A stretch of DNA of 64,000 bases, taken from positions 4,064,001 through 4,128,000 of the forward strand of contig CBDIID010000003.1 in NCBI GenBank assembly GCA_965279515.1. Direction: 5' to 3'. Source of the DNA: Turneriella sp. (GTDB lineage Bacteria; Spirochaetota; Leptospiria; Turneriellales; Turneriellaceae). The notes under the pieces are model-generated. The model did not search any database and was not told where the DNA came from. It was given only the letters and a program-made list of their open reading frames with translations. The position numbers and the translations under genes are program-made. Within the stretch, counting starts at the first letter, position 1. Every line of letters starts with the position of its first letter. Shown piece after piece: positions 1 to 64,000 of the stretch.

Positions 1-6
1 GTAATC

Positions 7-26
7 TCTAATACCTAGGTATTAGA
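7..26. promoter_or_regulatory. Perfect 20-bp palindrome TCTAATACCTAGGTATTAGA, candidate operator for the adjacent LuxR-type regulator
   Basis: Sequence is self-reverse-complementary over 7..26, 2 bp past the stop of the LuxR-HTH gene; AT-rich with no loop, so unlike a terminator. Confidence 0.55.
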
Positions 27-28
27 AA

Positions 29-1171
29 TCACACTTTTTTATCCACCTCATGCAGAAATACGGTCAAGCGCTGTAACTTATCCTTTGCCGGCGATGCGGG
101 AGTGTTGTCCCTGCCGATGGTCTTACGGTAAATGGACGAGAGATGCACTTTGAGGGTATTCGGTGAGAGTTGCATCTTTTTAGCAATGGCTGACCGGGAT
201 AGCCCGTCGGCGATCAGGCAGCATAGCGTTGCTTCCTGGTAGGTGAGGTTATATGCCACCTGAAGGTGGGCAAACAGCGATTCGGTATTCTTCTCGCCGG
301 TTCCAAGCTGCGGCCCGGAAGAGCGGAAAAATCTCTGGAAAAAAACAATCGCGATGAGCGCAGAGCCGCTGGTCAGAAAGACGTTGAGAACCTTATCCAC
401 CGGCACGAAGAATTCATTGATGATCCAGGAAAACACCAAGGCGGCAGCGATGGCAGCAATGCCTCCGGCAATGCGCAGGTATTTATGGGAAGTCGCGGGC
501 AGGTGTCCGGTTTCAAAGAGCGCCTTGGCAAAAAATACACAAACGGCGGCTTCGCTGGCGTTCCCCAGCGGAAAAATTTCCACGCCGAACACGGGCAGGT
601 GGCAGGTAAGAGCACCGAGCCAGAAAACAATAAAGATGAAACGCATACGTTTTGTGAATGCCGTGTCCTGCTGCGGAAGGCTGAGCAGGTAAAAGCCCAC
701 GACGACGCAATAGGCATTGCTAAAGGCATAAAGAGCGGCCCCACCACCGAGTAGCGGGTAGTATCCCCAATTATATTTCTGCAATCCGGAAATGAATAGC
801 GTGTCACCGGCGGTAAACCAGAATGAGTATTCGAGGATTACCAGAATAACGATGGTCAAAAAATCCGCAATATGCGAAGCGAGGTTTTTCGGCTGCCCCG
901 AGAGTGCAAAAGCGATACGCAGAAAGGCCCATGGAATCAAGGCGATAAAATGGTATCCAATAAACAGAATGACTTTTGCTTCGTTGTAAGATTTCGCCAA
1001 AAAGAGCTGCATCAGCGATAAATTCCACAGCGCCAGCGCCGCATAAAAGATAAACAGCGGCCAGGTGTACTTGCTCCGTGGTCTGCCGGAGAAAATCAGG
1101 AACAGCAATGCGCTATCGGCAAGAAAACCTGCCAGCGGAATCATGAAGTAGTATTGCAAAAGGGGATTCAC
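29..1171 (-). CDS. Membrane-integral LuxR-family HTH transcriptional regulator (multi-TM sensor N-terminus)
   Basis: Many hydrophobic helices followed by C-terminal LTYQEATLCCLIADGLSRSAIAKKMQLSPNTLKVHLSSIYRK HTH. Confidence 0.8.
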   Translation of the reverse strand: MNPLLQYYFMIPLAGFLADSALLFLIFSGRPRSKYTWPLFIFYAALALWNLSLMQLFLAKSYNEAKVILFIGYHFIALIPWAFLRIAFALSGQPKNLASHIADFLTIVILVILEYSFWFTAGDTLFISGLQKYNWGYYPLLGGGAALYAFSNAYCVVVGFYLLSLPQQDTAFTKRMRFIFIVFWLGALTCHLPVFGVEIFPLGNASEAAVCVFFAKALFETGHLPATSHKYLRIAGGIAAIAAALVFSWIINEFFVPVDKVLNVFLTSGSALIAIVFFQRFFRSSGPQLGTGEKNTESLFAHLQVAYNLTYQEATLCCLIADGLSRSAIAKKMQLSPNTLKVHLSSIYRKTIGRDNTPASPAKDKLQRLTVFLHEVDKKV

Positions 1172-1452
1172 AAATCTTGCGGGAAGTTCCCGGAAACAAT
1201 CTCAGCGAAATTGCAGTCTCGTCTAAACTCCACACGTCAAGCGTAGCTTAAATTATAGAGAGTTTTTATCATGTCGAAAATCCACATGATTGTATAGGTT
1301 TTGACGACACTGCCATTGGATTGTTTTTCCCTCTTTCTGTGGCTGTTGCGCTCAGCCATGGCCTCCAGGCCGGCCTGATTTGCAGCGCTAGTCTTTGAGA
1401 AACAAATCCCGGGTGGCGCTGGGTCTCGGGAAGGCGGAGTGCCCCAGAGAAA

Positions 1453-2481
1453 ATGGCTGCGAACGAACGTGATTTTTTTTACCGTCTCACTCCCGATGAG
1501 ATTATCGATGCGGTGGTGAAACTTGGCCTCGAACCTTCGGGGCATGTCGCCCAACTCAATAGCATGGAGAACCGTGTCTTTGACCTGAGGCTCGAAAATG
1601 GCAGTCATGTCGTGACAAAGTTTTACCGTCCCGGCCGCTGGTCGGCGACGCAGATTCTCGAAGAACATGCATTCCTGTTCGATCTCAGGGAGAACGATGT
1701 GCCCGCGCTCGCGCCGCTGCAGTTTTCAGGCCAAAGTCTGTTCGAAGAGCAGGGCATCCACTTCGCGATCTGGCCGCGTACCGGTGGCCGTGAGCCCGAA
1801 GAGCTGAGCGAAATCGATCTGCAGATTCTCGGACGCCTGCTCGCGCGCCTGCACAATGTCGGTGCGGCGCGTTCTTTTAAAAGCAGGCCGCTCTTTACGG
1901 CAGAGCGCTTTGTGCACGAACCTGTGCAGGTGCTCAAAGACAAAAAATACCTGGGTTCGCAGTTTCAATCCCGCTATGAGGAACTGGCAGAAATCGTCGC
2001 CATTGCCTTTGCGCAGCGCGCGGCGGATGTACCGCTGCTGCCGATACACGGCGATCTGCATAAGGGCAATATTCTGAACGGCAGTGATGGCTGGTTTCTG
2101 CTCGATTTCGACGACTCGCTGACCGGGCCGGCGGTACAGGATGTCTGGATGATGTTCCCGGGTTCTTCCGCCGAGGCGCTCGCGGCGCGTGAAATTTTTC
2201 TCTCTGCGTACCGCGAGTTCCGTGAATTTGAAAACAGCTGGCTTGGCCTCGCCGAGGTGCTGAGAGCCATGCGGATTATCCACTATTCAGGCTGGATTGC
2301 GCGCCGCTATGACGATCCTTCGTTTTTGGCTGCCTTCCCGACCTTTGCCGATGATGCCTATTGGGAAGAGGAGATCGGCGTACTGTCCGATATCTGCGCC
2401 GCGCTTGACCCCGGCGCCGCTTCAGGTGGGCAGGGGGAGCAACTCAGCAATAAGGATTTCTTTTTCGACTGGGAGAAGTAG
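1453..2481 (+). CDS. srkA: Stress response Ser/Thr kinase SrkA/RdoA (YihE)
   Basis: LNSMENRVF, KFYRPGRWS, IHGDLHKGNIL, LDFDD, GPAVQDVWM motifs. Confidence 0.9.
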   Translation: MAANERDFFYRLTPDEIIDAVVKLGLEPSGHVAQLNSMENRVFDLRLENGSHVVTKFYRPGRWSATQILEEHAFLFDLRENDVPALAPLQFSGQSLFEEQGIHFAIWPRTGGREPEELSEIDLQILGRLLARLHNVGAARSFKSRPLFTAERFVHEPVQVLKDKKYLGSQFQSRYEELAEIVAIAFAQRAADVPLLPIHGDLHKGNILNGSDGWFLLDFDDSLTGPAVQDVWMMFPGSSAEALAAREIFLSAYREFREFENSWLGLAEVLRAMRIIHYSGWIARRYDDPSFLAAFPTFADDAYWEEEIGVLSDICAALDPGAASGGQGEQLSNKDFFFDWEK

Positions 2482-2486
2482 GCAGG

Positions 2487-2657
2487 CTAGGGTTTTATTC
2501 CCTTCTCTTTCATTTCCTGTAATAGTTTTGCCGGATAGCCCGGACGACAAGGGCAGTTTTTCTGGTGCTGGCGATGCCAATCAACCCGCTGCTCGAATGT
2601 AGCATTCTTAGGCATGATGTTCTTCATATGCCAGACTTTATTGATTTTTGAAGTCAT
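2487..2657 (-). CDS. Small 56-aa His/Cys protein (not in ORF track)
   Basis: AGGAG RBS upstream; MTSKINKVWHMKNIMPKNATFEQRVDWHRQHQKNCPCRPGYPAKLLQEMKEKGIKP; directly downstream of pfkB. Confidence 0.75.
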   Translation of the reverse strand: MTSKINKVWHMKNIMPKNATFEQRVDWHRQHQKNCPCRPGYPAKLLQEMKEKGIKP

Positions 2658-2677
2658 GAGTTCTCTTCTCCTGCGCT

Positions 2678-3643
2678 TCAGCGCGCATGCAGATTAAATA
2701 CCTTATCCCGGCTGTCTTCGGCGGGCATCTGGCGGTAAAGTTGCCGGGCATCTTCGGCATGGAATAGCTCCGACCCGGCGTTCATCGTCGCAGCGGTACC
2801 GCAGGCGACACCAAAGCGAATGGCTTCAGAGAGCGTTGCCCCGGAAACCAGCATGTGAATGATGCCAGCCACCAGGCTGTCGCCGGCACCCACTGTGCTC
2901 AATTTTTTCACGGCAGGTGCAGCAACGTATTCGCTGAAATCGTGGCTAACCAAAAGCGCACCTTCGGCGCCGAAAGATACGACAACGATCTTGCACGCGC
3001 CGCTTTCAACGAGGCTGCGCGCAGCTGCTTCTGCCGTATCCCTCGTTAGCTTGGGCTGGCCTGTGAGTTCCGCGAGTTCCGATAAATTGGGTTTGATAAG
3101 ATAGGGGCGCTGCGCGACCGCGTGCCGAAGAGCAGTACCCGAGGTATCCACGGCGCAGCGAATACCACGCCGGTTTGCCGATTCCACAATGCGGGCAAAA
3201 AAATCTTCGCCAAATCCGCGCGGCAGGCTGCCGCTTGCCACGATAAACAGCGGGAAAGGCCGGATTGACTCCAGCAAATCCAGCATCTCGTCCTGGGTTT
3301 CATCCGGCATCGCGTCCGATGGCATGACAAAACGGTACTGTTTTCCCGTTGTATTTTCGAACAGCGTCAGGTTTTCCCGCGTTTCCGTGCCATGGGCTGC
3401 GACAGCATGAAATACGATGCGGTTTTGCCTTAACAGCTGCATCAGCAAATCGCCATTACGTCCACCCGATGCCAGAATCGCCTGTGCATCCATCCCGAGG
3501 GATACCAGGGCTTTTGCCACGTTGATGCCTCCGCCGCCGGCTTCAATTTTCACGCTGCTGCAGCGCATTTTTATGTCCGGCTGCAGAACTTCCGTCGAGA
3601 CATCTTTATCGAGACATGGATTGGGTGTAACCGTGACAACCAT
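2678..3643 (-). CDS. pfkB: 1-phosphofructokinase-family hexose kinase (PfkB)
   Basis: TVTPNPCLD, GGGGINVA, IKPNLSEL, STVGAGDS motifs; start moved to the ATG adjoining the SDR stop. Confidence 0.9.
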   Translation of the reverse strand: MVVTVTPNPCLDKDVSTEVLQPDIKMRCSSVKIEAGGGGINVAKALVSLGMDAQAILASGGRNGDLLMQLLRQNRIVFHAVAAHGTETRENLTLFENTTGKQYRFVMPSDAMPDETQDEMLDLLESIRPFPLFIVASGSLPRGFGEDFFARIVESANRRGIRCAVDTSGTALRHAVAQRPYLIKPNLSELAELTGQPKLTRDTAEAAARSLVESGACKIVVVSFGAEGALLVSHDFSEYVAAPAVKKLSTVGAGDSLVAGIIHMLVSGATLSEAIRFGVACGTAATMNAGSELFHAEDARQLYRQMPAEDSRDKVFNLHAR

Positions 3644-3644
3644 G

Positions 3645-4457
3645 CTAAGACAGCAAATAGCCGCCGTCGACGACGATGGTTTCCCCGGTAATATACCGCG
3701 AGGCATCGCTTGCAAGAAAAAGAACTGTCGCGGCAATATCGTCCGGCGTGCCTTGTCTTCCCATGGGGATCCGCGCCGTGAAGCTCTTCATTATATCTGC
3801 CATTTTTGCCGGAGCCGCATTCTCGGTGTTCACGATCGCAGACATAATTTTTGCCGCGCCGGGAGTTTCTATTCCACCGGGCGCCACAGCATTCACCGTA
3901 ATACCATGCGCCGACAGTTCGAGCGCCATTGACCTGGTCATCATCAGCATTCCGCCCTTCGACGCATCATAATGCACGAGATTGCCTGAGGGGTGCAGCG
4001 AATCGATCGAGGAGATATTGATTATCTTTCCGGGATTACCCTTTGCCTTCATCGCCATTGCCGCCTGCTGGGCATAAAAGAAAGCACCTTTCAGGTTGAT
4101 ATCGATCACCTTGTCCCAAAGCTCTTCACTTGTTTCCAGGAGCGGCGAAAATGGGAATATACCGGCATTATTCACGAGAATATCCAAGTGCGCGTAAGTT
4201 TCCATGGTCTTATTCACCGCACTCTTGATATCGCTGACCCGGCTTGCGTCGGCCACCACATAAGAGACTTTTCTGCCTGCGGTTTTCAGCGAAGCGCTCG
4301 CGGTTTTGCAGGCTTGTTCGTCTACATCCGCAATCATTACCGAAGCTCCCGCCTCAGCCAAACGGTCTACAATGCCAAGGCCGATGCCCATGGCGCCACC
4401 CGTAACAAGAGCCGTTTTTCCGCTCAAGTCAAACATCTCGCTGATATTCTTACGCAT
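3645..4457 (-). CDS. SDR-family NAD(P)-dependent oxidoreductase
   Basis: TGGAMGIG, NNAG, YDASK; GAGGT RBS before the ATG at 4457. Confidence 0.9.
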   Translation of the reverse strand: MRKNISEMFDLSGKTALVTGGAMGIGLGIVDRLAEAGASVMIADVDEQACKTASASLKTAGRKVSYVVADASRVSDIKSAVNKTMETYAHLDILVNNAGIFPFSPLLETSEELWDKVIDINLKGAFFYAQQAAMAMKAKGNPGKIINISSIDSLHPSGNLVHYDASKGGMLMMTRSMALELSAHGITVNAVAPGGIETPGAAKIMSAIVNTENAAPAKMADIMKSFTARIPMGRQGTPDDIAATVLFLASDASRYITGETIVVDGGYLLS

Positions 4458-4487
4458 ATTTACCTCTTTCAATTGAATTGTTTAATC

Positions 4488-4553
4488 ATTATAGCCAGAA
4501 AAACCGCGCGGTCAATTCGGGTCGATACCGGCCAATGCGCGGACATTTACGTG
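4488..4553 (-). promoter_or_regulatory. Sigma70 promoter TTGACC-16-TATAAT with upstream box CACGTA-AATG-TCCGCG
   Basis: Box at 4538..4553 lies 22 bp from the -35 (4510..4515); -10 at 4488..4493. Confidence 0.65.
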
Positions 4554-4597
4554 GTTTATAATGCCCGGCTGAGCCTGCACAGGCTGTTTTTGGGCAG

Positions 4598-4664
4598 CAC
4601 GTATTAATACCCGGAAATTCGGGGAATACGGGCAATTGACGCTCCACGATTTCCGGTATAAAAT
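4598..4664 (+). promoter_or_regulatory. Box CACGTA-TTAA-TACCCG plus TTGACG-17-TAAAAT promoter
   Basis: Box 4598..4613, 22 bp gap, -35 at 4636, -10 at 4659. Confidence 0.65.
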
Positions 4665-4670
4665 CAAAGA

Positions 4671-5555
4671 ATGACAAGCGAGCTTTTGACTTTAGAGGGA
4701 CTGGAAGTGACGCTGCGCAGCATGCACCTGCCGTTTCAGCCGCAGGTACTGTCGGCTATATTGCAGCTCAGGGAAGATACGCGCATGAACTTCGGCGAGC
4801 TTGATCGCCTGATTCGGGTTGATCAGAATATCGCCTCGCTGGTTCTTAAGGTCGCCAATTCCAGTTTTTATTCGCGCGGGCAGGAGATCCGCACGCTGCC
4901 CCAGGCGATCGGCATGATCGGCTTCAGGACAATCGTTTCCCTGGTTTCAGCAGTCGCGACAAAAGAGATATTCAGAAGCGGCGATTACGCGCGGTTTAAA
5001 AAGTATGTCTGGCAGCATTCGCTCGCGGTCTCCATCATCGGCAGAATTCTCTCTGAAAAGCTTGGGCTGACGGAACTGAAAGAAGAGGTATTTATCGGCG
5101 GCCTGCTGCACGACATCGGCAAGGTTGTCCTGAACCAGATCGACCGCCGGAAGTTTATCGCCGTACTCGATCAGACGCTGGGCTCGGAGAATCCCTTTGG
5201 GCAGGCGGAATTGGAGCACTTCGGAGTAGATCACGCTTCGGTCGGACAACTGATCATTAAGATATGGAATTTACCGTTGGTATACCGCGAGGTCACGGTT
5301 TTTCAGAATAGTCCCGGCAATCCCGGTATCATGAAGTTGCCGGAGAAGGACCGCAATATCATCCATGTTGTCGGGCTGGCCAATCTCATCGCTAAAATCC
5401 ATAATTTCGGCCATGCAGAGAAGGCTGTCGATGATCTGCTGGGAGAGTTCTATCGATTGCTGCGCATCGGTCCCGAACATGAAATCCACAAAATTCACTG
5501 GCCGACGGCAGTGACGGACGATCCGCATTTGCAGATGCTTTCCATGGTTCACTAA
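4671..5555 (+). CDS. HDOD domain protein
   Basis: DQNIASLVLKVANSSFY, WQHSLAV, GGLLHDIGK, DHASVG motifs. Confidence 0.9.
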   Translation: MTSELLTLEGLEVTLRSMHLPFQPQVLSAILQLREDTRMNFGELDRLIRVDQNIASLVLKVANSSFYSRGQEIRTLPQAIGMIGFRTIVSLVSAVATKEIFRSGDYARFKKYVWQHSLAVSIIGRILSEKLGLTELKEEVFIGGLLHDIGKVVLNQIDRRKFIAVLDQTLGSENPFGQAELEHFGVDHASVGQLIIKIWNLPLVYREVTVFQNSPGNPGIMKLPEKDRNIIHVVGLANLIAKIHNFGHAEKAVDDLLGEFYRLLRIGPEHEIHKIHWPTAVTDDPHLQMLSMVH

Positions 5556-5558
5556 GTT

Positions 5559-7316
5559 ATGCGTCCAGAAGTATCAGCAGCAACCGGCGCAGAAATGCAG
5601 ACCCATTTTGAGATCACGGCGTACGAACTTTATTCCGGTGTTCAGGAAAAGATCAAAGAGGAAATCCGCACACTATTGACCGGCCTGGGGAAACCGCGGC
5701 TCGCCGGCCCGGTCACGACCATGGTGCTCGAACTTGCTGCCAATGCCCTCAAGGCGCTCTATAAGTATGTCTTTTTCGAGTACGCTATCAAGGAATCCGG
5801 TCTTGCCGACCTGCCGTACGACGATTGGCATAATATTCTTAAAGAAGAGCTGGATACAAACAAAGCGCGCAATTTTGAAAAAATCTGCCGGGAGAAATCG
5901 CTCCGCCTGACGCTGCGCTGTCAGACGCGCGACGACAAACTGCGGTTCGAGGTTGAAAACGATGGCTCGCCATCGGCAAAGGAGCGGAAAGCGCTGCGCG
6001 CCATGCTCAAAGAAGCTTCGCATGCACAAAACCTTCAGGCATACCTTGCCATGGACGAAGGCGAAACAAGCGAAGTCACTGTCGAAGAAAAAGCAGGTTT
6101 TGGGCTCAGTCTCATTTTTCTGACGCTCACGGGCCTCGGGCTTGACCGGCATAATTTTCGTATACAGGTAAACTCCCGATCGACGACGGCGATTCTCGAA
6201 ATACCGTTTAGTGCTCTTGATGATAACGGCAGCGGCAAAATCCGCGTTCTGGGGACAGGCGAAGAAACCGGAAAAACTATCCTGGATGTGATTGATAACC
6301 TGCGTTTCGGCGTTGTCGTTTTCGACGAACGTGGCAATATACTCGAAGTCTCGGAAGCACTGCTCGAACAATTGAATCTGCCTGCCGATAAATCCGGGCA
6401 TTTCCATGAGCTGCTTAAGGCCCGCTTCACCGAAGATATTTTTTCAGGTCCATACAGCGTGCCCCTCGTCAATTCGTTCGAGAATTACCGCCTGAAAGTA
6501 CCGCGCTACGGTGATGATAAGGAAATTCTTTTCAATATCAGCGGTGTTCTGAATCCGCAGACCCGTCGCGTCGAGACCATCTGGCAAACCATCAATCTCG
6601 GTAAGGATATGGGAACGCTTTCGGAAGGTTCGATCTTCGAAAACGTCCACATCCAGAATATCGTCCGTCCCTATATCCCAGGCATGATTCTTGAAAAAGC
6701 GCATGCATCACTGCGCTCAGGGCGTTTTGTACTGGAGAATGAGCATCGTGAGGCTACGATTTTTTTTCTCGATCTTATCGGGTTTACCGCAATCAGTGAA
6801 AACCTTCCGCCCGCGAAAGTCATCGATCTGCTGAACCTCGCCATGGGTATTGCAGTAAAATCCATCGAAGGGAACCAGGGTTCGATCGATAAATTCATCG
6901 GCGACGGGATCCTGGCGATCTTTCCGGGCCCGTTACCGGCCGTCGTCGCGGCTTTTGAGATCCAGAATAATTTCAAGGGATTGAACGAATACCGCCGCGT
7001 CAGCGGTAGTCAACCCATTGAATTACGCATTGGCATCAATACGGGCATGGTCATTCTCGGCAGTGTGGGCACAAAGCGCCGTATGGACTTCACCGCCCTG
7101 GGCGATGTCGTCAACACAGCATCGCGCATCGAAAAATCTTCTGCTGCTAACAGTGTGCTCGTGAGTGATACCACCTATTCAAAAATCAAGGACCAGGTCA
7201 TTGTGAGCCGCTCATTTCAGCAAAAAGTAAAAGGTAAACAGAATGAAATTACCCTGCACTTTCTGAAGAAAGTTACCTATGAACACGCTGGCGTGACGAG
7301 GGTGCTGGAGTTGTAA
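5559..7316 (+). CDS. Class III adenylate cyclase with N-terminal HATPase-like (anti-sigma type) and PAS-like domains
   Basis: ELAANALKA/ENDG/AGFGL ATPase boxes; FFLDLIGFT, DKFIGDG, DFTALGDVVNTASR cyclase motifs. Confidence 0.85.
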   Translation: MRPEVSAATGAEMQTHFEITAYELYSGVQEKIKEEIRTLLTGLGKPRLAGPVTTMVLELAANALKALYKYVFFEYAIKESGLADLPYDDWHNILKEELDTNKARNFEKICREKSLRLTLRCQTRDDKLRFEVENDGSPSAKERKALRAMLKEASHAQNLQAYLAMDEGETSEVTVEEKAGFGLSLIFLTLTGLGLDRHNFRIQVNSRSTTAILEIPFSALDDNGSGKIRVLGTGEETGKTILDVIDNLRFGVVVFDERGNILEVSEALLEQLNLPADKSGHFHELLKARFTEDIFSGPYSVPLVNSFENYRLKVPRYGDDKEILFNISGVLNPQTRRVETIWQTINLGKDMGTLSEGSIFENVHIQNIVRPYIPGMILEKAHASLRSGRFVLENEHREATIFFLDLIGFTAISENLPPAKVIDLLNLAMGIAVKSIEGNQGSIDKFIGDGILAIFPGPLPAVVAAFEIQNNFKGLNEYRRVSGSQPIELRIGINTGMVILGSVGTKRRMDFTALGDVVNTASRIEKSSAANSVLVSDTTYSKIKDQVIVSRSFQQKVKGKQNEITLHFLKKVTYEHAGVTRVLEL

Positions 7317-7435
7317 AGTCGCTGCACCTCTCCGGCGATGCTGGCGAGGGCCTCGTTTTGCACTCCTTGCATCGAGACGAGAGGATCGATAGTTGAGACT
7401 TCAACCGATCCGCTTTGTGTTTCACGTACTAGTAC
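7316..7435 (-). pseudogene. Remnant of a DUF302-like gene C-terminus
   Basis: VLVRETQSGSVEVSTIDPLVSMQGVQNEALASIAGEVQRL resembles the DUF302 C-terminus; no N-terminal part. Confidence 0.6.
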
Positions 7436-7466
7436 CCGATTTATCGGAGAATTCCCCGGATTGACT
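7423..7466 (+). promoter_or_regulatory. Box CACGTA-CTAG-TACCCG, 22 bp before TTGACT
   Basis: Same geometry as the 4598 site; -10 unclear. Confidence 0.55.
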
Positions 7467-7544
7467 TTTGCTGAAATTTTATTTAAGCGTGCTATGCTCC
7501 GGTTCACCACCGGGTGCAGAAATAAAGCAACAGGAGATCAGTAT

Positions 7545-7940
7545 ATGCAAATAGTACATGTAAAAGTAAAGCTACTATGGGCGGTAAGCCTATTTATGAC
7601 CCTATCTATCGGCGCGGAAGGCATGGGGCAGGGTAAAGGGCTGAAAATGGGAGGGCCATGCCGTGAAGACCGAATGAAACATTGCTCGCATGCCATGGGG
7701 GATCATAGCGGGATGCTGCAATGCATGAACGACCACGAAAAAGATCTGAGTAATGCGTGTAGGGACCATAAGAATGCAATGAATGCGGATATGAAAAGTG
7801 CGCACGCTGCCTGTATGCCAGATATCGAAAAATTCTGCGCCGATGTTAAACCCGGTCAGGGCAGGATGCGTGATTGCCTCAGAAAGAATAAAGCAGGGCT
7901 TTCTCAAACCTGCAAAGATGCGCATAAAAATATCCAGTAA
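7545..7940 (+). CDS. Secreted cysteine-rich repeat (GLG1-like) protein
   Basis: AGGAG RBS, signal peptide, two CxxDxxxxC...C...LSxxC repeats. Confidence 0.8.
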   Translation: MQIVHVKVKLLWAVSLFMTLSIGAEGMGQGKGLKMGGPCREDRMKHCSHAMGDHSGMLQCMNDHEKDLSNACRDHKNAMNADMKSAHAACMPDIEKFCADVKPGQGRMRDCLRKNKAGLSQTCKDAHKNIQ

Positions 7941-7963
7941 AAAATAGCTCTGAAAGGTCATAC

Positions 7964-8131
7964 ATGGAAGAACTGTACTACTGGGAAACTTCAGTGAAGT
8001 GGACCGGCGAACGGAAGGGTGTGATGACATTTCCGGCAATTGCAGAAAACATAAAACCGGATTTTGTCCCGTTTAAATCAAAGTTCAAGGCCCAACCCAA
8101 AAGTCTGAGAAAACAAGAAAATAACCGTTGA
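7964..8131 (+). pseudogene. Truncated OsmC-like gene (N-terminal ~25 aa only)
   Basis: AAAGGT RBS; MEELYYWETSVKWTGERKGVMTFPAI resembles an OsmC N-terminus, followed by an unrelated tail. Confidence 0.5.
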
Positions 8132-8145
8132 AAAGGAGAAATAAA

Positions 8146-8754
8146 ATGAAAAAATTACAAGTTGTGTTTTTAATTGGGGCGATGGCGAGCAGCAAGCTGT
8201 TCGGCGCTGCAGATTCAGTAGCTGCGCCCCCAGCAACCGCCAGCGAAGTGAGTTCAAAACCAAAAACCGGCAGGTATCTCATGGCAGACATCACCGGGTA
8301 TGGCGGCAGTTTGTTCGCGCTTTACGGTAATGGGAGTTCCTTGAACGATACGGCGAGCGTTGGCTTGCGGGGCTTCGTTCATTTTGGCAACGCATTCAGA
8401 CTCGGCGCCATTGGCACGATGACGGGACGCACCAATACGGGTAATAATACCCGCGAAATGACGGGTAGTCTTGGGATATTTGGCGAGTTCTTATTGCGTT
8501 TTGACCCACTGATTATTGGCCTTGGTGTAAAAGCCGCTGGTGCTGGTTATAGCTCACATGACCGGGGCACCCAGGTAAGCGGGACAAGTTATGGTTATTT
8601 CAATGCCATGCCATTTGCAGAGCTTGAAATGCGGCTTTTTGAATGGGTTTCGCTTAGTATTTACGGCGGCTACGACTATTTCGTAGGCAACAGTGCAAGC
8701 CCGAACGTTTCGCAGCCGGTTGTGGGTGTGGCTGTGACATTCGCGCGCTACTGA
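8146..8754 (+). CDS. Exported, probable outer-membrane beta-barrel protein
   Basis: AGGAG RBS, signal peptide, amphipathic beta-strands, aromatic C-terminus (VTFARY). Confidence 0.7.
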   Translation: MKKLQVVFLIGAMASSKLFGAADSVAAPPATASEVSSKPKTGRYLMADITGYGGSLFALYGNGSSLNDTASVGLRGFVHFGNAFRLGAIGTMTGRTNTGNNTREMTGSLGIFGEFLLRFDPLIIGLGVKAAGAGYSSHDRGTQVSGTSYGYFNAMPFAELEMRLFEWVSLSIYGGYDYFVGNSASPNVSQPVVGVAVTFARY

Positions 8755-8834
8755 GTTTGGTATACCACTTAGGAGAAGGCCAATATGCTTATTGGCCTTA
8801 GATGTTTCGGGCATGCCAAGGCGTTTCCGAAATT

Positions 8835-8878
8835 CAGGTAAAACTACCTGATAAGTCCTGTATATCACCGCCTTGACT
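8835..8878 (+). promoter_or_regulatory. Palindromic box CAGGTA-AAAC-TACCTG, 22 bp before TTGACT
   Basis: Upstream of the M50/host-attachment/P-ATPase operon. Confidence 0.6.
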
Positions 8879-8906
8879 TGGCCGCTTTTTTAAGTTATCA
8901 CAAACC

Positions 8907-9992
8907 ATGAAATGGTCACTTTATTTTGCTGAGGTCCGCGGCATTAAAATTTATGTCCACTGGAGCTTTGTCATACTCGTGACGTGGGTTACCTTCGCGG
9001 CATGGACCAGAAATCACAGTTGGAATCACGCCCTTTTTGCCACTGCGTATATCCTGCTGCTCTTTGTCTGCGTTGTCCTGCATGAATTTGGGCATGCGCT
9101 AACCGCGCGGCGTTTTGGCATCCGTACGCAGGACATTACTTTATTGCCCTTCGGCGGCGTCGCGCGGATGGAAAAAATGCCCGAAAAGCCCAGCGAAGAG
9201 TTTCTCGTCGCCATTGCTGGCCCCGCAGTCAATGTTGTCATTGCATCCGCACTGCTGGCAGTGCATTACTTCTTTTCAATACCGCTCCGCTTTCAACCGG
9301 ATTTAGACCTGTTAACGGGAATAAACCTGCTGACGTTACTCATGTTCGTCAACGCATTCATGGCGGTCTTCAATCTCATACCGGCTTTCCCGATGGACGG
9401 CGGCAGAATACTGCGCGCTGCCCTGGCAGCGAAATTTCCCCACCCGCAGGCAACGCAAATCGCCGCCCGTATCGGGCAGGCCTTTGCCGTGGTCTTCGTG
9501 CTCGTGGGCGTATTCAGCAATATCTGGCTTGTTTTCATCGGCATTTTTATCTACATGGGGGCGGGCGGCGAAGCGGCGCAAGAGGCCATAAACTCTGAAC
9601 TTGCGCGCTTTCGGGTGCGGGATCTGGTCATGACGGATTTCCCCACTATCCGGGATACAGACCTTCTGGGCGCGGGCATCCGGCTGTCGCTGAGAAGCCA
9701 GAGCAAAGAGTTTCTTGTCGTCGATGCCGTCGGAAATCTGCAGGGAACGCTGACACCCATCGAAATGCTGGCGGGTCTTTCTGAGCGCGGGGAGAACACC
9801 CCGATCCGCCAGGTGATGCGCACCGGTCTGCCGATGCTTTCACCCGACATGACCATCGTCGAAGCCCTGCGCAAGATGACAGAAAACAATGCCCAGATGC
9901 TGCCGGTCGGAACCGGGGATCAGCTCATCGGAATCATCGATATGACAAATATTTCTGAATTTCTGCAGGTACGCAGGCTCATCCAGAAATGA
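8907..9992 (+). CDS. Site-2 (M50) zinc metalloprotease with tandem CBS domains
   Basis: HEFGH, AGPAVN, FNLIPAFPMDGG; C-terminal CBS pair. Confidence 0.92.
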   Translation: MKWSLYFAEVRGIKIYVHWSFVILVTWVTFAAWTRNHSWNHALFATAYILLLFVCVVLHEFGHALTARRFGIRTQDITLLPFGGVARMEKMPEKPSEEFLVAIAGPAVNVVIASALLAVHYFFSIPLRFQPDLDLLTGINLLTLLMFVNAFMAVFNLIPAFPMDGGRILRAALAAKFPHPQATQIAARIGQAFAVVFVLVGVFSNIWLVFIGIFIYMGAGGEAAQEAINSELARFRVRDLVMTDFPTIRDTDLLGAGIRLSLRSQSKEFLVVDAVGNLQGTLTPIEMLAGLSERGENTPIRQVMRTGLPMLSPDMTIVEALRKMTENNAQMLPVGTGDQLIGIIDMTNISEFLQVRRLIQK

Positions 9993-10075
9993 ACTGTTGA
10001 TGATTTAACGCGGCGGCATGATAGGAAATCCTGCCTGCCGCCGAATGGATGCCGCGTGCATCAAAGGAGAAAAAA

Positions 10076-10510
10076 ATGACACACGATTTACTGATCGCCG
10101 TATGCGGAAGAACCGGGGCACGTTTTTTCACGGGGGATTCCATGCTCACGGGAATACATCCGATTCACAAGCTGGAAAATCCCCAGGGCAGATTGCAGGC
10201 GCATTCACTCGACAGCGATAAAGCGGGGGAGAGCGGTTCGAGTAATTACAGCGGGCATAATTCATTCTCACCCGAGCACAATGCGGTTGACCACGAAGCG
10301 ACCCGGTTTGCGGGGGAAGTTGCGGATTTTCTTAACCGGGCACGTGTCGAACATACTTGCCGTGAAATTCTTATCGCAGCAGATGCTAAATTCACCGGCA
10401 AACTCAAGGAGCACCTGGATAAGGATACAGGCAGAATGGTGCGCAACTATGTTATCCAGGATCTGATGAAGACCGAAGACAGGGACCTGCTCGCACACCT
10501 GCGCCCGTAA
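10076..10510 (+). CDS. Host-attachment-family (eRF1/baeRF-related) protein
   Basis: AGGAG RBS; ARFF...LENPQGRL...DKAG...FAGEVADFL...LIAADAKFTGKLK...DL pattern. Confidence 0.75.
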   Translation: MTHDLLIAVCGRTGARFFTGDSMLTGIHPIHKLENPQGRLQAHSLDSDKAGESGSSNYSGHNSFSPEHNAVDHEATRFAGEVADFLNRARVEHTCREILIAADAKFTGKLKEHLDKDTGRMVRNYVIQDLMKTEDRDLLAHLRP

Positions 10511-10514
10511 GGTA

Positions 10515-13079
10515 ATGAAGGCCCTCCCGGATCTGCGCGCTTTTCGGGGAATTTCGCGCAGCGAAGCCGTCCAACGCCTCATGGCGGGCGGTTACAACGA
10601 AATTCAGCAGGCGAAACCTCCGGGGCGCGTTGCCATGGCATTTTCGGCGCTGCGCGAGCCGATGGTTTTACTGCTCTTAGTCTGTGCCGCGATCTACCTG
10701 TCCCTGGGCGATCTCCGCGAAGGGCTCATTATGTTCACTACCGTCTTCGTCGTGGGTGGTATTGAATTTTATCAGAGGCAGAAAACGGAAAGGACAATGG
10801 AGCAGCTGCGGCAATACTCGAGTCCGCGTGCCCTGGTTATCCGCGACGGAGAAGAAATGCGCATTGCAGGGCGCGAAGTTGTCACCGGCGATATCGTCAT
10901 CGTCCGCGAAGGTGACAGGGTCCCGGCAGATGCGGTGGTTCTCTTCGAACTGAATCTGGGTGTGGATGAATCTCTTCTGACCGGCGAATCGCACCCGGTT
11001 GCAAAAACCGAAGGCACCACGGCCACGCTGATCACTCCTCCGGGAGGCGACGTTTCAGCTTCGCTTTATTCGGGTACGCTCGTCGTCCAGGGCCAGGCTG
11101 TCGCGCTCGTAGCGGCCACGGGGGAATTCACGCAAATGGGCCTGCTGGGAAAAACACTCGCGGCTATCCCCGATGAGAAATCTGCCCTGCAGAAAGAAAC
11201 CGGCAGGATCGTTGCCGTGTTCGCGGTTGTGGCGTTTATTCTCTGCTCGGCAGTCGTCGTCACGTTTGCTATCCGCTATTCCAATTGGCTGAAAGGTTTT
11301 CTCGCTGGCACGGCGCTGGCGCTCTCCATGCTGCCCGAAGAGTTTCCGGTGGCGCTGACAATCTTCCTTGCTGTCGGGGCATGGCGTATCGCGCGCAAGA
11401 ATGTCATGACGCGCGTGCCGGCTGCGCTCGAGATTCTGGGTGCCACAAGCGTGCTTTGCTCCGATAAAACAGGAACGATAACAGAAAACCGCATGAGACT
11501 GACGATACTTGCCAATGATTCTGATGCCTTGCAGGTCGATTATTCCGCTCCGGCTGCGGAGCTGCCCGAAAGTTACCACGAAGTTCTTGAGTATGCAATT
11601 CTCGCCAGCCAGGCAAATCCCTACGATCCCATGGAGAAGGCAATTCTGTCGTTCGGAAATACGGCTCTTGCCGGCAGCGAACACTTACACGGCGAATGGA
11701 ACCTCTTCAAAGAATACCCGCTCTCCCGTTCGCTGCTGGCCATTTCGCGCGCTTTTAAGAATTCGCAGGGTGGCTTTGTCATCGCCGCGAAAGGGGCTCC
11801 CGAGGCGGTATTTGATCTTTGCCACCTGAATCCTGAAGCATTCGCAGAGCAGACAGGGCGTGTCACAGAGTTTGCCAAAAAGGGCCTGCGGGTCATCGCC
11901 GTAGCCAAAGCGTTACCCGGTAAAGACAGGCTTCCTGAAATACAGCATGATTTCGAATTCGAGTTCCTCGGCCTTCTGGGCTTTAAGGATCCTGTTCGGG
12001 CCGGTGTTCCGGATTCCATAGCTGCCTGTGCGAAAGCGGGCATCCGCGTCATTATGATCACCGGGGATCATCCGGCAACGGCCGCGCATATTGCCCGCGA
12101 AATACAGATAGCCGATTGCGATCGTGTGCTTACCGGAAACATGCTGCGGGAAATGAGCGCAGCAGAGCTTAAGGATAATATCCGGAGGACGAATGTCTTT
12201 GCCCGGATTTCTCCCGACCAGAAATTGCAGATTGTCCGCGCACTGAAAGAAAATGCAGCCACAGTCATTATGACCGGCGACGGTGTGAACGATGCGCCTG
12301 CGCTCAAGGCCGCCGACATTGGCATCGCCATGGGGGGCAAAGGCACCGACGTTGCGCGCGAAGCGGCCAAGCTTGTCTTACTCGACGATGATTTTTCGAA
12401 TATCGTTAAGGCAATTAGCCTGGGGCGCAGAATTGTCGCCAATTTGAGAAAGGCTTTTTCTTTCATTGTGGCATCCCATATTCCGATCGCTGCCGTTGCC
12501 CTGATCCCGGTTCTTTTTCCGGATCTGCCGGTGATTTTATTTCCGGTTCATATTGTTTTCCTCGAGCTGATTATCGATCCTGCATGCACGTTAGCCTTCG
12601 AGAATGAAGAAAACCCGCGGATTATGGATGCCCCGCTGGATGCGACCCAGGGACGGTTCTTCGATTTACGCTCCATAACCCTCAGCTTTCTGCAGGGTGT
12701 TTCGGTGACTGCGGCCGTCGTTGCCGTTTATTTTACGACCCGCTACACCGGTTACTCTGAAAATGTTTCCCGTGCGCTGACATTTGCCACACTTATCATG
12801 GGAAATATTTTCCTGATTCTGTCCAATGCATCAGCTTCGCGCTTCGCGCTGAATCCTGCGGGTTTCAGAAACCCGGCATTGCGCTGGATTATCATCGCGG
12901 CAATTTTGCTCCTGGCTGTAATACTCTATCTGCCGGGAATCCGTGAAGTTTTCCGCTTTGAATCGCCTGATTTCATAAGCCTCGCATTATGCGCCGCCTG
13001 CGCCTTTGCCGGTATATTGTGGTTTGAGGTGCTCAAGTATTGGCGGCAGGCTCAGCGCGCGCGCGGAATTTCAATTTGA
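10515..13079 (+). CDS. Cation-translocating P-type ATPase (Ca2+/P2A-like)
   Basis: TGES, PEEFP, DKTGT, KGAPE, MITGD, GDGVNDAP motifs. Confidence 0.95.
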   Translation: MKALPDLRAFRGISRSEAVQRLMAGGYNEIQQAKPPGRVAMAFSALREPMVLLLLVCAAIYLSLGDLREGLIMFTTVFVVGGIEFYQRQKTERTMEQLRQYSSPRALVIRDGEEMRIAGREVVTGDIVIVREGDRVPADAVVLFELNLGVDESLLTGESHPVAKTEGTTATLITPPGGDVSASLYSGTLVVQGQAVALVAATGEFTQMGLLGKTLAAIPDEKSALQKETGRIVAVFAVVAFILCSAVVVTFAIRYSNWLKGFLAGTALALSMLPEEFPVALTIFLAVGAWRIARKNVMTRVPAALEILGATSVLCSDKTGTITENRMRLTILANDSDALQVDYSAPAAELPESYHEVLEYAILASQANPYDPMEKAILSFGNTALAGSEHLHGEWNLFKEYPLSRSLLAISRAFKNSQGGFVIAAKGAPEAVFDLCHLNPEAFAEQTGRVTEFAKKGLRVIAVAKALPGKDRLPEIQHDFEFEFLGLLGFKDPVRAGVPDSIAACAKAGIRVIMITGDHPATAAHIAREIQIADCDRVLTGNMLREMSAAELKDNIRRTNVFARISPDQKLQIVRALKENAATVIMTGDGVNDAPALKAADIGIAMGGKGTDVAREAAKLVLLDDDFSNIVKAISLGRRIVANLRKAFSFIVASHIPIAAVALIPVLFPDLPVILFPVHIVFLELIIDPACTLAFENEENPRIMDAPLDATQGRFFDLRSITLSFLQGVSVTAAVVAVYFTTRYTGYSENVSRALTFATLIMGNIFLILSNASASRFALNPAGFRNPALRWIIIAAILLLAVILYLPGIREVFRFESPDFISLALCAACAFAGILWFEVLKYWRQAQRARGISI

Positions 13080-14128
13080 ATGCGCGAACCTTTGCCGGGC
13101 TCCGAAACGATCTGCAAAATGCCGCCCGCAATCTGGGCCCTTTCTTTCATAATGTGCAGGCCTAAACCTTTGCGGCGGTTTGCACCGGAGTGCAGGGCTT
13201 CAATATCCATACCTTGACCGTTGTCGCTTACCGCAACGACCAGGCTCCCGGCGCTGAGGGTTGCGGCAATTTCTATGCGGCTTGCGGCCGCATGTTTTAC
13301 CGCATTGACGAGTGCCTGTTCGACAATGCGGTAGACGTTGATATCCCAGTTTTCCGGGAAGAAACCGTCAAGCGATGCGACATCGGTAATGATTTCGGGG
13401 CCGTCCGCATGAGAAAAACGCTGCGCAAGCTGCAAAATCGCCTGGGCAATGCCCAAACCCTTGAGCCCGATCGGGCTCAGGTTATGCGAGAGCGTGCGAA
13501 CTTCCTGCAGAATTTCATCGAGGTAGGCGATGATTTCAGCGGCTTCGCTGAGTACAGGGAAGCCGCTCTGTTTTTCAATTTTTGCGAGCTTCGACTGCAG
13601 TTGCAGTTTTAGCGCGAGAAGCGATTGTCCCAGTCCGTCATGAATTTCCTGGGAAAGTGCGGAGCGTTCTTCTTCGCGGATTTGCAGGATTTTTTGTGAT
13701 AGTTGTTTGAGTTCCGCTTCGATGGATTTGCGTTCCATTGCATAACGCATCGATCTTGCGAGAAAAAAAGCGGATAACCCGTTCTTTTGCAGGAAATCCT
13801 GCGCGCCGGAGCGAACCGCGGCGGTGGCCATTTTTTCATCCTTGAGCCCCGTGAGCAGAATGATGGGAATCCGTAATGCTTCTTCCTGCGCTCTGTGGAA
13901 TGTCTCAAACCCCTGGCTGTCGGGCAGCGACAGGTCAAGGAGTATCAGGCGAATATTTTCGTTGCGTAATACATCCAAGCCTTCTCTCAGCGTTGTTTTC
14001 CAGATCAGTTGAAATTCTCCGGTATCTTCGCCGGGCATCAGGTTGATTTCTGAGACCATCTCTTCGATCAGGCGGGCATCACCTGGATTATCTTCGATGA
14101 GGAGAATATTGCGGTTCCGGTCAGTCAT
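13052..14128 (-). CDS. REC-HisKA_3 hybrid histidine kinase
   Basis: LLIEDN...LLDLSLPD receiver; EIHDGLGQ, NAVKHA, DNGQG, GLGL. Confidence 0.9.
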   Translation of the reverse strand: MTDRNRNILLIEDNPGDARLIEEMVSEINLMPGEDTGEFQLIWKTTLREGLDVLRNENIRLILLDLSLPDSQGFETFHRAQEEALRIPIILLTGLKDEKMATAAVRSGAQDFLQKNGLSAFFLARSMRYAMERKSIEAELKQLSQKILQIREEERSALSQEIHDGLGQSLLALKLQLQSKLAKIEKQSGFPVLSEAAEIIAYLDEILQEVRTLSHNLSPIGLKGLGIAQAILQLAQRFSHADGPEIITDVASLDGFFPENWDINVYRIVEQALVNAVKHAAASRIEIAATLSAGSLVVAVSDNGQGMDIEALHSGANRRKGLGLHIMKERAQIAGGILQIVSEPGKGSRIQIEIPRAR

Positions 14129-14133
14129 TGTGT

Positions 14134-14556
14134 TTACCGCGGTGGTAATTTGACAATGCTGAGCCAGAAGTCCTCTATCATTTTTATGACCTGGATAAAC
14201 TTCTCGAAGTCGACGGGTTTATTTATGTAACAATTGGCATGGAGATTATAAGTGCGGACGATATCCTGCTCGGCTTGTGACGTTGTCAGTATGACGACGG
14301 GGATTCTTTTCAGTTTTTCAGTATTCTTGATATGATCCAGGACTTCAACCCCGCTGACGCGCGGCAAATTGAGATCGAGCAGAATTAGGTCGGGGTGTGG
14401 ATTTGTTCCGGTATCGTTGTCGAGAAAAACAATCGCTTCTTCGCCGTCTTTCGCGATGTTCAGATGGTTTGATACCCGCCCTTCTTTTAATGCTTCTATC
14501 GTCAGGCGAATGTCCCCGGGATTATCTTCGACAAGCAGTATTTCGATAGATTTCAT
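14134..14556 (-). CDS. Rcp1-like single-domain response regulator
   Basis: LLVEDNPGD, LLDLNLP, YINKP, FWLSIVKLP. Confidence 0.9.
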   Translation of the reverse strand: MKSIEILLVEDNPGDIRLTIEALKEGRVSNHLNIAKDGEEAIVFLDNDTGTNPHPDLILLDLNLPRVSGVEVLDHIKNTEKLKRIPVVILTTSQAEQDIVRTYNLHANCYINKPVDFEKFIQVIKMIEDFWLSIVKLPPR

Positions 14557-14580
14557 AGGTGTACTCCTGACGGATGGCGC

Positions 14581-16020
14581 TTAGCCGGGCAACGTAAAAT
14601 GAAAAACAGTGCCCTTGCCTACAGTCGATTCCAGCCAGATCTTGCCGCCATGCCGTTCGACAATCTTTTTACATACCGCAAGGCCGATACCCGTACCCGG
14701 GTATTCAGCGCGGTGATTGAGGCGCTGGAAGATGACAAAGATCCGCTCAGCGTAATTCATATCGATACCAATGCCATTGTCGCTGACGGCGAACTGCCAG
14801 AAATCCCCTTTTTCCTGCACGGAAATACGGATTATGGGCGGCTTGTCTGAGCGGAACTTGATCGCATTGGTGATCAGGTTCTGGAAAAGTTGCAGGATCT
14901 GGGTTTTCTCGACCTTCAGCTGGGGCAATACGTCTGAATGAATTTCAGCCCCGGCTTCTTCTATGGCGATTTTCAGGTTGGCCTTAACCCTGTCCAAAAT
15001 TTCGTTGAGATCGGACTGTTGAAAGTTCTGTCCTGTCGTGGAGACGCGCGAGTAGGCGAGCAGATCGTTAATGAGTGTCTGCATGCGTTGTACACCATCG
15101 ACCGCGAAAGCGATAAATTCATTGGCGGATTCGTCGAGTTTGTCCTGGTAACGGCGAGCCAATAGCTGCACATAGCTGCCGATCATGCGCAAAGGTTCCT
15201 GCAGGTCATGCGACGCCACATAGGCGAATTGCTGCAATTCCGCATTGGAGCGTGCCAATTCACGCTGGATTTCCTTGAGCTCGGTAATATCTTCTTCAAT
15301 CGCCAGGTAATGCGTAATCTCGTTGGCGGCATCCTTGATCGGCGAGATCGAGGCCAAAACCCAGAACAGTTCTCCGGTTTTTTTCCGGTTATGGAATTCG
15401 CCTTTCCATTCCTCTCCTTTGGCTATCGTGCTCCACAGGCTGCGGTAGTCGTCTTCAGAGAGGTGCCCCGATTTCAGGAAGTTCGGGTTTTTTCCGATGA
15501 CCTCGGCCGCGGTGTAGCCGGTCACTTCAGTAAATTTCCTGTTTACGTATTCGAGACTGCCGTCTTTATTCGTCACCAGTACGAGACTTGCGCTCTGTTC
15601 CACGGCGCGTGACAGTTTGCGCAATCCCTCTTCGGCATTTACCCGCGCGGTAATATCGGAAACAATGCCCGTAAAATAGGTTTTTCCATGCAGGACCATT
15701 TTGCCTACGGAAAGGTTCATAGGAAATACAGAACCGTTTTTTCGCTTACCGGTAACTTCGCGGCCGATGCCGATGATTTTTGCTTTTCCGCTATTCGTGT
15801 AATTGGCGAGATAACCGTCATGCTCTTGCTGGTAGGGCGACGGCATCAGCATGTTGACATTTTTGCCGATAATTTCCGCAGCCTTATAACCGAATATTTT
15901 CTCTGCCGCGGGATTCAGCGAGTCGATGAGACCTTTTTCGTCGATGACAATAATACCATCGATGACGGTATCGAGAATCGCGCGAAGCCTGGCTTCTTCT
16001 TCGGAAAGTTCAGCTTGCAT
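14581..16020 (-). CDS. Cytoplasmic PAS-PAS histidine kinase (FixL-like heme PAS plus NifL-like PAS)
   Basis: LMPSPYQQEHDGY...IIGIGREVTG heme-PAS; FAYVASHDLQEPLR H-box. Confidence 0.9.
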   Translation of the reverse strand: MQAELSEEEARLRAILDTVIDGIIVIDEKGLIDSLNPAAEKIFGYKAAEIIGKNVNMLMPSPYQQEHDGYLANYTNSGKAKIIGIGREVTGKRKNGSVFPMNLSVGKMVLHGKTYFTGIVSDITARVNAEEGLRKLSRAVEQSASLVLVTNKDGSLEYVNRKFTEVTGYTAAEVIGKNPNFLKSGHLSEDDYRSLWSTIAKGEEWKGEFHNRKKTGELFWVLASISPIKDAANEITHYLAIEEDITELKEIQRELARSNAELQQFAYVASHDLQEPLRMIGSYVQLLARRYQDKLDESANEFIAFAVDGVQRMQTLINDLLAYSRVSTTGQNFQQSDLNEILDRVKANLKIAIEEAGAEIHSDVLPQLKVEKTQILQLFQNLITNAIKFRSDKPPIIRISVQEKGDFWQFAVSDNGIGIDMNYAERIFVIFQRLNHRAEYPGTGIGLAVCKKIVERHGGKIWLESTVGKGTVFHFTLPG

Positions 16021-16035
16021 TTCAGGATTTTCCGT

Positions 16036-16428
16036 TCAGTCTGAATCGGAAAACGAATCCTGTCCGGCAAGAACCTTTCGGATAGTGACAATCAGATTTT
16101 CAAAAACGGCGTCTTTGGATACGAAGGCTGCAGCTCCCTTTTCTTTGGCAACGCGACGGAAAATTTTGTCTTCTTGTCCCGAAACGATGATCGTGCGGAT
16201 CTCGGGATAGAGTTCAGAGATTTTTGCGAGCACGGTGAATCCGTTCATCTTTGGCATCGATATATCCAGTAGAATAAGGCTGCATTGAGGGTCGATTTGG
16301 GCCTCCAGCACAGCAATACCGTCCGAAAATTCGGCAATCACGCGGAATTCAGAATTGTCATGCAGATGCTGGCGCAATATTTTCCTGAAGGCGGCGTGGT
16401 CGTCGACGATGATGATACCCGGTTTCAT
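16036..16428 (-). CDS. Single-domain response regulator (NarL-type receiver)
   Basis: IIVDDH, LLDISMP, FVSK. Confidence 0.85.
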   Translation of the reverse strand: MKPGIIIVDDHAAFRKILRQHLHDNSEFRVIAEFSDGIAVLEAQIDPQCSLILLDISMPKMNGFTVLAKISELYPEIRTIIVSGQEDKIFRRVAKEKGAAAFVSKDAVFENLIVTIRKVLAGQDSFSDSD

Positions 16429-16463
16429 TTTCAAAAGCAATCCATATCATGAAACATCCGGCG

Positions 16464-16535
16464 GGTCAAGGCGGCAAAATACATGGAGAAACACGTATTT
16501 ATACGTGTGAAATTGGCCCGGTAGAGTCGTTGCGG
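16464..16535. promoter_or_regulatory. Bidirectional box CACGTA-TTTA-TACGTG (16492..16507)
   Basis: 22 bp to TTGACC on the minus strand (16464..16469) and 22 bp to TTGCGG on the plus strand (16530). Confidence 0.65.
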
Positions 16536-16588
16536 GCCCGCATTTTTGAGTGGACGGCGGGTTTTATTTCTATGCTCAAATAGCAAAA

Positions 16589-17239
16589 ATGGATAACTCG
16601 CCCGGGAAAAAACGCATTATTCTTGCGGATGATCATGCGATTCTGCGTGCTGGTCTCAAGAATCTCATTGCCGAAGACAGTGAATTTCTTGTGGTCGCGG
16701 AAGCGAATGACGGCGAGTCGCTGCTCGCGAGGCTGAAATCCACACCCTGCGATCTTGTCATCATGGACATTTCGATGCCCAACCTGAACGGCCTCGCAGC
16801 GCTCGAACAGATCAAAAAAATCTACCCGAAAATGAAAGTGCTGATCTTGAGCATGCACAAAGAACGCGACTATGTAAAGAACGCTATGGTTAAGGGTGCG
16901 GACGGGTACATGTTTAAGGACGCCGTATTTGACAAACTGCTTTCATCGGTAAAAGATATTTTTTTGGGCCAGAAAGCGTTTTCCTCCGAAGTCATGACAA
17001 TATTCCTCGACGAATATGTGCACGCGCAGGAGGGGCAATCCACCCTGGATAACCTGACCAAACGGGAGCGTGAAGTCTTGCGCGCTCTCGTCAAGGGGCT
17101 CACGAACAAGGAGATCGCCGATCAGCTCGACATCAGTGCGCGTACGGTCGAGGGGCACCGGGCAAATCTCATGGATAAACTAAACGTGAAGAACATGGCG
17201 GAGCTCATGAAAACGGCGATTTCTCTCGGTATCAACTGA
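16589..17239 (+). CDS. NarL/NreC-family DNA-binding response regulator
   Basis: ADDH, MDISMP, LTKREREVL...ISARTVEGHRANLMDKL. Confidence 0.92.
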   Translation: MDNSPGKKRIILADDHAILRAGLKNLIAEDSEFLVVAEANDGESLLARLKSTPCDLVIMDISMPNLNGLAALEQIKKIYPKMKVLILSMHKERDYVKNAMVKGADGYMFKDAVFDKLLSSVKDIFLGQKAFSSEVMTIFLDEYVHAQEGQSTLDNLTKREREVLRALVKGLTNKEIADQLDISARTVEGHRANLMDKLNVKNMAELMKTAISLGIN

Positions 17240-17259
17240 CCCGGCGCCTGGCGGCGATA

Positions 17260-17910
17260 TCAAACAAGTCCTTTGTCGACCGCATAACGAACCAGGTCTG
17301 TAACATTCCCGAATTCCAATTTCTCCATGATGCGGCTGCGGTAGGCCTCGACCGTGCGCGAGCTGATATCCAGCTCTTCGGCTATCACAATGTTTGTCCA
17401 GCCGCGGGCGAGAAAGACCAAAACTTCTTTTTCTCGTTTGGTGAGCAAATTCAGCGAGATATGGCTTTCTTTAAGAACCCGGCGCTCGTCCGTTGCTACC
17501 GTCAGTAGCTCTTTAGAAAAGGATTTATGCCCGGCGGCGATGGATTTAATCGCCGAGATCAGTTTCTCAAAAGCCTCGTCTTTTAAAAGATAACCCTGGA
17601 CCTTTTTTGCCAGCGCTTTCTGCACAAATTCAGGTTCCTTATGCATGCTCAAAATCAGAATTTTCAGATCCGGGTAAGATTCCCGGATAGCAGATAATGC
17701 TTCCAGGCCGCTGAGTTCAGGCATGGATAAATCGAGAATCAGCATGTCGCACGGCTTCTCGCCCAGTATTTCGAGCAGGCGCCTGCCATTTTCCGCTTCG
17801 GCAACAACCGTCATGGTCGGATTTTCATTGATGAGGTTTTTCAGGCCGGTGCGCAGTATGGGATGGTCGTCGACGAGAACAATGCGCAGTTTTCGGATCT
17901 CATTGAACAT
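17260..17910 (-). CDS. NarL/NreC-family DNA-binding response regulator
   Basis: VDDH, LDLSMP, LTKREKEVL...ISSRTVEAYRSRIMEKL. Confidence 0.9.
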   Translation of the reverse strand: MFNEIRKLRIVLVDDHPILRTGLKNLINENPTMTVVAEAENGRRLLEILGEKPCDMLILDLSMPELSGLEALSAIRESYPDLKILILSMHKEPEFVQKALAKKVQGYLLKDEAFEKLISAIKSIAAGHKSFSKELLTVATDERRVLKESHISLNLLTKREKEVLVFLARGWTNIVIAEELDISSRTVEAYRSRIMEKLEFGNVTDLVRYAVDKGLV

Positions 17911-18003
17911 GGCTGTGTTTTGGGTGTGAATCCGGCCGCTATATCTTACGTCGAGCAGATATCCAGTCTTTTGTGAGAAAGAGAAAATAGCTGCCCGCAT
18001 GTA

Positions 18004-18049
18004 CAAAAGGGAATACACCGGGCTGGGTTTAAAACCGCCCGGTGTATTC
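18004..18049 (-). terminator. Probable intrinsic terminator after dsrE2
   Basis: 13-bp stem GAATACACCGGGC/GCCCGGTGTATTC plus inner stem, followed by CCTTTT on the minus strand. Confidence 0.6.
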
Positions 18050-18068
18050 AAATGCGAGGAAATGATGC

Positions 18069-18539
18069 TCAGGTAAAAACAATATGCCCGCCGGCAGCTT
18101 TCTCATAGAATTCGCCGACGGTAATAATTTCCGAAACCTGTTCGCAGAAATCTTCTTTTTTGAGTTTGAACATGTCGACCGAGGCCTTACATCCATAAAG
18201 ACCAGCGCCTGAATCGTGAATCATCTGGATGAATTCGGGTATCGGTGGAATATCCAGCTCCGACATCTGTTTTTTCATCATATGCGTTGCGAGTCCTGAC
18301 ATGCCCGGCAGCATGCCTAGCAGCGTCGGCATATGCATACCGGGATTTCCCACCGTTGCCACCTTGATGTGGTCCATCGTCTTTTTCACGACCGCGTCGA
18401 GGCCAAAAAAGGTGAAGAAGACATTCACCGTGATTCCTTCCATGCGGGCGCCGTTGGCCATGATGAGCCCGGGGTAAACTCCGTCGAGCGAACCCTTGCT
18501 GATGATAATGGATACCTTTTCTTTGCTTAAATCTGACAT
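18069..18539 (-). CDS. DsrE2-type (DsrE/DsrF/DrsH-like) sulfur transferase
   Basis: FFTFFGL, LYGCKASVDM, ITVGEFYE motifs. Confidence 0.85.
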   Translation of the reverse strand: MSDLSKEKVSIIISKGSLDGVYPGLIMANGARMEGITVNVFFTFFGLDAVVKKTMDHIKVATVGNPGMHMPTLLGMLPGMSGLATHMMKKQMSELDIPPIPEFIQMIHDSGAGLYGCKASVDMFKLKKEDFCEQVSEIITVGEFYEKAAGGHIVFT

Positions 18540-18556
18540 AATTTTCTCCTATGTTC

Positions 18557-18871
18557 TTAAATACACCCTACAGGCTTGGGGACGCCGGCGATCTTCGCTG
18601 CCTTTTTTCCCGGGCCGCCGGGAAAAAGAGCATAGAGTTCCTTCGTATCCACACCGGAAAATTTTGTAATCCGCCTGATCGTCGGCGATTTGCCGGTTTC
18701 CTGAAAATCCTTGCGCATGAAGCGGATCACCTGCCAGTGCCGGTCACTGAGCGTGATACCCTCGTTCTTCGCAATCGTGCCGGCCAGATCTTCTGACCAG
18801 TCACCGGGATTCACGAGGAATCCCTCATCGTTCACCGGTGGTGATTGTATTGTTGTGGTTTCCGTTATCAT
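18557..18871 (-). CDS. TusE/DsrC-family sulfur relay protein (single C-terminal Cys)
   Basis: DEGFL, HWQVI, LFPGGP...AGVPKPVGCI. Confidence 0.9.
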   Translation of the reverse strand: MITETTTIQSPPVNDEGFLVNPGDWSEDLAGTIAKNEGITLSDRHWQVIRFMRKDFQETGKSPTIRRITKFSGVDTKELYALFPGGPGKKAAKIAGVPKPVGCI

Positions 18872-20124
18872 CTGATCTCCTTATTTTTTCCGCGCATACT
18901 CATGCGGGCTTGGACAAAAGGAATTCCGCGTCCTTTGAGCAGCACATACCAATAGACAAAACGAAACAGCAGTTTTCCCAGGTGGTTAAGCCAGCTCTCT
19001 TTCAGAAGAGCAAACGGACCGATCACGGGGACAGGGAAGCGACCGGGCAGGGGTTCTTGCTCGTAGTTAAAATCGACCATAAACCCTTTGTGAAATCCCG
19101 ATTCGATAAAGCAGTTTGCATGCCCATCGAAGTTTTGGGGCCAAGGCCGATTCTCTATGTAGGCCACAAGGTTGGCTGTCAGCACTTCAGCCTGGAAGTG
19201 CGCGACAGAGCCCGCTTTCGAAGAGGGCAGGTCGGTGGCGTCGCCCAGTACAAAAATATTGGGTTTGATTTTGGATTGCAGTGTGCCGGGGTCGGTGGGA
19301 ATAAAATGCAGTTCGTCGCCGAAGCCTGATTTTTCGACGGCAGGCGAACCCATGTTGGTCGGCACTGTCACCAGCAGATCGTAAGGCACCTCGGTGCCGC
19401 CATACGAGATCATTTTTTTACCGGCAGGGTCGATTTGCTCGATATGAAATTCAGGTACAACGCTGATATTGCGGCGTTCGAGCAGATCCCCTAACACCTT
19501 TGCGGCGACAGGTTTTGTAAAAGCTCCGGAAAGCGGCGTTACGTAGCTCAGATGTGTTTTGCTGCGGATGCCTTTTTTTGTCAGAAACCAGTCGGCCAGC
19601 AGCGTGAACTCGAGCGGCGCCACGGGGCATTTGATCGGCATTTCTGTAATGTGTACAACGAGATCTCCCCCCGTGAAATTCTGTAATGCGGGAAAAAGCG
19701 CGGCTGCGCCCGCAGGGGAATAGAAATCAAAAACATTTTTTAACCAACCATCGCCTTCCAGCCCCGCAGTTTCGGAAGGCACCGTACGGCAACCCGTCGC
19801 AACAATGAGTATGTCATAAGCCAGCTGGATGCCACCCTGCAGGTGTACTGTATCTGTCTCCGGCGAAATGGCCTCGATCCCGGTGTTCATCCAGCTCACC
19901 CTCTTGGGCAAAAGATTTTGTTTTTTCCGGGTGATTTGCGGCAGGGTATATTTGCCGAACGGCACAAATAGCAGGCCGGGCTGGTAGATATGGTCGGGGC
20001 TTTCGTCCACCAGGGTGATATGCCAGTCGCGCAGGGATTTCTGCCTGCACAAATGATGCGCCATGATGGTGCCGGCAGTACCTCCGCCCAGAATCAGTAT
20101 TTTCTTACCCGCCATGTTTTTCAT
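18868..20124 (-). CDS. sqr: Sulfide:quinone oxidoreductase
   Basis: GGGTAG, YQPGLLF, IKCPVAPLEF, GDAT, FDGHANCFIE. Confidence 0.85.
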   Translation of the reverse strand: MKNMAGKKILILGGGTAGTIMAHHLCRQKSLRDWHITLVDESPDHIYQPGLLFVPFGKYTLPQITRKKQNLLPKRVSWMNTGIEAISPETDTVHLQGGIQLAYDILIVATGCRTVPSETAGLEGDGWLKNVFDFYSPAGAAALFPALQNFTGGDLVVHITEMPIKCPVAPLEFTLLADWFLTKKGIRSKTHLSYVTPLSGAFTKPVAAKVLGDLLERRNISVVPEFHIEQIDPAGKKMISYGGTEVPYDLLVTVPTNMGSPAVEKSGFGDELHFIPTDPGTLQSKIKPNIFVLGDATDLPSSKAGSVAHFQAEVLTANLVAYIENRPWPQNFDGHANCFIESGFHKGFMVDFNYEQEPLPGRFPVPVIGPFALLKESWLNHLGKLLFRFVYWYVLLKGRGIPFVQARMSMRGKNKEIR

Positions 20125-22508
20125 GCGGGTTTCGGGCGGTGTTCAATTTCGGCAGCCTGTTTTTTGACCGCGATAAACCGCTCAGGGTCGACAGAGATGG
20201 AATCGATGCCTGTCTCAATCAAAAATTCACAAAACTCCGGATAGTCGCTCGGCGCCTGGCCGCAGATTCCCACGGTAATGCCGGCCTGATGCGCCTTAGT
20301 GATGGTTTGCCGGATCAGTTCTTTGACTGCCAGGTCACGCTCATCGAAAAGATAGGCGAGGCGATCTGAGTCACGGTCAATACCCAGCGTGAGTTGCGTG
20401 AGATCGTTACTGCCGATGGAAAAGCCATCAAACTTTTCCGCAAATTTATCCGCGAGGATTGCATTCGAGGGAATCTCGCACATCATATAAAATTTCAGCC
20501 CCTCATCGCCGCGGTGCAGGCCATGCCGGCCCACTTCGGCGAGTACCTGGTCTGCCTCGGCCAGCGTGCGCAGAAACGGTATCATGATGTGGATATTGGT
20601 AAATCCGCACTCGGCGCGGGCGCGTTTGACGGCCGCACATTCCAAGGCGAATCCCTCCCGGTATGCCTCGCTGTAATACCGCGAAGCGCCCCGGAAGCCG
20701 ATCATGGGATTTTCTTCGGCCGGTTCAAAATATTTTCCGCCGACGAGATTGGCATACTCGTTGGTCTTGAAGTCGCTCATCCGCAGAATAACCGGATTGG
20801 GAAACCGCGATGCGGCGATGCTGCAGATGCCCGAGCAGAGTTTTTCGACAAAATAATCTTTTTGATCGGCAAACCCCTGTGTGAGGCCGGCTATCTGTGC
20901 AACAACTTCCGCATCCGTAACAAGTTCCGGGTGGACCAAAGCCATCGGGTGAATCTTGATGCGGTCGCTGATGATAAATTCCATGCGCGCCAGGCCAATA
21001 CCGTCGGCAGGTAACTGCCACCAGTCGAGCGCCGTATCGGGGTTCGCCATGTTGATCATGATTTTCGTGCGGGTGTCGGCGAAATGGTCGATGCGCTCGC
21101 TCGCGATCGCGAAGTTAAGTTTTCCGGCAAAAATTTTACCGGTATTGCTTTCTGCGCAGGAAAGTGTAATCTCCTCGCCCTGCGCGATGCTGCTCGTGGC
21201 ATTTCCGCAGCCGATAATCGCGGGGATGCCCAGCTCGCGGCTGATAATCGCGGCATGCGACGTTCGGCCGCCGTGGTCTGTGACGATGCCCGCCGCCTTC
21301 TTCATGATCGGAACCCAGTCGGGGTCCGTCATCGTCGCAACGAGTATGGATCCTTCGCGGAAGTCGGCGAGATCTTTTACGTCGCGCACGACACACGCTT
21401 TGCCGGCGACGATCTTACTGCCGATAGCAAGGCCGCTTGCCAAAAGCCGACCTTTGTCGAGCATGCGGTATTTTTCAAAGATCCCGGTGTCGCGCCTGGA
21501 TTGTACGGTTTCAGGACGCGCCTGGACGATATAGAGTTTGCCCGTAAAGCCATCCTTCGCCCATTCGATATCCATCGCTTTGCCGTAATGCTGTTCAATG
21601 ACCATGGCCCAGCGGGAGAGATCGATGATTTCAGAATCCTTGAGCACAAACGCAGAACGTTCATAGATACTCGTCGGTTGTGTTTTGACAGAATGCGCCG
21701 AGTCGCGTGTATAGATAATCTTTGTTTCTTTTGATCCCGTAGTTTTTTGCAAAATGGGTCGGTCGGCTTTCCCGATCAGGGCTTTGAATACGCGGTATTC
21801 GTCGGGATCAACCAAACCCTGTACGACGCTTTCGCCCAAACCCCAGGCCGCATTGATGGTTACGTTGCCGGGAAAACCGTTCTCCGTATCGATCGTGAAC
21901 ATGACCCCAGCACCGGCAAGGTCGGAGCGGATCATTTTCTGGATACCGATGGAAAGATAGACCTTCATATGATCAAAACCCTTGCTTTCGCGGTACGAGA
22001 TCGCCCGATCGGTAAAAAGCGAGGCATAACACTGCAGGCAGGCTGTGAGCAGTTTTTTATCGCCGCGGATATTCAGGTATGTCTCCTGCTGGCCGGCGAA
22101 GGAGGCATCGGGCAGGTCTTCCGCGGTCGCGCTGCTGCGCACGGCGACGTCGGTTTCGGCTGCCTGGTACTCCGCCGAAAGTTTGGTATAACACTGAGAA
22201 ATCTCGCCGGCGATGTGCCCGGGAAAGCTGCCGCCCAGGATCAGGTCGCGAATGCTTTTTCCTGCCACTGACAGGGAAATTTTTCCGCTTTTCATTTGCT
22301 GCAGAAGGGCAGTAATGGGAGCGGAGAGATTATTCTTTTCCAGAAACTCGCGGTAAGCGAGGGAGGTCGTTGCGTAGCCGAAGGGAACCGGGATACCTTT
22401 GGTCTTCAGGTTACGCGTCATCTCGCCCAGAGAGGCGTTCTTGCCGCCGACGATGCCGACGTCCTCGATGCCGATCTCGTCGAACCAGCGTATGTAGTTG
22501 CCTTTCAT
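20121..22508 (-). CDS. ppsA: Phosphoenolpyruvate synthase
   Basis: GGKNASLGEM, VRSSATAED, GGRTSHAAI, SIGSNDLTQ, ICGQAPSD. Confidence 0.95.
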   Translation of the reverse strand: MKGNYIRWFDEIGIEDVGIVGGKNASLGEMTRNLKTKGIPVPFGYATTSLAYREFLEKNNLSAPITALLQQMKSGKISLSVAGKSIRDLILGGSFPGHIAGEISQCYTKLSAEYQAAETDVAVRSSATAEDLPDASFAGQQETYLNIRGDKKLLTACLQCYASLFTDRAISYRESKGFDHMKVYLSIGIQKMIRSDLAGAGVMFTIDTENGFPGNVTINAAWGLGESVVQGLVDPDEYRVFKALIGKADRPILQKTTGSKETKIIYTRDSAHSVKTQPTSIYERSAFVLKDSEIIDLSRWAMVIEQHYGKAMDIEWAKDGFTGKLYIVQARPETVQSRRDTGIFEKYRMLDKGRLLASGLAIGSKIVAGKACVVRDVKDLADFREGSILVATMTDPDWVPIMKKAAGIVTDHGGRTSHAAIISRELGIPAIIGCGNATSSIAQGEEITLSCAESNTGKIFAGKLNFAIASERIDHFADTRTKIMINMANPDTALDWWQLPADGIGLARMEFIISDRIKIHPMALVHPELVTDAEVVAQIAGLTQGFADQKDYFVEKLCSGICSIAASRFPNPVILRMSDFKTNEYANLVGGKYFEPAEENPMIGFRGASRYYSEAYREGFALECAAVKRARAECGFTNIHIMIPFLRTLAEADQVLAEVGRHGLHRGDEGLKFYMMCEIPSNAILADKFAEKFDGFSIGSNDLTQLTLGIDRDSDRLAYLFDERDLAVKELIRQTITKAHQAGITVGICGQAPSDYPEFCEFLIETGIDSISVDPERFIAVKKQAAEIEHRPKPA

Positions 22509-22537
22509 AGGCTATGCTTAGACTATTTTCCGGCCGA

Positions 22538-22581
22538 CTGCAAGTCGGCAGGTTACTTTGAAAATCGGGTAGAAGTACGTG
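22538..22581 (-). promoter_or_regulatory. Box CACGTA-CTTC-TACCCG, 22 bp before TTGCAG, upstream of ppsA
   Basis: Box at 22566..22581 on the minus strand. Confidence 0.6.
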
Positions 22582-22608
22582 AATATATCAGTCTATGCGA
22601 TGTGGCAG

Positions 22609-23211
22609 CTACGACGTAGCTCCAGGCTCTTTTCTATCATCCGGCCTGGGATATTGATTTTCCCAGGGCCACATTCTGGCCTCCGGGCTCTGCGGGTATT
22701 CCTCGGCAATTTCACTCATCGCGGCGTGAAAAACATCTTTATCCCGGTATCTAAGGTAATAGGCCATGCCTTTGAGCATAATCAAATGGGCAATGCGGGG
22801 ATTTGCCGGGTATTTTTTAATGAGGGCTTCGAGAATATCGGCGGCTTTGCCGTAGTCACCCCTGGGTAAAAGTAGCCTAACCTCGCCAATCCCCAGCGCT
22901 ACCAGGAAATCCTCAGAATTCAAAGCTCCTTCCATGAACCACACGGCCTCGCCGGAGCGATTGAGAAAATAAAAAGCAGGCGTCCAAACGGCGTTATAAC
23001 GCGCGCGGATATCAGGGTTTTTGAAAATATTCAACCGTACCGGAATAAATTTCCGGTTTACCTCATCGGCGACTGTTTCTGCGGAGAAGACCTCATGGTC
23101 CATTTTCAAACAGCCCGAACAATCCGGGCGAAAAAACTCAAGTAAAACCGGAAGCCGTGATTCCTTTGCTTTTTGCAGGCCAGCTTCGTAATTTTCAATC
23201 CAGTTGAGCAT
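22609..23211 (-). CDS. Thioredoxin-fold (CSGC) protein with C-terminal TPR-like domain
   Basis: LLEFFRPDCSGC, WTPAF; YPQSPEA TPR-like tail. Confidence 0.8.
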   Translation of the reverse strand: MLNWIENYEAGLQKAKESRLPVLLEFFRPDCSGCLKMDHEVFSAETVADEVNRKFIPVRLNIFKNPDIRARYNAVWTPAFYFLNRSGEAVWFMEGALNSEDFLVALGIGEVRLLLPRGDYGKAADILEALIKKYPANPRIAHLIMLKGMAYYLRYRDKDVFHAAMSEIAEEYPQSPEARMWPWENQYPRPDDRKEPGATS

Positions 23212-23270
23212 CAGTATAATACGGTCACTGAGGGGAGCGATCCCAAAAAGTCCGCAACTATCCGGTTATG

Positions 23271-23425
23271 TGCGCCTGAATGGAGTCGGTTCGCGCATGG
23301 CGAACCAAGCACACCTTCCGTGTGCGGTGCCCATTGGCCTGTCCATGGCGAAGGTCTAGCCAGCTGTGACCGTCTTCGGTCTCTGGAGCAAAATACACTG
23401 CATTTTGCGGAAGTGCTGCGGGCGC
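23271..23425 (-). pseudogene. Hairpin-expanded degenerate copy of tRNA-Arg
   Basis: Retains GCGCCCGcAGC, CAGCTGGcTAGA, AGGcCAATGG and GACTCCATTCaGGCGCA segments, separated by inserted hairpins. Confidence 0.7.
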
Positions 23426-23447
23426 TCGGAAAAAACAATCTAAATTG

Positions 23448-23521
23448 TGCGCCCGAATGGAGTCGAACCATTGACCTTCAGATTCGTAGTCTGACACTCT
23501 ATCCAGCTGAGCTACGGGCGC
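23448..23521 (-). tRNA. tRNA-Arg(ACG)
   Basis: GCGCCCGTAGCTCAGCTGGATAGAGTGTCAGACTACGAATCTGAAGGTCAATGGTTCGACTCCATTCGGGCGCA; CCA not encoded. Confidence 0.95.
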
Positions 23522-23569
23522 TGTTTACGGCGACCGTGGCTCCGCTTTTACGGTGCTACGGGCGCTGTT
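23511..23569. repeat. 15-bp direct repeat GCTACGGGCGCTGTT duplicating the tRNA-Arg 5' end
   Basis: Copies at 23511..23525 and 23555..23569. Confidence 0.8.
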
Positions 23570-23622
23570 AGGCTTTGTCTAAAAGGGTATTTTAGACACA
23601 CCGTCAATCGATTTAGGATTGA

Positions 23623-24600
23623 TCAGAGGGTCTTCAGCCACCCCAGTATCTCCGCCTTAATTTTGGCCTTATCGGTGCGCACATACTTGCTCATGAGAAT
23701 ATGGCTGCCATCGGCAATTTCAACCAGCTTGTTTTTAGTGTTTTTTAGCAGCGGAAAGTAGTTCCGGACCTTGCGGATGTCGATGGCGTCATCAGAGTGT
23801 TCGGCGTCCTGGTAATAAATCATGCCCAACGCGGGCGCCGTGACTTTTTCAAAGTTGTCTTTATTCACAACATAACGCCTGAGATTGTTCAGATTCACCA
23901 CCGCGGCGAATTTTTGCTTCGCCAGCCAGTATTTATAATAATCCGGGTGCTGGCGTTTTTCGGGGTCCTTTTTCCAGCGCGCGTCGCGGTCTTTGCCCAG
24001 CACCAGCTGGCCGAGTTCCAGACCGCCCGGGAAATTCAACAGGCGCGCACTCTTGTCGCCAAAATCCCAAAAGGGCGAGGCGAGAATCACAGCATGTAGT
24101 TTATCCGAATGCCGCGACGCGAGGTAGGTGGCCACAAGGGCGCCGGTCGAGGTGCCTATCAGGATTACCTTTTTGCCCAGCTTCGGCATCTGTAATAAGG
24201 CAGTTTCCATTTCCTGCAGATACTGGTCGAAGGTCGCCGCGGCATGCGCCTCGGCGGTCGAACCGTGGCCGGGCAGGCGGGCATAATAGATATTGGCATT
24301 CAGTTCAGAAGCGATGTCGTCGCCGGTTTCTTCGCCCTCGGCGCGCGTCGCGCCAAAGCCGTGGATATAGAGAATGGCATAACCGTCCTTTTCAGGGTTG
24401 TTGATTGTCAGTTTTTCCGTGAGACCTTCGGGAACACCGATGGCTTTGGAGAAGTTGATCCTGCGTTTGGCAAACTCCTCAAAGGTTTCGACAGGGGTTT
24501 CGGGCTGATAGACGTACTGTAGATTGCCATGCTTGCACCAGGCGCGGGTATAGAAAACTCCCCCCACCAAAAGTATAAACAGGAGTATTTTCTTCCGCAT
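23623..24600 (-). CDS. Alpha/beta hydrolase (esterase/lysophospholipase-like)
   Basis: YIHGF, LPGHG, GTSTG nucleophile motif; N-terminal TM. Confidence 0.85.
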   Translation of the reverse strand: MRKKILLFILLVGGVFYTRAWCKHGNLQYVYQPETPVETFEEFAKRRINFSKAIGVPEGLTEKLTINNPEKDGYAILYIHGFGATRAEGEETGDDIASELNANIYYARLPGHGSTAEAHAAATFDQYLQEMETALLQMPKLGKKVILIGTSTGALVATYLASRHSDKLHAVILASPFWDFGDKSARLLNFPGGLELGQLVLGKDRDARWKKDPEKRQHPDYYKYWLAKQKFAAVVNLNNLRRYVVNKDNFEKVTAPALGMIYYQDAEHSDDAIDIRKVRNYFPLLKNTKNKLVEIADGSHILMSKYVRTDKAKIKAEILGWLKTL

Positions 24601-24648
24601 GGCCTATTTACACTTGCCGGGTGACATCGGCGAGCGGAATTTGTGCCG

Positions 24649-27561
24649 ATGCCCCCCGCCAAGAAAACCAAAGCCAAACAAAAGAAGATTCTCGTCCTTG
24701 TCGACGGCCATGCCATGGCCTACCGTGCCCATTTCGCCTTCGCGGGCCAGAATCTGACCGACGATAAGGGCAATGCGACCGAAACCACGTTCGGTTTTTA
24801 CCGCATGCTCGCGAAACTCATCGCCGACAGAAAACCATCCCACATCGTGCTTTGTTTCGACCCAGGCCGTGACGCGAACCCGCGCTATGAAATGTTCAAG
24901 GAGTATAAGGGCAACCGACCGCCGATGCCCGACGAGCTGCGCCGCCAGATCGACGATATCCAGAAGATTGCTGTCGAGCTGAACCTGCCGCCGCTCATTG
25001 TCGAGGGCGCCGAGGCCGACGACACCATGGCGTCGATTGTCGAGCAGTACCGTGAAAATTTTGATAAAATCGAAATCGCCTCGGGAGATAAAGACCTCTA
25101 CAATATTCTCTACAAGAATGTAGTGATGCTGCGCTCGAAGATGGGCGTCTCTGACATGGAAGAGATCAACGAGGCATGGGTTAAAAATAAACTCGGCATC
25201 ACGCGCGAGCAGGTGCCCGATTATATGGCGCTGGTCGGCGATTCGGCGGATAACATTCCGGGGGTAAAGGGCGTCGGTGAGAAAACGGCCTCTAAACTCA
25301 TTCAGGATTTCAAAAGTCTCGAGAAAATCTACAAGAATATCGCGAAGATCAAGCCCGACGGCCTGAAGCTGAAACTCGAAACCAGCGAGAAGATGGCTTA
25401 TCTTTCGCAAAAACTTGTGACGCTCCGCAAAGATATCAAGCTCAAGGTAAAGCCTGACGCGATGGTGATGGAGCTCAGCCCTGAGAGCGCCAATATTTTC
25501 CGCCAGAGAAAACTGCCGGCCGTCGCCAACGAGTGGGAGAAACTTCTTAAATCGCAGGGTATCGCCGCCGCTGTGAATACAGCGGGAGCGCCTGCCGCCA
25601 AGGAAGGCAAGGCCGTAAAAAAAACCGCCACGAAGTTCTGCGCCGACATGACGACCGTGAAGACGGTAAGCGAACTGACGGCGCTGCTCAAGAAATTATC
25701 TTCACTCGCTGAAATCTGCGTCGACACCGAAACGACCGGGCTTTCGCCGCACGACGCACAGATCTTTGGTGTATCACTGGGCTGGCACGAGGGCAAGAAG
25801 CTGAAGAGCGCTTACATTCCCTTGCCGGGCAGCGACGGCGGCGCGGGGCTCAACCCCGATTATGCCGATGTCGACGCGCCGGAGAAAATGCTGCCGCACC
25901 TGAAAAGTTTTCTCGAAAACAAAAAAATTGCAAAGATCGGCCAAAACATCAAATTCGACCTGCAGGTATTCCGCACTGCCGGCATCGAGGTCGCTAACTA
26001 CGCCGACGATACCATGCTGATGTCGTACCTGCTGAACCCCAATGTCCGCAGGCATAATATGGACGACATGGCCGAAGACCATCTGCAATACAAAACCGTG
26101 ACATTCAGCGAACTCGTCGGCAAGGGCAAGGGGGCATTGCCCATCGGCGCGGTGCCGCTCGATAAGCTTAGCCACTATGCCTGCGAAGATGCCGAGGTGA
26201 CCCTCGCGCTGCGTGACGCAGTTTTCCCAAAAGTTAAAAAAGCGGAACTCGACAAGATCTACCACGACATCGACGTGCCGCTGGCCAAGGTGATCGCCGA
26301 GATGGAGTACGCAGGCGTCAGTATCGACCTGCCTTATCTCGCCGAGTTGTCGCGCGACTATAAAAAGAAGATTAGCACCGCGGAAAAACAGATCTATAAG
26401 CTCGCCGGCGAAGAATTCAATATCTCGTCGACGAAACAGTTGCAGACAATTCTTTTCGATAAGCTGAAGATTGAATCGCTGCGCAAGACCGAGAAGGGCG
26501 CGCAGTCGACCGACCAGAGCGTGCTTGAAGAGCTGAAAGACGCGCACCCGATCATGCATCCGATTCTCGACTACCGTATGTACACGAAACTTCTCAGCAC
26601 CTATGCGGAAGCTTTACCGCAGTATGTCGCCAAAGCCACCGGCCGGGTGCACACATCGCTTTCGCAGGTCACCGCGGCGACCGGCCGGCTCTCGAGTATT
26701 GATCCCAACCTGCAGAACATACCCATCAAGGGAGACGAAGGCTCGCACCTCAGGGCCGCGTTCATCGCGTCGAAGGGCAAAAAGCTTCTCAGTCTCGACT
26801 ACAGCCAGATCGAGCTGCGCATTCTCGCGCACTATTCAGGTGATAAGAATCTGATCGCGGCGTACCAGAACGACGAGGATATCCACGACCGCGCGGCCTT
26901 CATGTTGTTCCGTTCCCGTTTTGATGAAAAGAAGGGCACATTCGACGGACCGGGGCGCGACGTCGTCTTCGAGGTAAACACCGCGGAGCTCAAGAAGATG
27001 AAAGCGGCGCCGCATTTCTCAGACCTGCGTTCGCAGGCGAAGGTGTTGAACTTCTCGATCGTGTACGGTGTTACCGAGTTTGGTCTCAGCCGCAACCTAA
27101 CGATTTCGCGCAGCGACGCCAAAGAACTCATGGCGAACTACTTTGCGGCTTTTCCCGGCATCAAGAAGTACATGAACGAGGCGATTGAGTCGGCGCGTGA
27201 AAAGGGGTATGCCGAGAACCTCTTTGGCCGCCGCCGCACGATCGGTGATATGAACAATCCCAATCGTTTTGTGCGCGAGGGTGCCGAGCGCCTGGCCATC
27301 AACACTCCGGTGCAGGGTACAGCCGCCGATCTCATCAAAAAAGCCATGATTACAATTCAGGCGAAGATCAAGGCTGAAAAACTGAAATCCCGCATGGTCT
27401 TGCAGATCCACGACGAACTCTTGTTTGAGGTCGTGCCCGGCGAAGAGAAAGCGCTCGAGGCGCTGGCACGCAAGGAAATGGAAGGCATCGTTAAACTGAA
27501 GGTGCCGCTCAAGGCTTCAGGTGCTTTCGGGGCAAACTGGAACGAATGCAAGGGCGGCTAA
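24649..27561 (+). CDS. polA: DNA polymerase I
   Basis: 5'-3' exonuclease, DTETT 3'-5' exonuclease, PNLQNIP, DYSQIELR, QIHDEL. Confidence 0.97.
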   Translation: MPPAKKTKAKQKKILVLVDGHAMAYRAHFAFAGQNLTDDKGNATETTFGFYRMLAKLIADRKPSHIVLCFDPGRDANPRYEMFKEYKGNRPPMPDELRRQIDDIQKIAVELNLPPLIVEGAEADDTMASIVEQYRENFDKIEIASGDKDLYNILYKNVVMLRSKMGVSDMEEINEAWVKNKLGITREQVPDYMALVGDSADNIPGVKGVGEKTASKLIQDFKSLEKIYKNIAKIKPDGLKLKLETSEKMAYLSQKLVTLRKDIKLKVKPDAMVMELSPESANIFRQRKLPAVANEWEKLLKSQGIAAAVNTAGAPAAKEGKAVKKTATKFCADMTTVKTVSELTALLKKLSSLAEICVDTETTGLSPHDAQIFGVSLGWHEGKKLKSAYIPLPGSDGGAGLNPDYADVDAPEKMLPHLKSFLENKKIAKIGQNIKFDLQVFRTAGIEVANYADDTMLMSYLLNPNVRRHNMDDMAEDHLQYKTVTFSELVGKGKGALPIGAVPLDKLSHYACEDAEVTLALRDAVFPKVKKAELDKIYHDIDVPLAKVIAEMEYAGVSIDLPYLAELSRDYKKKISTAEKQIYKLAGEEFNISSTKQLQTILFDKLKIESLRKTEKGAQSTDQSVLEELKDAHPIMHPILDYRMYTKLLSTYAEALPQYVAKATGRVHTSLSQVTAATGRLSSIDPNLQNIPIKGDEGSHLRAAFIASKGKKLLSLDYSQIELRILAHYSGDKNLIAAYQNDEDIHDRAAFMLFRSRFDEKKGTFDGPGRDVVFEVNTAELKKMKAAPHFSDLRSQAKVLNFSIVYGVTEFGLSRNLTISRSDAKELMANYFAAFPGIKKYMNEAIESAREKGYAENLFGRRRTIGDMNNPNRFVREGAERLAINTPVQGTAADLIKKAMITIQAKIKAEKLKSRMVLQIHDELLFEVVPGEEKALEALARKEMEGIVKLKVPLKASGAFGANWNECKGG

Positions 27562-27708
27562 ACCGCCGGTTGAGCGCTCGCAATCGGCTTGACGGTGTGT
27601 CTTTTTGATTGGTTTCTCCGCCTGCCCCATCTTAAGGGTGGGGTTGTTAAGGAGCACGTAGTGCCCCTTAAAGAAAAATAATACCCACCACCGCAGGTGG
27701 TGGGCCAG

Positions 27709-27790
27709 GCTCGGGTGGTGGAATTGGTAGACACGTACGCTTGAGGTGCGTATGCTTTACGGCGTGGGGGTTCAAGTCCCCCCTCGAGTA
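27709..27790 (+). tRNA. tRNA-Leu(GAG)
   Basis: GCTCGGG/CTCGAGT acceptor stem, TACGC-TTGAGGT-GCGTA anticodon arm, long variable arm, GGTTCAAGTCC. Confidence 0.95.
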
Positions 27791-27829
27791 CATTTTGCCC
27801 GGTAAACCCGGGTCCGGGGAAATCCCGTT

Positions 27830-28012
27830 ATGAATCAAAAAGACGGCGCCAGGCGTGCCGAAGATGATCTTGCAGATTCCATCGCCAGTCTGTGGCAGAA
27901 AATCGACAGTGAAGCTGCTGCGGCAAAAAACGCCGAAACCATGAAGTCCGAAGCCCTGATTCTCGAATGGGCGGGCAAACTCGCAGAAATCCTCAAAGGC
28001 CAGCGCAAATAA
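27830..28012 (+). CDS. Small hypothetical protein
   Basis: 60-aa ORF ending 1 bp before the HAD gene start. Confidence 0.55.
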   Translation: MNQKDGARRAEDDLADSIASLWQKIDSEAAAAKNAETMKSEALILEWAGKLAEILKGQRK

Positions 28013-28013
28013 T

Positions 28014-28697
28014 ATGGTGAAACACGTCTATCTCTTCGATATCGACGGCACGCTGATCAACGCGCGCGGCATGGGCTCAAGACTCTTCAGGCAGAGCGTC
28101 GCTGAAACCCTGGGCTATGAACCTGCGTGGGGTCATATCGATTTCGCAGGCCAGACCGACGCAGGGCTACTCAGCCGGGCCCTCGCCGAGGCAAAATACA
28201 CGGTCGCCCCTGACACCCATGCGCGTTTTTTTGAGCGCTACCATGGCCACCTCGAAACCAATTTCCGTCAGAGTCCCGCCGAAATACTGCCGGGTGTCGG
28301 CGATGTGCTGCGCCATCTGGCGGATGACCCCGGTGCCTTACTGGCGCTTCTTACCGGAAACACGCGCCGGGGTAGCGAGCTCAAGCTCGGCGACCTCTTC
28401 CATACTTTTGCTTTCGGCGTTTTCGGAGACAAGCACGCCGACCGCAATGACCTGGGCCGCGAAGCGAGAAGTTATGTCGATGCCACCTTCGGCGCAGACG
28501 TGCGCCTGACCGTCATTGGCGACACTCCCAACGATATTGCTTGCGCACGCGCCGCGGGTGCAACGGCTGTGGCTGTCGCGACGGGATCTTTTTCCCCGGC
28601 GGATTTAGCGCATGCAGACCGGGTTTATACAGACCTGACAGAGTGGTTGCCCGGCATCATGCACAGGCCGCACCCTGCGCAGCCCCACGCTGGATAA
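28014..28697 (+). CDS. HAD-family hydrolase (phosphoglycolate phosphatase-like)
   Basis: FDIDGTL, LTGN, IGDTPND. Confidence 0.9.
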   Translation: MVKHVYLFDIDGTLINARGMGSRLFRQSVAETLGYEPAWGHIDFAGQTDAGLLSRALAEAKYTVAPDTHARFFERYHGHLETNFRQSPAEILPGVGDVLRHLADDPGALLALLTGNTRRGSELKLGDLFHTFAFGVFGDKHADRNDLGREARSYVDATFGADVRLTVIGDTPNDIACARAAGATAVAVATGSFSPADLAHADRVYTDLTEWLPGIMHRPHPAQPHAG

Positions 28698-28965
28698 CAG
28701 GCTCCTGTGCCGGTAAGCCCGTGATCTGGGTGGTGGTGAGAAAAGCGTTGTCCATCATCACCAGCGGCGCCAAATGGCAGTTACCCGAGCAGCGTATCGT
28801 ATCCAGTTTCACCGAACCGTCGGCACTGACGGGGTTCTCCTGAATGCCGAACTTCTCTTTGATCAGCTGCATCGCGCGGCCGCCGCCTTTGTGTGTGCAA
28901 CTGATTCCTGTGCAGATGGTAATCCTGCGCAGTGCTGCTTTCGGGCGTTTCGTCGTTGCTTTCAT
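28657..28965 (-). CDS. Thioredoxin-like 2Fe-2S ferredoxin (NuoE-like)
   Basis: CTGISC...CSGNCHLAP. Confidence 0.8.
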   Translation of the reverse strand: MKATTKRPKAALRRITICTGISCTHKGGGRAMQLIKEKFGIQENPVSADGSVKLDTIRCSGNCHLAPLVMMDNAFLTTTQITGLPAQEPVIQRGAAQGAACA

Positions 28966-29043
28966 AGCTGTCTTTAACCCATTTCCGCGTCCCCGTCAAT
29001 GCGGTGATCGACGCAGCATACCGCGTAATATTACCTGGCAGAG

Positions 29044-30099
29044 TTAATCAAATTCCAGCTTATCGAGCCGCTTTATGGCTTTTTGCATGAGGCTCGAATG
29101 GCAGCGTGTTCTCAGCTCGGCCGGGGTGAGGAATTTACCGCCCGGTATTTCCGCTTTGATAAACATGAGTTTGGCGGAGATCTTATAGCGGGTAATCGTA
29201 TGCCTGAAATCGAGCGGTAAATTCTGGGCCCGTGAAAGTGTTTTTTTGATCAGTGCGGCGGATATTTTTCCGGGCAGCGTTGCCACATTACCCTTAGGCG
29301 GTAGCACGAGATATGCCGGGAACATTAGTTCGCCGCTGAGAAACGGAAATTTTTCGGTATTTTCAAAGACCTGGTACTTATTGCCCTTGCGGTGAACAAA
29401 CATGAGCCAGAGTACTTCCAGCGCTTCAACGCGTGCCGCTTTTTTAGGAAACTGCATCTGCTGGCCGGCAGCATAGGCTCCACAAAAATCAGCGGCGAAA
29501 CATTTATCGCAGGCCGGTTTTTTTTTGCAGATCGTCTGCCCCCATTGCATGAGTGCTTCGTTGACGTCGCCCGCCGGCATCTTTGTCTCAAAAAGCGGCG
29601 CGGCGGCGCGCCCGGCGGCCTCGCGGAATTTCTGGCCGCCCTGCGGATGCGCGATGGTGTAGATGCGTGAAAGCACGCGCGCGTGGTTGGCATCGAGCGC
29701 GAGAATTTTTTCGCCGCCATGGATCGACGCAACGATCGCGGCGGTGTAATGGCCGATACCGGGAATCCGTACCAGCTCGCCGTAAGCGACCGGCACTTCA
29801 GCCTTGTGCTTTTTTACAATTTCGACGGCAGCCTTGAACATGTTGCGCGCGCGCGAATAATAACCCATACCCTGGAAGGCAGCGAGCACATCTTCGAGGG
29901 GACCTTTGGCCAATGCTTTTACATCGGGGAACCGCTTGAGGAAGGTCTTGAGCTTTTCTTTACCGGCGGCAATCTGCGTTTGCTGCAGAAAAATTTCCGT
30001 GATCCAGGTGCGGTAGGGATTCCGCTCCAGGCGAAATTCATAGCGGTGTTTCTCCCCGGCATACCAGGCTAAGAGGCGATTGACAAGGCTATCGGGCAA
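29044..30099 (-). CDS. mutY: A/G-specific adenine glycosylase
   Basis: EIFLQQT, GMGYYSRARN, HhH motif, C-x5-C-x2-C-x5-C FeS motif. Confidence 0.88.
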   Translation of the reverse strand: MPDSLVNRLLAWYAGEKHRYEFRLERNPYRTWITEIFLQQTQIAAGKEKLKTFLKRFPDVKALAKGPLEDVLAAFQGMGYYSRARNMFKAAVEIVKKHKAEVPVAYGELVRIPGIGHYTAAIVASIHGGEKILALDANHARVLSRIYTIAHPQGGQKFREAAGRAAAPLFETKMPAGDVNEALMQWGQTICKKKPACDKCFAADFCGAYAAGQQMQFPKKAARVEALEVLWLMFVHRKGNKYQVFENTEKFPFLSGELMFPAYLVLPPKGNVATLPGKISAALIKKTLSRAQNLPLDFRHTITRYKISAKLMFIKAEIPGGKFLTPAELRTRCHSSLMQKAIKRLDKLEFD

Positions 30100-31387
30100 A
30101 GACAGCTTCTCCGTCGATGAGCGTCATCGCCACCATTTCTGTGTGTGGCCGGTAGAGAATACGGTTGAGCCGTTCGGAAAGTGACGAATAATGGTTCGGC
30201 TCTTCATCGAGCAATGTATCACACCGGCTATCGTCGATCAGCGCCAGGTCTGCGCGTTTGCCGACGGTAAAGCTACCAAGTTCATCTGCACGGCCGAGTG
30301 CCTGGGCATTGCCCAGCGTCGCCTGGTAGAGCGCCGTTGCGCAGTTCACGCCGACCTCGCTGCCATCGAAGTGCGCCCGCAGCTTGGCCATCTCTGCCAT
30401 CTGTTTTGCTTCATGCAGCATCGAGAGCGAGTATCCCGCTGCTACGTCGGTGCCGAGCCCCAGGCGCAAACCCGCTTTCTGAAAAGCTGCATACGGCAGA
30501 ATGCCGCTACCGAGGAAGTTGTTTGAGACCGGGCAGTGGACGATCACGCTTTGCCGTTCGCGTATCCGTTGCTGCTCGTCCGCTGTCAGGTGAATGCCGT
30601 GGCCTAACAGGGATTTCCCGTGGAGGCAGCCGTACGTATCGTAAACCTCGGTGTAACTTTTTGCCTCGGGAAAAAGTTTTAGCGTCGTTGCGATCTCCGC
30701 CGTGTTCTCGCTGATGTGCGTTTGCAGAAAAGTATCATGCCCGCGGCTGATCTCGCCGCAGAGCTGTAACAGCCCGGCAGTACAGCTGATGGCAAAACGC
30801 GGTGTGACGACAAATTCCGCGCGGTTTTTCTTATGGTACTGGCCAATGAGCCGGGTCATATCCTTTTCAGCAGTAGCGGCATCCGTGAGAAGAGCCTTCG
30901 GCACATTGCGGTCCATCAGGGTAAGGCCCAGGTAGGCGCGTATGCCCGAACGTTCTGCCTCGGCGAAGGCGATATCGGCTGCAGCAGCAAAAGACGACAG
31001 GTAGGCGACGACGGTGGTCGTGCCCTGTGTCAGGCAGCTCTGGAAAAAATTGAGGCTCTGCAGTTCAGCCACCGCAGCGTCGGCAAAACGTGACTCCTGC
31101 GGAAAGGTATATTTTTCGAGCCAGGGCAATAATGCCTCAGCGCCCTGCGCGGCAAATTCATACTGCGGCAGATGCGTATGCAGGTCGATGAGTCCAGGCA
31201 GGGCAATGGCGTCATCGCGCACGAGCACGTCGTAGCTTTTGAGTTTTTCGGGCGCCGGCGCAGTGGCTGAGAAATATTCAATAATGCCCTGTTCATTCCA
31301 GAGCAAAAAGGCTTTGTCAAAAAATTCCAACCGGCCATCCGCAGTGGGATTCACAAACGCGGCGGTAATACCTCCCTTTTTGCGCAT
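30089..31387 (-). CDS. guaD: Guanine deaminase
   Basis: DLHTHLPQY, TPRFAISC, QTHISEN, GTDVAAG. Confidence 0.92.
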   Translation of the reverse strand: MRKKGGITAAFVNPTADGRLEFFDKAFLLWNEQGIIEYFSATAPAPEKLKSYDVLVRDDAIALPGLIDLHTHLPQYEFAAQGAEALLPWLEKYTFPQESRFADAAVAELQSLNFFQSCLTQGTTTVVAYLSSFAAAADIAFAEAERSGIRAYLGLTLMDRNVPKALLTDAATAEKDMTRLIGQYHKKNRAEFVVTPRFAISCTAGLLQLCGEISRGHDTFLQTHISENTAEIATTLKLFPEAKSYTEVYDTYGCLHGKSLLGHGIHLTADEQQRIRERQSVIVHCPVSNNFLGSGILPYAAFQKAGLRLGLGTDVAAGYSLSMLHEAKQMAEMAKLRAHFDGSEVGVNCATALYQATLGNAQALGRADELGSFTVGKRADLALIDDSRCDTLLDEEPNHYSSLSERLNRILYRPHTEMVAMTLIDGEAVFAR

Positions 31388-31392
31388 GGGGA

Positions 31393-32151
31393 CTATTCTA
31401 TGACGGGAATCGGCCCCGTCAATTTACCTTCACGGAACTGTTCGAAATAGGGTTCGCTCGTGGTCTTAAACTCATCGCGCGTGAGTATACCGTGCAGCCG
31501 GCCGCCGACCATCAGGCCGATACGGTCGGCGAGTTTGTAGGCGAGATTAAAATCGTGTGCGACAACGATGGCTGTGCTGCCGAGATTGCGTTTAATGCCC
31601 TTGATGAGTTCGGCGATCGCGTCGGTGAGCACGGGGTCGAGCCCCGCTGTCGGGTCATCGAACAGCAGAATTCTCGGGTCCATCGCAATGGCGCGCGCAA
31701 TGCCGGCGCGTTTTTGCATCCCCCCGGAAAGCTCTGACGGATATTTGTCTTCGACGTCCTTAAGACCGGCACGGTTCAGGCATTCGGTTGCTTTCGCGCG
31801 CAGCGCATCCGCATCGAGTTTGCTGAAACGCCGCAGGGCGAAGACAACATTCTCCCAGACATGCAGGGAATCGAAGAGACCCGATTTCTGGAACACGTAG
31901 CCGATCTGCTGGCGCAGCTGGTCGAGTTCGCGGTTTTTCAGCTTATGCACATTGCGCCCGAGAATTTCAGCCGTGCCGCGCTGCGGCCTGAACAGGCCGA
32001 CGAGGGTTTTCAGCAGCATGGTTTTTCCCGAGCCGTTTTTTCCCATGATAACCAGCGTCTCGCCGGGCTGCATTTCGATGCTGATGTCTTCGAGAATTTT
32101 TTTTTCAGCTATGGTGAGCGAAATATTTCTGAGCGCGACTGCCTGTTCCAT
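31393..32151 (-). CDS. MlaF/Mkl-like ABC transporter ATP-binding protein
   Basis: GKNGSGKT, ELSGGMQKR, PTAGLDP. Confidence 0.88.
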   Translation of the reverse strand: MEQAVALRNISLTIAEKKILEDISIEMQPGETLVIMGKNGSGKTMLLKTLVGLFRPQRGTAEILGRNVHKLKNRELDQLRQQIGYVFQKSGLFDSLHVWENVVFALRRFSKLDADALRAKATECLNRAGLKDVEDKYPSELSGGMQKRAGIARAIAMDPRILLFDDPTAGLDPVLTDAIAELIKGIKRNLGSTAIVVAHDFNLAYKLADRIGLMVGGRLHGILTRDEFKTTSEPYFEQFREGKLTGPIPVIE

Positions 32152-32909
32152 TACGTATCCCTCATGCGGAATGTGACGATGACGACGCCCGTCGCGCGCT
32201 CGCCCGAAGCCGAGGGTGAAAACACCGCGTTGCGGTAGGCGTTCTTGGCATTGATATCGAGCTTTGCATAACCCGAAGATTTAATGACTTCGATCTCTTC
32301 GACGCGGCCATCGGGCCCCACTTCAATCAAAAGTTCAACGCGGCCCTGTCCCGATTTTTTGCGCACGCTTTCGGGATAGTCGATGGCGGGCAGGGTGATG
32401 AGTCTCCGTGCCGCACCTTTTTTCCAGCGCGTGCTGGTACCGGTGTCGCCCTTGGGTACAACCACCGCTTCATTTTCACCGCGCTTTCCGGTTTTGCCTG
32501 TGGTTTCATTCCCCCAGGAAGTGTTTTTTGATTTGGGCCGTGTCGCATTTGTCTCAGAATTGTTGCGCGTATGCATTTTCTGCTCGTAGGCGCTCCAGGG
32601 ATCTGAAGGCGTCGAAGGCGCGTTGCTGTTAGTTTTGCTGCCTTTTTGCGGCCGTGACGCTGCCGATGCGGCGGATTGACTGCGTTTCTGTTTACGGCTT
32701 TTCTGCGGAACTTCTTCTTCCGTTTCTTCGTCACGCTCTTCGAGCCGATTAGGTGTGTCGTTGCGCTCGATGACGAGTTTGACTTCGAGCGGATTGCCCA
32801 GATTGCGGCTCGCGAACAATATCAGCAACAAAAATAGTATGGCATGCGCCGCAACAGAAATAAAAAACGCGCGGCGTTCGTGGGATTTAAAAGAGAAAAT
32901 TTCGGGCAT
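32151..32909 (-). CDS. TonB-family protein
   Basis: N-terminal TM with His, disordered linker, YPESVRKKSGQGRV...SSGY..LD C-domain. Confidence 0.85.
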   Translation of the reverse strand: MPEIFSFKSHERRAFFISVAAHAILFLLLILFASRNLGNPLEVKLVIERNDTPNRLEERDEETEEEVPQKSRKQKRSQSAASAASRPQKGSKTNSNAPSTPSDPWSAYEQKMHTRNNSETNATRPKSKNTSWGNETTGKTGKRGENEAVVVPKGDTGTSTRWKKGAARRLITLPAIDYPESVRKKSGQGRVELLIEVGPDGRVEEIEVIKSSGYAKLDINAKNAYRNAVFSPSASGERATGVVIVTFRMRDT

Positions 32910-32912
32910 AGC

Positions 32913-34157
32913 TCATTTGCGGAAGATCTTTTTTACATAACCGATTCCGTCTATGAGCCTGTCAACATCGTCACGGGTATTATAAACAGAGAACGAGGCC
33001 CGGGCAGTCGCCGGTACGCCGAGCGCGCGCATCAAAAGCTGGCAGCAGTGGTGTCCGGCGCGCACGCAGATATCCTGTTCGTCGAGCAAGGTGCCGGTAT
33101 CGTGGGCATGCACGCCCGCAATTTCAAAGGAATAGATCGGCGAGCGGCGGGGGGCAGAGCCACCGAAAAACCGCACGCCGGCTGCCTTGAATTTTTCATC
33201 CGCATAGGCCATGAGTTCGCTGTCGCGCCCGTGGATGGCCGGCGCAAATTCACCGGCAAATTCGAGGGCCTTGCCGAAGGCATAGATTTCGCCGACGGCC
33301 TGCGTGCCGGCCTCGAATTTCGCCGGCGCTTCGAGGTAGCTGGATTTCTCCCGTTCGACAAGGCTGATCATACCGCCGCCGCCCTGGTAGACATCTGCCG
33401 CGTCGAGCACGGGTTTGCGGGCGACAACGGCGCCGACGCCTGTGGGCCCGAAAATCTTATGCGCCGAGAATGAAACAAAGTCGGGCGCGAGTGCGCGGAT
33501 CGTTTCGGGGGCATGGATCACGGCCTGCGCGGCGTCGAGTACGAAAGCCGCACCGGTATCACGGGCTGCCTGCCGGTACGGTGCCAGGTCATGGACGATG
33601 CCCGTGACGTTCGACTGCAAACTCAGCGAAACGATGCGCAGTGAATAGGTGGATTGAATTTCCTGCAGGAAGTTTGGGGCCGCGTTGAAGTTGCCATCCG
33701 CGTCGACGGGAATATAGAGCAGCTTGTAGCCGCGCTCTGCCGCGAAAATCTGCCACGGGACAATATTCGCATGGTGCTCGCTGTCGCTCAGCAGGATAGC
33801 CGGCGGTTTGGTGCCGGCAAAACTTTTAAAGAAATCGGTTAACTTTGATTTCGGTGAAGTCAGGATATGCGCAATCAGGTTCAGGCCGTCTGTGGTGCCT
33901 TTGACAAAAACCGCCGTCGTATCGCTTTGATCGGAAACAAATTGTACTACCTGTGACCTGACTCTTTCAACGGTGTCGGTCGCGCGCTGCGACAGGCGGT
34001 AGACACCGCGGTGTATGTTCACCGATTCGCGCGCGGTGTATTCGACCAGGGCATCGACGACGCGCTGTGGTTTGAGTGACGTCGCCCCGGAGTCGAGATA
34101 GACGATGCCGGGGTTCGCGGAGAAAAAAGGAAACTCGGCGCGGGGATCTTTCTGCAT
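32913..34157 (-). CDS. sufS: SufS-type cysteine desulfurase
   Basis: YLDSGATSLKP, SAHKIFGPTG, RAGHHCCQ. Confidence 0.9.
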   Translation of the reverse strand: MQKDPRAEFPFFSANPGIVYLDSGATSLKPQRVVDALVEYTARESVNIHRGVYRLSQRATDTVERVRSQVVQFVSDQSDTTAVFVKGTTDGLNLIAHILTSPKSKLTDFFKSFAGTKPPAILLSDSEHHANIVPWQIFAAERGYKLLYIPVDADGNFNAAPNFLQEIQSTYSLRIVSLSLQSNVTGIVHDLAPYRQAARDTGAAFVLDAAQAVIHAPETIRALAPDFVSFSAHKIFGPTGVGAVVARKPVLDAADVYQGGGGMISLVEREKSSYLEAPAKFEAGTQAVGEIYAFGKALEFAGEFAPAIHGRDSELMAYADEKFKAAGVRFFGGSAPRRSPIYSFEIAGVHAHDTGTLLDEQDICVRAGHHCCQLLMRALGVPATARASFSVYNTRDDVDRLIDGIGYVKKIFRK

Positions 34158-34182
34158 GAACAACGAGAAGATAATCTAAAAA

Positions 34183-35688
34183 TCAAAGCTTGTCCAGTTT
34201 AGGCTCGACTGTGAAAAGTACCGGTCCGTCAAAAATTCTCTGCACAACCTTGCCATCGACCTTGGCAGCCAGCGGAAAATTACCGCTGCCGATGAGCAGG
34301 CGTTCTCCCGCCGGCACGAGTACGGTCGGCCGCGAGGGCAGGGTTATGTGGCGGCGGGTGAAGGTGAAATCCGTGCCCGGCTCAAGCAGCGTCAGATCCT
34401 GTTTTCGTGATGGGTCGGTATAAAACCGGGCGATCGCGATCGTGTTTTTTTTGCCTTGGGGAATGAGTGCCATCGTTAGTGCACCCGGTACAGATTCAAA
34501 GCGTAGTTGTCTGAGGGATGCGGCATTCTGCTCGAGGCGGTAAATCCTGAGGCCCTGATCGGGCTTGTTTTCGTTGTAGGGGCCTGAATCCGCATTGTCG
34601 CCACTTAACACCAGAATTTCGGGATTGCCGTCGCCGTCGATGTCGGCTATTTCGAGCCAGACAGCGCCGAGATGTGGCGGAAAATCGATCAGGCTGCGCT
34701 CGGTGGTGCGGCCATTTTCATAGACGAGATGCAGCAGTGCCTCGCGCGCCCCGCCTGCCAGGGCAAGAAATTCCGTGCGTTTCGCCCTGAGCGACAGGGG
34801 TGCCAGCCGCACGATCGAAGCATGGTTAGAGAGTGTTTTCTCTTTATAACCCGCCGGGCTGCTTTCAAACAGCAAAATGCCGCCACCCGTCACTGCGCCG
34901 AAACCTGCAACGATGAAATCCGCCTTGCCGTCGCCGTTCATATCGGCGGTTAAAAAATGCCCCGAGCGCGGCAGGTCTTTGAGAATTTTTCGCGCTGAAT
35001 GTGTTTTCGCATCGATGGAGTAGAGCGCAGCCTTGTTTTCGTCGCTGAGCGCGCCAAGAAGGCTACCGAGCGTCAGAACATAAAACCCACCGTCGGCCGG
35101 GGCGATATGCACCGGAGGCGAATCGAGCATCACAGAAAAATCTGCAGAGAGATCGCTCTTTAGGAATTCCAGTTTGCCCGTGACACCGCCCCCGATTGCA
35201 ATGCGCCCGTCGGCGAGCTTTTGCAACATGGTCACACCCTGGTCCGCAAAGGGCACGGGAGTCGCTTTCAGCTCGCCGGCACTTTCATGGGATTCGAACG
35301 GATAGCGGGCAAGGCCCAGGTAATAGGCGCGCAGGTTTTTCCAGTCAGCGGCAGAAATCTGCGGCGTCGCGGGGATTAAACCGGATTTTTTGAGAAGCTC
35401 ATAGCGGCCTTTGAACTGCGCCCGTTCAACATCATCGAGCCCGCGCGAGGCGTCGATGCCGTGGAAGAGTCCCATATACGCGAGCATAAAGGCCGCATTG
35501 TCCTGCGACATCGATTCGGGCTGTGGTGTGAGATGGCAGCTGCTGCAGTATTTTTCGGCGACGGCGCGGCCCTTCGCTACATTGGCCCGGCTGGCATCCA
35601 GGTCTTCGCCGCGGAAATCGCTAAAGCGCGCGCGCGTGCAGTGAGAAGTGAAAAGCGCCGCGATCAGTATCGCGGCTGTACGCTTTAT
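34183..35688 (-). CDS. Lipoprotein with c-type heme motif and FG-GAP/VCBS repeats (apparent ATA start)
   Basis: In-frame upstream extension IKRTAAILIAALFTSHC...YCSSCH; DMNGDGKADF and DIDGDGNPEI repeats. Confidence 0.75.
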   Translation of the reverse strand: MKRTAAILIAALFTSHCTRARFSDFRGEDLDASRANVAKGRAVAEKYCSSCHLTPQPESMSQDNAAFMLAYMGLFHGIDASRGLDDVERAQFKGRYELLKKSGLIPATPQISAADWKNLRAYYLGLARYPFESHESAGELKATPVPFADQGVTMLQKLADGRIAIGGGVTGKLEFLKSDLSADFSVMLDSPPVHIAPADGGFYVLTLGSLLGALSDENKAALYSIDAKTHSARKILKDLPRSGHFLTADMNGDGKADFIVAGFGAVTGGGILLFESSPAGYKEKTLSNHASIVRLAPLSLRAKRTEFLALAGGAREALLHLVYENGRTTERSLIDFPPHLGAVWLEIADIDGDGNPEILVLSGDNADSGPYNENKPDQGLRIYRLEQNAASLRQLRFESVPGALTMALIPQGKKNTIAIARFYTDPSRKQDLTLLEPGTDFTFTRRHITLPSRPTVLVPAGERLLIGSGNFPLAAKVDGKVVQRIFDGPVLFTVEPKLDKL

Positions 35689-36143
35689 CGTGCCCCCGAT
35701 TTAATGAGCAAGGTTGCGAGCTCGGTATGACCGCCGCGCTGCGCCAGCATCACTGCCGTTTCGCCATTGGGCGATCTATAGTTCGGATTTGCCCCGGCGG
35801 CGAGCAGGGCACGCGCAGCTTCGGTATGACCACCGACACAGGCGAGCATGAGCGCGTTCCAGGTGAATTTATTCAGCGTATGCACGTCGGCCTTGGCTGC
35901 AAGAAGCGCGGTCAGGACTTTTAATTGTCCTCGTTCCGACGCGGCCATGAGCGCGGTATAACCCGTCGAACTCTTCTGGTTGATATTCACACCCTGGGCG
36001 ATGAGTTCAGCGACGCGTTTTTCGTCGCCGTTTTCCGCGGCGTCGACGAGGTTGTCTGAGGGCGTCGCAAAAGTTTTTTTCTGCGACGAGCCACAGTACG
36101 TGAACGCTGTTAGAATCAGAACCGGGAAAAGAACCTTGTGCAT
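35685..36143 (-). CDS. Ankyrin-repeat lipoprotein
   Basis: AFTYC lipobox-like signal; GYTALMAAS...G repeats. Confidence 0.9.
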   Translation of the reverse strand: MHKVLFPVLILTAFTYCGSSQKKTFATPSDNLVDAAENGDEKRVAELIAQGVNINQKSSTGYTALMAASERGQLKVLTALLAAKADVHTLNKFTWNALMLACVGGHTEAARALLAAGANPNYRSPNGETAVMLAQRGGHTELATLLIKSGAR

Positions 36144-36154
36144 GGGAGATCCTC

Positions 36155-36958
36155 CTAACCTTTTTCGTATTTTGACTGGTTTTCGAGCCCCGCTTTGCGG
36201 AGCGTATCGATGAGAGCGGGGGCAAGGCCCGGCAGGGCGCTGGCGGTTTTTGCAAACAGCCCGCGCCAGAAGGGTAGCGTGATCTCGGGTTCATTCTTGC
36301 CCAGAACGCCCAGAATCGCATCGGCGATATCTTTTGCTGTCAGCGGAGCGCTGCCTGAAAAGGTCAGCGCCGCTTCGGGATAATCTTTTTGCAGGTCGAG
36401 CATCGGTGTCTTTACCGCGTCGGGGCAGACGACCGTAACGCAGACACCGTGGTCTTTGAGTTCGCTCGCGAGCGCGAGCGTAAAGCCGCGCACGGCAAAT
36501 TTAGAGGCGCTGTAGAGGCCGATACCGGGAATCGGCGCCACACCGGCGAGCGAGGCGATGTTGATGATGTGGCCCGTTTGGGCCTTCTTAAATTCGCGCG
36601 CGGCGATCGAAGAACCGAGCATCACGCCTTTGACATTGATGTCGATGTGGAAATCGATATCCTTCGAGGTTATTTTGTCTATATAACCGGGCTTAAGAAC
36701 ACCCACCGCGTTGATGAGCGCATATACGGGGCCCAGGGCCTGAGCATGGTTAAAAACCTTTTCCCATTCGTCGGCGCTGCGCACGTCGAGCTTCAGCGTC
36801 TGCACGCGCGTGTGTGTGCCGAGCTTGCGCAGCGCTACCTCGTCGACATCGGTTGCGACGACAATCGCACCGCTCTGGTGCAGGGCGGTGACGAGCTCTT
36901 GCCCGATGCCGCCGGCCGCGCCGGTGACGATGATGACTTTACCTGAAATTTCCGCCAT
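36155..36958 (-). CDS. SDR-family oxidoreductase
   Basis: TGAAGGIG, YSASK. Confidence 0.9.
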   Translation of the reverse strand: MAEISGKVIIVTGAAGGIGQELVTALHQSGAIVVATDVDEVALRKLGTHTRVQTLKLDVRSADEWEKVFNHAQALGPVYALINAVGVLKPGYIDKITSKDIDFHIDINVKGVMLGSSIAAREFKKAQTGHIINIASLAGVAPIPGIGLYSASKFAVRGFTLALASELKDHGVCVTVVCPDAVKTPMLDLQKDYPEAALTFSGSAPLTAKDIADAILGVLGKNEPEITLPFWRGLFAKTASALPGLAPALIDTLRKAGLENQSKYEKG

Positions 36959-36968
36959 TGCTTGTCCT

Positions 36969-37886
36969 TTAACCGGTTTTGCGTCTGTCTTCGTTCTCGG
37001 TAAATTTAAAAATTTCCTGCGCGATGCGTTCGTCACTCTCCATGGTCAGAAAATGCCCCACCTGCGGCAGAATGCGCAGCGTGAATTCGCTGGCGATTTC
37101 TGCATGCATACCTTCAAACATCTCGGGTAGAATACAGCCGTCACCCGAACCAGTGAGTGTCAGTGTGGGAATTTGTACAGGCGCCAACGATAATTCCCGG
37201 CTGCGGTTATATAACGCCAGCTCGCTTACAAACGGGCTCATGAGACCGCGGTAATAGGCGAGCGCATTTTTCAGAATCTGTTCATCGCCAAAGGCGTTTT
37301 TGACCGCAGTGAGTGCATCGGCGTCGAGCGTTGCACCGGGTGACCATTTGGACCACAGGTTTTCGATGAAAGCAAAATTGTCTCGGGCCACGCGTGCTTC
37401 TGGTATGCCGAACCGCAGCTGGAAGAACAAAATATACCAACTCTGCAAAATCTGCGAGGGGTTTTTCCACAGGTTGGACAAAAATACTTTTAAGTGCGGC
37501 ACGCTCAGCGTCACGAGACAGGAAAATTTTTCAGGGGCCAGGTTCGCCGCGGCGTATGCGGTGATTGCTCCCCAGTCATGGCCAATGAGGAGTGCATCTT
37601 TAAAACCCGCGGCCTCGACCATGGCAACGGCATCTGCCGCAAGATCGGCGACCTGAATGGTTGCCATGGGATTTTCCTGTAGTTCGCGCGGCGTATTCAT
37701 CTGCGTGTAGCCGCGCAGGTAGGGCGCAATACAGGTGTAACCCGCCGCGGCAAGGCGCGGCATCAGGCGGTTCCACGTGCGTGGTGTATCGGGAAAACCG
37801 TGGAGGAGTAGAGCGAGGCGTTTGCCTTCGCCTTGTTTCAGTGCGGGGTGAGAGAGGCCATTCGCGGTAAGAGTAATTTGTTGCAT
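36969..37886 (-). CDS. Alpha/beta hydrolase (epoxide hydrolase-like)
   Basis: LHGFPD, GHDWGA, GHF. Confidence 0.9.
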   Translation of the reverse strand: MQQITLTANGLSHPALKQGEGKRLALLLHGFPDTPRTWNRLMPRLAAAGYTCIAPYLRGYTQMNTPRELQENPMATIQVADLAADAVAMVEAAGFKDALLIGHDWGAITAYAAANLAPEKFSCLVTLSVPHLKVFLSNLWKNPSQILQSWYILFFQLRFGIPEARVARDNFAFIENLWSKWSPGATLDADALTAVKNAFGDEQILKNALAYYRGLMSPFVSELALYNRSRELSLAPVQIPTLTLTGSGDGCILPEMFEGMHAEIASEFTLRILPQVGHFLTMESDERIAQEIFKFTENEDRRKTG

Positions 37887-37937
37887 AGAAGAGAGTGGGT
37901 CATTACGATCAGAGGCGCGTCAACGGGATCAATCCCC

Positions 37938-38288
37938 CTAGCTTGCCTTCTGCTGCATCTCACACTGACCTTCAAAGATAACGCCGTCGTCGATCTCGAG
38001 TTTCGGCGCACGGATGTTGCCAATGAGTTTCGCGCCCTGCTTGAGTTCGACCTTTTCAGTCGCGACCACGTTGCCCGTTACCTGCCCATATACAACGACG
38101 TATGCCGCTTCGATATGCGCAGTGACTTTTGCTTCAGGCCCGATCTCGAGCATTTCGCCGCCCTTGATCTCGCCCTCGTAGTTGCCGAGAATGCGCAGCG
38201 GTTTTGCGAACTGCAGAATGCCCTTGAAACTCGAGCCGTGCGCGAATGTGGTGGCGTCGCCGCGACGCCGTGGTTCTCTGGATGCCAT
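37938..38288 (-). CDS. Bactofilin (polymer-forming cytoskeletal protein)
   Basis: Beta-helix repeats ending IDDGVIFEGQCEM. Confidence 0.88.
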   Translation of the reverse strand: MASREPRRRGDATTFAHGSSFKGILQFAKPLRILGNYEGEIKGGEMLEIGPEAKVTAHIEAAYVVVYGQVTGNVVATEKVELKQGAKLIGNIRAPKLEIDDGVIFEGQCEMQQKAS

Positions 38289-38289
38289 A

Positions 38290-38511
38290 TTATTTCGTCT
38301 TCATTACATACACGCCATCCCAATCGGGTGGCGGCGGCTCTTCGATAAAATGTTCGCAGCGCTCGAGGTAAACCTGCGACGGGCCGTCTTCTTTTCTGAT
38401 CGCCAGAGCCTTTTTGAACATCTCGGCGGCCATTTTGAACTCGCGTTTTTTGTAAAGCGCCAGCCCTTCATTATAGACCTGCAGCACCTGCTGCATCTGT
38501 TGCGAAAGCAT
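38290..38511 (-). CDS. Small TPR protein resembling the C-terminal tail of class III adenylate cyclases
   Basis: YNEGLALY...DGPSQVYLERC...PPPDWDGVYVMKTK. Confidence 0.8.
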   Translation of the reverse strand: MLSQQMQQVLQVYNEGLALYKKREFKMAAEMFKKALAIRKEDGPSQVYLERCEHFIEEPPPPDWDGVYVMKTK

Positions 38512-38557
38512 GGGCGTGTGTAGAGATAAAGGGAGGGATGTAAAGAAAAAAGGGCGC

Positions 38558-38693
38558 GGTATATCTAAAAGGCGCGCATTCGGGGCAAGCGGCCGAAAAG
38601 AAAACCGAAAGCAGGCCGTTTCGGCCGCTTTAGCAGGAAATCGCGAAGCGATTTTCGAGGCTTTCGGTTTTCTTGCGCCTCTTTAGATATACC
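38558..38693. mobile_element. 136-bp MITE/REP-like element with 12-bp terminal inverted repeats
   Basis: GGTATATCTAAA...TTTAGATATACC plus internal inverted repeats; no ORF. Confidence 0.65.
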
Positions 38694-38704
38694 CTAGCGG
38701 CGAT

Positions 38705-39706
38705 TCAGGGCTTCAATTCGGTCGGTATTATTTCGAAGTTCATCCGCCGGTTATCCCGAATTATAGTCAGATCCACACGATTCAACGCCTCCTTTTGACT
38801 CAGAAGGCGGTGTAGTACGTCGATGCTCGCGACTGCTTCGCCGTTCAAATAGACAATAATGTCGCCGTATTTGAGCCCAACCGTGGCAGCCGGCGAACGG
38901 CTCTCCACATGTGTCACCAAAACCCCGGTTTCACCGATTCTAAGGGACCGCGAAACGACGCGCGGAAAGCGTGTGTTCGAGACACCGACGCCAAGATACG
39001 CGCGGCGTATCTTACCCTCGCGTATCAGGTGCATCACCACAAACTGCGCGGTATTTGCAGCAATCGCAAAACAGATGCCCTGCGCCGAGGGGATGATGGC
39101 ACAATTGACGCCGATGACGCGCCCTGCCGAATCGATGAGTGGCCCGCCGCTGTTACCGGGGTTTAAGGCAGCGTCGGTCTGTATGATGTCGTCCATCAGG
39201 CGCCCCGACTGGGCGCGCAGCGACCGGCCCGTGCCGCTGACGACGCCGGCGGTTAGGGTGTAGTCAAAACCATAGGGGTTGCCGAGCGCGATGGCGATCT
39301 GGCCGGCGCGCAGAGCCGCCGAGTCGGCGAATTCGAGGGCCTTGAAGCCAAAGCCGTTGATCTTCAGCACGGCGAGATCGCTATGCGGGTCATTGCCCTG
39401 TATCGTCGCAAAATAGCGGCCGCCGTCGAGTGTGCGTACCTCGATGTCGCCTTGTGCCGCGACGACATGCGCATTGGTCACGACATAACCTTCGGGGCTG
39501 ATAAAAAATCCGGAACCTGTACCCAGTACCGAATCGCGCTTGCCCTTTTTGAGCATTGTGATTTTGACCACCGAGGGAGAAACCGCGGCGGCGACGGAGC
39601 TCACCGTATGCGAGTAGGCATCGAGCAGCACCGCATCGTTGCTTGCGGGGGCGCTTTGCGCCCCGGCTACCGAGTGTTCAGAGGAGACAAGTTTTAAGGC
39701 CGGCAT
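38705..39706 (-). CDS. HtrA/DegP-like trypsin serine protease with PDZ domain
   Basis: TNAHVV, DLAVL, QTDAALNPGNSGGPL, PDZ. Confidence 0.92.
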   Translation of the reverse strand: MPALKLVSSEHSVAGAQSAPASNDAVLLDAYSHTVSSVAAAVSPSVVKITMLKKGKRDSVLGTGSGFFISPEGYVVTNAHVVAAQGDIEVRTLDGGRYFATIQGNDPHSDLAVLKINGFGFKALEFADSAALRAGQIAIALGNPYGFDYTLTAGVVSGTGRSLRAQSGRLMDDIIQTDAALNPGNSGGPLIDSAGRVIGVNCAIIPSAQGICFAIAANTAQFVVMHLIREGKIRRAYLGVGVSNTRFPRVVSRSLRIGETGVLVTHVESRSPAATVGLKYGDIIVYLNGEAVASIDVLHRLLSQKEALNRVDLTIIRDNRRMNFEIIPTELKP

Positions 39707-39751
39707 GGCGAGAAGATATTCCTCCCGCGCACGATCGGCTCAAAAAACTTC

Positions 39752-41587
39752 TTAGCGCTTCTCAGAGCCGAGCTTTTCAAAATCCACCGCGAGCTCGATC
39801 TTGTGATCGCTCAGGTACCTGAGAATCGCGAGGTTGTTACGGCTCACCGTTTCATGGTAGCGGGTGTATGGCTCGACAAAATATTGTATGCGGATATAAA
39901 AACCGAAGGCGTCGAATTTCATAAAGTGCACCTCAGCCTCGGGGCTATAACCTGAGGTTTCGATGATTTTTTTGATTTCAACAATCGTCGTTTCTACGGT
40001 GGCGACGCCGGTTTTCTGGTCGAGCAGAATCTTACCGCGGAACATCCGCTTCTGCCCGCCCGAGGTGACGTTGTTGACAAAACCGTTTGCCAAAATCGAA
40101 TTCGGTACGACGAGAATACTGTTATACTTGGTACGGATCGTCGTCGAACGCATGCCGACCTTTTCGACGCGGCCCCAGGTCTTGATCGGCGCATCGAGCA
40201 GCAGGTAGTCCCCCTCTTTAATGACCTTATCAATGTAGAGAGAGATGCCGGCAAAGATATGGCTCACCGCCTCGCGGCCTGCCATCGCCAGCGCGAAACC
40301 CCCGACCCCGAGACCCGCGACGGCAGAGTAGATATTGTAGCCGACCCGGTTCATCATCACCAGGAAGCCCATGAAATAGATGACGATTTTGCCGGTGCGT
40401 ATCAGCAGCGGAAAAAGGTGAGCCATTTCGGAGTCGTCGGGCCGCGCACGCAGGCGTTCGCGCCAGCGCAGCATCGAATTGGTAAAGAGCCGCGACGCAA
40501 ATATTGTCAGCAGCCAGATGACGGCTACCATGAGCGCCGATTGCACAATAACAAGAATCTGCGACGGTATCGCCAGAAATCTGATGCCGACCTTGATCGA
40601 GACGAGAAAGGCAATGGAGTAGATATATTTTTTCAGCGTGCTCAGAACCAGGTCAAAAAAAGCCACGCTCTTTTGCAGGTCTTCGTCCTTACGCATTTTC
40701 AGCCGCAGCAGAATCAGCAAAATACGGCTGAAGATCAGTGCAGCGAGAATCAGTGCGCCGAAATAGATCCACTGCAAGAGCGGGTTTTCGAGAAACATCG
40801 TGCGTTTGAGGTATTCGATCGGATTATTCGACGGTTCTTTATGCGCAGAAATACTGAAATGACCGTGCCCGAGTTTGGCGAATTCATAGAGAATTCGCAA
40901 AATCCCCTGGGGGTTTCCTTCGAGGGCCGTGACTTTCAGATCGGGAATCTCTTTAATCTTCACGCTTGCCGGGTCGGCCAGCAGCTCGTAGATCTTGCGC
41001 TCTTCAAAATATTTGAATGGCTGAAACATTTGCCGGTACTCTTCGGGTTTGCCGAGAAACCGGCGTACGAACAGGCATGTTGCCCAGCGGTGGTGGCCGT
41101 CGAGAATATAATATTTACCGTTTTCGTATGCAGTGAGAATGCTACCGTCGCAGGCGGAGAATTTTTTCTCGATGCTCAGGGTATCGATCACCTTAGGCGC
41201 GATGTTACCCCAGTAAATTTCAAACTGCGTCGGCACGAGGTCGCCGAGATTATCGAGGCGTTCATCGCGGCGTATCTTAACCTTGTCCTCAGGTTCGCCG
41301 GTTTCCAGTAGTTTTTCGAGTGAGCTGATGAACTGAAAATCCTTCGCCTGGTCGCCGGGGTTCAGTTCAATTTTACCGTCAGAAAGCCAGGCGAGAATTT
41401 CTTTTTGTTCCGCACCCGAGAATTGCGGCATGTCGGCATGGTGCATTGCCCATTTCGGCGCAGGCGTCGTGAAGAGCTTCATCTGCGCAATCCGCTCCGG
41501 GTGGGCGTTCTTATCGATGCGCGGCTCGAGACAGCCCGCTAAAGAAAAGGCAAAAAACGCCCAGGAAAGTCTTCCGGAGAACTGCAT
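39752..41587 (-). CDS. MscS-family mechanosensitive channel with N-terminal lipobox and ParB/Srx-like domain
   Basis: LAGC lipobox; LVPTQ and YYILDGHHRW; GLGVGGFALAMAG, GRVEKVGMRST, VPNS. Confidence 0.85.
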   Translation of the reverse strand: MQFSGRLSWAFFAFSLAGCLEPRIDKNAHPERIAQMKLFTTPAPKWAMHHADMPQFSGAEQKEILAWLSDGKIELNPGDQAKDFQFISSLEKLLETGEPEDKVKIRRDERLDNLGDLVPTQFEIYWGNIAPKVIDTLSIEKKFSACDGSILTAYENGKYYILDGHHRWATCLFVRRFLGKPEEYRQMFQPFKYFEERKIYELLADPASVKIKEIPDLKVTALEGNPQGILRILYEFAKLGHGHFSISAHKEPSNNPIEYLKRTMFLENPLLQWIYFGALILAALIFSRILLILLRLKMRKDEDLQKSVAFFDLVLSTLKKYIYSIAFLVSIKVGIRFLAIPSQILVIVQSALMVAVIWLLTIFASRLFTNSMLRWRERLRARPDDSEMAHLFPLLIRTGKIVIYFMGFLVMMNRVGYNIYSAVAGLGVGGFALAMAGREAVSHIFAGISLYIDKVIKEGDYLLLDAPIKTWGRVEKVGMRSTTIRTKYNSILVVPNSILANGFVNNVTSGGQKRMFRGKILLDQKTGVATVETTIVEIKKIIETSGYSPEAEVHFMKFDAFGFYIRIQYFVEPYTRYHETVSRNNLAILRYLSDHKIELAVDFEKLGSEKR

Positions 41588-41689
41588 CCCTCATATTTTG
41601 ACGGAAGGCGTATGGGTCAATAAATATAGTGGTGGTTAGCTCCAGGGATGACAATATTCTAATCCCGGGGCCTGTCGATCGCTGATATT

Positions 41690-41756
41690 TCTGTATTTCT
41701 ACGCAATCCATCCTGCGTGATCGCGAATTGCTTTTTTGGGAGAGGCAGATTAAATG
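41690..41756 (+). promoter_or_regulatory. Box TCTGTA-TTTC-TACGCA, 22 bp before TTGCTT-17-TAAATG
   Basis: Same geometry as the island-1 boxes. Confidence 0.5.
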
Positions 41757-41785
41757 ATGGCATGCGCGGGATTGGTGAACGTTAT

Positions 41786-42844
41786 ATGATGAACTACGAA
41801 GAGGTTCGGGCGCCTGCGCCCGCACAAATTCTCGTCATCGAGGATGATGCAGCGATACGGCAATCGCTGAGGATACTATTGGAATCCTGGGGTTACAGCG
41901 TGCTCGAAGCGGAACACGGCGGTTATGCGCTCGCGTTGTTGTCTGCGCAGCCGGTTAACCTGATTCTTTCTGATATCGAAATGCCGGTTCTCGGTGGTAT
42001 TGATTTTCTGGAGATCGTCCGAAGGGAATATCCACAGCTTCGTGTGATCATGGTCAGTGGAATTACGCGGGAGAAAACGATCGATGAGGTTATTGCCCGT
42101 GGCGCCATTGGTTATGTCCAGAAACCAGTCCGGTTGCCTGAGTTGAAGTCGCAGATTCTAAACGGGCTTCGTCAGGAATCTATTGACCAGCGCCTGGCAA
42201 ATCCCGGTCTCCCGGGCTTCGTTCCTGAAAATCCCGCGCTTTCGCCGTCTTCGAAGATTAAAGATATCGCCCGCCTGTTTGTTGTCACCTCTGATCTGCA
42301 CCACGGTGAAACAGGGGCTCATATCCAGCGTATCGGCAAGTTCAGTCGGCTACTCGCCGAGCTCAGTGGTATGCCCGCCTTATTTGCCTCGGATCTGGGC
42401 GAGGCTGCGGTGCTACACGATATCGGAAAGCTCGCCATACCTGATGCTATTCTCAAAAAACCCGGTCCCTTAACTGTCGAAGAATTTGAGATTATGAAAA
42501 CACATCCGGTTTTAGGCGGAAAAATTCTGGCCGGCTGTCAAGATCCGTTTCTGAAGCTCGCACGCACGGTCGCACTCTACCATCATGAGCGTTGGGATGG
42601 CTCCGGGTATCCTGAAGGATTAGTCGGTGAAGATTGTCCCATTTCCGCCAGGATTGTCGGCGTTGTCGACGTGTTTGACGCACTGAATGAAAAACGTGTT
42701 TATAAAGAACCGTGGCCGCGCCAAAAGATCACAAATTTTTTTCGGGAAAAGAAGGGAAGTTTCTTCGAACCCGGACTCATAGAGGCACTGTTGGGCAATT
42801 ACGAGCGGTTTGAGCAAATACGCCTGTCGCATGCCGGGGATTGA
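41786..42844 (+). CDS. REC-HD-GYP cyclic-di-GMP phosphodiesterase (RpfG-like)
   Basis: LSDIEMP; HDIGK, HHERWDGSGYP. Confidence 0.92.
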   Translation: MMNYEEVRAPAPAQILVIEDDAAIRQSLRILLESWGYSVLEAEHGGYALALLSAQPVNLILSDIEMPVLGGIDFLEIVRREYPQLRVIMVSGITREKTIDEVIARGAIGYVQKPVRLPELKSQILNGLRQESIDQRLANPGLPGFVPENPALSPSSKIKDIARLFVVTSDLHHGETGAHIQRIGKFSRLLAELSGMPALFASDLGEAAVLHDIGKLAIPDAILKKPGPLTVEEFEIMKTHPVLGGKILAGCQDPFLKLARTVALYHHERWDGSGYPEGLVGEDCPISARIVGVVDVFDALNEKRVYKEPWPRQKITNFFREKKGSFFEPGLIEALLGNYERFEQIRLSHAGD

Positions 42845-42903
42845 TTGTAGCGGAAAAACTATTCCGCAGATTTTTCGGAGTATGCCTGAATCCTGGGTTG
42901 GTA

Positions 42904-43992
42904 TCAGTTAAAGAACATAACTTCCCGTTCGGGTGCAAGCTGTGCCTGCGCAAGACCGTCGACGAGGAAAATATTCATTGGCTGCGTTCTGCCACGGATG
43001 CGATTGAGTTGTAAGCGGCGGACTGCGATGTCGTCGCCGATGAGCTTACGGGTTTTTTCATCGATGATAAGATCGAACTTTGTTTTTTTCGTCAAACCTT
43101 CAAGCCGCGATGCAATGTTGACTGTGTCGCCGATTACCGTGTAATCCATTTTGCGGAAGGATCCAATCGTGCCCGCAAAGACGCGTCCTGTGGCAATACC
43201 CATACCGATGCTGATATCTTCATGAAGCCATTCCGGTTTTGCATTGTTGAATGCCTTGACGGCTTCACGTACAGCAAGGGCGCATTCAACGGCGTTGCGC
43301 GCGTCGTTCTCGCCGCGTACCGGACAACCAAAAGTGCTGAGTAATGCATCGCCGATAATCTTATTCACAGATCCCTTGTACGTCAAGACGAGATCCATGA
43401 TGTCGGTATATAAATGGTTGAGCAGGCTGGCTACGAGATTAGGTTCGAGCGTTTCGCTGATCGAGGTAAAATTGCGTATGTCCAGAAAGAAGATTGTTGC
43501 ATCCAGATTCTCCCCGTAATTTTTCCCCAGTGTCTGCTCATTCATGATTTTGTCAGCAACGTCGACAGAGAAATACTGTGATAACCGGTTCAGCCTATCC
43601 TGCAGCGCATCGCGTTCGGCCAGCGCCTGTTCATATTTTGCGAGGCGATGGATTCTCATGACTAACTCATCTGCGGCATAGGGGGGGGTCAATATCTCTG
43701 ATACCCCCGCCTTCAAGGCTTCGATGCGGTGCTTAAAGGATATTTCCCGGCAAAGCAAGATAACGGGTTTCATGAGAGCTCCAGGGCTTAACTGAATATC
43801 CTCTAATGCTGCCGCTTCCTTGTCTCCGTAGTGATCTGCATGTATGAGGATAATGTCGGGCAACAGGCCTTTCAGGTTACCGTAGGGGAGGTATAGTTCG
43901 GCGAGTGTTGTTTCGAAAAAGGAATTCAGCGGTTGCAGCAAGGCCTGCAGGGACGAGGGGGAGACCGAAAATATCAGGATCTTTGTTTTCAT
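42904..43992 (-). CDS. Adenylate cyclase with degenerate receiver domain
   Basis: FFLDIRNFT, KIIGDAL, DYTVIGDTVNIASRLE; receiver lacks the phospho-Asp (IILIH). Confidence 0.88.
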   Translation of the reverse strand: MKTKILIFSVSPSSLQALLQPLNSFFETTLAELYLPYGNLKGLLPDIILIHADHYGDKEAAALEDIQLSPGALMKPVILLCREISFKHRIEALKAGVSEILTPPYAADELVMRIHRLAKYEQALAERDALQDRLNRLSQYFSVDVADKIMNEQTLGKNYGENLDATIFFLDIRNFTSISETLEPNLVASLLNHLYTDIMDLVLTYKGSVNKIIGDALLSTFGCPVRGENDARNAVECALAVREAVKAFNNAKPEWLHEDISIGMGIATGRVFAGTIGSFRKMDYTVIGDTVNIASRLEGLTKKTKFDLIIDEKTRKLIGDDIAVRRLQLNRIRGRTQPMNIFLVDGLAQAQLAPEREVMFFN

Positions 43993-44020
43993 GGGAGTTT
44001 GTATCGCAAAATTGAGGCAA

Positions 44021-44064
44021 GGTCAATTGGGCACCGTTGGGAGAAATCTGTGTGGAAATACTGA
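44021..44064 (-). promoter_or_regulatory. Box TCAGTA-TTTC-CACACA, 22 bp before TTGACC
   Basis: Upstream of the pseudoREC-cyclase gene. Confidence 0.45.
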
Positions 44065-44159
44065 ATTCACGGCGAAAATGCGTTATTTTTACGTTGACCC
44101 TCCGCCCGGTTAATGGCAGGAAAGATATGGGAATGCGCTACACAAAAACAGGAATCTAA

Positions 44160-44525
44160 ATGCGTCCGGGTCTGGAAAAGAAAGTTTTGAAAATTTTGGA
44201 TACAGAACCGGTGTTGCATCCGCCCGAAATTTCGGCTGAGGTTTATGACAAGTTTTGTGAGATTTTTCTCGAATCTGTCCCTAAGACAATTCATTCTCTG
44301 CAGGAAAATTCCGGAGACGAGGCGGTAATCCAGAAGATTGCGCATAAATTGAAGGGCGCGTGCGGCTTCGCTGGAGCCATTCGGTTGAGCGCAGTGGCTG
44401 CTGAACTAGAGCAAATAGCTGAGTCCGCATCCGCTGAGGAATTAACATATTTTCACCGCATACTGAGCCAGGTTCTTGCGCAGACACGGGTGGCGATGCG
44501 ACGCCCGGGGGACGCAGGAAGTTGA
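44160..44525 (+). CDS. Hpt domain protein
   Basis: AHKLKGACGFAGA. Confidence 0.85.
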   Translation: MRPGLEKKVLKILDTEPVLHPPEISAEVYDKFCEIFLESVPKTIHSLQENSGDEAVIQKIAHKLKGACGFAGAIRLSAVAAELEQIAESASAEELTYFHRILSQVLAQTRVAMRRPGDAGS

Positions 44526-47500
44526 GGATAGCCATAATCCTGCTACTGGCTTCTTTTCTGGCCTGCAATGCAACAAAACGCGAACAGCCAAAAGTAAAGA
44601 ACGGCGAATTAGACCTGCGGACCTGGGATTTTAATGAAGACGGACCGGTTGCGCTGGATGGTGATTGGGCTTTTTACTGGCAACAGAAGATCGTCGGAAA
44701 AAAAAACGCCGATTTTGCGGAACCTGAAAGCCGGCAATATTTGCATGTTCCCGGAACATGGAATAATCTGGTGCGAAAACAGCATCCTGAAAATCCGAAA
44801 CCCGGACAGGGTTTTGCAACGCTACGTCTGAAACTGCTGCTGCCTTCACGAAAGGACCTGCTGCTGTTCAATGCGTGGGCCGCGAACTCATTTGTTTTAT
44901 ATTGCGGTGATAAGCCCATCGGGCAAGCGGGCCGGTTTGCTTCCGAACCGGGTTTGGTTTCGCCCTTCCATGGGCCAACCCTGGTTTCTTTGCAGTCCTG
45001 CGAGTCCACCGATCTATTCTGGCAAATCGCTAATTTTGAAACGTACTTTGGTGGTCCCAGAAACGGTTGGCGAATTGGCAACGATGCCTCTCTGGCGAGA
45101 GAACTGCTTTATCGCGATTTCTTCACCTCGGGTTTTATTGCCCTGACCGGTTTTCTGTGTTTGTCCTTTTTTATTGCATGGTTACTGGTTAGAAACGCAT
45201 GGCACTACCTGGTCTTTAGCGGCCTTAGTTTTGTCGCGGCGTTGCTCCGTTTGTCCGGAGAGAAAGTCATCCAGAGATTTTTTTCAGAAAATATATTTGA
45301 TTTTCAGATTCGAATGGAGTACGGCGCTACAGCGTGGTGTGGAGTTCTGGTCTTTTGGGGACTACACCTGCAATACCCGCGCCGGGTGAGCCGCAATTTC
45401 GCGATTCTTGTTTCGCTACCGGTATTGGCGGCGACGTATTTGGCCTTGGCGACGCCTGTCGGCAGTTTCACCCGAACAGTGCCTTTTTTGGTGGTTTATT
45501 TAGTAGTCCTGTTGCTGTTAAGCACGGTTTACCTGATTTTACTGACTCTCAAAAGAGAAGCAGATTCGGGAGTTTTTCTCTGGGCAGTGATTGCCTTGTT
45601 TGCCGTCGTTATCTACGATATTCTCGTGCTCAGGGGCATCTTTACAAGTTCCAGATACTCTGGGATAGGCTTCATCGCTCTCCTGGCTACGCAATCCCTG
45701 CTGACGATACGCACCTTTTGGCGCTCGGCACATGAGGCCCAGGCAATGCAGGGGAGACTTGCCGCGGATCTCGCAACCCAACTGGCGGTAACGGAGCGCC
45801 AAAATGCATTATTGGCCGCCGCTACGGATATGTGGATTATCAACGATCCGCATGACTTTGGCCGGATCAAAGATGCGAGCCTGAAAGCCTGTGAAAATCT
45901 CGGTTATCGAAAGGAAGAACTGTTATCGCTCTATATCAAGGATATCGAGGTGGAGTTTCCGGTATCCACAAAAGCACAATGGAAGCAGCATATCGAAGCG
46001 ATTCGTTCCGCCCGGGCGCCACTGCAATTACGTGGAGTGTGGAAACGAAAGGACGGCTCCTGTTTTCCCGTTTCTGTATCGGTTTCCCTGCACCACTTCC
46101 AGGGGCAGCAATACCTCGTCGGCATCGGGCGCGACATGACGCAGACGGTAGAAAGCGGTCTCGCATTGCGCCGCAGCGAAGAAAAATTCCAGGAATTTTA
46201 CCGAAATAACCCGGTTACACTTTTGATCCTCAATAATGACGGGACAATCTTTGATGCCAACCCGGCCGCCCTGGAACAACTGGGATATACGTTAGAGGAA
46301 TTTCTGAACCGCCCGATGCACGAGTTCGTCTTCTCCGAAGACCGTGCCGCAGCCTGCGGCTATTTTGAAGGTTATCTGAGGAATCCGTTGAATTCAATCC
46401 CTGTTGAATACCGGCAGGTTACCAAAAACGGAAAGATTATCTGGGTCTCGCAATCGCTTCAAATTCTGCGCGGGGATAACGAGCCAGACAGGATTCTCGT
46501 CAGTTGCCGGGATATCAGTAAGCGCAAAACGGCAGAGAGGGCACTTTTTGAAAGTGAGGCCCAGATGCGGCTGATTACGGAGGCTATTCCCGGGCCAGTG
46601 TCGCATATCGGCCGCGATGGCACTTATGTCTTCGTCAATAAGCATTATGAAGAATGGTTCGGTGATAAAAGGGAAGATATTATCGGAAAAAGACCAGATG
46701 AGGTACTCAGACCTGAGCTTTTTGCCGCAGTGGAATCCCATTTCGCTCAAGTTCGCTCCGGCAAAGAAGTCAGCTGGGAGACGACGATCAGGCCGGCAGA
46801 CGGAAAGGAACGAGCCGTGCAAATTATGCACATTCCCGATTTTGATCTCCAGGGAAAGGCTGCCGGCATATTCACCATCGTTTACGACATCTCGACGCGC
46901 AAGCTCGCAGAAAATACGCTGCGGAGTTCACTGGAAGAGAAGGAGATGCTGCTGGCTGAGATCCATCACCGCGTGAAAAATAATCTCCAGGTAATTTCGT
47001 CGCTGATTAGCATGCAGGGCAGATTAATCAGCGATTCGGTGGCGCAGACGCATTTGGAAAGTCTTGGTCTGCGTATCCGGGCAATGGGCTTATTGCACAA
47101 TATACTCTATAAATCCATCGGCACGGGTAAAGTGGATATGCATTTGTATCTGACTTCAATTACCGAACAGGTGATGTCGGTGCAGCGCCAAGTCGCGGAA
47201 AAGATACCCATGGAGATTGAGATCGGGGAGATTCACCTGAATATCGAGACAGCTCTGCCGATTGGCTTGATTGTCAATGAGGCCATTTCGAATTCTATTA
47301 AATATGCCTCCGCAACAAATGAAGCTCCGCGTCTGCGGCTGAGTCTTCAAAAAGGAAAATCTGAATATAAACTGCTTATTGCTGACAATGGCCCGGGAAT
47401 GCCAGCCAAGATCCCGAAGGATACGACATTGGGACTGCGTTTAATTGAAACCTTGGTGCGGCAGTTACGGGGAAACGTCGTTATGGAGACGCGTGGTGGG

Positions 47501-47578
47501 GTTACGTTCAGAATAACTTTTGTTGAGCAGAAAAAAGAAGAAAACCGGTGGTCGCGGCTGTCAAAGAATAATGGCTGA
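44522..47578 (+). CDS. 7TM-DISM/PAS x3/HisKA_2 sensor kinase
   Basis: LDGDWAFYW DISM domain, 7TM region, PAS domains, EIHHRVKNNLQ. Confidence 0.9.
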   Translation: MRIAIILLLASFLACNATKREQPKVKNGELDLRTWDFNEDGPVALDGDWAFYWQQKIVGKKNADFAEPESRQYLHVPGTWNNLVRKQHPENPKPGQGFATLRLKLLLPSRKDLLLFNAWAANSFVLYCGDKPIGQAGRFASEPGLVSPFHGPTLVSLQSCESTDLFWQIANFETYFGGPRNGWRIGNDASLARELLYRDFFTSGFIALTGFLCLSFFIAWLLVRNAWHYLVFSGLSFVAALLRLSGEKVIQRFFSENIFDFQIRMEYGATAWCGVLVFWGLHLQYPRRVSRNFAILVSLPVLAATYLALATPVGSFTRTVPFLVVYLVVLLLLSTVYLILLTLKREADSGVFLWAVIALFAVVIYDILVLRGIFTSSRYSGIGFIALLATQSLLTIRTFWRSAHEAQAMQGRLAADLATQLAVTERQNALLAAATDMWIINDPHDFGRIKDASLKACENLGYRKEELLSLYIKDIEVEFPVSTKAQWKQHIEAIRSARAPLQLRGVWKRKDGSCFPVSVSVSLHHFQGQQYLVGIGRDMTQTVESGLALRRSEEKFQEFYRNNPVTLLILNNDGTIFDANPAALEQLGYTLEEFLNRPMHEFVFSEDRAAACGYFEGYLRNPLNSIPVEYRQVTKNGKIIWVSQSLQILRGDNEPDRILVSCRDISKRKTAERALFESEAQMRLITEAIPGPVSHIGRDGTYVFVNKHYEEWFGDKREDIIGKRPDEVLRPELFAAVESHFAQVRSGKEVSWETTIRPADGKERAVQIMHIPDFDLQGKAAGIFTIVYDISTRKLAENTLRSSLEEKEMLLAEIHHRVKNNLQVISSLISMQGRLISDSVAQTHLESLGLRIRAMGLLHNILYKSIGTGKVDMHLYLTSITEQVMSVQRQVAEKIPMEIEIGEIHLNIETALPIGLIVNEAISNSIKYASATNEAPRLRLSLQKGKSEYKLLIADNGPGMPAKIPKDTTLGLRLIETLVRQLRGNVVMETRGGVTFRITFVEQKKEENRWSRLSKNNG

Positions 47579-47674
47579 GGGTATTACTTTTGTGTATCCA
47601 AAAAAAAAATTGTATTTCTATCAATATAGACAGCCCGGGATCGTTGAATTTTGCGCAAAACAACAAGGAAAGAA

Positions 47675-48043
47675 ATGGAAAAACTAAAGGTCCTCATAGT
47701 GGAAGATGAAGCCATCGCTGCCATGGCGCTGGAGATGGAACTGGCCGCCTTTGATCCAATATCCGTTCAGATTGTGAGTTCAGGCGAAGATGCTATTGCT
47801 CTTACGGGTACTTTTGAACCCGATCTCATTTTCATGGACGTCTATCTCGACGGGCCAATGAATGGCATCGAGGCTATTAAAAAGATACATGCGTTAAAGA
47901 AAATACCTGTCGTATACACTACTGCCTCACAGAATATCGAAGTTGAGCGACAAATCAATAGTACGGATTTTATCGGCTTTCTCCAAAAACCGTACCTAAC
48001 GGCTGAGATTCAGGCTATCATGCACGCTTTTCAGGCGAGGTAA
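47675..48043 (+). CDS. Single-domain response regulator
   Basis: IVEDE, FMDVYL, LQKP. Confidence 0.88.
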   Translation: MEKLKVLIVEDEAIAAMALEMELAAFDPISVQIVSSGEDAIALTGTFEPDLIFMDVYLDGPMNGIEAIKKIHALKKIPVVYTTASQNIEVERQINSTDFIGFLQKPYLTAEIQAIMHAFQAR

Positions 48044-48044
48044 T

Positions 48045-48692
48045 TTAGTTGAGATCGTTATCGACGGCGAAACGTATGAGGCCCGAAAGAGTATTGATAC
48101 GAAGTTTGGTTTTCATGTTTAGCCGGTGTGTTTCAACCGTTCTGAAATTTATTCCCATGCGCTCGCCGATTTCCTTGCAACTCATACCCTGCGCAGTGAG
48201 GCGGAGCACTTCCCGTTCTTTTTTCGTCAGTATTTCGGAAGCCACCGTTTTTTCCACGTCCAGGCTTAGATTATCGAGCATCACGGAGGTCAGCTCAGGG
48301 CAGAGGTATTTCCGGCCGGCAAAAACCTCATCGATTGCCCGCGACAAACGGGCCATAGCGTCTTCTTTCAATACATATCCACGGGCGCCTTTGGCGAATG
48401 CTTTTTTTACAAAAGCGCGGTCGCTATGTGAAGTGAGTACAACAGGTCTTACTTTGGGAAATTTTTCGCGCATTTTCTCAAGCGCTTCAAAGCCATTCAT
48501 CTGCGGCATGGCCAGATCCATAATGACAACATCGCAGGGCACAGAGGCCAGTTTGCTGAGTAATTCCGTCCCGTCAGAGGCTTCAGCAACAACCTGGTAT
48601 TGGGGTTTTGACTCGATCAGTAGTTTTAATCCCGCACGTATCAGCTTGTGGTCGTCAGCAAGGATTAAGCGGCATTTTTTGGTATTATTCAC
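48045..48692 (-). CDS. NarL/NreC-family DNA-binding response regulator
   Basis: ADDH, MDLAMP, INFRTVETHRLNMKTKL. Confidence 0.9.
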   Translation of the reverse strand: MNNTKKCRLILADDHKLIRAGLKLLIESKPQYQVVAEASDGTELLSKLASVPCDVVIMDLAMPQMNGFEALEKMREKFPKVRPVVLTSHSDRAFVKKAFAKGARGYVLKEDAMARLSRAIDEVFAGRKYLCPELTSVMLDNLSLDVEKTVASEILTKKEREVLRLTAQGMSCKEIGERMGINFRTVETHRLNMKTKLRINTLSGLIRFAVDNDLN

Positions 48693-48806
48693 GGTAACTA
48701 TTTCCGGAAAAAAGGTTGGCTATACCTTGTTACTACCGTCCCAAAAGATAAACAACAATATGCGGGCAATCACAATGAACGTGAGTCTCGTTTGATATGA
48801 TATGAT

Positions 48807-49292
48807 ATGATACAGAAAGAATTAATACTCGATATTTATCTGCATCCCAACGAAATGTATTGGGGTGACGGCGAAACACGCATTAAAACCGTGCTCGGCT
48901 CCTGCATTGCCATATGCATGTGGCACCCCGGTCGAAAGGTCGGTGGAATGAGCCATTCGCTCTTGCCCACAAGGCGTAATCCCGAAGATAAAAAAGTCAA
49001 AGCCGACCCCCGTTTCGTTGACGAAGCCGTAGAACTCTTTGTGAAGGCGGTACTGGAGTCAGGACTTAAACCTGCGGAATTCAAAGTAAAAATATTCGGT
49101 GGAGCTAACCTGCTTGCCACGAATCGCGAAGAAGCTACGATTGGCGAACAAAACAGGGAAATCGCCTATGCAGCGCTGGAAAAACATGGTTTCTTCGTTT
49201 TTTCTGAACATACGGGGGGTGCGGAAACGAGAAATGTAATACTCGACCTGTGGAGCGGTGAAACTTGGCTCCGGAGCATTGTGAAACAGTGA
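48807..49292 (+). CDS. cheD: Chemoreceptor glutamine deamidase CheD
   Basis: TVLGSCIA, GGMSHSLLP, KIFGGA. Confidence 0.92.
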   Translation: MIQKELILDIYLHPNEMYWGDGETRIKTVLGSCIAICMWHPGRKVGGMSHSLLPTRRNPEDKKVKADPRFVDEAVELFVKAVLESGLKPAEFKVKIFGGANLLATNREEATIGEQNREIAYAALEKHGFFVFSEHTGGAETRNVILDLWSGETWLRSIVKQ

Positions 49293-50335
49293 AAAAAATC
49301 AACGTTATGGTCATCGACGATTCTGCGTTGATCCGGCAGCTCTTGACCGATCTCCTGCCGCAGGATCCGGAAATTGGCAGTGTCGATTCGGCGCCGGACC
49401 CCCTGTTTGCGCTCCGTAAAATGGAAAAGCTGTGGCCCGATGTCATAGTCCTGGATATCGAAATGCCGCGCATGAACGGAATCGAGTTTTCGCGAAAAAT
49501 TATGCGGGAGCGCCCGACACCCATAGTAATCTTGTCGTCAAAGACCGAAAATAATCTGGCACTGGGACTCGAAGCGCTGAAAAACGGTGCCGTCGAACTG
49601 ATCCATAAACCCGAATCAGGAATTAAGGATTTCATCGAGACATCCGCGCACTCGCTGCTCGACGCCGTCAAAGCTGCCGCGGCTTCGCGACCGGCAGCCC
49701 CGGCTGCGCAGGTTTCCGCGCCGCGCCGCAACGTCGTCAAGAAGGTCGGAGGGCTGGCTCAAAAGGCCGATAGAATCATACTAATGGGCGCATCGACTGG
49801 CGGTACATCTGCAATTGAAGAAATCTTTTCGCGCATTGATTTTCCCCATTGTCCGATTGTCATCGTCCAACATATGCCTGCGGGTTTTACACGGGCCTTT
49901 GCGGAACGCCTCGACAGAAATTACGCTTCGAATTTCTCAGAAGCGGTCGATGGCCAAAGACTCAATCACAACTGTGTTTATATCGCACCTGGCGGATTAC
50001 AGACGGAGATATCCCGGCGGGCCGGAGAAGTGTTCCTGACAGTTTCTGATAAGCCTCCCGTAAACCGCCATAAACCATCTGTGGATGTTCTCTTCCATTC
50101 ATCGGCAATGATGCCTGACACGCGTTTTCTCGGCATTTTACTGACAGGAATGGGGGCCGACGGCGCGCTGGGTATGGTGGAAATGAAAAAAAATGGTGCC
50201 TTAACGATCGCGCAAGACGCCGAGAGCTGCGTGGTATTCGGCATGCCAGCCGCCGCCATCGCCCAAGGTGGAACCACTCAAGTGAAGGCGCTCACCGAAA
50301 TCTGGCAGGAAATCGCCGCCTTCTGTGGTCACTAA
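49289..50335 (+). CDS. cheB: Chemotaxis methylesterase CheB
   Basis: Receiver plus GASTGG, VQHMP, TGMGADGA; GTGA overlap with cheD. Confidence 0.93.
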   Translation: MKKINVMVIDDSALIRQLLTDLLPQDPEIGSVDSAPDPLFALRKMEKLWPDVIVLDIEMPRMNGIEFSRKIMRERPTPIVILSSKTENNLALGLEALKNGAVELIHKPESGIKDFIETSAHSLLDAVKAAAASRPAAPAAQVSAPRRNVVKKVGGLAQKADRIILMGASTGGTSAIEEIFSRIDFPHCPIVIVQHMPAGFTRAFAERLDRNYASNFSEAVDGQRLNHNCVYIAPGGLQTEISRRAGEVFLTVSDKPPVNRHKPSVDVLFHSSAMMPDTRFLGILLTGMGADGALGMVEMKKNGALTIAQDAESCVVFGMPAAAIAQGGTTQVKALTEIWQEIAAFCGH

Positions 50336-50464
50336 GAACCCAGGTAAATAAAACTGCAAGAGATTTGGCTAGGTAATTTCTGAAAAAGCAAAATTAGGAG
50401 TGCTTGAGTCATCGCAAGCGCGTATTCCCTCGTGCGGCCTTGAACGCGCATGACTTTTCAAAAA

Positions 50465-50944
50465 TTACCCAGGTTCTGATTGTCCTGGGCTAGCCTCATC
50501 GGCGCTATTTTTTTCCGGTTTTCGATTTAGGTACCTTAATACTTTAATCAAGCTAAGTAAATTTTCCGGAGGAATTCCCTCATGGCCCGAAGATGTGAAG
50601 GTGTCCACAACGTCACGGATTGGTCGCGCTAAGTTCTTACGGTCGTCATAGTACATAGTCCATATCGGTAAAATTCTTTGATCGGAGCTTGCCTAGCAGA
50701 CAACCTTTACCATTGAATGCCTGTCGTCGTGAGCAATGTTTCTGAACAGAGTCCTGACATCAGTCTCACGACCCTCTATTAACTGAAAAAATGTATGATC
50801 ACCATACGTTAGAAAGCCTGTCACATTAAATTCTCCGTTGCGCTTTCTTGCATGGTAGAGCAAATTTCTCACCTTGGAAGAATTCATCGTCGGTGAAGCG
50901 GTGCTAACATAAACCAAGTGAAAAATCTTATCTGGAGCTGCCAT
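50465..50944 (-). pseudogene. BLUF photoreceptor gene interrupted by one in-frame TAG (50693..50695)
   Basis: LVYVS, RKRN, TGFL, FFQLIEG, DDRH, then * and ASSDQRILPIWTM in the same frame. Confidence 0.8.
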
Positions 50945-51012
50945 GATTACCTCTTGTGTGAAAATTTTTCATTTTTTTAGGGACTTTTTTTGACCGGGAT
51001 TGCAGAAATGTT

Positions 51013-51396
51013 TTATTCCGCGGCGCCGATGATTTTCTCCACGACTGACAGTACCCTTGCAGGTAAGAATGGTTTTACCATCCACGCCGAAGCTCCGGCC
51101 AATTGACCTTCTGTACGTTTTTCTTCACTACTTTCGGTCGTCAGCATTACGATGGGCGCAAATTTGAAGGCTTCGTAGGACGAATCATTTTTCATCGCCT
51201 TGACAAAATCAATGCCGTTAAGATTTGGCATATTTACGTCGCAGATGATGAGATTCGGGCTAAATGAGACTACGTTGTCGAGAGCCATTTTTCCATCTTC
51301 TGCGGTATGAACCTCGTATCCGGCGGCTTCTAACGTAACGCTGACTAATTGACGAATCGTTCTTGAATCGTCCACGACCATAACTTTTTTTGCCAT
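51013..51396 (-). CDS. cheY: CheY-like response regulator
   Basis: VVDDS, ICDVNMP, MLTTES, WMVKPF; AGGAGG RBS. Confidence 0.88.
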   Translation of the reverse strand: MAKKVMVVDDSRTIRQLVSVTLEAAGYEVHTAEDGKMALDNVVSFSPNLIICDVNMPNLNGIDFVKAMKNDSSYEAFKFAPIVMLTTESSEEKRTEGQLAGASAWMVKPFLPARVLSVVEKIIGAAE

Positions 51397-51415
51397 AATT
51401 TTCCTCCTAAGGATT

Positions 51416-52570
51416 TTAAAAAAATTCCACCTCTCCAGGCTTGTTGCTGTAGGTCTGAAGCAGTTCCGCTTCGGTGAGTGCTGTCGCGATCGGAGCATCT
51501 GCTTTCATATTTAACACGCAGTATAATGTAAGTACTTCCGATTTTTCCCGGACTTTATGCAGCTTGACCTGCTTCACCTCAAGCTGAGGGCGCAATGCCT
51601 CGCAGGTCTCGGCGTCGATCAGGATATCCACACTTGCCTGTCCTGTCCACGATTGCAGCTTCTCTGCGAGGTCCACCGGATCGCCCAGAATCGTGTGCTC
51701 TTTCCGGTATTTGGAACCAACGTTTCCGGCAAAAAATTTTCCGGTACTGATGCCGATGCCGTACGAAATCGGTTCAGTCACGAAAACAGGTCGCCGGTCG
51801 TTATAGGCTCTCATGAAATTCCGTATCTCAAGGGAGCATTTTACGGCGTTGTATGTGTCATTATTGTAGAACACAGGATAGCCAAATGTTGCCAGAATAC
51901 CATCTCCGGTATATTTCGTCAGCGAACCGTGGTTGGCATAAACGATGGCAGCGACACCTTCAAACAAGGATGACAGAAAAACCGCGAAGTCGTCAGGAGG
52001 TAAGTCCTTGCTGATCTCCTCCGGTATTTTGAGTTCAAAGTGAAATACTGAGGCATAAGTCAGAATGCCTTTGTCGTCACCCTGAAGTCTGCCGCCCAGC
52101 AGATGGTCACGAATATCGCGCGAAAAATACTTTCCCAGAATCTGAGTGTTGCGGGTGAGTTCAGTGATTTTTGCTTCGAGGCCTTTGCGATTCTGCAGCT
52201 TACCGAAAGCGCGCTCAATTAACAGTGAGAATTCATGGAGATCGATAGGTTTTTGGAGAATTTGGGTAACACCGTTTTTTAACGCGAGTATACGGGCCTG
52301 CGCCGGCAGGGGTGCACTGGTGAGCAGATAAATTTCAATCCCTGCGTCGAGATGGTTTTCTGCTATCTTGGTGAGCAGAGCAAACTGTTCCTTGGGATCG
52401 TCGTCGAGATCCAGAACCAGGATATCCGCCTGTCTTTCCTGCAGCTTCACGTAGCAGGTATCCAGATTGTTTGCCTGGAAAATCCGGCAATCCAGAATCT
52501 GCCCGAAATCGAGAAGTTTCTCCGTATCGCTGTTGCCGGTGTATAAGATGTTGATTGCTGTTTCAGTCAT
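51416..52570 (-). CDS. Receiver plus degenerate class III cyclase
   Basis: LVLD/T/KP receiver retained; cyclase motifs FHFEL, KEHTILGDPVDLAEK altered. Confidence 0.82.
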   Translation of the reverse strand: MTETAINILYTGNSDTEKLLDFGQILDCRIFQANNLDTCYVKLQERQADILVLDLDDDPKEQFALLTKIAENHLDAGIEIYLLTSAPLPAQARILALKNGVTQILQKPIDLHEFSLLIERAFGKLQNRKGLEAKITELTRNTQILGKYFSRDIRDHLLGGRLQGDDKGILTYASVFHFELKIPEEISKDLPPDDFAVFLSSLFEGVAAIVYANHGSLTKYTGDGILATFGYPVFYNNDTYNAVKCSLEIRNFMRAYNDRRPVFVTEPISYGIGISTGKFFAGNVGSKYRKEHTILGDPVDLAEKLQSWTGQASVDILIDAETCEALRPQLEVKQVKLHKVREKSEVLTLYCVLNMKADAPIATALTEAELLQTYSNKPGEVEFF

Positions 52571-52573
52571 CGG

Positions 52574-53077
52574 TTAATTCCTTTTCCCTGCTGTCATATC
52601 ACGCAGTTGCTGTATTTCCTCTACATCGAGTAAACGGGCGATGTTTAGGAGCAATACGAATTTTCCGGCAATTTTACCTACATTGGAAATAAAATCCGCG
52701 CGGATGCGTGTGCCGAAGTTGGGCGAGCCTTCAAGATTGTCCTTTTCGAGGCGTACAACTTCATTAACGGCGTCGACCATGAGGCCCACGTCGAGTTTTG
52801 AACCGTCATAATCCATCTCCGTGACGACGATGCAGGTCATTTTTGTCTGCTCCGTTTTTTCCCAGTCAAAACGCCTGCTTACGTCAAGAACAGGCAGAAC
52901 ATTCCCGCGCAAATTCAGGATGCCCTTAATAAATTCGGGCATCAGTGGAATGGGTGTCACATTACCATACGCCATGATTTCCTTGGCGTGATTGATGTTT
53001 AATCCAAATGCCTGATCTTTTACCCGAAAAGTCAGGAACTGGCCGCTGAGGTAACTGGTGGCTGTTTCGGTTGCCAT
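52574..53077 (-). CDS. cheW: Chemotaxis adaptor CheW
   Basis: FLTF, GILNLRGNVLPV, GLMVDAV. Confidence 0.93.
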   Translation of the reverse strand: MATETATSYLSGQFLTFRVKDQAFGLNINHAKEIMAYGNVTPIPLMPEFIKGILNLRGNVLPVLDVSRRFDWEKTEQTKMTCIVVTEMDYDGSKLDVGLMVDAVNEVVRLEKDNLEGSPNFGTRIRADFISNVGKIAGKFVLLLNIARLLDVEEIQQLRDMTAGKRN

Positions 53078-53083
53078 ATTACC

Positions 53084-55330
53084 TCAGTCAAACTTCACGA
53101 ATTGCGCCCGCGATTCCGGTAGCTTGGGAACTGCTGGTAGTTTCACATGGCCGTTGCCGTTTGCCATGTGATTTTGTTTCTGGGCCTGAACGGCCTCGGT
53201 TTTTTTGGGCGCCGTTTTTGCCACTGCATATTGCTGTGACAGGGTGAAGAAGCCGATCGTCTCCTGCAGGGCCGAAGCCTGCGCATTCAATTCTTCGGCG
53301 GTGCTGGCCATTTCTTCAGAAGCAGATGCATTGGTCTGTGTGACTGAATCCAATTGCTGCATCGACTGCTGCATTTGGTCCACGCCAATTTTCTGTTGCT
53401 GTGACGCGGCGTTGACTTCCTGTACTAATTCAGCGGTTTTCTTTATGGTGGGCACGATTATTTCCAGAAGCTCGCCGGCTTTTTCCGTAACTCCGACACT
53501 GCGCTGTACGAGGCCACCAATTTCCTGCGCGGCCGCCCGACTGCGTTCTGCGAGTTCGCGCACTTCTGATGCCACAACTGCAAAGCCGCGGCCGTGTTCG
53601 CCTGCCCGGGCAGCTTCGATAGCCGCATTCAGGGCCAATAGATTAGTCTGGTAAGCGATTTCCTCTACGAGCTCGATTTTCTTGGAAATGTCGCGCATGA
53701 CTTTCACGGTTTCGTTGACTGCTTCACCACCTTCCACAGCCTTCTTCGCCGCATCGACTGCAATGTCGCTGGTGCGCTTTGTGTTCTCGGTGTTTTGTGC
53801 GATTGTCGCGACCATCTCTTCGAGCGAGGCGGAGCTTTCTTCAACGTTAGCAGCCGCTTCGGTTGCCGCCTGGCTTAGGCCCTGCGCGGAGCTGTTAATC
53901 TGCTCTGAGGCACTCTGCACCCCAAGCACGGCCGAAAGAATACCACTCATAGAAGATTCAAGTTGCTCCATCGCACTGTTGAGGTTGTCCCTGATTTTAT
54001 TGAATTCCGGATCAAATTCCCCTTTGACGCGAGTGCCCAATATGCCTTTTTGCAGTTCTTCAAGGCTGGCGCTGATTCTTACAACGGCGTTTTTTTTCTG
54101 GGTGATATCGGTTGCGTACTTCACAACTTTGAACGGTTTGCCGTTGAGGTCAAAAATCGGATTGTACGTTGCCTGCAGCCAGATTTCTTTTCCGCCTTTT
54201 CCGATGCGACGGTATTCGTTGGCCTGAAACTCACCCTGGTTGAGCTTCGCCCAAAAGCTCCGGTATTCCTCGCCGACGGCATATCCAGGTTCAACGAACA
54301 TACGGTGGTGTTGCCCCTGAATTTCGGGTAAAGTATAACCCACCGCACCGAGGAATGCTGCGTTGGCTGTAATAATAGTACCATCGAGTTTAAATTCGAT
54401 AACAGCCTGTGACTTCTGTATGGCATCGAGTTGGCCCGTGAAATCCGCATTGCGCATCTTTTGTTCCGTGATATCGATAGCGAATTTGACAACTTTCCAC
54501 ACCTTACCCGACGGATCCAAAACGGGATTGTACGCGCCCTGAATCCAAACCTCGCGGCCGCCTTTGGCGATCCTTTTGAATTCGCCTGACTGGTACTGGC
54601 CCTGATTTAACTTGTTCCAGAAAAGCCGGTAATCTTCGCCCGCTGCCGTCGCGGGGTCGACAAAGATCCGGTGGTGCTGACCTGCAACCTCACTCTGATC
54701 GTAGCCCATGAGGCTGAGGAAATTTTTATTCGCGCGTACGATCGTACCGTCGAGTTTGAACTCGACAATTGCCTGCGTTTTATCAACTGCGTCAAGTTGC
54801 CCCGTAAAGTTCGCATATTCTTTTTTCTTTTCCGTGATATCGGTGGCGAATTTTACAATCTTCACAAGTTTTCGGCCCTCAAAAACAGGATTGTAGGCGC
54901 CTTGAATCCAGACCTCGTGTCCGTCCCGTGCGATACGTTTGAATTCGCCGGAGTTATACTCCCCCGAATTCAGGCGACTCCAGAATGATCTGTATTCATC
55001 GCTTGACGAGTATGCGTTGTCGACGAAGATACGGTGGTGTTTTCCCTGGATATCTGCCAGAGAATACCCCATCAGGTTCAGAAAATTTTCATTTGCGGTG
55101 ATAATAGTGCCGTCGGTCCTGAATTCAATGACAGCCTGCGATTTATTGATAGCCTCAATCTTGCCCTCTAAATCGCTTATTTTACCTCCACCGCGCCGGC
55201 GCAAAAACAAAAAGACCGCGAGCGCTCCCATCAGAAGCAGCCCTGCTGCCAACACGATGATGAGCAGTGACTCATTTCCACGCTGTGGCAACCCTTCCAC
55301 CATCAGAAATACCAGATTATTGAAATTCAT
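53084..55330 (-). CDS. Methyl-accepting chemotaxis protein with one TM and three PAS domains
   Basis: Three GQHH/GKHH PAS repeats; [27 protein letters not shown] hairpin. Confidence 0.95.
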
Positions 55331-55347
55331 TTTTCCTCCATAACATT

Positions 55348-57291
55348 TTACGATTGCAGTTTCGATTTTTCATCGGTAATTAACTCGACGATTCCCTGAA
55401 TATCGACTATCAGAGCCATATCTCCGTCTCCGAGTATGGTAGCCCCGCCGAGACCGGGGATTCCCGAAAGAAATCCATTCAGGGGTTTGATCACGGTCTG
55501 ATATTCACCGAGGGGTTCATCGACAACAATGCCAATCCTTGCCGCACCCCACTGAATGACGACCAGGCTCTCACGGTCTATTTGTTTGCCCGGGATGTGG
55601 AAAATTTGTTTGAGCCGCACGTAGGGAAGAACCTCGCCGCGCAGATTGAAAAGCTGGCTTTCATACTCGGATTTTTTTTCCGCATCCTGCCTGAAATCGA
55701 TGCACTCTTTGATGGCTTCCAGGGGAATAATGAATCTCTGACTCTCTGACCGCACGAGAAAACCGTCGATGATGGCGAGGGTAAGGGGTAAGGCGATACG
55801 CATTGTCGTACCTTTGCCCTCTTCAGAATAGATGCGGATCGTACCACGCAGCGCTTCGATGTTCTTCTTCACGACATCCATGCCCACGCCGCGGCCTGAA
55901 AGCTCGGTTACGGTGTCAGCGGTTGAGAAACCGGGTTGCAGAATAAATTGCTGTATCTCCGTCGCCGAATATTCGCGATCTTCACCGGCGATGCCGCGTT
56001 CACGCGCTTTTTGAAGGATTTTCTGGTAGTTAAGACCGCGCCCATCATCTGTAATCTCAATGACGATGGTGCCGGCTTCATGAAAAGCCGTGAGAGAGAT
56101 TGTGCCTGATCTGGCTTTGCCACGTTCTTCGCGTTCCTCGGCTGATTCGATCCCGTGATCTATTGCATTACGTATGATGTGCACCAGCGGATCGTTAATT
56201 TTTTCAATGACGTTTTTATCGAGTTCGGTTTCCTCACCGTGGAAAGCGATCGTGATTTCCTTGCCAATTCGCGCCGCAGTATCACGAACGATGCGCTCCA
56301 TTTTCCGGAATGTTGCACCTATGGGAACCATCCGCAGATTCATCGCCAGTTCGCGGACGTTCTCCACAAGCCGCGACATTTCCTTCACTGGTTTCAGGAA
56401 AGCCCGCACCTGGTGTGCCTGAACCAATTGCTGCAGGCTGCTGTTTTTCATAACCAATTCGCCGACTAAATTGACGAAATCATCAAGTTTGCCGGCGTCC
56501 ACGCGGATCGAGTGCCCCGTACGCGTTTTCGCTTCCTGCTTGGGGATACTTCCGTGTATAACTGCCGCGCCCTCTGGCTCTGCCTGCCGGATCGCAGTGA
56601 TCGTGGCCTGGGATTTCAGGAATTCAAATGCTTCATCGATAACGGTTGCGGCTGTGACAGCATTGACATGCTCAGAAAATTGAATGCCTATTTTCAGATA
56701 ACACGATTCCGGATCGTAGTTTTCGGCAAGGGGAATGGAGTCCGGATAGACCCATACCGAATCGACATCGCTGTTTTTCAGCAGATAGCCCAAGGCGTTT
56801 TCGAGCGACATGCGCGAGCGGAAGAGATCCTCGCTGGTGGCGATGGAATAACTTAAGGGCGCGGGTCTCGATGCCGGAGTTGCAAGAAGCTGGTTGAGCC
56901 GCAGCATCAGGGCATTGCTGATTGCTGTGAGCTCCGTGTCGGCCGGTCCGGTATTTTCAGCCTCGGTATAATAAGCCAGTAATGCCTGCAGGTGGTCATA
57001 ACCATTAAAGAGTAGTGTCGTAAGTTCCCTTGTAAGTACAAGGTTTTGACTGCGCAGCGCATCCAGAACATTCTCCATGGTATGCGCAAAACGGATGAGT
57101 TCGTCGTAAGCAAAAACGGCTCCAGACCCTTTGATCGTGTGCACGGCGCGAAAAGCTGTGTGGATGGACTCCATATTAGAAGTATCTTTCTCCAGATCCA
57201 GGAGCGCACGCTCAAATGCTGTCATGTGCTCTCTCGCATCTTCAAGATACGCAGAACGCAGATTATCCATGTTGATCTGAAGGTTTGCCAT
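55348..57291 (-). CDS. cheA: Chemotaxis histidine kinase CheA
   Basis: [26 protein letters not shown], CheW-like P5 domain. Confidence 0.95.
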
Positions 57292-57659
57292 TAGAACTCC
57301 TGTGGGGCTACCCCATAGCGAAATCGGCTGCCAGCTTCCGGACCTTTCTGTAAAACAATTTTATCCCGAAACAGCCCGGTGACTCCGTACATCTCGATCA
57401 GTTTAAGAGCGGGGGCGGAATGGTTGATGAATTTTACTTTCGTTCGCGTCAGGTGTGCGTTTTTCTTAAGCACTGCCAGAAGTTGAATTCCCGCTGTATC
57501 GATATCATCCAGAGATTTCAGATCCAAAACGAGCATGTCATAGGCACGCAGGTATGGAAAAATATCCAGCCAGGCGTTTTTGACAGACATCGCTGTGAGC
57601 GGTCCGGCGCATGTGATGACGCAGCGCCGGTCCTTATCGTAGGTCTTCTCAATGCGCAT
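57291..57659 (-). CDS. STAS domain protein
   Basis: LDLKSLDDIDTAGIQLL. Confidence 0.85.
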   Translation of the reverse strand: MRIEKTYDKDRRCVITCAGPLTAMSVKNAWLDIFPYLRAYDMLVLDLKSLDDIDTAGIQLLAVLKKNAHLTRTKVKFINHSAPALKLIEMYGVTGLFRDKIVLQKGPEAGSRFRYGVAPQEF

Positions 57660-57957
57660 CGATGAGTTTTGCAAAGTAACCTGAAAAGTTAAGATCCCGG
57701 ATCAGACCGATAATTTTAGGCGTACTTTCAAGGTTTGCCGGTAGGGTGTTTTGCTGTAGTTTTAACCCCAGAGATGCAAGAACGCTAAGGTTCTGCATGG
57801 AAAGCACCGAATCATCGTATACGCGCACGGTTACGTTCTCCAGCTTTTCCTGGTCGAGCACGTATTCCAGTTCTGTCCAAATCTTGTATGTCCCCTTATC
57901 GAGATCTGTTTTCTCCAGGGATAAAAAAAGCTTATTGCTATTTCTGACTAAATTCAT
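57649..57957 (-). CDS. Divergent STAS-like protein
   Basis: GGAGG RBS, first gene of the che operon, STAS-like size and pattern. Confidence 0.6.
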   Translation of the reverse strand: MNLVRNSNKLFLSLEKTDLDKGTYKIWTELEYVLDQEKLENVTVRVYDDSVLSMQNLSVLASLGLKLQQNTLPANLESTPKIIGLIRDLNFSGYFAKLIDAH

Positions 57958-58004
57958 TTGCGTTCCTCCCGCGGTGCGTATGATTTAACACATTTTCAGT
58001 CCGG

Positions 58005-58048
58005 TGTCAATTTGCCCATGAACGTAATTTTCTGCGCGGAAACACGCA
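58005..58048 (-). promoter_or_regulatory. Box TGCGTG-TTTC-CGCGCA, 22 bp before TTGACA-17-TAAATC (che operon promoter)
   Basis: Box 58033..58048; -35 at 58005..58010. Confidence 0.55.
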
Positions 58049-58234
58049 GATTTGGGGAAAATTTGATGATTTTTGGCAGCCATCGGGGGTACTTACTGCC
58101 AAAACTTCCCGCTTTTCATGATTGACGGGGTGATCTGTAGCCTGTACGAGTGTGCATCTTATGTCGTAATATTTCCAAAGAAACCGTCTTACACTGCGGG
58201 AATGGGTTTACTTGTCGATGTGAGGTTTAACGAA

Positions 58235-58636
58235 ATGGTAATTGCAAATCATCAAAAGAATCGGGTTGAAAACGTGGTAGCGGAATATTGGATTCAAGAC
58301 GGTATTTTGCACGGGCGGTTCAAAAGTGGAGCCCTGATTGATCTTGAGGCGGCCAAGGACTGTTTGAAGATTCGCAACCAGATTCTCGGCGATCAGACAC
58401 TTCCTCTTCTTTTAGACGTCCGCGGCTTAAAAGAACTCACGAAATCGGCACGTGATTTTTTGGGTTCCCCGCAGTGCATGAAAGGGACGTCCGCCGGGGT
58501 ATTGTTGACGAATAACTCAATTTTCGTGCGCACCGTTGCCAATATTTTTTTTCGCCTCGCGACACCGGCGATTCCCCACCGCATGTATTCGGATTTGGCA
58601 ACAGCAGAGAAATGGCTGTCCTCGTACAAAGCCTGA
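58235..58636 (+). CDS. STAS/SEC14 (SpoIIAA-like) protein
   Basis: GAGGT RBS; IDLEAAK...LLDVRGL...ARDFL...P..MY...AEKWL pattern. Confidence 0.7.
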   Translation: MVIANHQKNRVENVVAEYWIQDGILHGRFKSGALIDLEAAKDCLKIRNQILGDQTLPLLLDVRGLKELTKSARDFLGSPQCMKGTSAGVLLTNNSIFVRTVANIFFRLATPAIPHRMYSDLATAEKWLSSYKA

Positions 58637-58754
58637 TTGCTTGCCGATGGAATATCATATCTGGCAAATAGCCGAACACCGCCCGTGGGTTCTGCTCTGA
58701 TTTTTTTACTGTCTAGACCGCCGGTTGAGGACGGAATATTAATGCAGGAGAAGA

Positions 58755-59675
58755 ATGATATCCGAGGGATTCGAAAATACGGATAAGGAAGTCCCGGATT
58801 CTGCATCTGAGGAAAAAATCCAAAAACTCATTGATTGTATTCTAAAAGCCGCTGCCGGTGACCGCTCCGCATTTTTTGATTTCTCACCCGATGGTGATTC
58901 TGTCGATGCAATTGGCCTTGCTTACAACAGTCTTCTGGAGGAAGTTCGCAGTTCTCACGACCAGCGTGAGAAAGACCTTTTGGCGTGGCGGCGTGCCTTG
59001 CACGATATTCGCGGTCCGATCAGTTCGATCCCATTGCTCATTGAGACATTGACTCAGGCTCGCCATAGGGGTGAAACCAGCGAAGATGCATCGGCGCAGA
59101 TTTTGTCAGCAATCGCCGCCTCCTGCAAAATCATGCTCTCAAAAATCAGCCATGCCCTCACCGGTGAATACGCCGCTGCAATAAGTACAGAGAAAATTTA
59201 TATCCGGGACCTGGTTGAAGAAGCGGTAACGGTCTCTATGATTAACCAATTGCTGGCAAATTATACGATAAGTCTCAGCGTCCCTGATGATTTTATGCTC
59301 TTCAGTGATCGTCACCTCTTACTGTCCGTGGTGAAAAATCTCATAGAAAATTCGTGTAAATACCGTCGTCCTGAGGTTCCCGGATTGCTGAATATTTCAG
59401 CTTTCAATAAAGCGGGAAAAAGCGTGATACGGTTTGCCGATAATGGCACGGGTATTCAGAGGGAACATATTTCGCGTATCTTTCAGGCGTATACTCAACT
59501 AAACGAAAAAGCCGAGGGCTTGGGCTATGGGCTATATTCAGTGAAACGTGATGTTGAAGCTCTGGGCGGGGACATCTCTGTCTCCAGTATATTCGGACAT
59601 GGGGTTACGATTGAAGTCAGTCTGGATCAGGTAACTGACAGTAACGCATTCCGGCGTAAAAAAGATATTACATAA
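58755..59675 (+). CDS. Soluble HAMP-like sensor histidine kinase
   Basis: HDIRGP, NLIENSCKY, DNGTGI, GLGYGL; no TM segment. Confidence 0.85.
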   Translation: MISEGFENTDKEVPDSASEEKIQKLIDCILKAAAGDRSAFFDFSPDGDSVDAIGLAYNSLLEEVRSSHDQREKDLLAWRRALHDIRGPISSIPLLIETLTQARHRGETSEDASAQILSAIAASCKIMLSKISHALTGEYAAAISTEKIYIRDLVEEAVTVSMINQLLANYTISLSVPDDFMLFSDRHLLLSVVKNLIENSCKYRRPEVPGLLNISAFNKAGKSVIRFADNGTGIQREHISRIFQAYTQLNEKAEGLGYGLYSVKRDVEALGGDISVSSIFGHGVTIEVSLDQVTDSNAFRRKKDIT

Positions 59676-62115
59676 TGGACATTTTGCTCATTGCAAAATT
59701 ATCTTCATTATCCGCAAACATCACTGTCGGTAGCGGTAAGGCTCCTAATCTCTGTTTTTCCACAGATGCGGTGAAAGCAAGCTGCACTGTTCCACAATGC
59801 AGCTCTTTCGCACGAATGATATTGCGGTACATGATCTGACGGTAGGGTTCGTGTTTTTCCATCAGGGAATAATCTGTTCCAACCAGCATGGGGCAGTAGG
59901 TCTTTCCATTCACGAAATTAAAGCAGAAAGCCGCAACGTTGTCGTACGCGGTCTTTCCGTGTTCCTGCCGCAAGCGGATGATAAGTATTTCCCAGCTCGG
60001 AGATTTACCAATAGCCGCGAAAAGTGAGAAGGGCAGATCAAACGTATTCAGTTCGGTTTTATTTTTTTTCAGGCCACAATAAAGTCGGTAAAGTGTTTGC
60101 AGCCCTTCAGTCGTGGGGTTTTTCCACAGTTCAAGGTTGAAATCCGAGAAATGGTCGAATACATGGCGACGAATGTGGCGGCGGGAATTCTTCGAAAGAC
60201 CATAATAATACTCCTCCGCTGTTTTCCAGGCAGAGATATCGAGAATATGATTGTCAGGCATATCGTATGGAAAAAAGCCTTCTTTGATGAACAAGTCTTT
60301 GAGCTCGGCATCATTTTTTGCGAAGTCGCGCAGCACTATTGCTTTGGCGCCCATTTCCTGCCGATCTTTGCCGGCGCGTTCGAGTAGGGCTACCATAGCT
60401 CCCTGCCATTGTTTATGCGCGCGGTTTAAATACAGGTGATCGCCTTCGGTCAGCGGTGTGCCCATACCGTAGTAAACCGCACAGAGGTAATAGGGATCCG
60501 ATTTGCGTTGTTCTTCGACAGCGGAAGAAATGCGGGCCGAGGCGAGCATATCTTCTTTTGTCCAAGCCAGCGTAAAAAAAGTCACCAGAATTATATTACC
60601 TTCGCGGTCAAGCACCTGATAATAGCGGATTTTCCAGTTATTTTCTTTTTCCGGATTATTCTGAAAAGTTTCCTCTAGCAGTCTTAAGCCTTGCCAGTTA
60701 AACGCCCCTTTGCCTTCAAAATAGTTATCCCATTCCGCCGCCGGTATCTGCTTGATCGAATCAAAACACTTTACGGTGAAAATTTCACTTCCGGTTTTTT
60801 GCGCACGACCGCCGTTGAATGCCGGAGTTTCCTGGGCACCGTCGATTTTGAAAGCTTTGTAGACGTCTTCAATCGTTCGGCCTTCTTCGGCAAGGGCGAG
60901 CGGAAGGTGGTATTCGACAGCATCCATCAGGTTCTTTATATCTGCCTTGCTCGTATGTAGCGTAAACGTTAGCCTTAACCCTGTGTTCTTCACGGGGACG
61001 GCGGGGAAAATCGCAAGATTGGTGTAGAAGCCGTCGAGCATGAGCCGGCGTGAAATATTATATCCGACCCGGGGGTGTCCCAGGCAAATAAAGAATATCG
61101 GCGATCGGCTGAGTTCGACATACGGCAGTTTCTTATCGATGATCAGCTGATTCCCGTAATCAATGCGGGCCATGAGTTCTTGCTGCATTGGTGGTAATTC
61201 ATCAGAAAGCATGATATCGGCGGAAGCTAAGGAGGCCCCGAGCACCGGGGGGACCAATGGGCCTGAAAAAATCATCGTATAGCCAATGGTGCGGACTTTT
61301 TCCGCCGTTTTCTTATCAGGGAAGACCAGCACCCCCCCCGTGGTGCCGAATGCCTTGGCTAGCGAGGTCGCAAGTACCATCTTGGGGTGTAGCTCGATCT
61401 GGCTGAGTGTATATCCCCTTCCGTATTTCCCTGCCCAGCCCATACCATGGGCGTCATCGACATAGAGGTGGAACTGGTCGTATTGGTCGAGCATTTGGCT
61501 TAGTTGCGCGACGGGCGCCAGTTGACCGTACATCGAATAGACGCCATCGATCATATACCAGATGCGCCGGTGTTTTTGCCGCAGAATTTTGATCTGCTCC
61601 TCCAGTTTGTCCAGCCGGTTATGCCGCAGAATGTCGACTTTGACGCCCCGGCTTTTTTCCGTGGTTACCGCCCTCTGCACGCTGGCATGCACAAACTGAT
61701 CCAGAATTACGGCATCATCGTCGGTCAAAAGAGTTGGTAAGGAAGAAAAGTGTCCCAATGTCGTCGTTGGGGCGATAACGATATGCCCGCCAAAGAGTTT
61801 TTCAAATTTTTCTTCGAGGGCGTCATAAAGTCCCGAGGAAAGGTAGGCTCGCGACGAAGAAACCTGGGTCCCATGCTTGAGCACAGCGGCGATGGCCCCG
61901 TCTTGCAATCTTTTATCAGTTTCTAACCCCAAATAGCTGCAATTTCCGAAGTTAATAAGGGGGGTGTCATAGGTTTTCAGCTTTAGTAGCCGGCCGTCGA
62001 TTTTATCGAGTTTTTCAATATAATCGGTATCTGAAGAAAGCTGCCACACGCCATTTTGCATTGCTCCCTTAAAAACTTCGTCCACAGTATCAAGAAAGCT
62101 ATTGTGTTTGCTCAT
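59668..62115 (-). CDS. Alpha-oxoamine synthase (BioF/SPT/CqsA-like PLP enzyme) fused to a GNAT/FemAB-like domain
   Basis: CSYLGL, HAS, DGVYSMYG, DDAHG, SLAKAFG (PLP Lys); C-terminal acyltransferase-like half. Confidence 0.85.
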   Translation of the reverse strand: MSKHNSFLDTVDEVFKGAMQNGVWQLSSDTDYIEKLDKIDGRLLKLKTYDTPLINFGNCSYLGLETDKRLQDGAIAAVLKHGTQVSSSRAYLSSGLYDALEEKFEKLFGGHIVIAPTTTLGHFSSLPTLLTDDDAVILDQFVHASVQRAVTTEKSRGVKVDILRHNRLDKLEEQIKILRQKHRRIWYMIDGVYSMYGQLAPVAQLSQMLDQYDQFHLYVDDAHGMGWAGKYGRGYTLSQIELHPKMVLATSLAKAFGTTGGVLVFPDKKTAEKVRTIGYTMIFSGPLVPPVLGASLASADIMLSDELPPMQQELMARIDYGNQLIIDKKLPYVELSRSPIFFICLGHPRVGYNISRRLMLDGFYTNLAIFPAVPVKNTGLRLTFTLHTSKADIKNLMDAVEYHLPLALAEEGRTIEDVYKAFKIDGAQETPAFNGGRAQKTGSEIFTVKCFDSIKQIPAAEWDNYFEGKGAFNWQGLRLLEETFQNNPEKENNWKIRYYQVLDREGNIILVTFFTLAWTKEDMLASARISSAVEEQRKSDPYYLCAVYYGMGTPLTEGDHLYLNRAHKQWQGAMVALLERAGKDRQEMGAKAIVLRDFAKNDAELKDLFIKEGFFPYDMPDNHILDISAWKTAEEYYYGLSKNSRRHIRRHVFDHFSDFNLELWKNPTTEGLQTLYRLYCGLKKNKTELNTFDLPFSLFAAIGKSPSWEILIIRLRQEHGKTAYDNVAAFCFNFVNGKTYCPMLVGTDYSLMEKHEPYRQIMYRNIIRAKELHCGTVQLAFTASVEKQRLGALPLPTVMFADNEDNFAMSKMSIM

Positions 62116-62217
62116 CTATCCCCCCGCAATCTGCTTTTGCGAATATGTTCTGTCGAGGCGGAAATCTACAAAAATTTGACAACCTCAGCCAAAAATTGCG
62201 CCACGTATTCCGTGGCG

Positions 62218-62580
62218 GTGAAAATTCTCGTGGTTGAAGATGATCCAGCCACCCAGTTTTTACTGAAGATTTGGCTTGAACCATTGGGGGAGATTTTTAT
62301 CTGTAATCACGGCGGAGAGGCATGGGAAATCCTTACCGGCGGGGCCATGTTCGACTTAATCGTGACGGATCACGAAATGCCTTGGCTAACCGGAAGAGCC
62401 CTGGTCGAGAAGATCCGCTCCGAGAAAAAATTTGATGGGATTCCAATTATTATGGTAACCGCGTCCATCGATCCTTTGGAAGTAGATGACCTGAAGATCC
62501 ACGGCTTTTTTGAGAAACCGATCAAACCAGAGGCCTTAATTGCCGCCGCACAAGGTGCTATGCGGAGCTCAGGACTCTAA
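62218..62580 (+). CDS. Single-domain response regulator
   Basis: LVVEDD, VTDHEMP, MVTA, FEKP. Confidence 0.85.
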   Translation: MKILVVEDDPATQFLLKIWLEPLGEIFICNHGGEAWEILTGGAMFDLIVTDHEMPWLTGRALVEKIRSEKKFDGIPIIMVTASIDPLEVDDLKIHGFFEKPIKPEALIAAAQGAMRSSGL

Positions 62581-63729
62581 TTCCGGAATATACTGCGGCT
62601 CGTCTTTATTGGGGGACGCCGCACGGTAGGCCTTAAGTGCCCGAACGGTTGCCCGCCGCTCACGGCTGAGAAAAGCGCCGATAGCCTCTGCACCCTGGGG
62701 ATGAAAAAGCTTATGGCTGCTATAGACGGGCATTGCGGTGAAGCCCCGCTGGAATTTATGTTCGCCCTGCGCCCCAGCCTCAAAAAGCGAAATCTTCTCT
62801 GCAATGGCAAAATCGATCAGCCGGTAAAAACAAAGTTCAAAGTGCAGATAAGGGTAATGCGCCGCGGCGCCCCAGTAGCGCCCGAACAGGCGGTCATCCT
62901 TGCGGAAGGCGATCGAACCCGCAACCCAGGCTTTACCTTCGCGTGCCAGCACCAGAACAAGCTGATCTGCCATACACTGGCGCAGCAATAAAAAACATTC
63001 GAGGTTGAGATAGGGGGATCCCCACTTGCGGGAGTAGGTCTGGATATAAAATGTATACATGGCACGCATATGCTCTTCAGAAATTGCCTCGCCGGTAAGC
63101 GTCACAATTTCCAGTCCGAGTTCGCTGCATTTACGGCGTTCGCGTTTGATCTCTTTGCGGCGGTGAGAGCGCAGTTGCGCCAGGTAGTCCTCAAAATCCT
63201 GGAATCCCCGGTTCAACCAATGGTACTGGTGCGTGAGACGGGGCATGTAGCCGAATTCAGAAAGCAGTTTTTGTTCTGCGCGGGTCAGGCAGAGAAAATG
63301 AATTCCTGAGGCGCCTGTGGCCTCGGCCTCGTCGAGTTTTTCAATGAGTCCTCGTGCAAGACCGGCAGCGTCACTGCCCACGAGAATGCGCCGGCCCGAG
63401 GCTGGAGTAAAGGGCGCCGCTACGGTAATTTTCGGGTAATATCTCAGCCCGCCCTGTTCATAGGCATTGGCCCATGCCCAGTCGAAAATATATTCGCCGT
63501 AAGAGTCGCCGCGCAGGTAGGCGGGAATCACTCCCACCAGTTGATCATCTGCGAATGCCGCGCTAAAGGCCGTCAACCAGCCGCTTTTTTTACCGGTGCA
63601 GCCGGTTTCCTCGAGCGCTGAGAGAAATTCATGGCGCATAAAAGGATTACCCGCTTCGACGAGCGTATTCCACGCATCGGGATGAATTTCCTTTATGGAA
63701 GTCAGGCGCCTGAATGTGTATTTAGCCAA
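62569..63729 (-). CDS. GNAT/FemAB-like conserved protein
   Basis: SYGEYIFDWAWA, PFTPA, GRYWG, LHFELCFY, GAQGEHK. Confidence 0.88.
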   Translation of the reverse strand: MAKYTFRRLTSIKEIHPDAWNTLVEAGNPFMRHEFLSALEETGCTGKKSGWLTAFSAAFADDQLVGVIPAYLRGDSYGEYIFDWAWANAYEQGGLRYYPKITVAAPFTPASGRRILVGSDAAGLARGLIEKLDEAEATGASGIHFLCLTRAEQKLLSEFGYMPRLTHQYHWLNRGFQDFEDYLAQLRSHRRKEIKRERRKCSELGLEIVTLTGEAISEEHMRAMYTFYIQTYSRKWGSPYLNLECFLLLRQCMADQLVLVLAREGKAWVAGSIAFRKDDRLFGRYWGAAAHYPYLHFELCFYRLIDFAIAEKISLFEAGAQGEHKFQRGFTAMPVYSSHKLFHPQGAEAIGAFLSRERRATVRALKAYRAASPNKDEPQYIPELES

Positions 63730-64000
63730 ATCGAACCGAAGTCATGGTGATCGCGCCGCCGACGGGCTCTGCGTTAAAATATTCTGCTTTTTCTGCCGGA
63801 TGGCTGAGGCCCAGAATGTAGAGCAGCGGCACATAGTGCTCCGCGCTGTTGATGGCGGTCTCTGCGCTTTTGCCGAGCGACTTCCAGTCGATGAGCCGCT
63901 GCCAGTCTTTTGCGTTGATGAGTTTGACGACGAGGCTGTCGGCCTCGCGTGCCCAGTCATGCGCGTAACCGGTCTCGTTCAGCCGCGCCCAGTCGACGAG
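63722..64000 (-). CDS. ygiD: Extradiol dioxygenase (4,5-DOPA dioxygenase YgiD-like), 3' part only
   Basis: Read manually: ...HDWARE...AEHYVPLLYILGL...GAITMTSVRFG*; truncated by the window edge. Confidence 0.75.
   Translation of the reverse strand, partial: LVDWARLNETGYAHDWAREADSLVVKLINAKDWQRLIDWKSLGKSAETAINSAEHYVPLLYILGLSHPAEKAEYFNAEPVGGAITMTSVRFG

Follow-up and report, generated by a model that had tools for sequence, protein, structure and literature searches.

About a dozen promoter-like sites in the window, the 64,000-nt stretch of Turneriella sp. DNA analysed here, and in related free-living spirochaetes are preceded, at a distance of exactly 22 bases, by a FixJ-like palindrome. The palindrome occurs in two spellings, C…G and T…A, that differ in the outermost base pair. 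Together with a weaker site that follows it, it is probably where FixJ-like regulators dock; C…G boxes are predicted to answer to a haem-based O2-sensor relay and T…A boxes to chemosensory clusters.

A palindrome at a fixed distance from the −35 element

Nine 16-mers had been listed in a preliminary description of this DNA. All nine were found at their coordinates, each exactly 22 bp before a TTG (d=22), and, as noted earlier, the −35 sequences start with TTGAC in seven of ten promoter directions and with TTGC in three. A tenth box, absent from that description, lies at 29022–29037 (− strand) upstream of the gene for a thioredoxin-like [2Fe-2S] ferredoxin (28657–28965), with the −35 at 28994–28999; d=22 is kept before the orthologues in genomes G001 and G008.

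The seven boxes of island 1, including this one, are all C…G. The box at 4538–4553 (−) precedes an SDR-pfkB operon, with a third half-site at 4526–4531 and the −35 at 4510–4515; the SDR gene of G001 is preceded by the orthologous box, also at d=22. Boxes on the + strand precede an HDOD and adenylate/guanylate cyclase operon (4598–4613; −35 at 4636–4641), a gene for a Cys-rich repeat protein that starts at 7545 (7423–7438; −35 at 7461–7466), and genes for an M50/CBS protease, a host-attachment protein and a P-type ATPase (8835–8850; third half-site at 8857–8862, −35 at 8873–8878). The box at 22566–22581 (−), followed by a third half-site at 22554–22559 and the −35 TTGCAG at 22538–22543, heads ppsA-sqr-dsrC-dsrE(-17260). 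The predicted targets at 18069–22508 (−) are ppsA, a type III sulfide:quinone reductase that exceeds its NCBIfam cut-off, and dsrC-like and dsrE-like genes; in G022, a complete tandem box lies upstream of sqr-dsrC-dsrE. A perfect palindrome at 16492–16507, oriented both ways, stands between the sensor operon and the regulator gene 16589 and is retained at the same position in G001. It had been proposed to act in both directions. Its leftward promoter is indeed well formed (third half-site at 16480–16485, −35 at 16464–16469); the rightward one, towards 16589, is doubtful: it has TTGCGG and lacks both a third half-site and, at 17 bp, a −10-like hexamer.

Three further boxes in the window have T…A ends, d=22 and a TTTC spacer. 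The one at 41690–41705 (+), upstream of a REC-HD phosphodiesterase-like gene, is supported: a matrix trained on relatives ranked it 15th of 4,089 candidates (empirical p = 1e-4), and C3:4687870, the core-cluster paralogue of its gene, also carries a T…A box at d=22. The degenerate box at 44049–44064 (−), upstream of a cyclase-like gene, is borderline in the same matrix (rank 20 of 4,089, p = 1e-3, with about 4 expected by chance). Support for the degenerate box at 58033–58048 (−) is positional, its score being below zero. It lies at the head of an accessory che operon (51013–57957, −) encoding CheA, a 3-PAS MCP, CheW, a cyclase and CheY, which is partly paralogous to the core cluster C3:4689126–4702271; 57649 is a paralogue of C3:4689126, the promoter of which is boxed in G000 and six relatives. 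Among the sites first described as weaker variants, 41690 is upheld, 44049 is left on the borderline and 58033 scores below background.

We compared the spacing with chance in several ways. In the intergenic DNA of the window (22 segments, 6,759 bp), the box followed by 22 bp and TTG occurred seven times, as against zero in each of 300 shuffles, a comparison that is circular in that the pattern was derived from the same sites. A held-out matrix, for which all 26 training sites came from relatives, was applied at a threshold of at least 8 bits to 4,089 intergenic TTG[AC] candidates and yielded 15 genome sites at d=22 versus 0.9 per control offset. In 13 congeneric genomes, which are kin and not independent, 22 of 63 matches were at d=22 versus approximately 2 per other offset. 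No peak at d=22 was seen for cores with spacers of 2, 3, 5 or 6 bp, nor at 79 distant loci in the neighbourhood of 16589-like genes, where a d=24 form recurred in 12 related records. Several families, and Thermodesulfobacteriota-type records as well, again have boxes next to NarL-type regulator genes. The surroundings of the module-like regulators in G041, G044, G082 and G184 yielded none; in G074 the promoter falls outside the contig. A strict C…G tandem pattern matched metagenome contigs three times, all overlapping ORFs and chance-like. A loose core pattern was dropped as uninformative owing to the high background among the matches listed from 41 genomes.

A second site beside the −35 element

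Within the 22-bp spacer, GTA was present at −13 in 25 of 50 sites (16 of 27 from relatives and 9 of 23 own-genome candidates) versus 7 of 751 background TTGAC promoters. This third half-site points to a tandem layout, in which a strong box near −66 would be followed by a weaker site abutting the −35. The second palindrome is complete at the promoters of G022; in the genus, its right half barely exceeds background (2.9–3.0 versus 2.6 of 6), and the exact GTA at −13 occurs in only 4 of 11 window promoter directions. The earlier suggestion of purely class I activation by a single site near −65 is not supported as it stands: a weaker second site abuts the −35 and is complete in G022.

The operator had been called unannotated, which holds for these genomes, but as a motif it is a FixJ-like box. 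It shares with the FixJ box a 16-bp 6-4-6 palindrome, the GTA/TAC core and T…A ends (PMC4999443). The fixK promoters of Alphaproteobacteria carry FixJ-site palindromes, with two binding regions per promoter (PMC4999443), and comparison of the relatives' T…A boxes with the fixK palindromes of Fig. S2 of that study gave 0–3 mismatches to our consensus in 7 of 7 cases, the palindrome being chosen by eye. The C…G spelling was not found among the published fixK-promoter sites (PMC4999443). A FixJ-like recognition helix, a FixL-type haem PAS sensor and two binding regions per promoter are further features shared with FixLJ. By contrast, in the seven fixK promoters, assessed by eye, the neighbouring palindrome begins 14 bp on and TTG is at +22 in none, whereas here the period is 22 bp and the −35 canonical. 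The regulators described below are not FixJ orthologues, and their partner kinase is of the HisKA_3 type and reached via a predicted relay. Finally, the targets here look like effector genes and not fixK or nifA: no Crp/Fnr gene lies downstream of the top-ranked sites, the four Crp-type HTH genes of the genome being elsewhere.

The geometry resembles that of other NarL-family systems. At fhaB, BvgA dimers are centred at −66.5 and −44.5, 22 bp apart, with the weakest site adjacent to the −35 and cooperative filling from the strong site (PMC9708447). The family geometry, the 22-bp separation and the weak site by the −35 are common to both, here as predicted from sequence; BvgA differs in having 14-bp palindromes of another sequence and three sites at fhaB, versus two here (upstream checked within 10 bp). 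NarL likewise occupies a 16-bp site just 5′ of the −35, centred at −43.5 or −44.5 at yeaR and ogt, and a tandem is needed at ogt (PMC10853779), but its half-site sequence differs, the ogt spacing is 33 bp and the signal is nitrate. ComA sites (inverted repeat plus RE3) share with the boxes a 6-4-6 inverted repeat, after which come a conserved third and a degenerate fourth half-site (PMC4797271); in ComA the second unit is a direct repeat, whereas that of G022 is an inverted repeat. DosR/DevR also combines high- and low-affinity sites, there cooperative in a hypoxia regulon (PMC3029386). The sequences and sensors of ComA, and presumably those of DosR/DevR, are unlike those here. Chains of DosR/DevR match the 16589 DNA-binding domain far less well than FixJ does (E 5e-7 versus 1e-14). 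The island-1 genes for PfkB, the M50-CBS protease and the P-type ATPase presumably resemble the DosR regulon. Literature searches on Turneriella response-regulator sites, Leptospira FixL/NarL and paralogue insulation, in which subscription journals were largely uncovered, gave no paper on the motif among those listed.

Candidate regulators and the two spellings

The candidate readers of the C…G boxes are two NarL/FixJ-family response regulators, encoded at 16589–17239 (+) and 17260–17910 (−). Among solved structures, the closest to the DNA-binding domain of 16589 is FixJ, and FixJ sites are matched by the box, in agreement with the earlier assignment to a NarL/FixJ-family activator. Orthology to FixJ is not indicated, the NF006900 scores being 103, 88 and 90 versus a cut-off of 255; the likeness to FixJ is confined to the DNA-binding domain. 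The 17260 protein is slightly nearer to the lone regulator of the FixL-relay operon of G073. We put 17260 as the binder of the C…G boxes at close to an even chance; 16589 is a possible binder, with a probability clearly short of even, and binding by both is unlikely.

Upstream in the predicted pathway is a PAS-PAS-HisKA kinase (14581–16020, −). Its PAS-A domain matches FixL with an E-value of 5e-35 and retains the His and IIGIGR, and is thus predicted to be a haem PAS; the kinase falls below the cut-off of the whole-protein FixL model. A predicted relay to the NarL regulators is encoded at 13052–14556 (−) by a single-domain receiver (14134–14556) and a REC-HisKA_3 kinase (13052–14128), and this gene order, with a NarL gene, is repeated in G073 and G074. 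A second single-domain receiver, at the head of the sensor operon (16036–16428, −), may be a feedback modulator. Such a relay could invert the sign of the O2 response.

The predicted low-oxygen link of island 1 is well supported. G016 and G022 each carry a kinase that likewise has a FixL-type haem PAS, paired with a NarL-type regulator, and in both the box precedes ccoN, as it does sqr-dsrC-dsrE in G022. The O2 link proposed in the preliminary description is supported for island 1, but one shared regulon is not. The genome's own cco cluster lacks a strong box (25 loose matches versus 23 expected). The third regulator of the window, of the NarL family (48045–48692, −), groups with the genus-wide, che-linked C3:4701169 (support 100/98), and no HisKA_3 kinase was found for it in island 2. 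The core che cluster includes an Aer-type receptor.

The spellings sort by cluster. All seven che-cluster boxes, three in the window and four in the core cluster, are T…A, versus C…G throughout island 1, and the same split by cluster occurs in G008. The strongest T…A sites lie approximately 560 kb past the window end, around C3:4701169. T…A at d=22 was found in 10 of 14 genus genomes, those with an orthologue of this regulator, and in none of the four where the orthologue was not found. A FixL-like kinase occurs among the genus genomes only in G000, G001 and G008, in which C…G at d=22 accounted for 9 of 11, 2 of 7 and 2 of 3 matches, respectively, versus 1 of 22 in the remaining 11. C…G boxes are present in G001, in the assembly of which (84% complete) the 4701169 orthologue was not found. 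The association is correlational, the genomes and linked genes not being independent. Where a cluster is missing, its promoters and regulator are missing together.

Other genomes blur the division. In G073 the FixL operon has C…A and the che cluster both T…G and T…A, and two sites of the own genome (C3:1390468 and 4275505) also have mixed ends. In G016 and G022, T…A accompanies the FixL-type pair, so T…A is not che-specific across the order. No recognition-helix residue sorts cleanly with spelling: Gly in 16589 or Arg in 17260 may underlie the switch, but Arg also accompanies T…A boxes (G054, family f7). We also discarded a third, 48045-specific spelling (2 of 10 in G003, 1 of 30 in G002, G007 and G011; the pattern is circular for G000), and C3:2269304 as a reader, orthologues of which occur in G001 and G006, yet no T…A site at d=22 was found there.

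One regulon covering both spellings is unlikely. Four paralogous regulators, C3:4701169 included, would then read both, and O2 and chemosensory signals would converge. The common TVE.[HY]R helix of the regulators fits this, as do the mixed-end boxes, the placing of the C…G sites in the top 13 by a matrix whose training sites were mostly T…A, and the ComA direct repeat, in which the first half-site position is the most tolerant, about two-fold (PMC4797271). The 7-versus-7 cluster split within one genome, repeated in G008, and the restriction of C…G to genomes with the FixL-like module argue against it. The single regulon formerly proposed for the three window regulators is likewise disfavoured by two spellings with different genome distributions and by a fourth regulator, C3:4701169, outside the window.

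It is doubtful that only island 1 is live in the window, with 44049 and 58033 either left over in decayed form from a duplicated che cluster or due to chance. Their low scores are consistent with this, as is the weak-variant pattern in G003, the sole relative with a 48045 orthologue, where it is not clearly enriched at d=22 (2 of 10). Yet 41690, 44049 and 58033 have all retained the distance, spacer and ends, and 58033 and 41690 precede paralogues of boxed core-cluster genes. A reader from another family, such as Crp/Fnr, or a copied promoter repeat in place of an operator is very improbable. The genome does have four Crp-type HTH proteins, and several cyclases are among the targets, but FNR/FixK-type palindromes are at chance in the window (TTGA-N6-TCAA: 2 versus 1.35 expected, neither at a boxed promoter), and the boxes match FixJ sites and stand beside NarL-type regulator genes across families. 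The spacer columns carry almost no information, which argues against a copied repeat; the 10 bp upstream of the box likewise show no information.

Proposed mechanism and its meaning

In the mechanism that we propose for two separate pathways, a phosphorylated dimer would bind the strong box at about −66 and help a second dimer onto the weak site at about −44, beside sigma70. RNA polymerase would thereby be recruited to promoters whose −35 is good and whose −10 is weak. For island 1, the chain would start with activation of the FixL-like kinase 14581 at low O2; by way of 14134 and the REC-HisKA_3 kinase 13052, the signal would reach 17260 and/or 16589. Their induced targets would be the sensor operon itself along with ppsA-sqr-dsrC-dsrE, the SDR-pfkB operon, the protease-ATPase operon, the ferredoxin and the cyclases. 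C3:4701169, perhaps together with its paralogue 48045, would recognise the T…A boxes, as feedback on the Aer-containing chemosensory clusters. Tentatively, and at somewhat less than an even chance, two paralogous FixJ-like systems are kept apart by one outer base pair. The ancestral T…A would belong to an Aer-containing chemosensory pathway that drives transcription of its own cluster, and the derived C…G to a haem-O2 phosphorelay that acts directly, with no FixK step, on sulfide, carbon and c-NMP genes; lineages with the FixL pair only (G016, G022) would keep T…A.

The activation geometry itself is textbook. The switch is a familiar one, with the two likely spellings as its twist. These free-living spirochaetes would gain their first predicted regulon and operator for low oxygen. 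A FixL-type sensor appears to be tied to a type III sulfide:quinone reductase-dsrC-dsrE operon and, in two other genera, to the cbb3 oxidase as well. The one-base-pair difference provides a small natural experiment on how cross-activation between paralogous NarL-family regulators is avoided.

An operator at a fixed distance from the −35 hexamer

The preliminary description listed nine boxes, 16-bp palindromes of 6-4-6 architecture, each 22 bp before the TTG of a −35 hexamer (d = 22). All nine were found in place, and a scan of the window revealed a tenth, at 29022, that had been overlooked. Genes of the window (C3:4064001-4128000) were called using a purpose-written script and annotated using Pfam and NCBIfam. 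Within the window's intergenic segments, box, spacing and TTG together occurred seven times versus zero in 300 shuffles, a test that is circular. The positional enrichment was nevertheless borne out by two held-out tests. Using a matrix trained on 26 relatives' sites (27 were found; a spurious-looking row, L026, was left out), 15 sites scored at least 8 bits at d = 22 versus 0.9 per control offset among 4,089 candidate promoters of the 4.9-Mb genome of this presumably free-living spirochaete. Site 7423 was absent from these candidates because its gene was not called by the script. In 13 congeneric genomes, 22 of 63 matches had d = 22. When 190 genomes of the class were scanned with a tripartite pattern, 25 of the 28 matches had the 22-bp geometry, and the reversed control gave five matches; within family f8, matches were confined to 2 of 114 genomes. 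The operator is real and conserved. Among the weak sites described, 41690 was supported and 44049 was borderline; 58033 scored below zero on sequence, and its support is positional.

Additional d = 22 boxes occur outside the window at C3:4193469, 1538287, 1390468, 4275505, 1572842 and 3458300, before genes encoding a HAMP-cyclase, two flavin amine oxidoreductases, a flavodoxin-fold protein, a PAS chemoreceptor and a 63-residue Cys-rich protein. A perfect palindrome with outer bases C…G at 8438-8453, possibly a chance occurrence, lies within coding region 8281-8754 and has no TTG at +22. In genome G184, two identical boxed promoters 2.4 kb apart (C31:188533 and 190937; L257) adjoin repeated, transposase-like ORFs that are unannotated. 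Window positions 59668-62115 encode an 815-residue protein whose N-terminal domain is that of a class I/II aminotransferase and whose long C-terminal part has no annotation.

A second site within the spacer

The preliminary description overlooked a constraint in the 22-bp spacer, which carries a recurrent GTA. Of 50 aligned sites, 25 had this triplet at −13 relative to the TTG (16/27 in relatives and 9/23 in the Turneriella genome), compared with 7 of 751 background TTGAC promoters; the column played no part in site selection. The 16-bp box is therefore followed by 6 bp, then by a second site of 16 bp and the −35 hexamer. In this genus, conservation of the second site is limited to its left half, and the exact GTA is present in only 4 of 11 window promoter directions. 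In G022, from another family, both palindromes are complete. With a second site next to the −35 hexamer, the proposed activation from a single site was not borne out. Given a 17-bp spacer, the site centres would lie at about −66 and −44. At the −10 spacing, TA was present in 24 of 27 relatives' sites, 17 of 23 sites in the Turneriella genome and 166 of 751 background promoters, but the full TAnnnT in only 8/27 and 7/23 sites, respectively, a pattern that would fit activator-dependent promoters.

Family f7 has a spacing variant, d = 24. A 24-bp period with the same half-sites was found in 12 of 79 distant loci (L115, L118, L119, L121, L123, L124, L134, L135, L144, L165, L174 and L181), in related Desulfobaccales/deltaproteobacterial-type records. 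In all six loci with mapped genes, the sites were just downstream of a NarL-type gene, between it and a REC-kinase gene; four of the six are near hyp-like (hydrogenase maturation) genes, as judged from sequence by eye.

Two spellings and two groups of regulators

The proposal of one regulon for all boxes is unlikely to hold: the outer bases differ by cluster and by co-occurring regulator group. All seven island-1 boxes (4538-29022) have C…G ends. T…A ends occur in the three island-2 boxes (41690, 44049 and 58033) and in four boxes of a core chemosensory cluster (C3:4.688-4.702 Mb). Besides a REC-PAS-HisKA_3 kinase and an Aer-type receptor, this cluster contains the gene for a fourth regulator, C3:4701169. 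In a tree of 52 rows (regulators of the window genome, of relatives and, after near-duplicates had been collapsed, of 19 of the 79 distant loci), the island-2 regulator 48045 grouped with the 4701169 clade (100/98), separate from 16589 and 17260. Among 14 genus genomes, all 10 in which a 4701169 orthologue was found had T…A boxes at d = 22, and the other four (84, 98, 94 and 83% complete) had none. C…G boxes at d = 22 accounted for 9 of 11 matches in the Turneriella genome, 2/7 in G001 and 2/3 in G008, the only genus genomes with a FixL-like kinase; elsewhere in the genus they accounted for 1 of 22, that one inside an ORF. As all three genomes carry orthologues of both 16589 and 17260 (the G008 copy of 16589 is just a C-terminal stub, located at the edge of a contig), this distribution cannot tell which regulator would read C…G. 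In G073 and G074, a lone regulator, 54-55% like 17260 and 51-53% like 16589, ends a FixL-receiver-REC/HisKA_3 operon.

Several observations argue against a clean split by spelling. Neither related genomes nor linked genes count as independent, a 4701169 orthologue was not found in G001, ends are mixed in G073 and at two sites of the Turneriella genome, and spelling does not track any residue of the recognition helix.

The core cluster (L245, C3:4687870-4703146) contains a second PAS kinase and may represent chemosensory signalling whose output is transcriptional; G073 has a similarly arranged cluster (L322).

A probable oxygen link and known promoter architectures

The proposed oxygen link holds for island 1. 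The sensor-operon kinase 14581 has a FixL-type haem PAS domain. The relatives G016 and G022 encode FixL-PAS/HisKA_3 kinases adjoining a NarL-type regulator and have boxes upstream of ccoN (in both genomes) and of a small cco-linked gene. In G022, a box also precedes sqr-dsrC-dsrE (60-77% identity to the window genes), which, together with the kinase-regulator pair, independently links the 22566 operon (ppsA-sqr-dsrC-dsrE) to an oxygen sensor. No strong box was found at the Turneriella genome's own cco cluster; this is therefore not a global respiration regulon in that genome. The sign of the oxygen response would follow FixL, and the relay could invert it. For the che clusters, the putative oxygen or energy link is the Aer-type receptor only.

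The sulfide:quinone reductase encoded with dsrC-like and dsrE-like genes at 18069-20124 is of type III and scores above the cut-off of a 'selenoprotein subtype' model; the three genes stay together in G001 and in G022. A thioredoxin-like [2Fe-2S] ferredoxin gene with a strong box (28657-28965) has the sensor operon as its neighbour in both G001 and G008, and its product might feed back on the relay.

Assignment to the NarL/FixJ family stands, the best solved relative of the 16589 DNA-binding domain being FixJ. None of 16589, 17260 and 48045 meets the FixJ or NarL model cut-off. The FixJ site at fixK is 16 bp, and the alignments of supplementary Fig. S2 contain palindromes such as TACGTA-N4-TACGTA (PMC4999443), the spelling of the G012 and G025 boxes; the authors' own marked palindrome is not discernible there. 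Read by eye, those alignments contain arrays of 14-bp period with no TTG at +22, unlike the boxes described here (PMC4999443). BvgA has the 22-bp geometry (PMC9708447), and NarL at yeaR has that of the lower site (PMC10853779); ComA (PMC4797271) and DevR (PMC3029386) are more remote analogues. Given FixJ-like sequence, BvgA geometry and no regulator at the FixJ or NarL cut-off, these promoters would work like a FixJ/BvgA promoter, yet lie outside the FixJ regulon.

Literature searches found no published account of this motif; more FixJ-type sites may be listed in supplements beyond that of PMC4999443. Mechanistically the operator is of a familiar type. Its novelty lies in the lineage, in the combination of FixJ-like sequence with BvgA-like spacing and, possibly, in the insulation of two paralogous systems by one base pair.

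Follow-up and report, generated by a model that had tools for sequence, protein, structure and literature searches.

In the window (the whole 64,000-nucleotide stretch of Turneriella DNA analysed here), positions 39752-41587 of the minus strand form a single open reading frame of 611 amino acids with zero internal stops in translation, which carries FSLAGC (with Cys19), LVPTQ (aa 117-121) and YYILDGHHRW (aa 159-168). All parts read by the initial annotation, namely a signal with an LAGC lipobox, a soluble part with LVPTQ and YYILDGHHRW, and then transmembrane helices and an MscS core, were found again in this frame. The features are as follows:

39752..41587, minus strand: whole gene, 611 aa, lipoprotein signal, ParB/Srx-fold domain and five-helix MscS-like channel
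41531..41587, minus strand: lipoprotein-type signal (aa 1-18) and lipobox Cys19 (41531-41533), by pattern and conservation
40853..41533, minus strand: predicted periplasmic ParB/sulfiredoxin-fold domain (N-domain), aa 19-245, by AF2 model, structure matches and conservation
41423..41440, minus strand: H50-x-x-MPQ motif, aa 50-55; R-x-x-MPQ in the family, His/Tyr/Gln for Arg in the fusions
41348..41413, minus strand: insertion 1 (aa 59-80), extra to the family core and seen as a gap in the profile-profile alignment
41225..41233, minus strand: PTQ motif, aa 119-121; Gln121 aligns with SerK position 30 (wild type Glu30)
41075..41152, minus strand: Cys146 (41150-41152) and Cys171 (41075-41077), putative disulfide pair, invariant in the fusions
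41087..41101, minus strand: DGHHR phosphate-binding motif (GxxR of the fold), aa 163-167, beginning model helix 147-159
40958..41062, minus strand: insertion 2, aa 176-210, three short helices by model and profile-profile alignment, candidate contact surface
40787..40852, minus strand: variable linker, aa 246-267, mean identity 36%
40268..40786, minus strand: five YnaI-type membrane helices, approx. aa 268-294, 322-340, 344-366, 392-412 and 418-437, by hydropathy, YnaI alignment and loop charges
40064..40270, minus strand: MscS beta domain, aa 440-508 (PF00924, E = 1.4e-12)
39788..40057, minus strand: putative MscS alpha/beta cage, approx. aa 511-600, with nothing beyond (PF21082 below cut-off here)

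A 216-base contig from one sequencing run, whose RNA nature is only a guess, covers positions 40773-40970.

The architecture of lipoprotein signal, N-domain and MscS channel is common to 25 database proteins: the first search for relatives gave 23 other two-part proteins (N-domain identity 49-87%, 2 of the 23 truncated), and a later search added one. Of the 13 further genomes in the genus labelled Turneriella, 8 have the fusion (9 of 14 including this one), and it was not found in the other genomes read. Two public contigs cover the stretch in one piece with zero differences, and may themselves be the source of this DNA. An assembly chimera absent in relatives, which the initial annotation had named as one case against its own reading, is ruled out by the 25 proteins, the other genomes of the genus and the unbroken public contigs; the fusion is genuine and conserved in one spirochaete genus. 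The same annotation did not recognise the architecture, and in the literature searched we likewise found no paper describing a ParB-fold/MscS fusion.

The channel core is intact and is the most conserved part of the protein (83%). Pfam recognises MS_channel_2nd (PF00924, 48 bits, cut-off 20.2) and, at aa 400-437, MS_channel_1st (PF21088, 23.5 bits, cut-off 23.1), while the PF21082 cage scores 15.3 bits against a cut-off of 21 and is listed for 11 of the 23 other fusion proteins. The best solved match is E. coli YnaI (PDB 9h2p, 6urt), which also has five helices, and the alignment to it spans aa 281-512 (E approx. 1e-11), with all five helices and the beta domain. The pore helix is rich in Gly and Ala and carries two hydrophobic constriction residues, F431 and M435, which align with the YnaI constriction residues L154 and M158 (PMC13591265) and are each at least 90% conserved among the fusions; at the first constriction the fusion has Phe for Leu. 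Unlike the fusion, YnaI is without signal peptide, lipid anchor or periplasmic domain. Hydropathy, the YnaI alignment and the loop charges (Lys + Arg per loop of 6.9, 0.45, 4.5 and 0.9) agree on five helices with the start of the first helix outside, and the channel presumably assembles as a heptamer.

The signal is 22% identical among the fusions, and in the window protein it is short and modestly hydrophobic (best 12-residue Kyte-Doolittle mean 1.82), while every row whose N-terminus is intact (21 of 21) retains the lipobox Cys (a 22nd row, P0023, has a later annotated start and was left out). By pattern, the short signal, lipobox and conserved Cys are those of a bacterial lipoprotein, Lgt and signal peptidase II (LspA) families are present in the genome, and Cys19 would be lipidated. 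Both members of the Cys146/Cys171 pair occur in 12 of 103 non-fusion family members, one alone in 1 and neither in 90, and the pair follows export signals; C146-C171 is probably a disulfide that staples the domain. DsbB was not found in the genome, and a VKOR-family protein is present. Because of the topology, the conserved lipobox and the Cys pair shared with exported relatives, we infer that the N-domain lies on the periplasmic side, and the export proposed by the initial annotation is thus supported.

The AF2 model of the N-domain reached a pLDDT of 92.4 and supersedes an earlier model from a 9-row alignment (pLDDT 50) with its weak fold searches. In a structure search (VIA), the top nine rows were all of the ParB/Srx superfamily (Z 5.7-3.3, the next unrelated row 2.8; each Z-score taken singly falls below the safe level of the tool), the best being sulfiredoxin (Z 5.7, rmsd 3.5, 86 residues aligned). 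Foldseek found a phage ParB/Srx-domain protein in BFVD at E = 1.7e-4 and zero PDB matches at E <= 0.001, with ParB first in the list at E = 0.04. Sequence searches against the PDB, with the N-domain alone or a 9-row profile, gave nothing meaningful, and Pfam gave sub-threshold matches only, to ParBc_2 (E = 0.027) and DUF1015 (E = 0.004, scanned alone). ParBc_2 (PF08857) scores 15 bits here against a cut-off of 23.6, and 25.4 in the relative P0029; Atu1540 has a Z of 4.8. In the ESM Atlas the N-domain stays below 0.8, a lead only, while the relative P0035 reaches 0.91-0.92 to ParB_N, ParBc_2 and unnamed phage clusters (153-156 shared features, against 170 typical within a family). DdrB-like ParB (PF18763) has no match in the fusion, and in three phage proteins it matches a stretch separate from the DGHHR domain. 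The alpha/beta core, with GxxR at a helix start and PxQ/PxE upstream, is in place, and the modelled structure shows the N-domain to belong to the ParB/sulfiredoxin fold superfamily. The fold proposed by the initial annotation therefore holds, on the AF2 model and structure matches, but its statement that this fold is normally cytoplasmic needs qualifying, as secreted DGHHR ParB-fold toxins are published (PMC3482391) and the nearest relatives are exported.

An identity as ParB, SerK or sulfiredoxin is excluded by those proteins' own residues. SerK and SbnI (PDB 5x0b, 5x0j, 5ujd) share the fold (Z 4.6 and 4.0) and DGHHRW, and the family profile finds SerK as its best match by sequence (E = 0.0014), but the fusion has Gln at the position of Glu30 (which we take to be catalytic, in agreement with the PDB titles of the E30A and E30Q mutants), has no SerK C-terminal domain, is exported, and scores 11.5 bits against the NCBIfam cut-off of 380. 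ParB CTPases, PadC, Noc and KorB have the same core fold (PadC Z 5.2, KorB Z 4.6) with PxQ and GxxR, whereas the fusion has GHHR for GERR and, by motif, a Glu (E123) at the Box I Arg, and is periplasmic; neither the HTH and dimerisation domain (Pfam) nor the parA neighbour of a canonical ParB clamp was found. The catalytic Cys of sulfiredoxin sits in a GCHR motif. At this site the fusion has His165, and it differs from sulfiredoxin (PDB 6ky4, 1yzs; top structural row) also by its MPQ-bearing N-terminal extension and the two insertions. Tox-ParB toxins likewise have a secreted ParB fold with a conserved DGHHR (PMC3482391), but they are C-terminal tips on RHS/filamentous carriers, have immunity genes and act in the target cell, whereas the fusion domain is N-terminal and anchored in its own membrane, and no C-terminal tip with an immunity gene was found at the fusion loci.

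By profile match, and with MPQ, PxQ and DGHHR in order, the N-domain is a member of the R..MPQ / PxQ / DGHHR family (phrog_2859-like), which is uncharacterised and common in large phage proteins (e.g., BFVD A0A6J5MIF4, K7Z9N4). The phrog_2859 profile matched 9 of 11 members of the alignment, including 1 of 3 fusion rows, not the window's own. The nearest relatives are stand-alone exported cellular proteins, not phage ones; they occur in Chlamydiota MAGs and share the Cys pair, and one is fused to a NodZ-like glycosyltransferase (28.2 bits, cut-off 28.3). Phage members lie in or beside nucleotide enzymes (NUDIX, zeta-type kinase, cytidylyltransferase-like, Acb1, NT5C, thymidine kinase), some are fused to portal proteins, and one adjoins an anti-CBASS gene. 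An MscS domain is absent from all 113 other family proteins collected and from all 101 other loci, and a search for a stand-alone Turneriella domain of 126-406 residues gave two fragments of the fusion and nothing else. Three profile matches (P0026, P0027, P0032) were repeat proteins and were discarded as noise. Across the phylum, the profile matched in 23 of 401 genomes; the 13 loci checked besides G000 and G002 have no MscS domain, and in 12 loci the matched stretch was, by eye, in canonical-ParB-like, prophage-like or carrier-tip proteins (8 weak matches without a locus were left out of this reading, as was a strong match in G168, a 3,327-aa frame).

The Arg three residues before MPQ is present in every non-fusion protein that could be evaluated (100 of 100) and in every viral row (65 of 65), phage and exported relatives alike, and in 0 of 23 fusions. 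The fusion keeps PTQ and DGHHR; all 24 aligned fusion proteins have DGHHR unchanged, which is more than chance, as is the retention of the lipobox Cys, and in insertion 2 E195, I199, L203 and K210 are invariant among the fusions. The stem branch of the fusions is long (3.45 changes per column), and since the pocket motifs survived it and do not vary among fusions whose N-domains have a mean pairwise identity of 57%, the pocket is under selection. The loss of the Arg would fit a decay of nucleotide binding equally to a shift from catalysis to sensing, and the variable linker would suit loose tethering equally to coupling.

Our preferred reading, put forward tentatively, is that the cap formed by the N-domain is a binding pocket for a phosphorylated ligand which tunes tension gating, as an outward-facing counterpart of bCNG channels. 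The protein would be a YnaI-type heptameric inner-membrane mechanosensitive channel, each subunit with a periplasmic ParB/Srx-fold domain anchored at both ends, by lipid on Cys19 and by the first membrane helix at aa 268. The retained phosphate pocket would consist of Q121, D163, H165, H166 and R167, and because the family's second Arg is gone, it most likely binds a phosphorylated ligand more than turning it over. To hypothesize on ligand identity and gate coupling, the ligand may be a nucleotide or nucleotide derivative in the first place, with pyrophosphate or a lipid phosphate possible, and its occupancy would reseat the cap against the outer helices and thereby alter the tension threshold or the hysteresis of opening. 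That the domain gates or feeds the channel, as the initial annotation suggested, is likewise a hypothesis. The intact channel core, the pocket under selection and the nucleotide enzymes found with phage family members speak for this reading; the low structural scores to solved proteins, the scarcity and short life of free NTPs in the periplasm and the neighbouring genes, which indicate no pathway, speak against it. It has been shown that 11 of 28 purified diverse ParB-fold members bind CTP, ATP or GTP via the GxxR Arg, while 17 of 28 bound no NTP and none tested was periplasmic (PMC12704722). E. coli MscK and MscM likewise join an MscS-like pore to an exported N-terminal periplasmic domain able to influence gating, the periplasmic parts of YnaI, MscK and MscM move in gating, and deletion of the MscM ring lowers hysteresis (PMC13591265); MscK and MscM, however, are eleven-helix proteins whose large periplasmic domain is helical, in contrast to the five helices of the fusion, its lipoprotein anchor and its alpha/beta nucleotide-binding fold. 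The bCNG channels are also MscS-like pores that acquired nucleotide-binding domains (PMC13591265), but with a C-terminal cyclic-nucleotide domain, while the domain of the fusion is of unrelated fold, N-terminal and periplasmic, and in a Pfam scan the fusion does not qualify as bCNG.

A rather unlikely competitor is a purely structural role, where seven doubly tethered domains would make a periplasmic ring or spacer with mechanical gating and no soluble ligand, the pocket being retained for the sake of folding or to hold a metal ion or lipid head group. The absence of the family Arg in 23 of 23 fusions, the two lineage-specific insertions with conserved residues (new contact surfaces) and the periplasmic rings that shape MscK and MscM gating (PMC13591265) agree with it, and an osmotic role is plausible since the genome has one further MscS and no MscL match; yet D163, H165, H166, R167, Q55 and Q121 are retained over a very long branch, beyond the need of a scaffold. 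It is unlikely, too, that the domain is an enzyme tethered at the mouth of the channel which hydrolyses or transfers nucleotide phosphate, or nicks fragments of nucleic acid, with products entering for salvage and a uridine-kinase-family protein with a cNMP domain as cytoplasmic partner. Q121 lies in PxQ, whose Gln (Q58, mapped by motif) is required for CTP hydrolysis by ParB (PMC8367383), the active kinase SerK shares DGHHRW, and the closest relatives are exported and stand-alone, one with the NodZ-like domain just below cut-off, but the loss of the Arg weakens a catalytic role. In 6 of 9 genomes the kinase gene and the fusion stand head-to-head, but since the entire block is syntenic, this adjacency says little. 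In G000 and G001 the gene lies elsewhere, in G010 it was not found, and three genomes carry it although no fusion was found there; we give this partner little weight. Additionally, as MscS pores are shut at rest and non-selective, such a pore would be a poor importer.

A bolder variant of the ligand-binding reading, which we regard as improbable, is an outward-facing nucleotide-gated MscS, where an exported phage-conflict nucleotide enzyme domain without its catalytic Arg became a receptor that opens or primes the pore upon periplasmic nucleotides. If true, this would be a bacterial parallel to channels gated by extracellular ATP, built from unrelated parts. It is very doubtful that a domain derived from phage conflict detects nucleotides of lysed neighbours or phage-injected products and depolarises the cell by opening the pore. 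The portal fusions, the anti-CBASS neighbour and the use of DGHHR-type ParB domains as toxin tips (PMC3482391) would suit such a sensor, but PADLOC (2023 library) gave zero family matches for 5 proteins, the nearest relatives are cellular, and the fusion is single-copy and occupies a stable housekeeping site throughout the genus, unlike defence islands. Finally, the domain could be cytoplasmic and sense NTPs there if the signal stayed uncleaved as a sixth membrane helix or the helices were miscounted; the short, modestly hydrophobic signal of this protein would suit this, but the five-helix alignment to YnaI, the loop charges, the conserved Cys19 and the Cys pair that tracks export make it highly improbable.

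According to a 2026 review, several MscS-like channels left osmotic protection and little is known beyond E. coli (PMC13591265); the fusion bears on the role of the extra domains and copies of MscS-like channels, within the range of one genus of environmental spirochaetes. With it, an uncharacterised ParB/Srx family comes into view whose members include phage, chlamydial and further exported proteins, and as the N-domain gives no PF02195 match, a recent survey based on PF02195 would miss it. With a standard YnaI-type pore, a candidate periplasmic pocket and 25 natural variants it is a compact test, where the informative residues are R167, H165, C19, C146/C171 and H50.

Translation of the window gives, for the fusion gene, one uninterrupted frame with the following layout:

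39752-41587, minus strand: whole frame, 611 aa
N-terminus: short signal closing in FSLAGC, with Cys19 as lipobox cysteine
Soluble part, about 245 residues: MPQ at 53-55, LVPTQ at 117-121, YYILDGHHRW at 159-168
C-terminal channel: Pfam PF21088 at 400-437 and PF00924 at 440-508, both above cut-off; PF21082 below its cut-off

The signal with an LAGC lipobox, both longer motifs and the MscS core, all noticed by eye in the initial annotation, are present in this single frame, and the observation is confirmed. The architecture is real and adds a further form to the MscS-like channels that carry accessory domains. When residues 20-265 were used as query, 24 proteins came back, the window's own among them, with 49-87% identity across the domain; two have Turneriella as source label. 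One more fusion protein came from a later search, and all 25 contain a match to the channel part. Among the 61 genomes examined, the domain was found in the genome carrying the window (G000) and 8 of 13 others of the genus, fused to the channel in all nine, and in none of six other genomes of the family and none of 41 further genomes of the order and class; the fusion is limited to one genus. The five genus members without a detected domain have a completeness of 77-99%, four showing only a separate MscS of 285-300 aa and one no MscS. The profile of the wider family matched 23 of 401 genomes of the phylum, with the fusion at the loci of G000 and one other genome (G002) and at none of 13 other loci checked, eight weak matches lying outside that check. 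The whole stretch is spanned by two public contigs with zero differences, which are possibly this DNA's own source; occurrence in 25 proteins and 9 of 14 genus genomes shows that the fusion is not an assembly chimera. Among 22 near-full-length fusions, the pore and beta domain show the highest mean pairwise identity (83%), followed by the N-domain (57%), cage (56%), outer helices (50%), linker (36%) and signal (22%), so that the N-domain is constrained as strongly as most of the channel.

The architecture is apparently previously undescribed, and no description of this fusion was found in the literature searched, most subscription papers, among them older surveys of MscS domain architectures, being outside its scope. 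A ParB-fold survey (PMC12704722) searched with PF02195, to which the fusion domain has no match; its main text does not mention mechanosensitive, MscS, signal peptide, periplasm, transmembrane or secreted, and no MscS term occurs in six supplementary text files, possibly not all its datasets. The account of bacterial MscS-like channels in PMC13591265 includes no such domain. The fold had been described as normally cytoplasmic, which needs qualification, as exported Tox-ParB tips carrying DGHHR are already known (PMC3482391).

The N-domain alone gives only sub-threshold matches, to ParBc_2 and DUF1015 (Pfam) and to SerK. Its model from a 9-row alignment was poor (pLDDT 50), while 118 rows gave pLDDT 92.4 and pTM 0.88. 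When the model was compared with 48,161 solved chains, sulfiredoxin came first (Z 5.7, rmsd 3.5, 86 aligned), followed by PadC (5.2), Atu1540 (4.8), pNOB8-like ParB (4.7), SerK (4.6), KorB (4.6), human sulfiredoxin (4.4), SbnI (4.0) and SspE (3.3), with the first unrelated structure at 2.8, every one of these Z values being under the level the tool deems safe singly. Foldseek against the PDB returned no matches at E <= 0.001, the top of its list above that value being ParB, Noc, sulfiredoxin and SerK; among viral models, six passed that threshold (best E 1.7e-4), four of which bear the name ParB/Sulfiredoxin, and SerK is the best PDB sequence match of the family profile (E 0.0014). Since the structure, viral-model and profile lines agree, the proposed ParB/sulfiredoxin fold is, as a model-based assignment, sound.

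All 100 evaluable non-fusion proteins and all 65 viral rows have an Arg three residues ahead of MPQ; none of 23 fusions does, the residue there being His (17, one row read from the alignment), Tyr (5) or Gln (1). The non-fusion set was picked by MPQ and DGHHR, not by Arg, so conservation of those two motifs in it is circular. Judged by motif, Q121 corresponds to ParB Q58, which is required for CTP hydrolysis, and H165 and E123 take the places of ParB E102 and R60 (PMC8367383); on alignment, Q121 also stands at SerK position 30. The domain is thus neither a ParB clamp nor a serine kinase, and the Cys of sulfiredoxin is likewise missing from it.

E. coli YnaI is the best solved match of the channel (aa 281-512, E about 1e-11, all five helices covered), its constriction residues L154 and M158 (PMC13591265) aligning with F431 and M435. 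Mean Lys+Arg in the four loops is 6.9, 0.45, 4.5 and 0.9; under the positive-inside rule these charges predict that the first helix starts in the periplasm, where the N-domain would then lie as well. All 21 rows whose N-terminus is complete retain the lipobox Cys, and the genome encodes Lgt and signal peptidase II families; export and lipidation of the domain, as proposed in the initial annotation, are predicted from sequence. As it would be tethered at both ends, the domain should lie against the periplasmic surface of the inner membrane. G000 has two MscS-family genes in total, the other encoding 291 aa, and its whole genome gave no MscL match.

C146 and C171 are invariant among fusions, and a disulfide between them would be the simple reading, lending support to export. 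A VKOR-family protein is encoded in the genome, where DsbB was not found. Among 103 other family proteins, 12 have both cysteines, one only the first and 90 neither; in the 94 judgeable, an upstream hydrophobic stretch accompanies 7 of 10 with the pair versus 6 of 84 without it, kin not being independent. A tree was built from 88 rows (all 16 chosen fusion rows, all 17 Cys-pair rows and 55 of 156 others at random); in it, fusions group with 15 Cys-pair rows, several from Chlamydiota MAGs (support 98/93), a grouping that may be helped by the long fusion stem (3.45 changes per column) and by the Cys columns themselves. Six related proteins without the pair (P0058, P0073, P0075, P0098, P0109, P0125) have an N-terminal hydrophobic stretch; three of these (P0073, P0098 and P0125) group with P0069 in the phage-type part of the tree, which suggests a separate move to export.

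The first profile search, over 1.84 billion representatives, gave 14 matches: nine non-channel proteins with MPQ or MPV, PxQ and DGHHR, two that are the fusion or a fragment of it, and three repeat proteins dropped as noise. A second round covered 120 of 124 proteins, 13 genome loci and, of 229 viral stretches, the best 80. Among 65 distinct viral frames, 47 have a length of at least 300 aa. Of the 11 members in the seed alignment, 9 were matched by phrog_2859 (function unknown). Pfam matches were obtained in 13 of 42 viral frames scanned (none in 29), among them four portal proteins, three frames where ddrB-ParB forms a domain of its own, two with NUDIX, two with a zeta-type kinase and one with a cytidylyltransferase-like domain. 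Short stand-alone phage genes occur in 10 loci, with cytidylyltransferase-like genes near three, Acb1 with NT5C near one and thymidine kinase with zeta-type kinase near one (56 of 85 frames scanned). These domain partners and neighbours of the phage members point to nucleotide handling, without naming a substrate. Individual loci (L numbers) were also noted:

L030, L050, L078, L083: viral contigs with the DGHHR domain joined to a phage portal protein
L032:1370-2783: phage stand-alone gene between Acb1 anti-CBASS and NT5C nucleotidase genes, a candidate counter-defence nucleotide enzyme
L016:3978-5519: 514-aa signal-bearing protein, NodZ-like glycosyltransferase (just below cut-off) plus the DGHHR domain, which suggests nucleotide handling beside an exported glycosyltransferase
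L015:578-1198 and 1261-1884: tandem duplicates of the stand-alone exported form
L114:1138-2778 and L126:1138-2778, minus strand: MscS-like frame of 547 codons in another genus of the taxonomic family; its start resembles a signal, and the N-terminal domain is a different one that carries no annotation

The initial annotation had proposed a nucleotide- or phosphate-ligand module gating or feeding the channel, and this interpretation stands in part only. With the pocket kept, the channel intact and the domain clamped at the periplasmic face, a ligand-binding cap would tune tension gating, a testable mechanism that we favour tentatively and with less than even confidence. On this face YnaI expands as it opens, and the periplasmic rings of MscK and MscM influence gating (PMC13591265); against ligand binding counts a recent screen in which 17 of the 28 ParB-fold proteins purified did not bind any NTP, and specificity was predicted by neither sequence nor AlphaFold3 (PMC12704722). 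A structural cap seems possible but unlikely, and a tethered enzyme feeding the pore is more doubtful again. A danger sensor, for which Acb1 beside one phage relative would speak, we consider improbable, no PADLOC model being matched; the genomic context looks housekeeping-like, without naming a pathway. A cytoplasmic domain is, given the loop charges, the most improbable of these readings.

In the nine fusion genomes, the fusion lies within a stable gene block, in the order LigB-type dioxygenase, FemAB-like GNAT, cNMP plus uridine-kinase gene (6 of 9, head-to-head with the fusion), fusion, optional HtrA or CusA-type gene, short conserved gene, bactofilin and hydrolase. The kinase gene occurs in 11 of 14 genus genomes, in three of which no fusion was detected; the fusion-bearing G010 gave no match to it. 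Its 693-aa cNMP-binding and uridine-kinase-family product was found in none of six other genomes of the family. In G000 and a related genome (G001) it adjoins genes resembling purine catabolism by eye. The features concerned are:

L021:2423-4501, minus strand, and G000:C3:2795032-2797098: 693-aa cNMP/uridine-kinase fusion
38705-39706 of the window, minus strand: HtrA-type protease with PDZ domain, without an obvious signal peptide by eye, beginning 46 bases past the fusion
41717-62577 of the window: chemotaxis, response-regulator and cyclase-type genes over about 21 kb, their third-position GC being lower (0.45-0.58)
62572-63729 of the window: GNAT gene

The protease was seen next to the fusion only in G000 and G001. 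The 21-kb stretch separates the GNAT gene from the fusion and, since the two abut in G001 and L010, looks like an inserted island.
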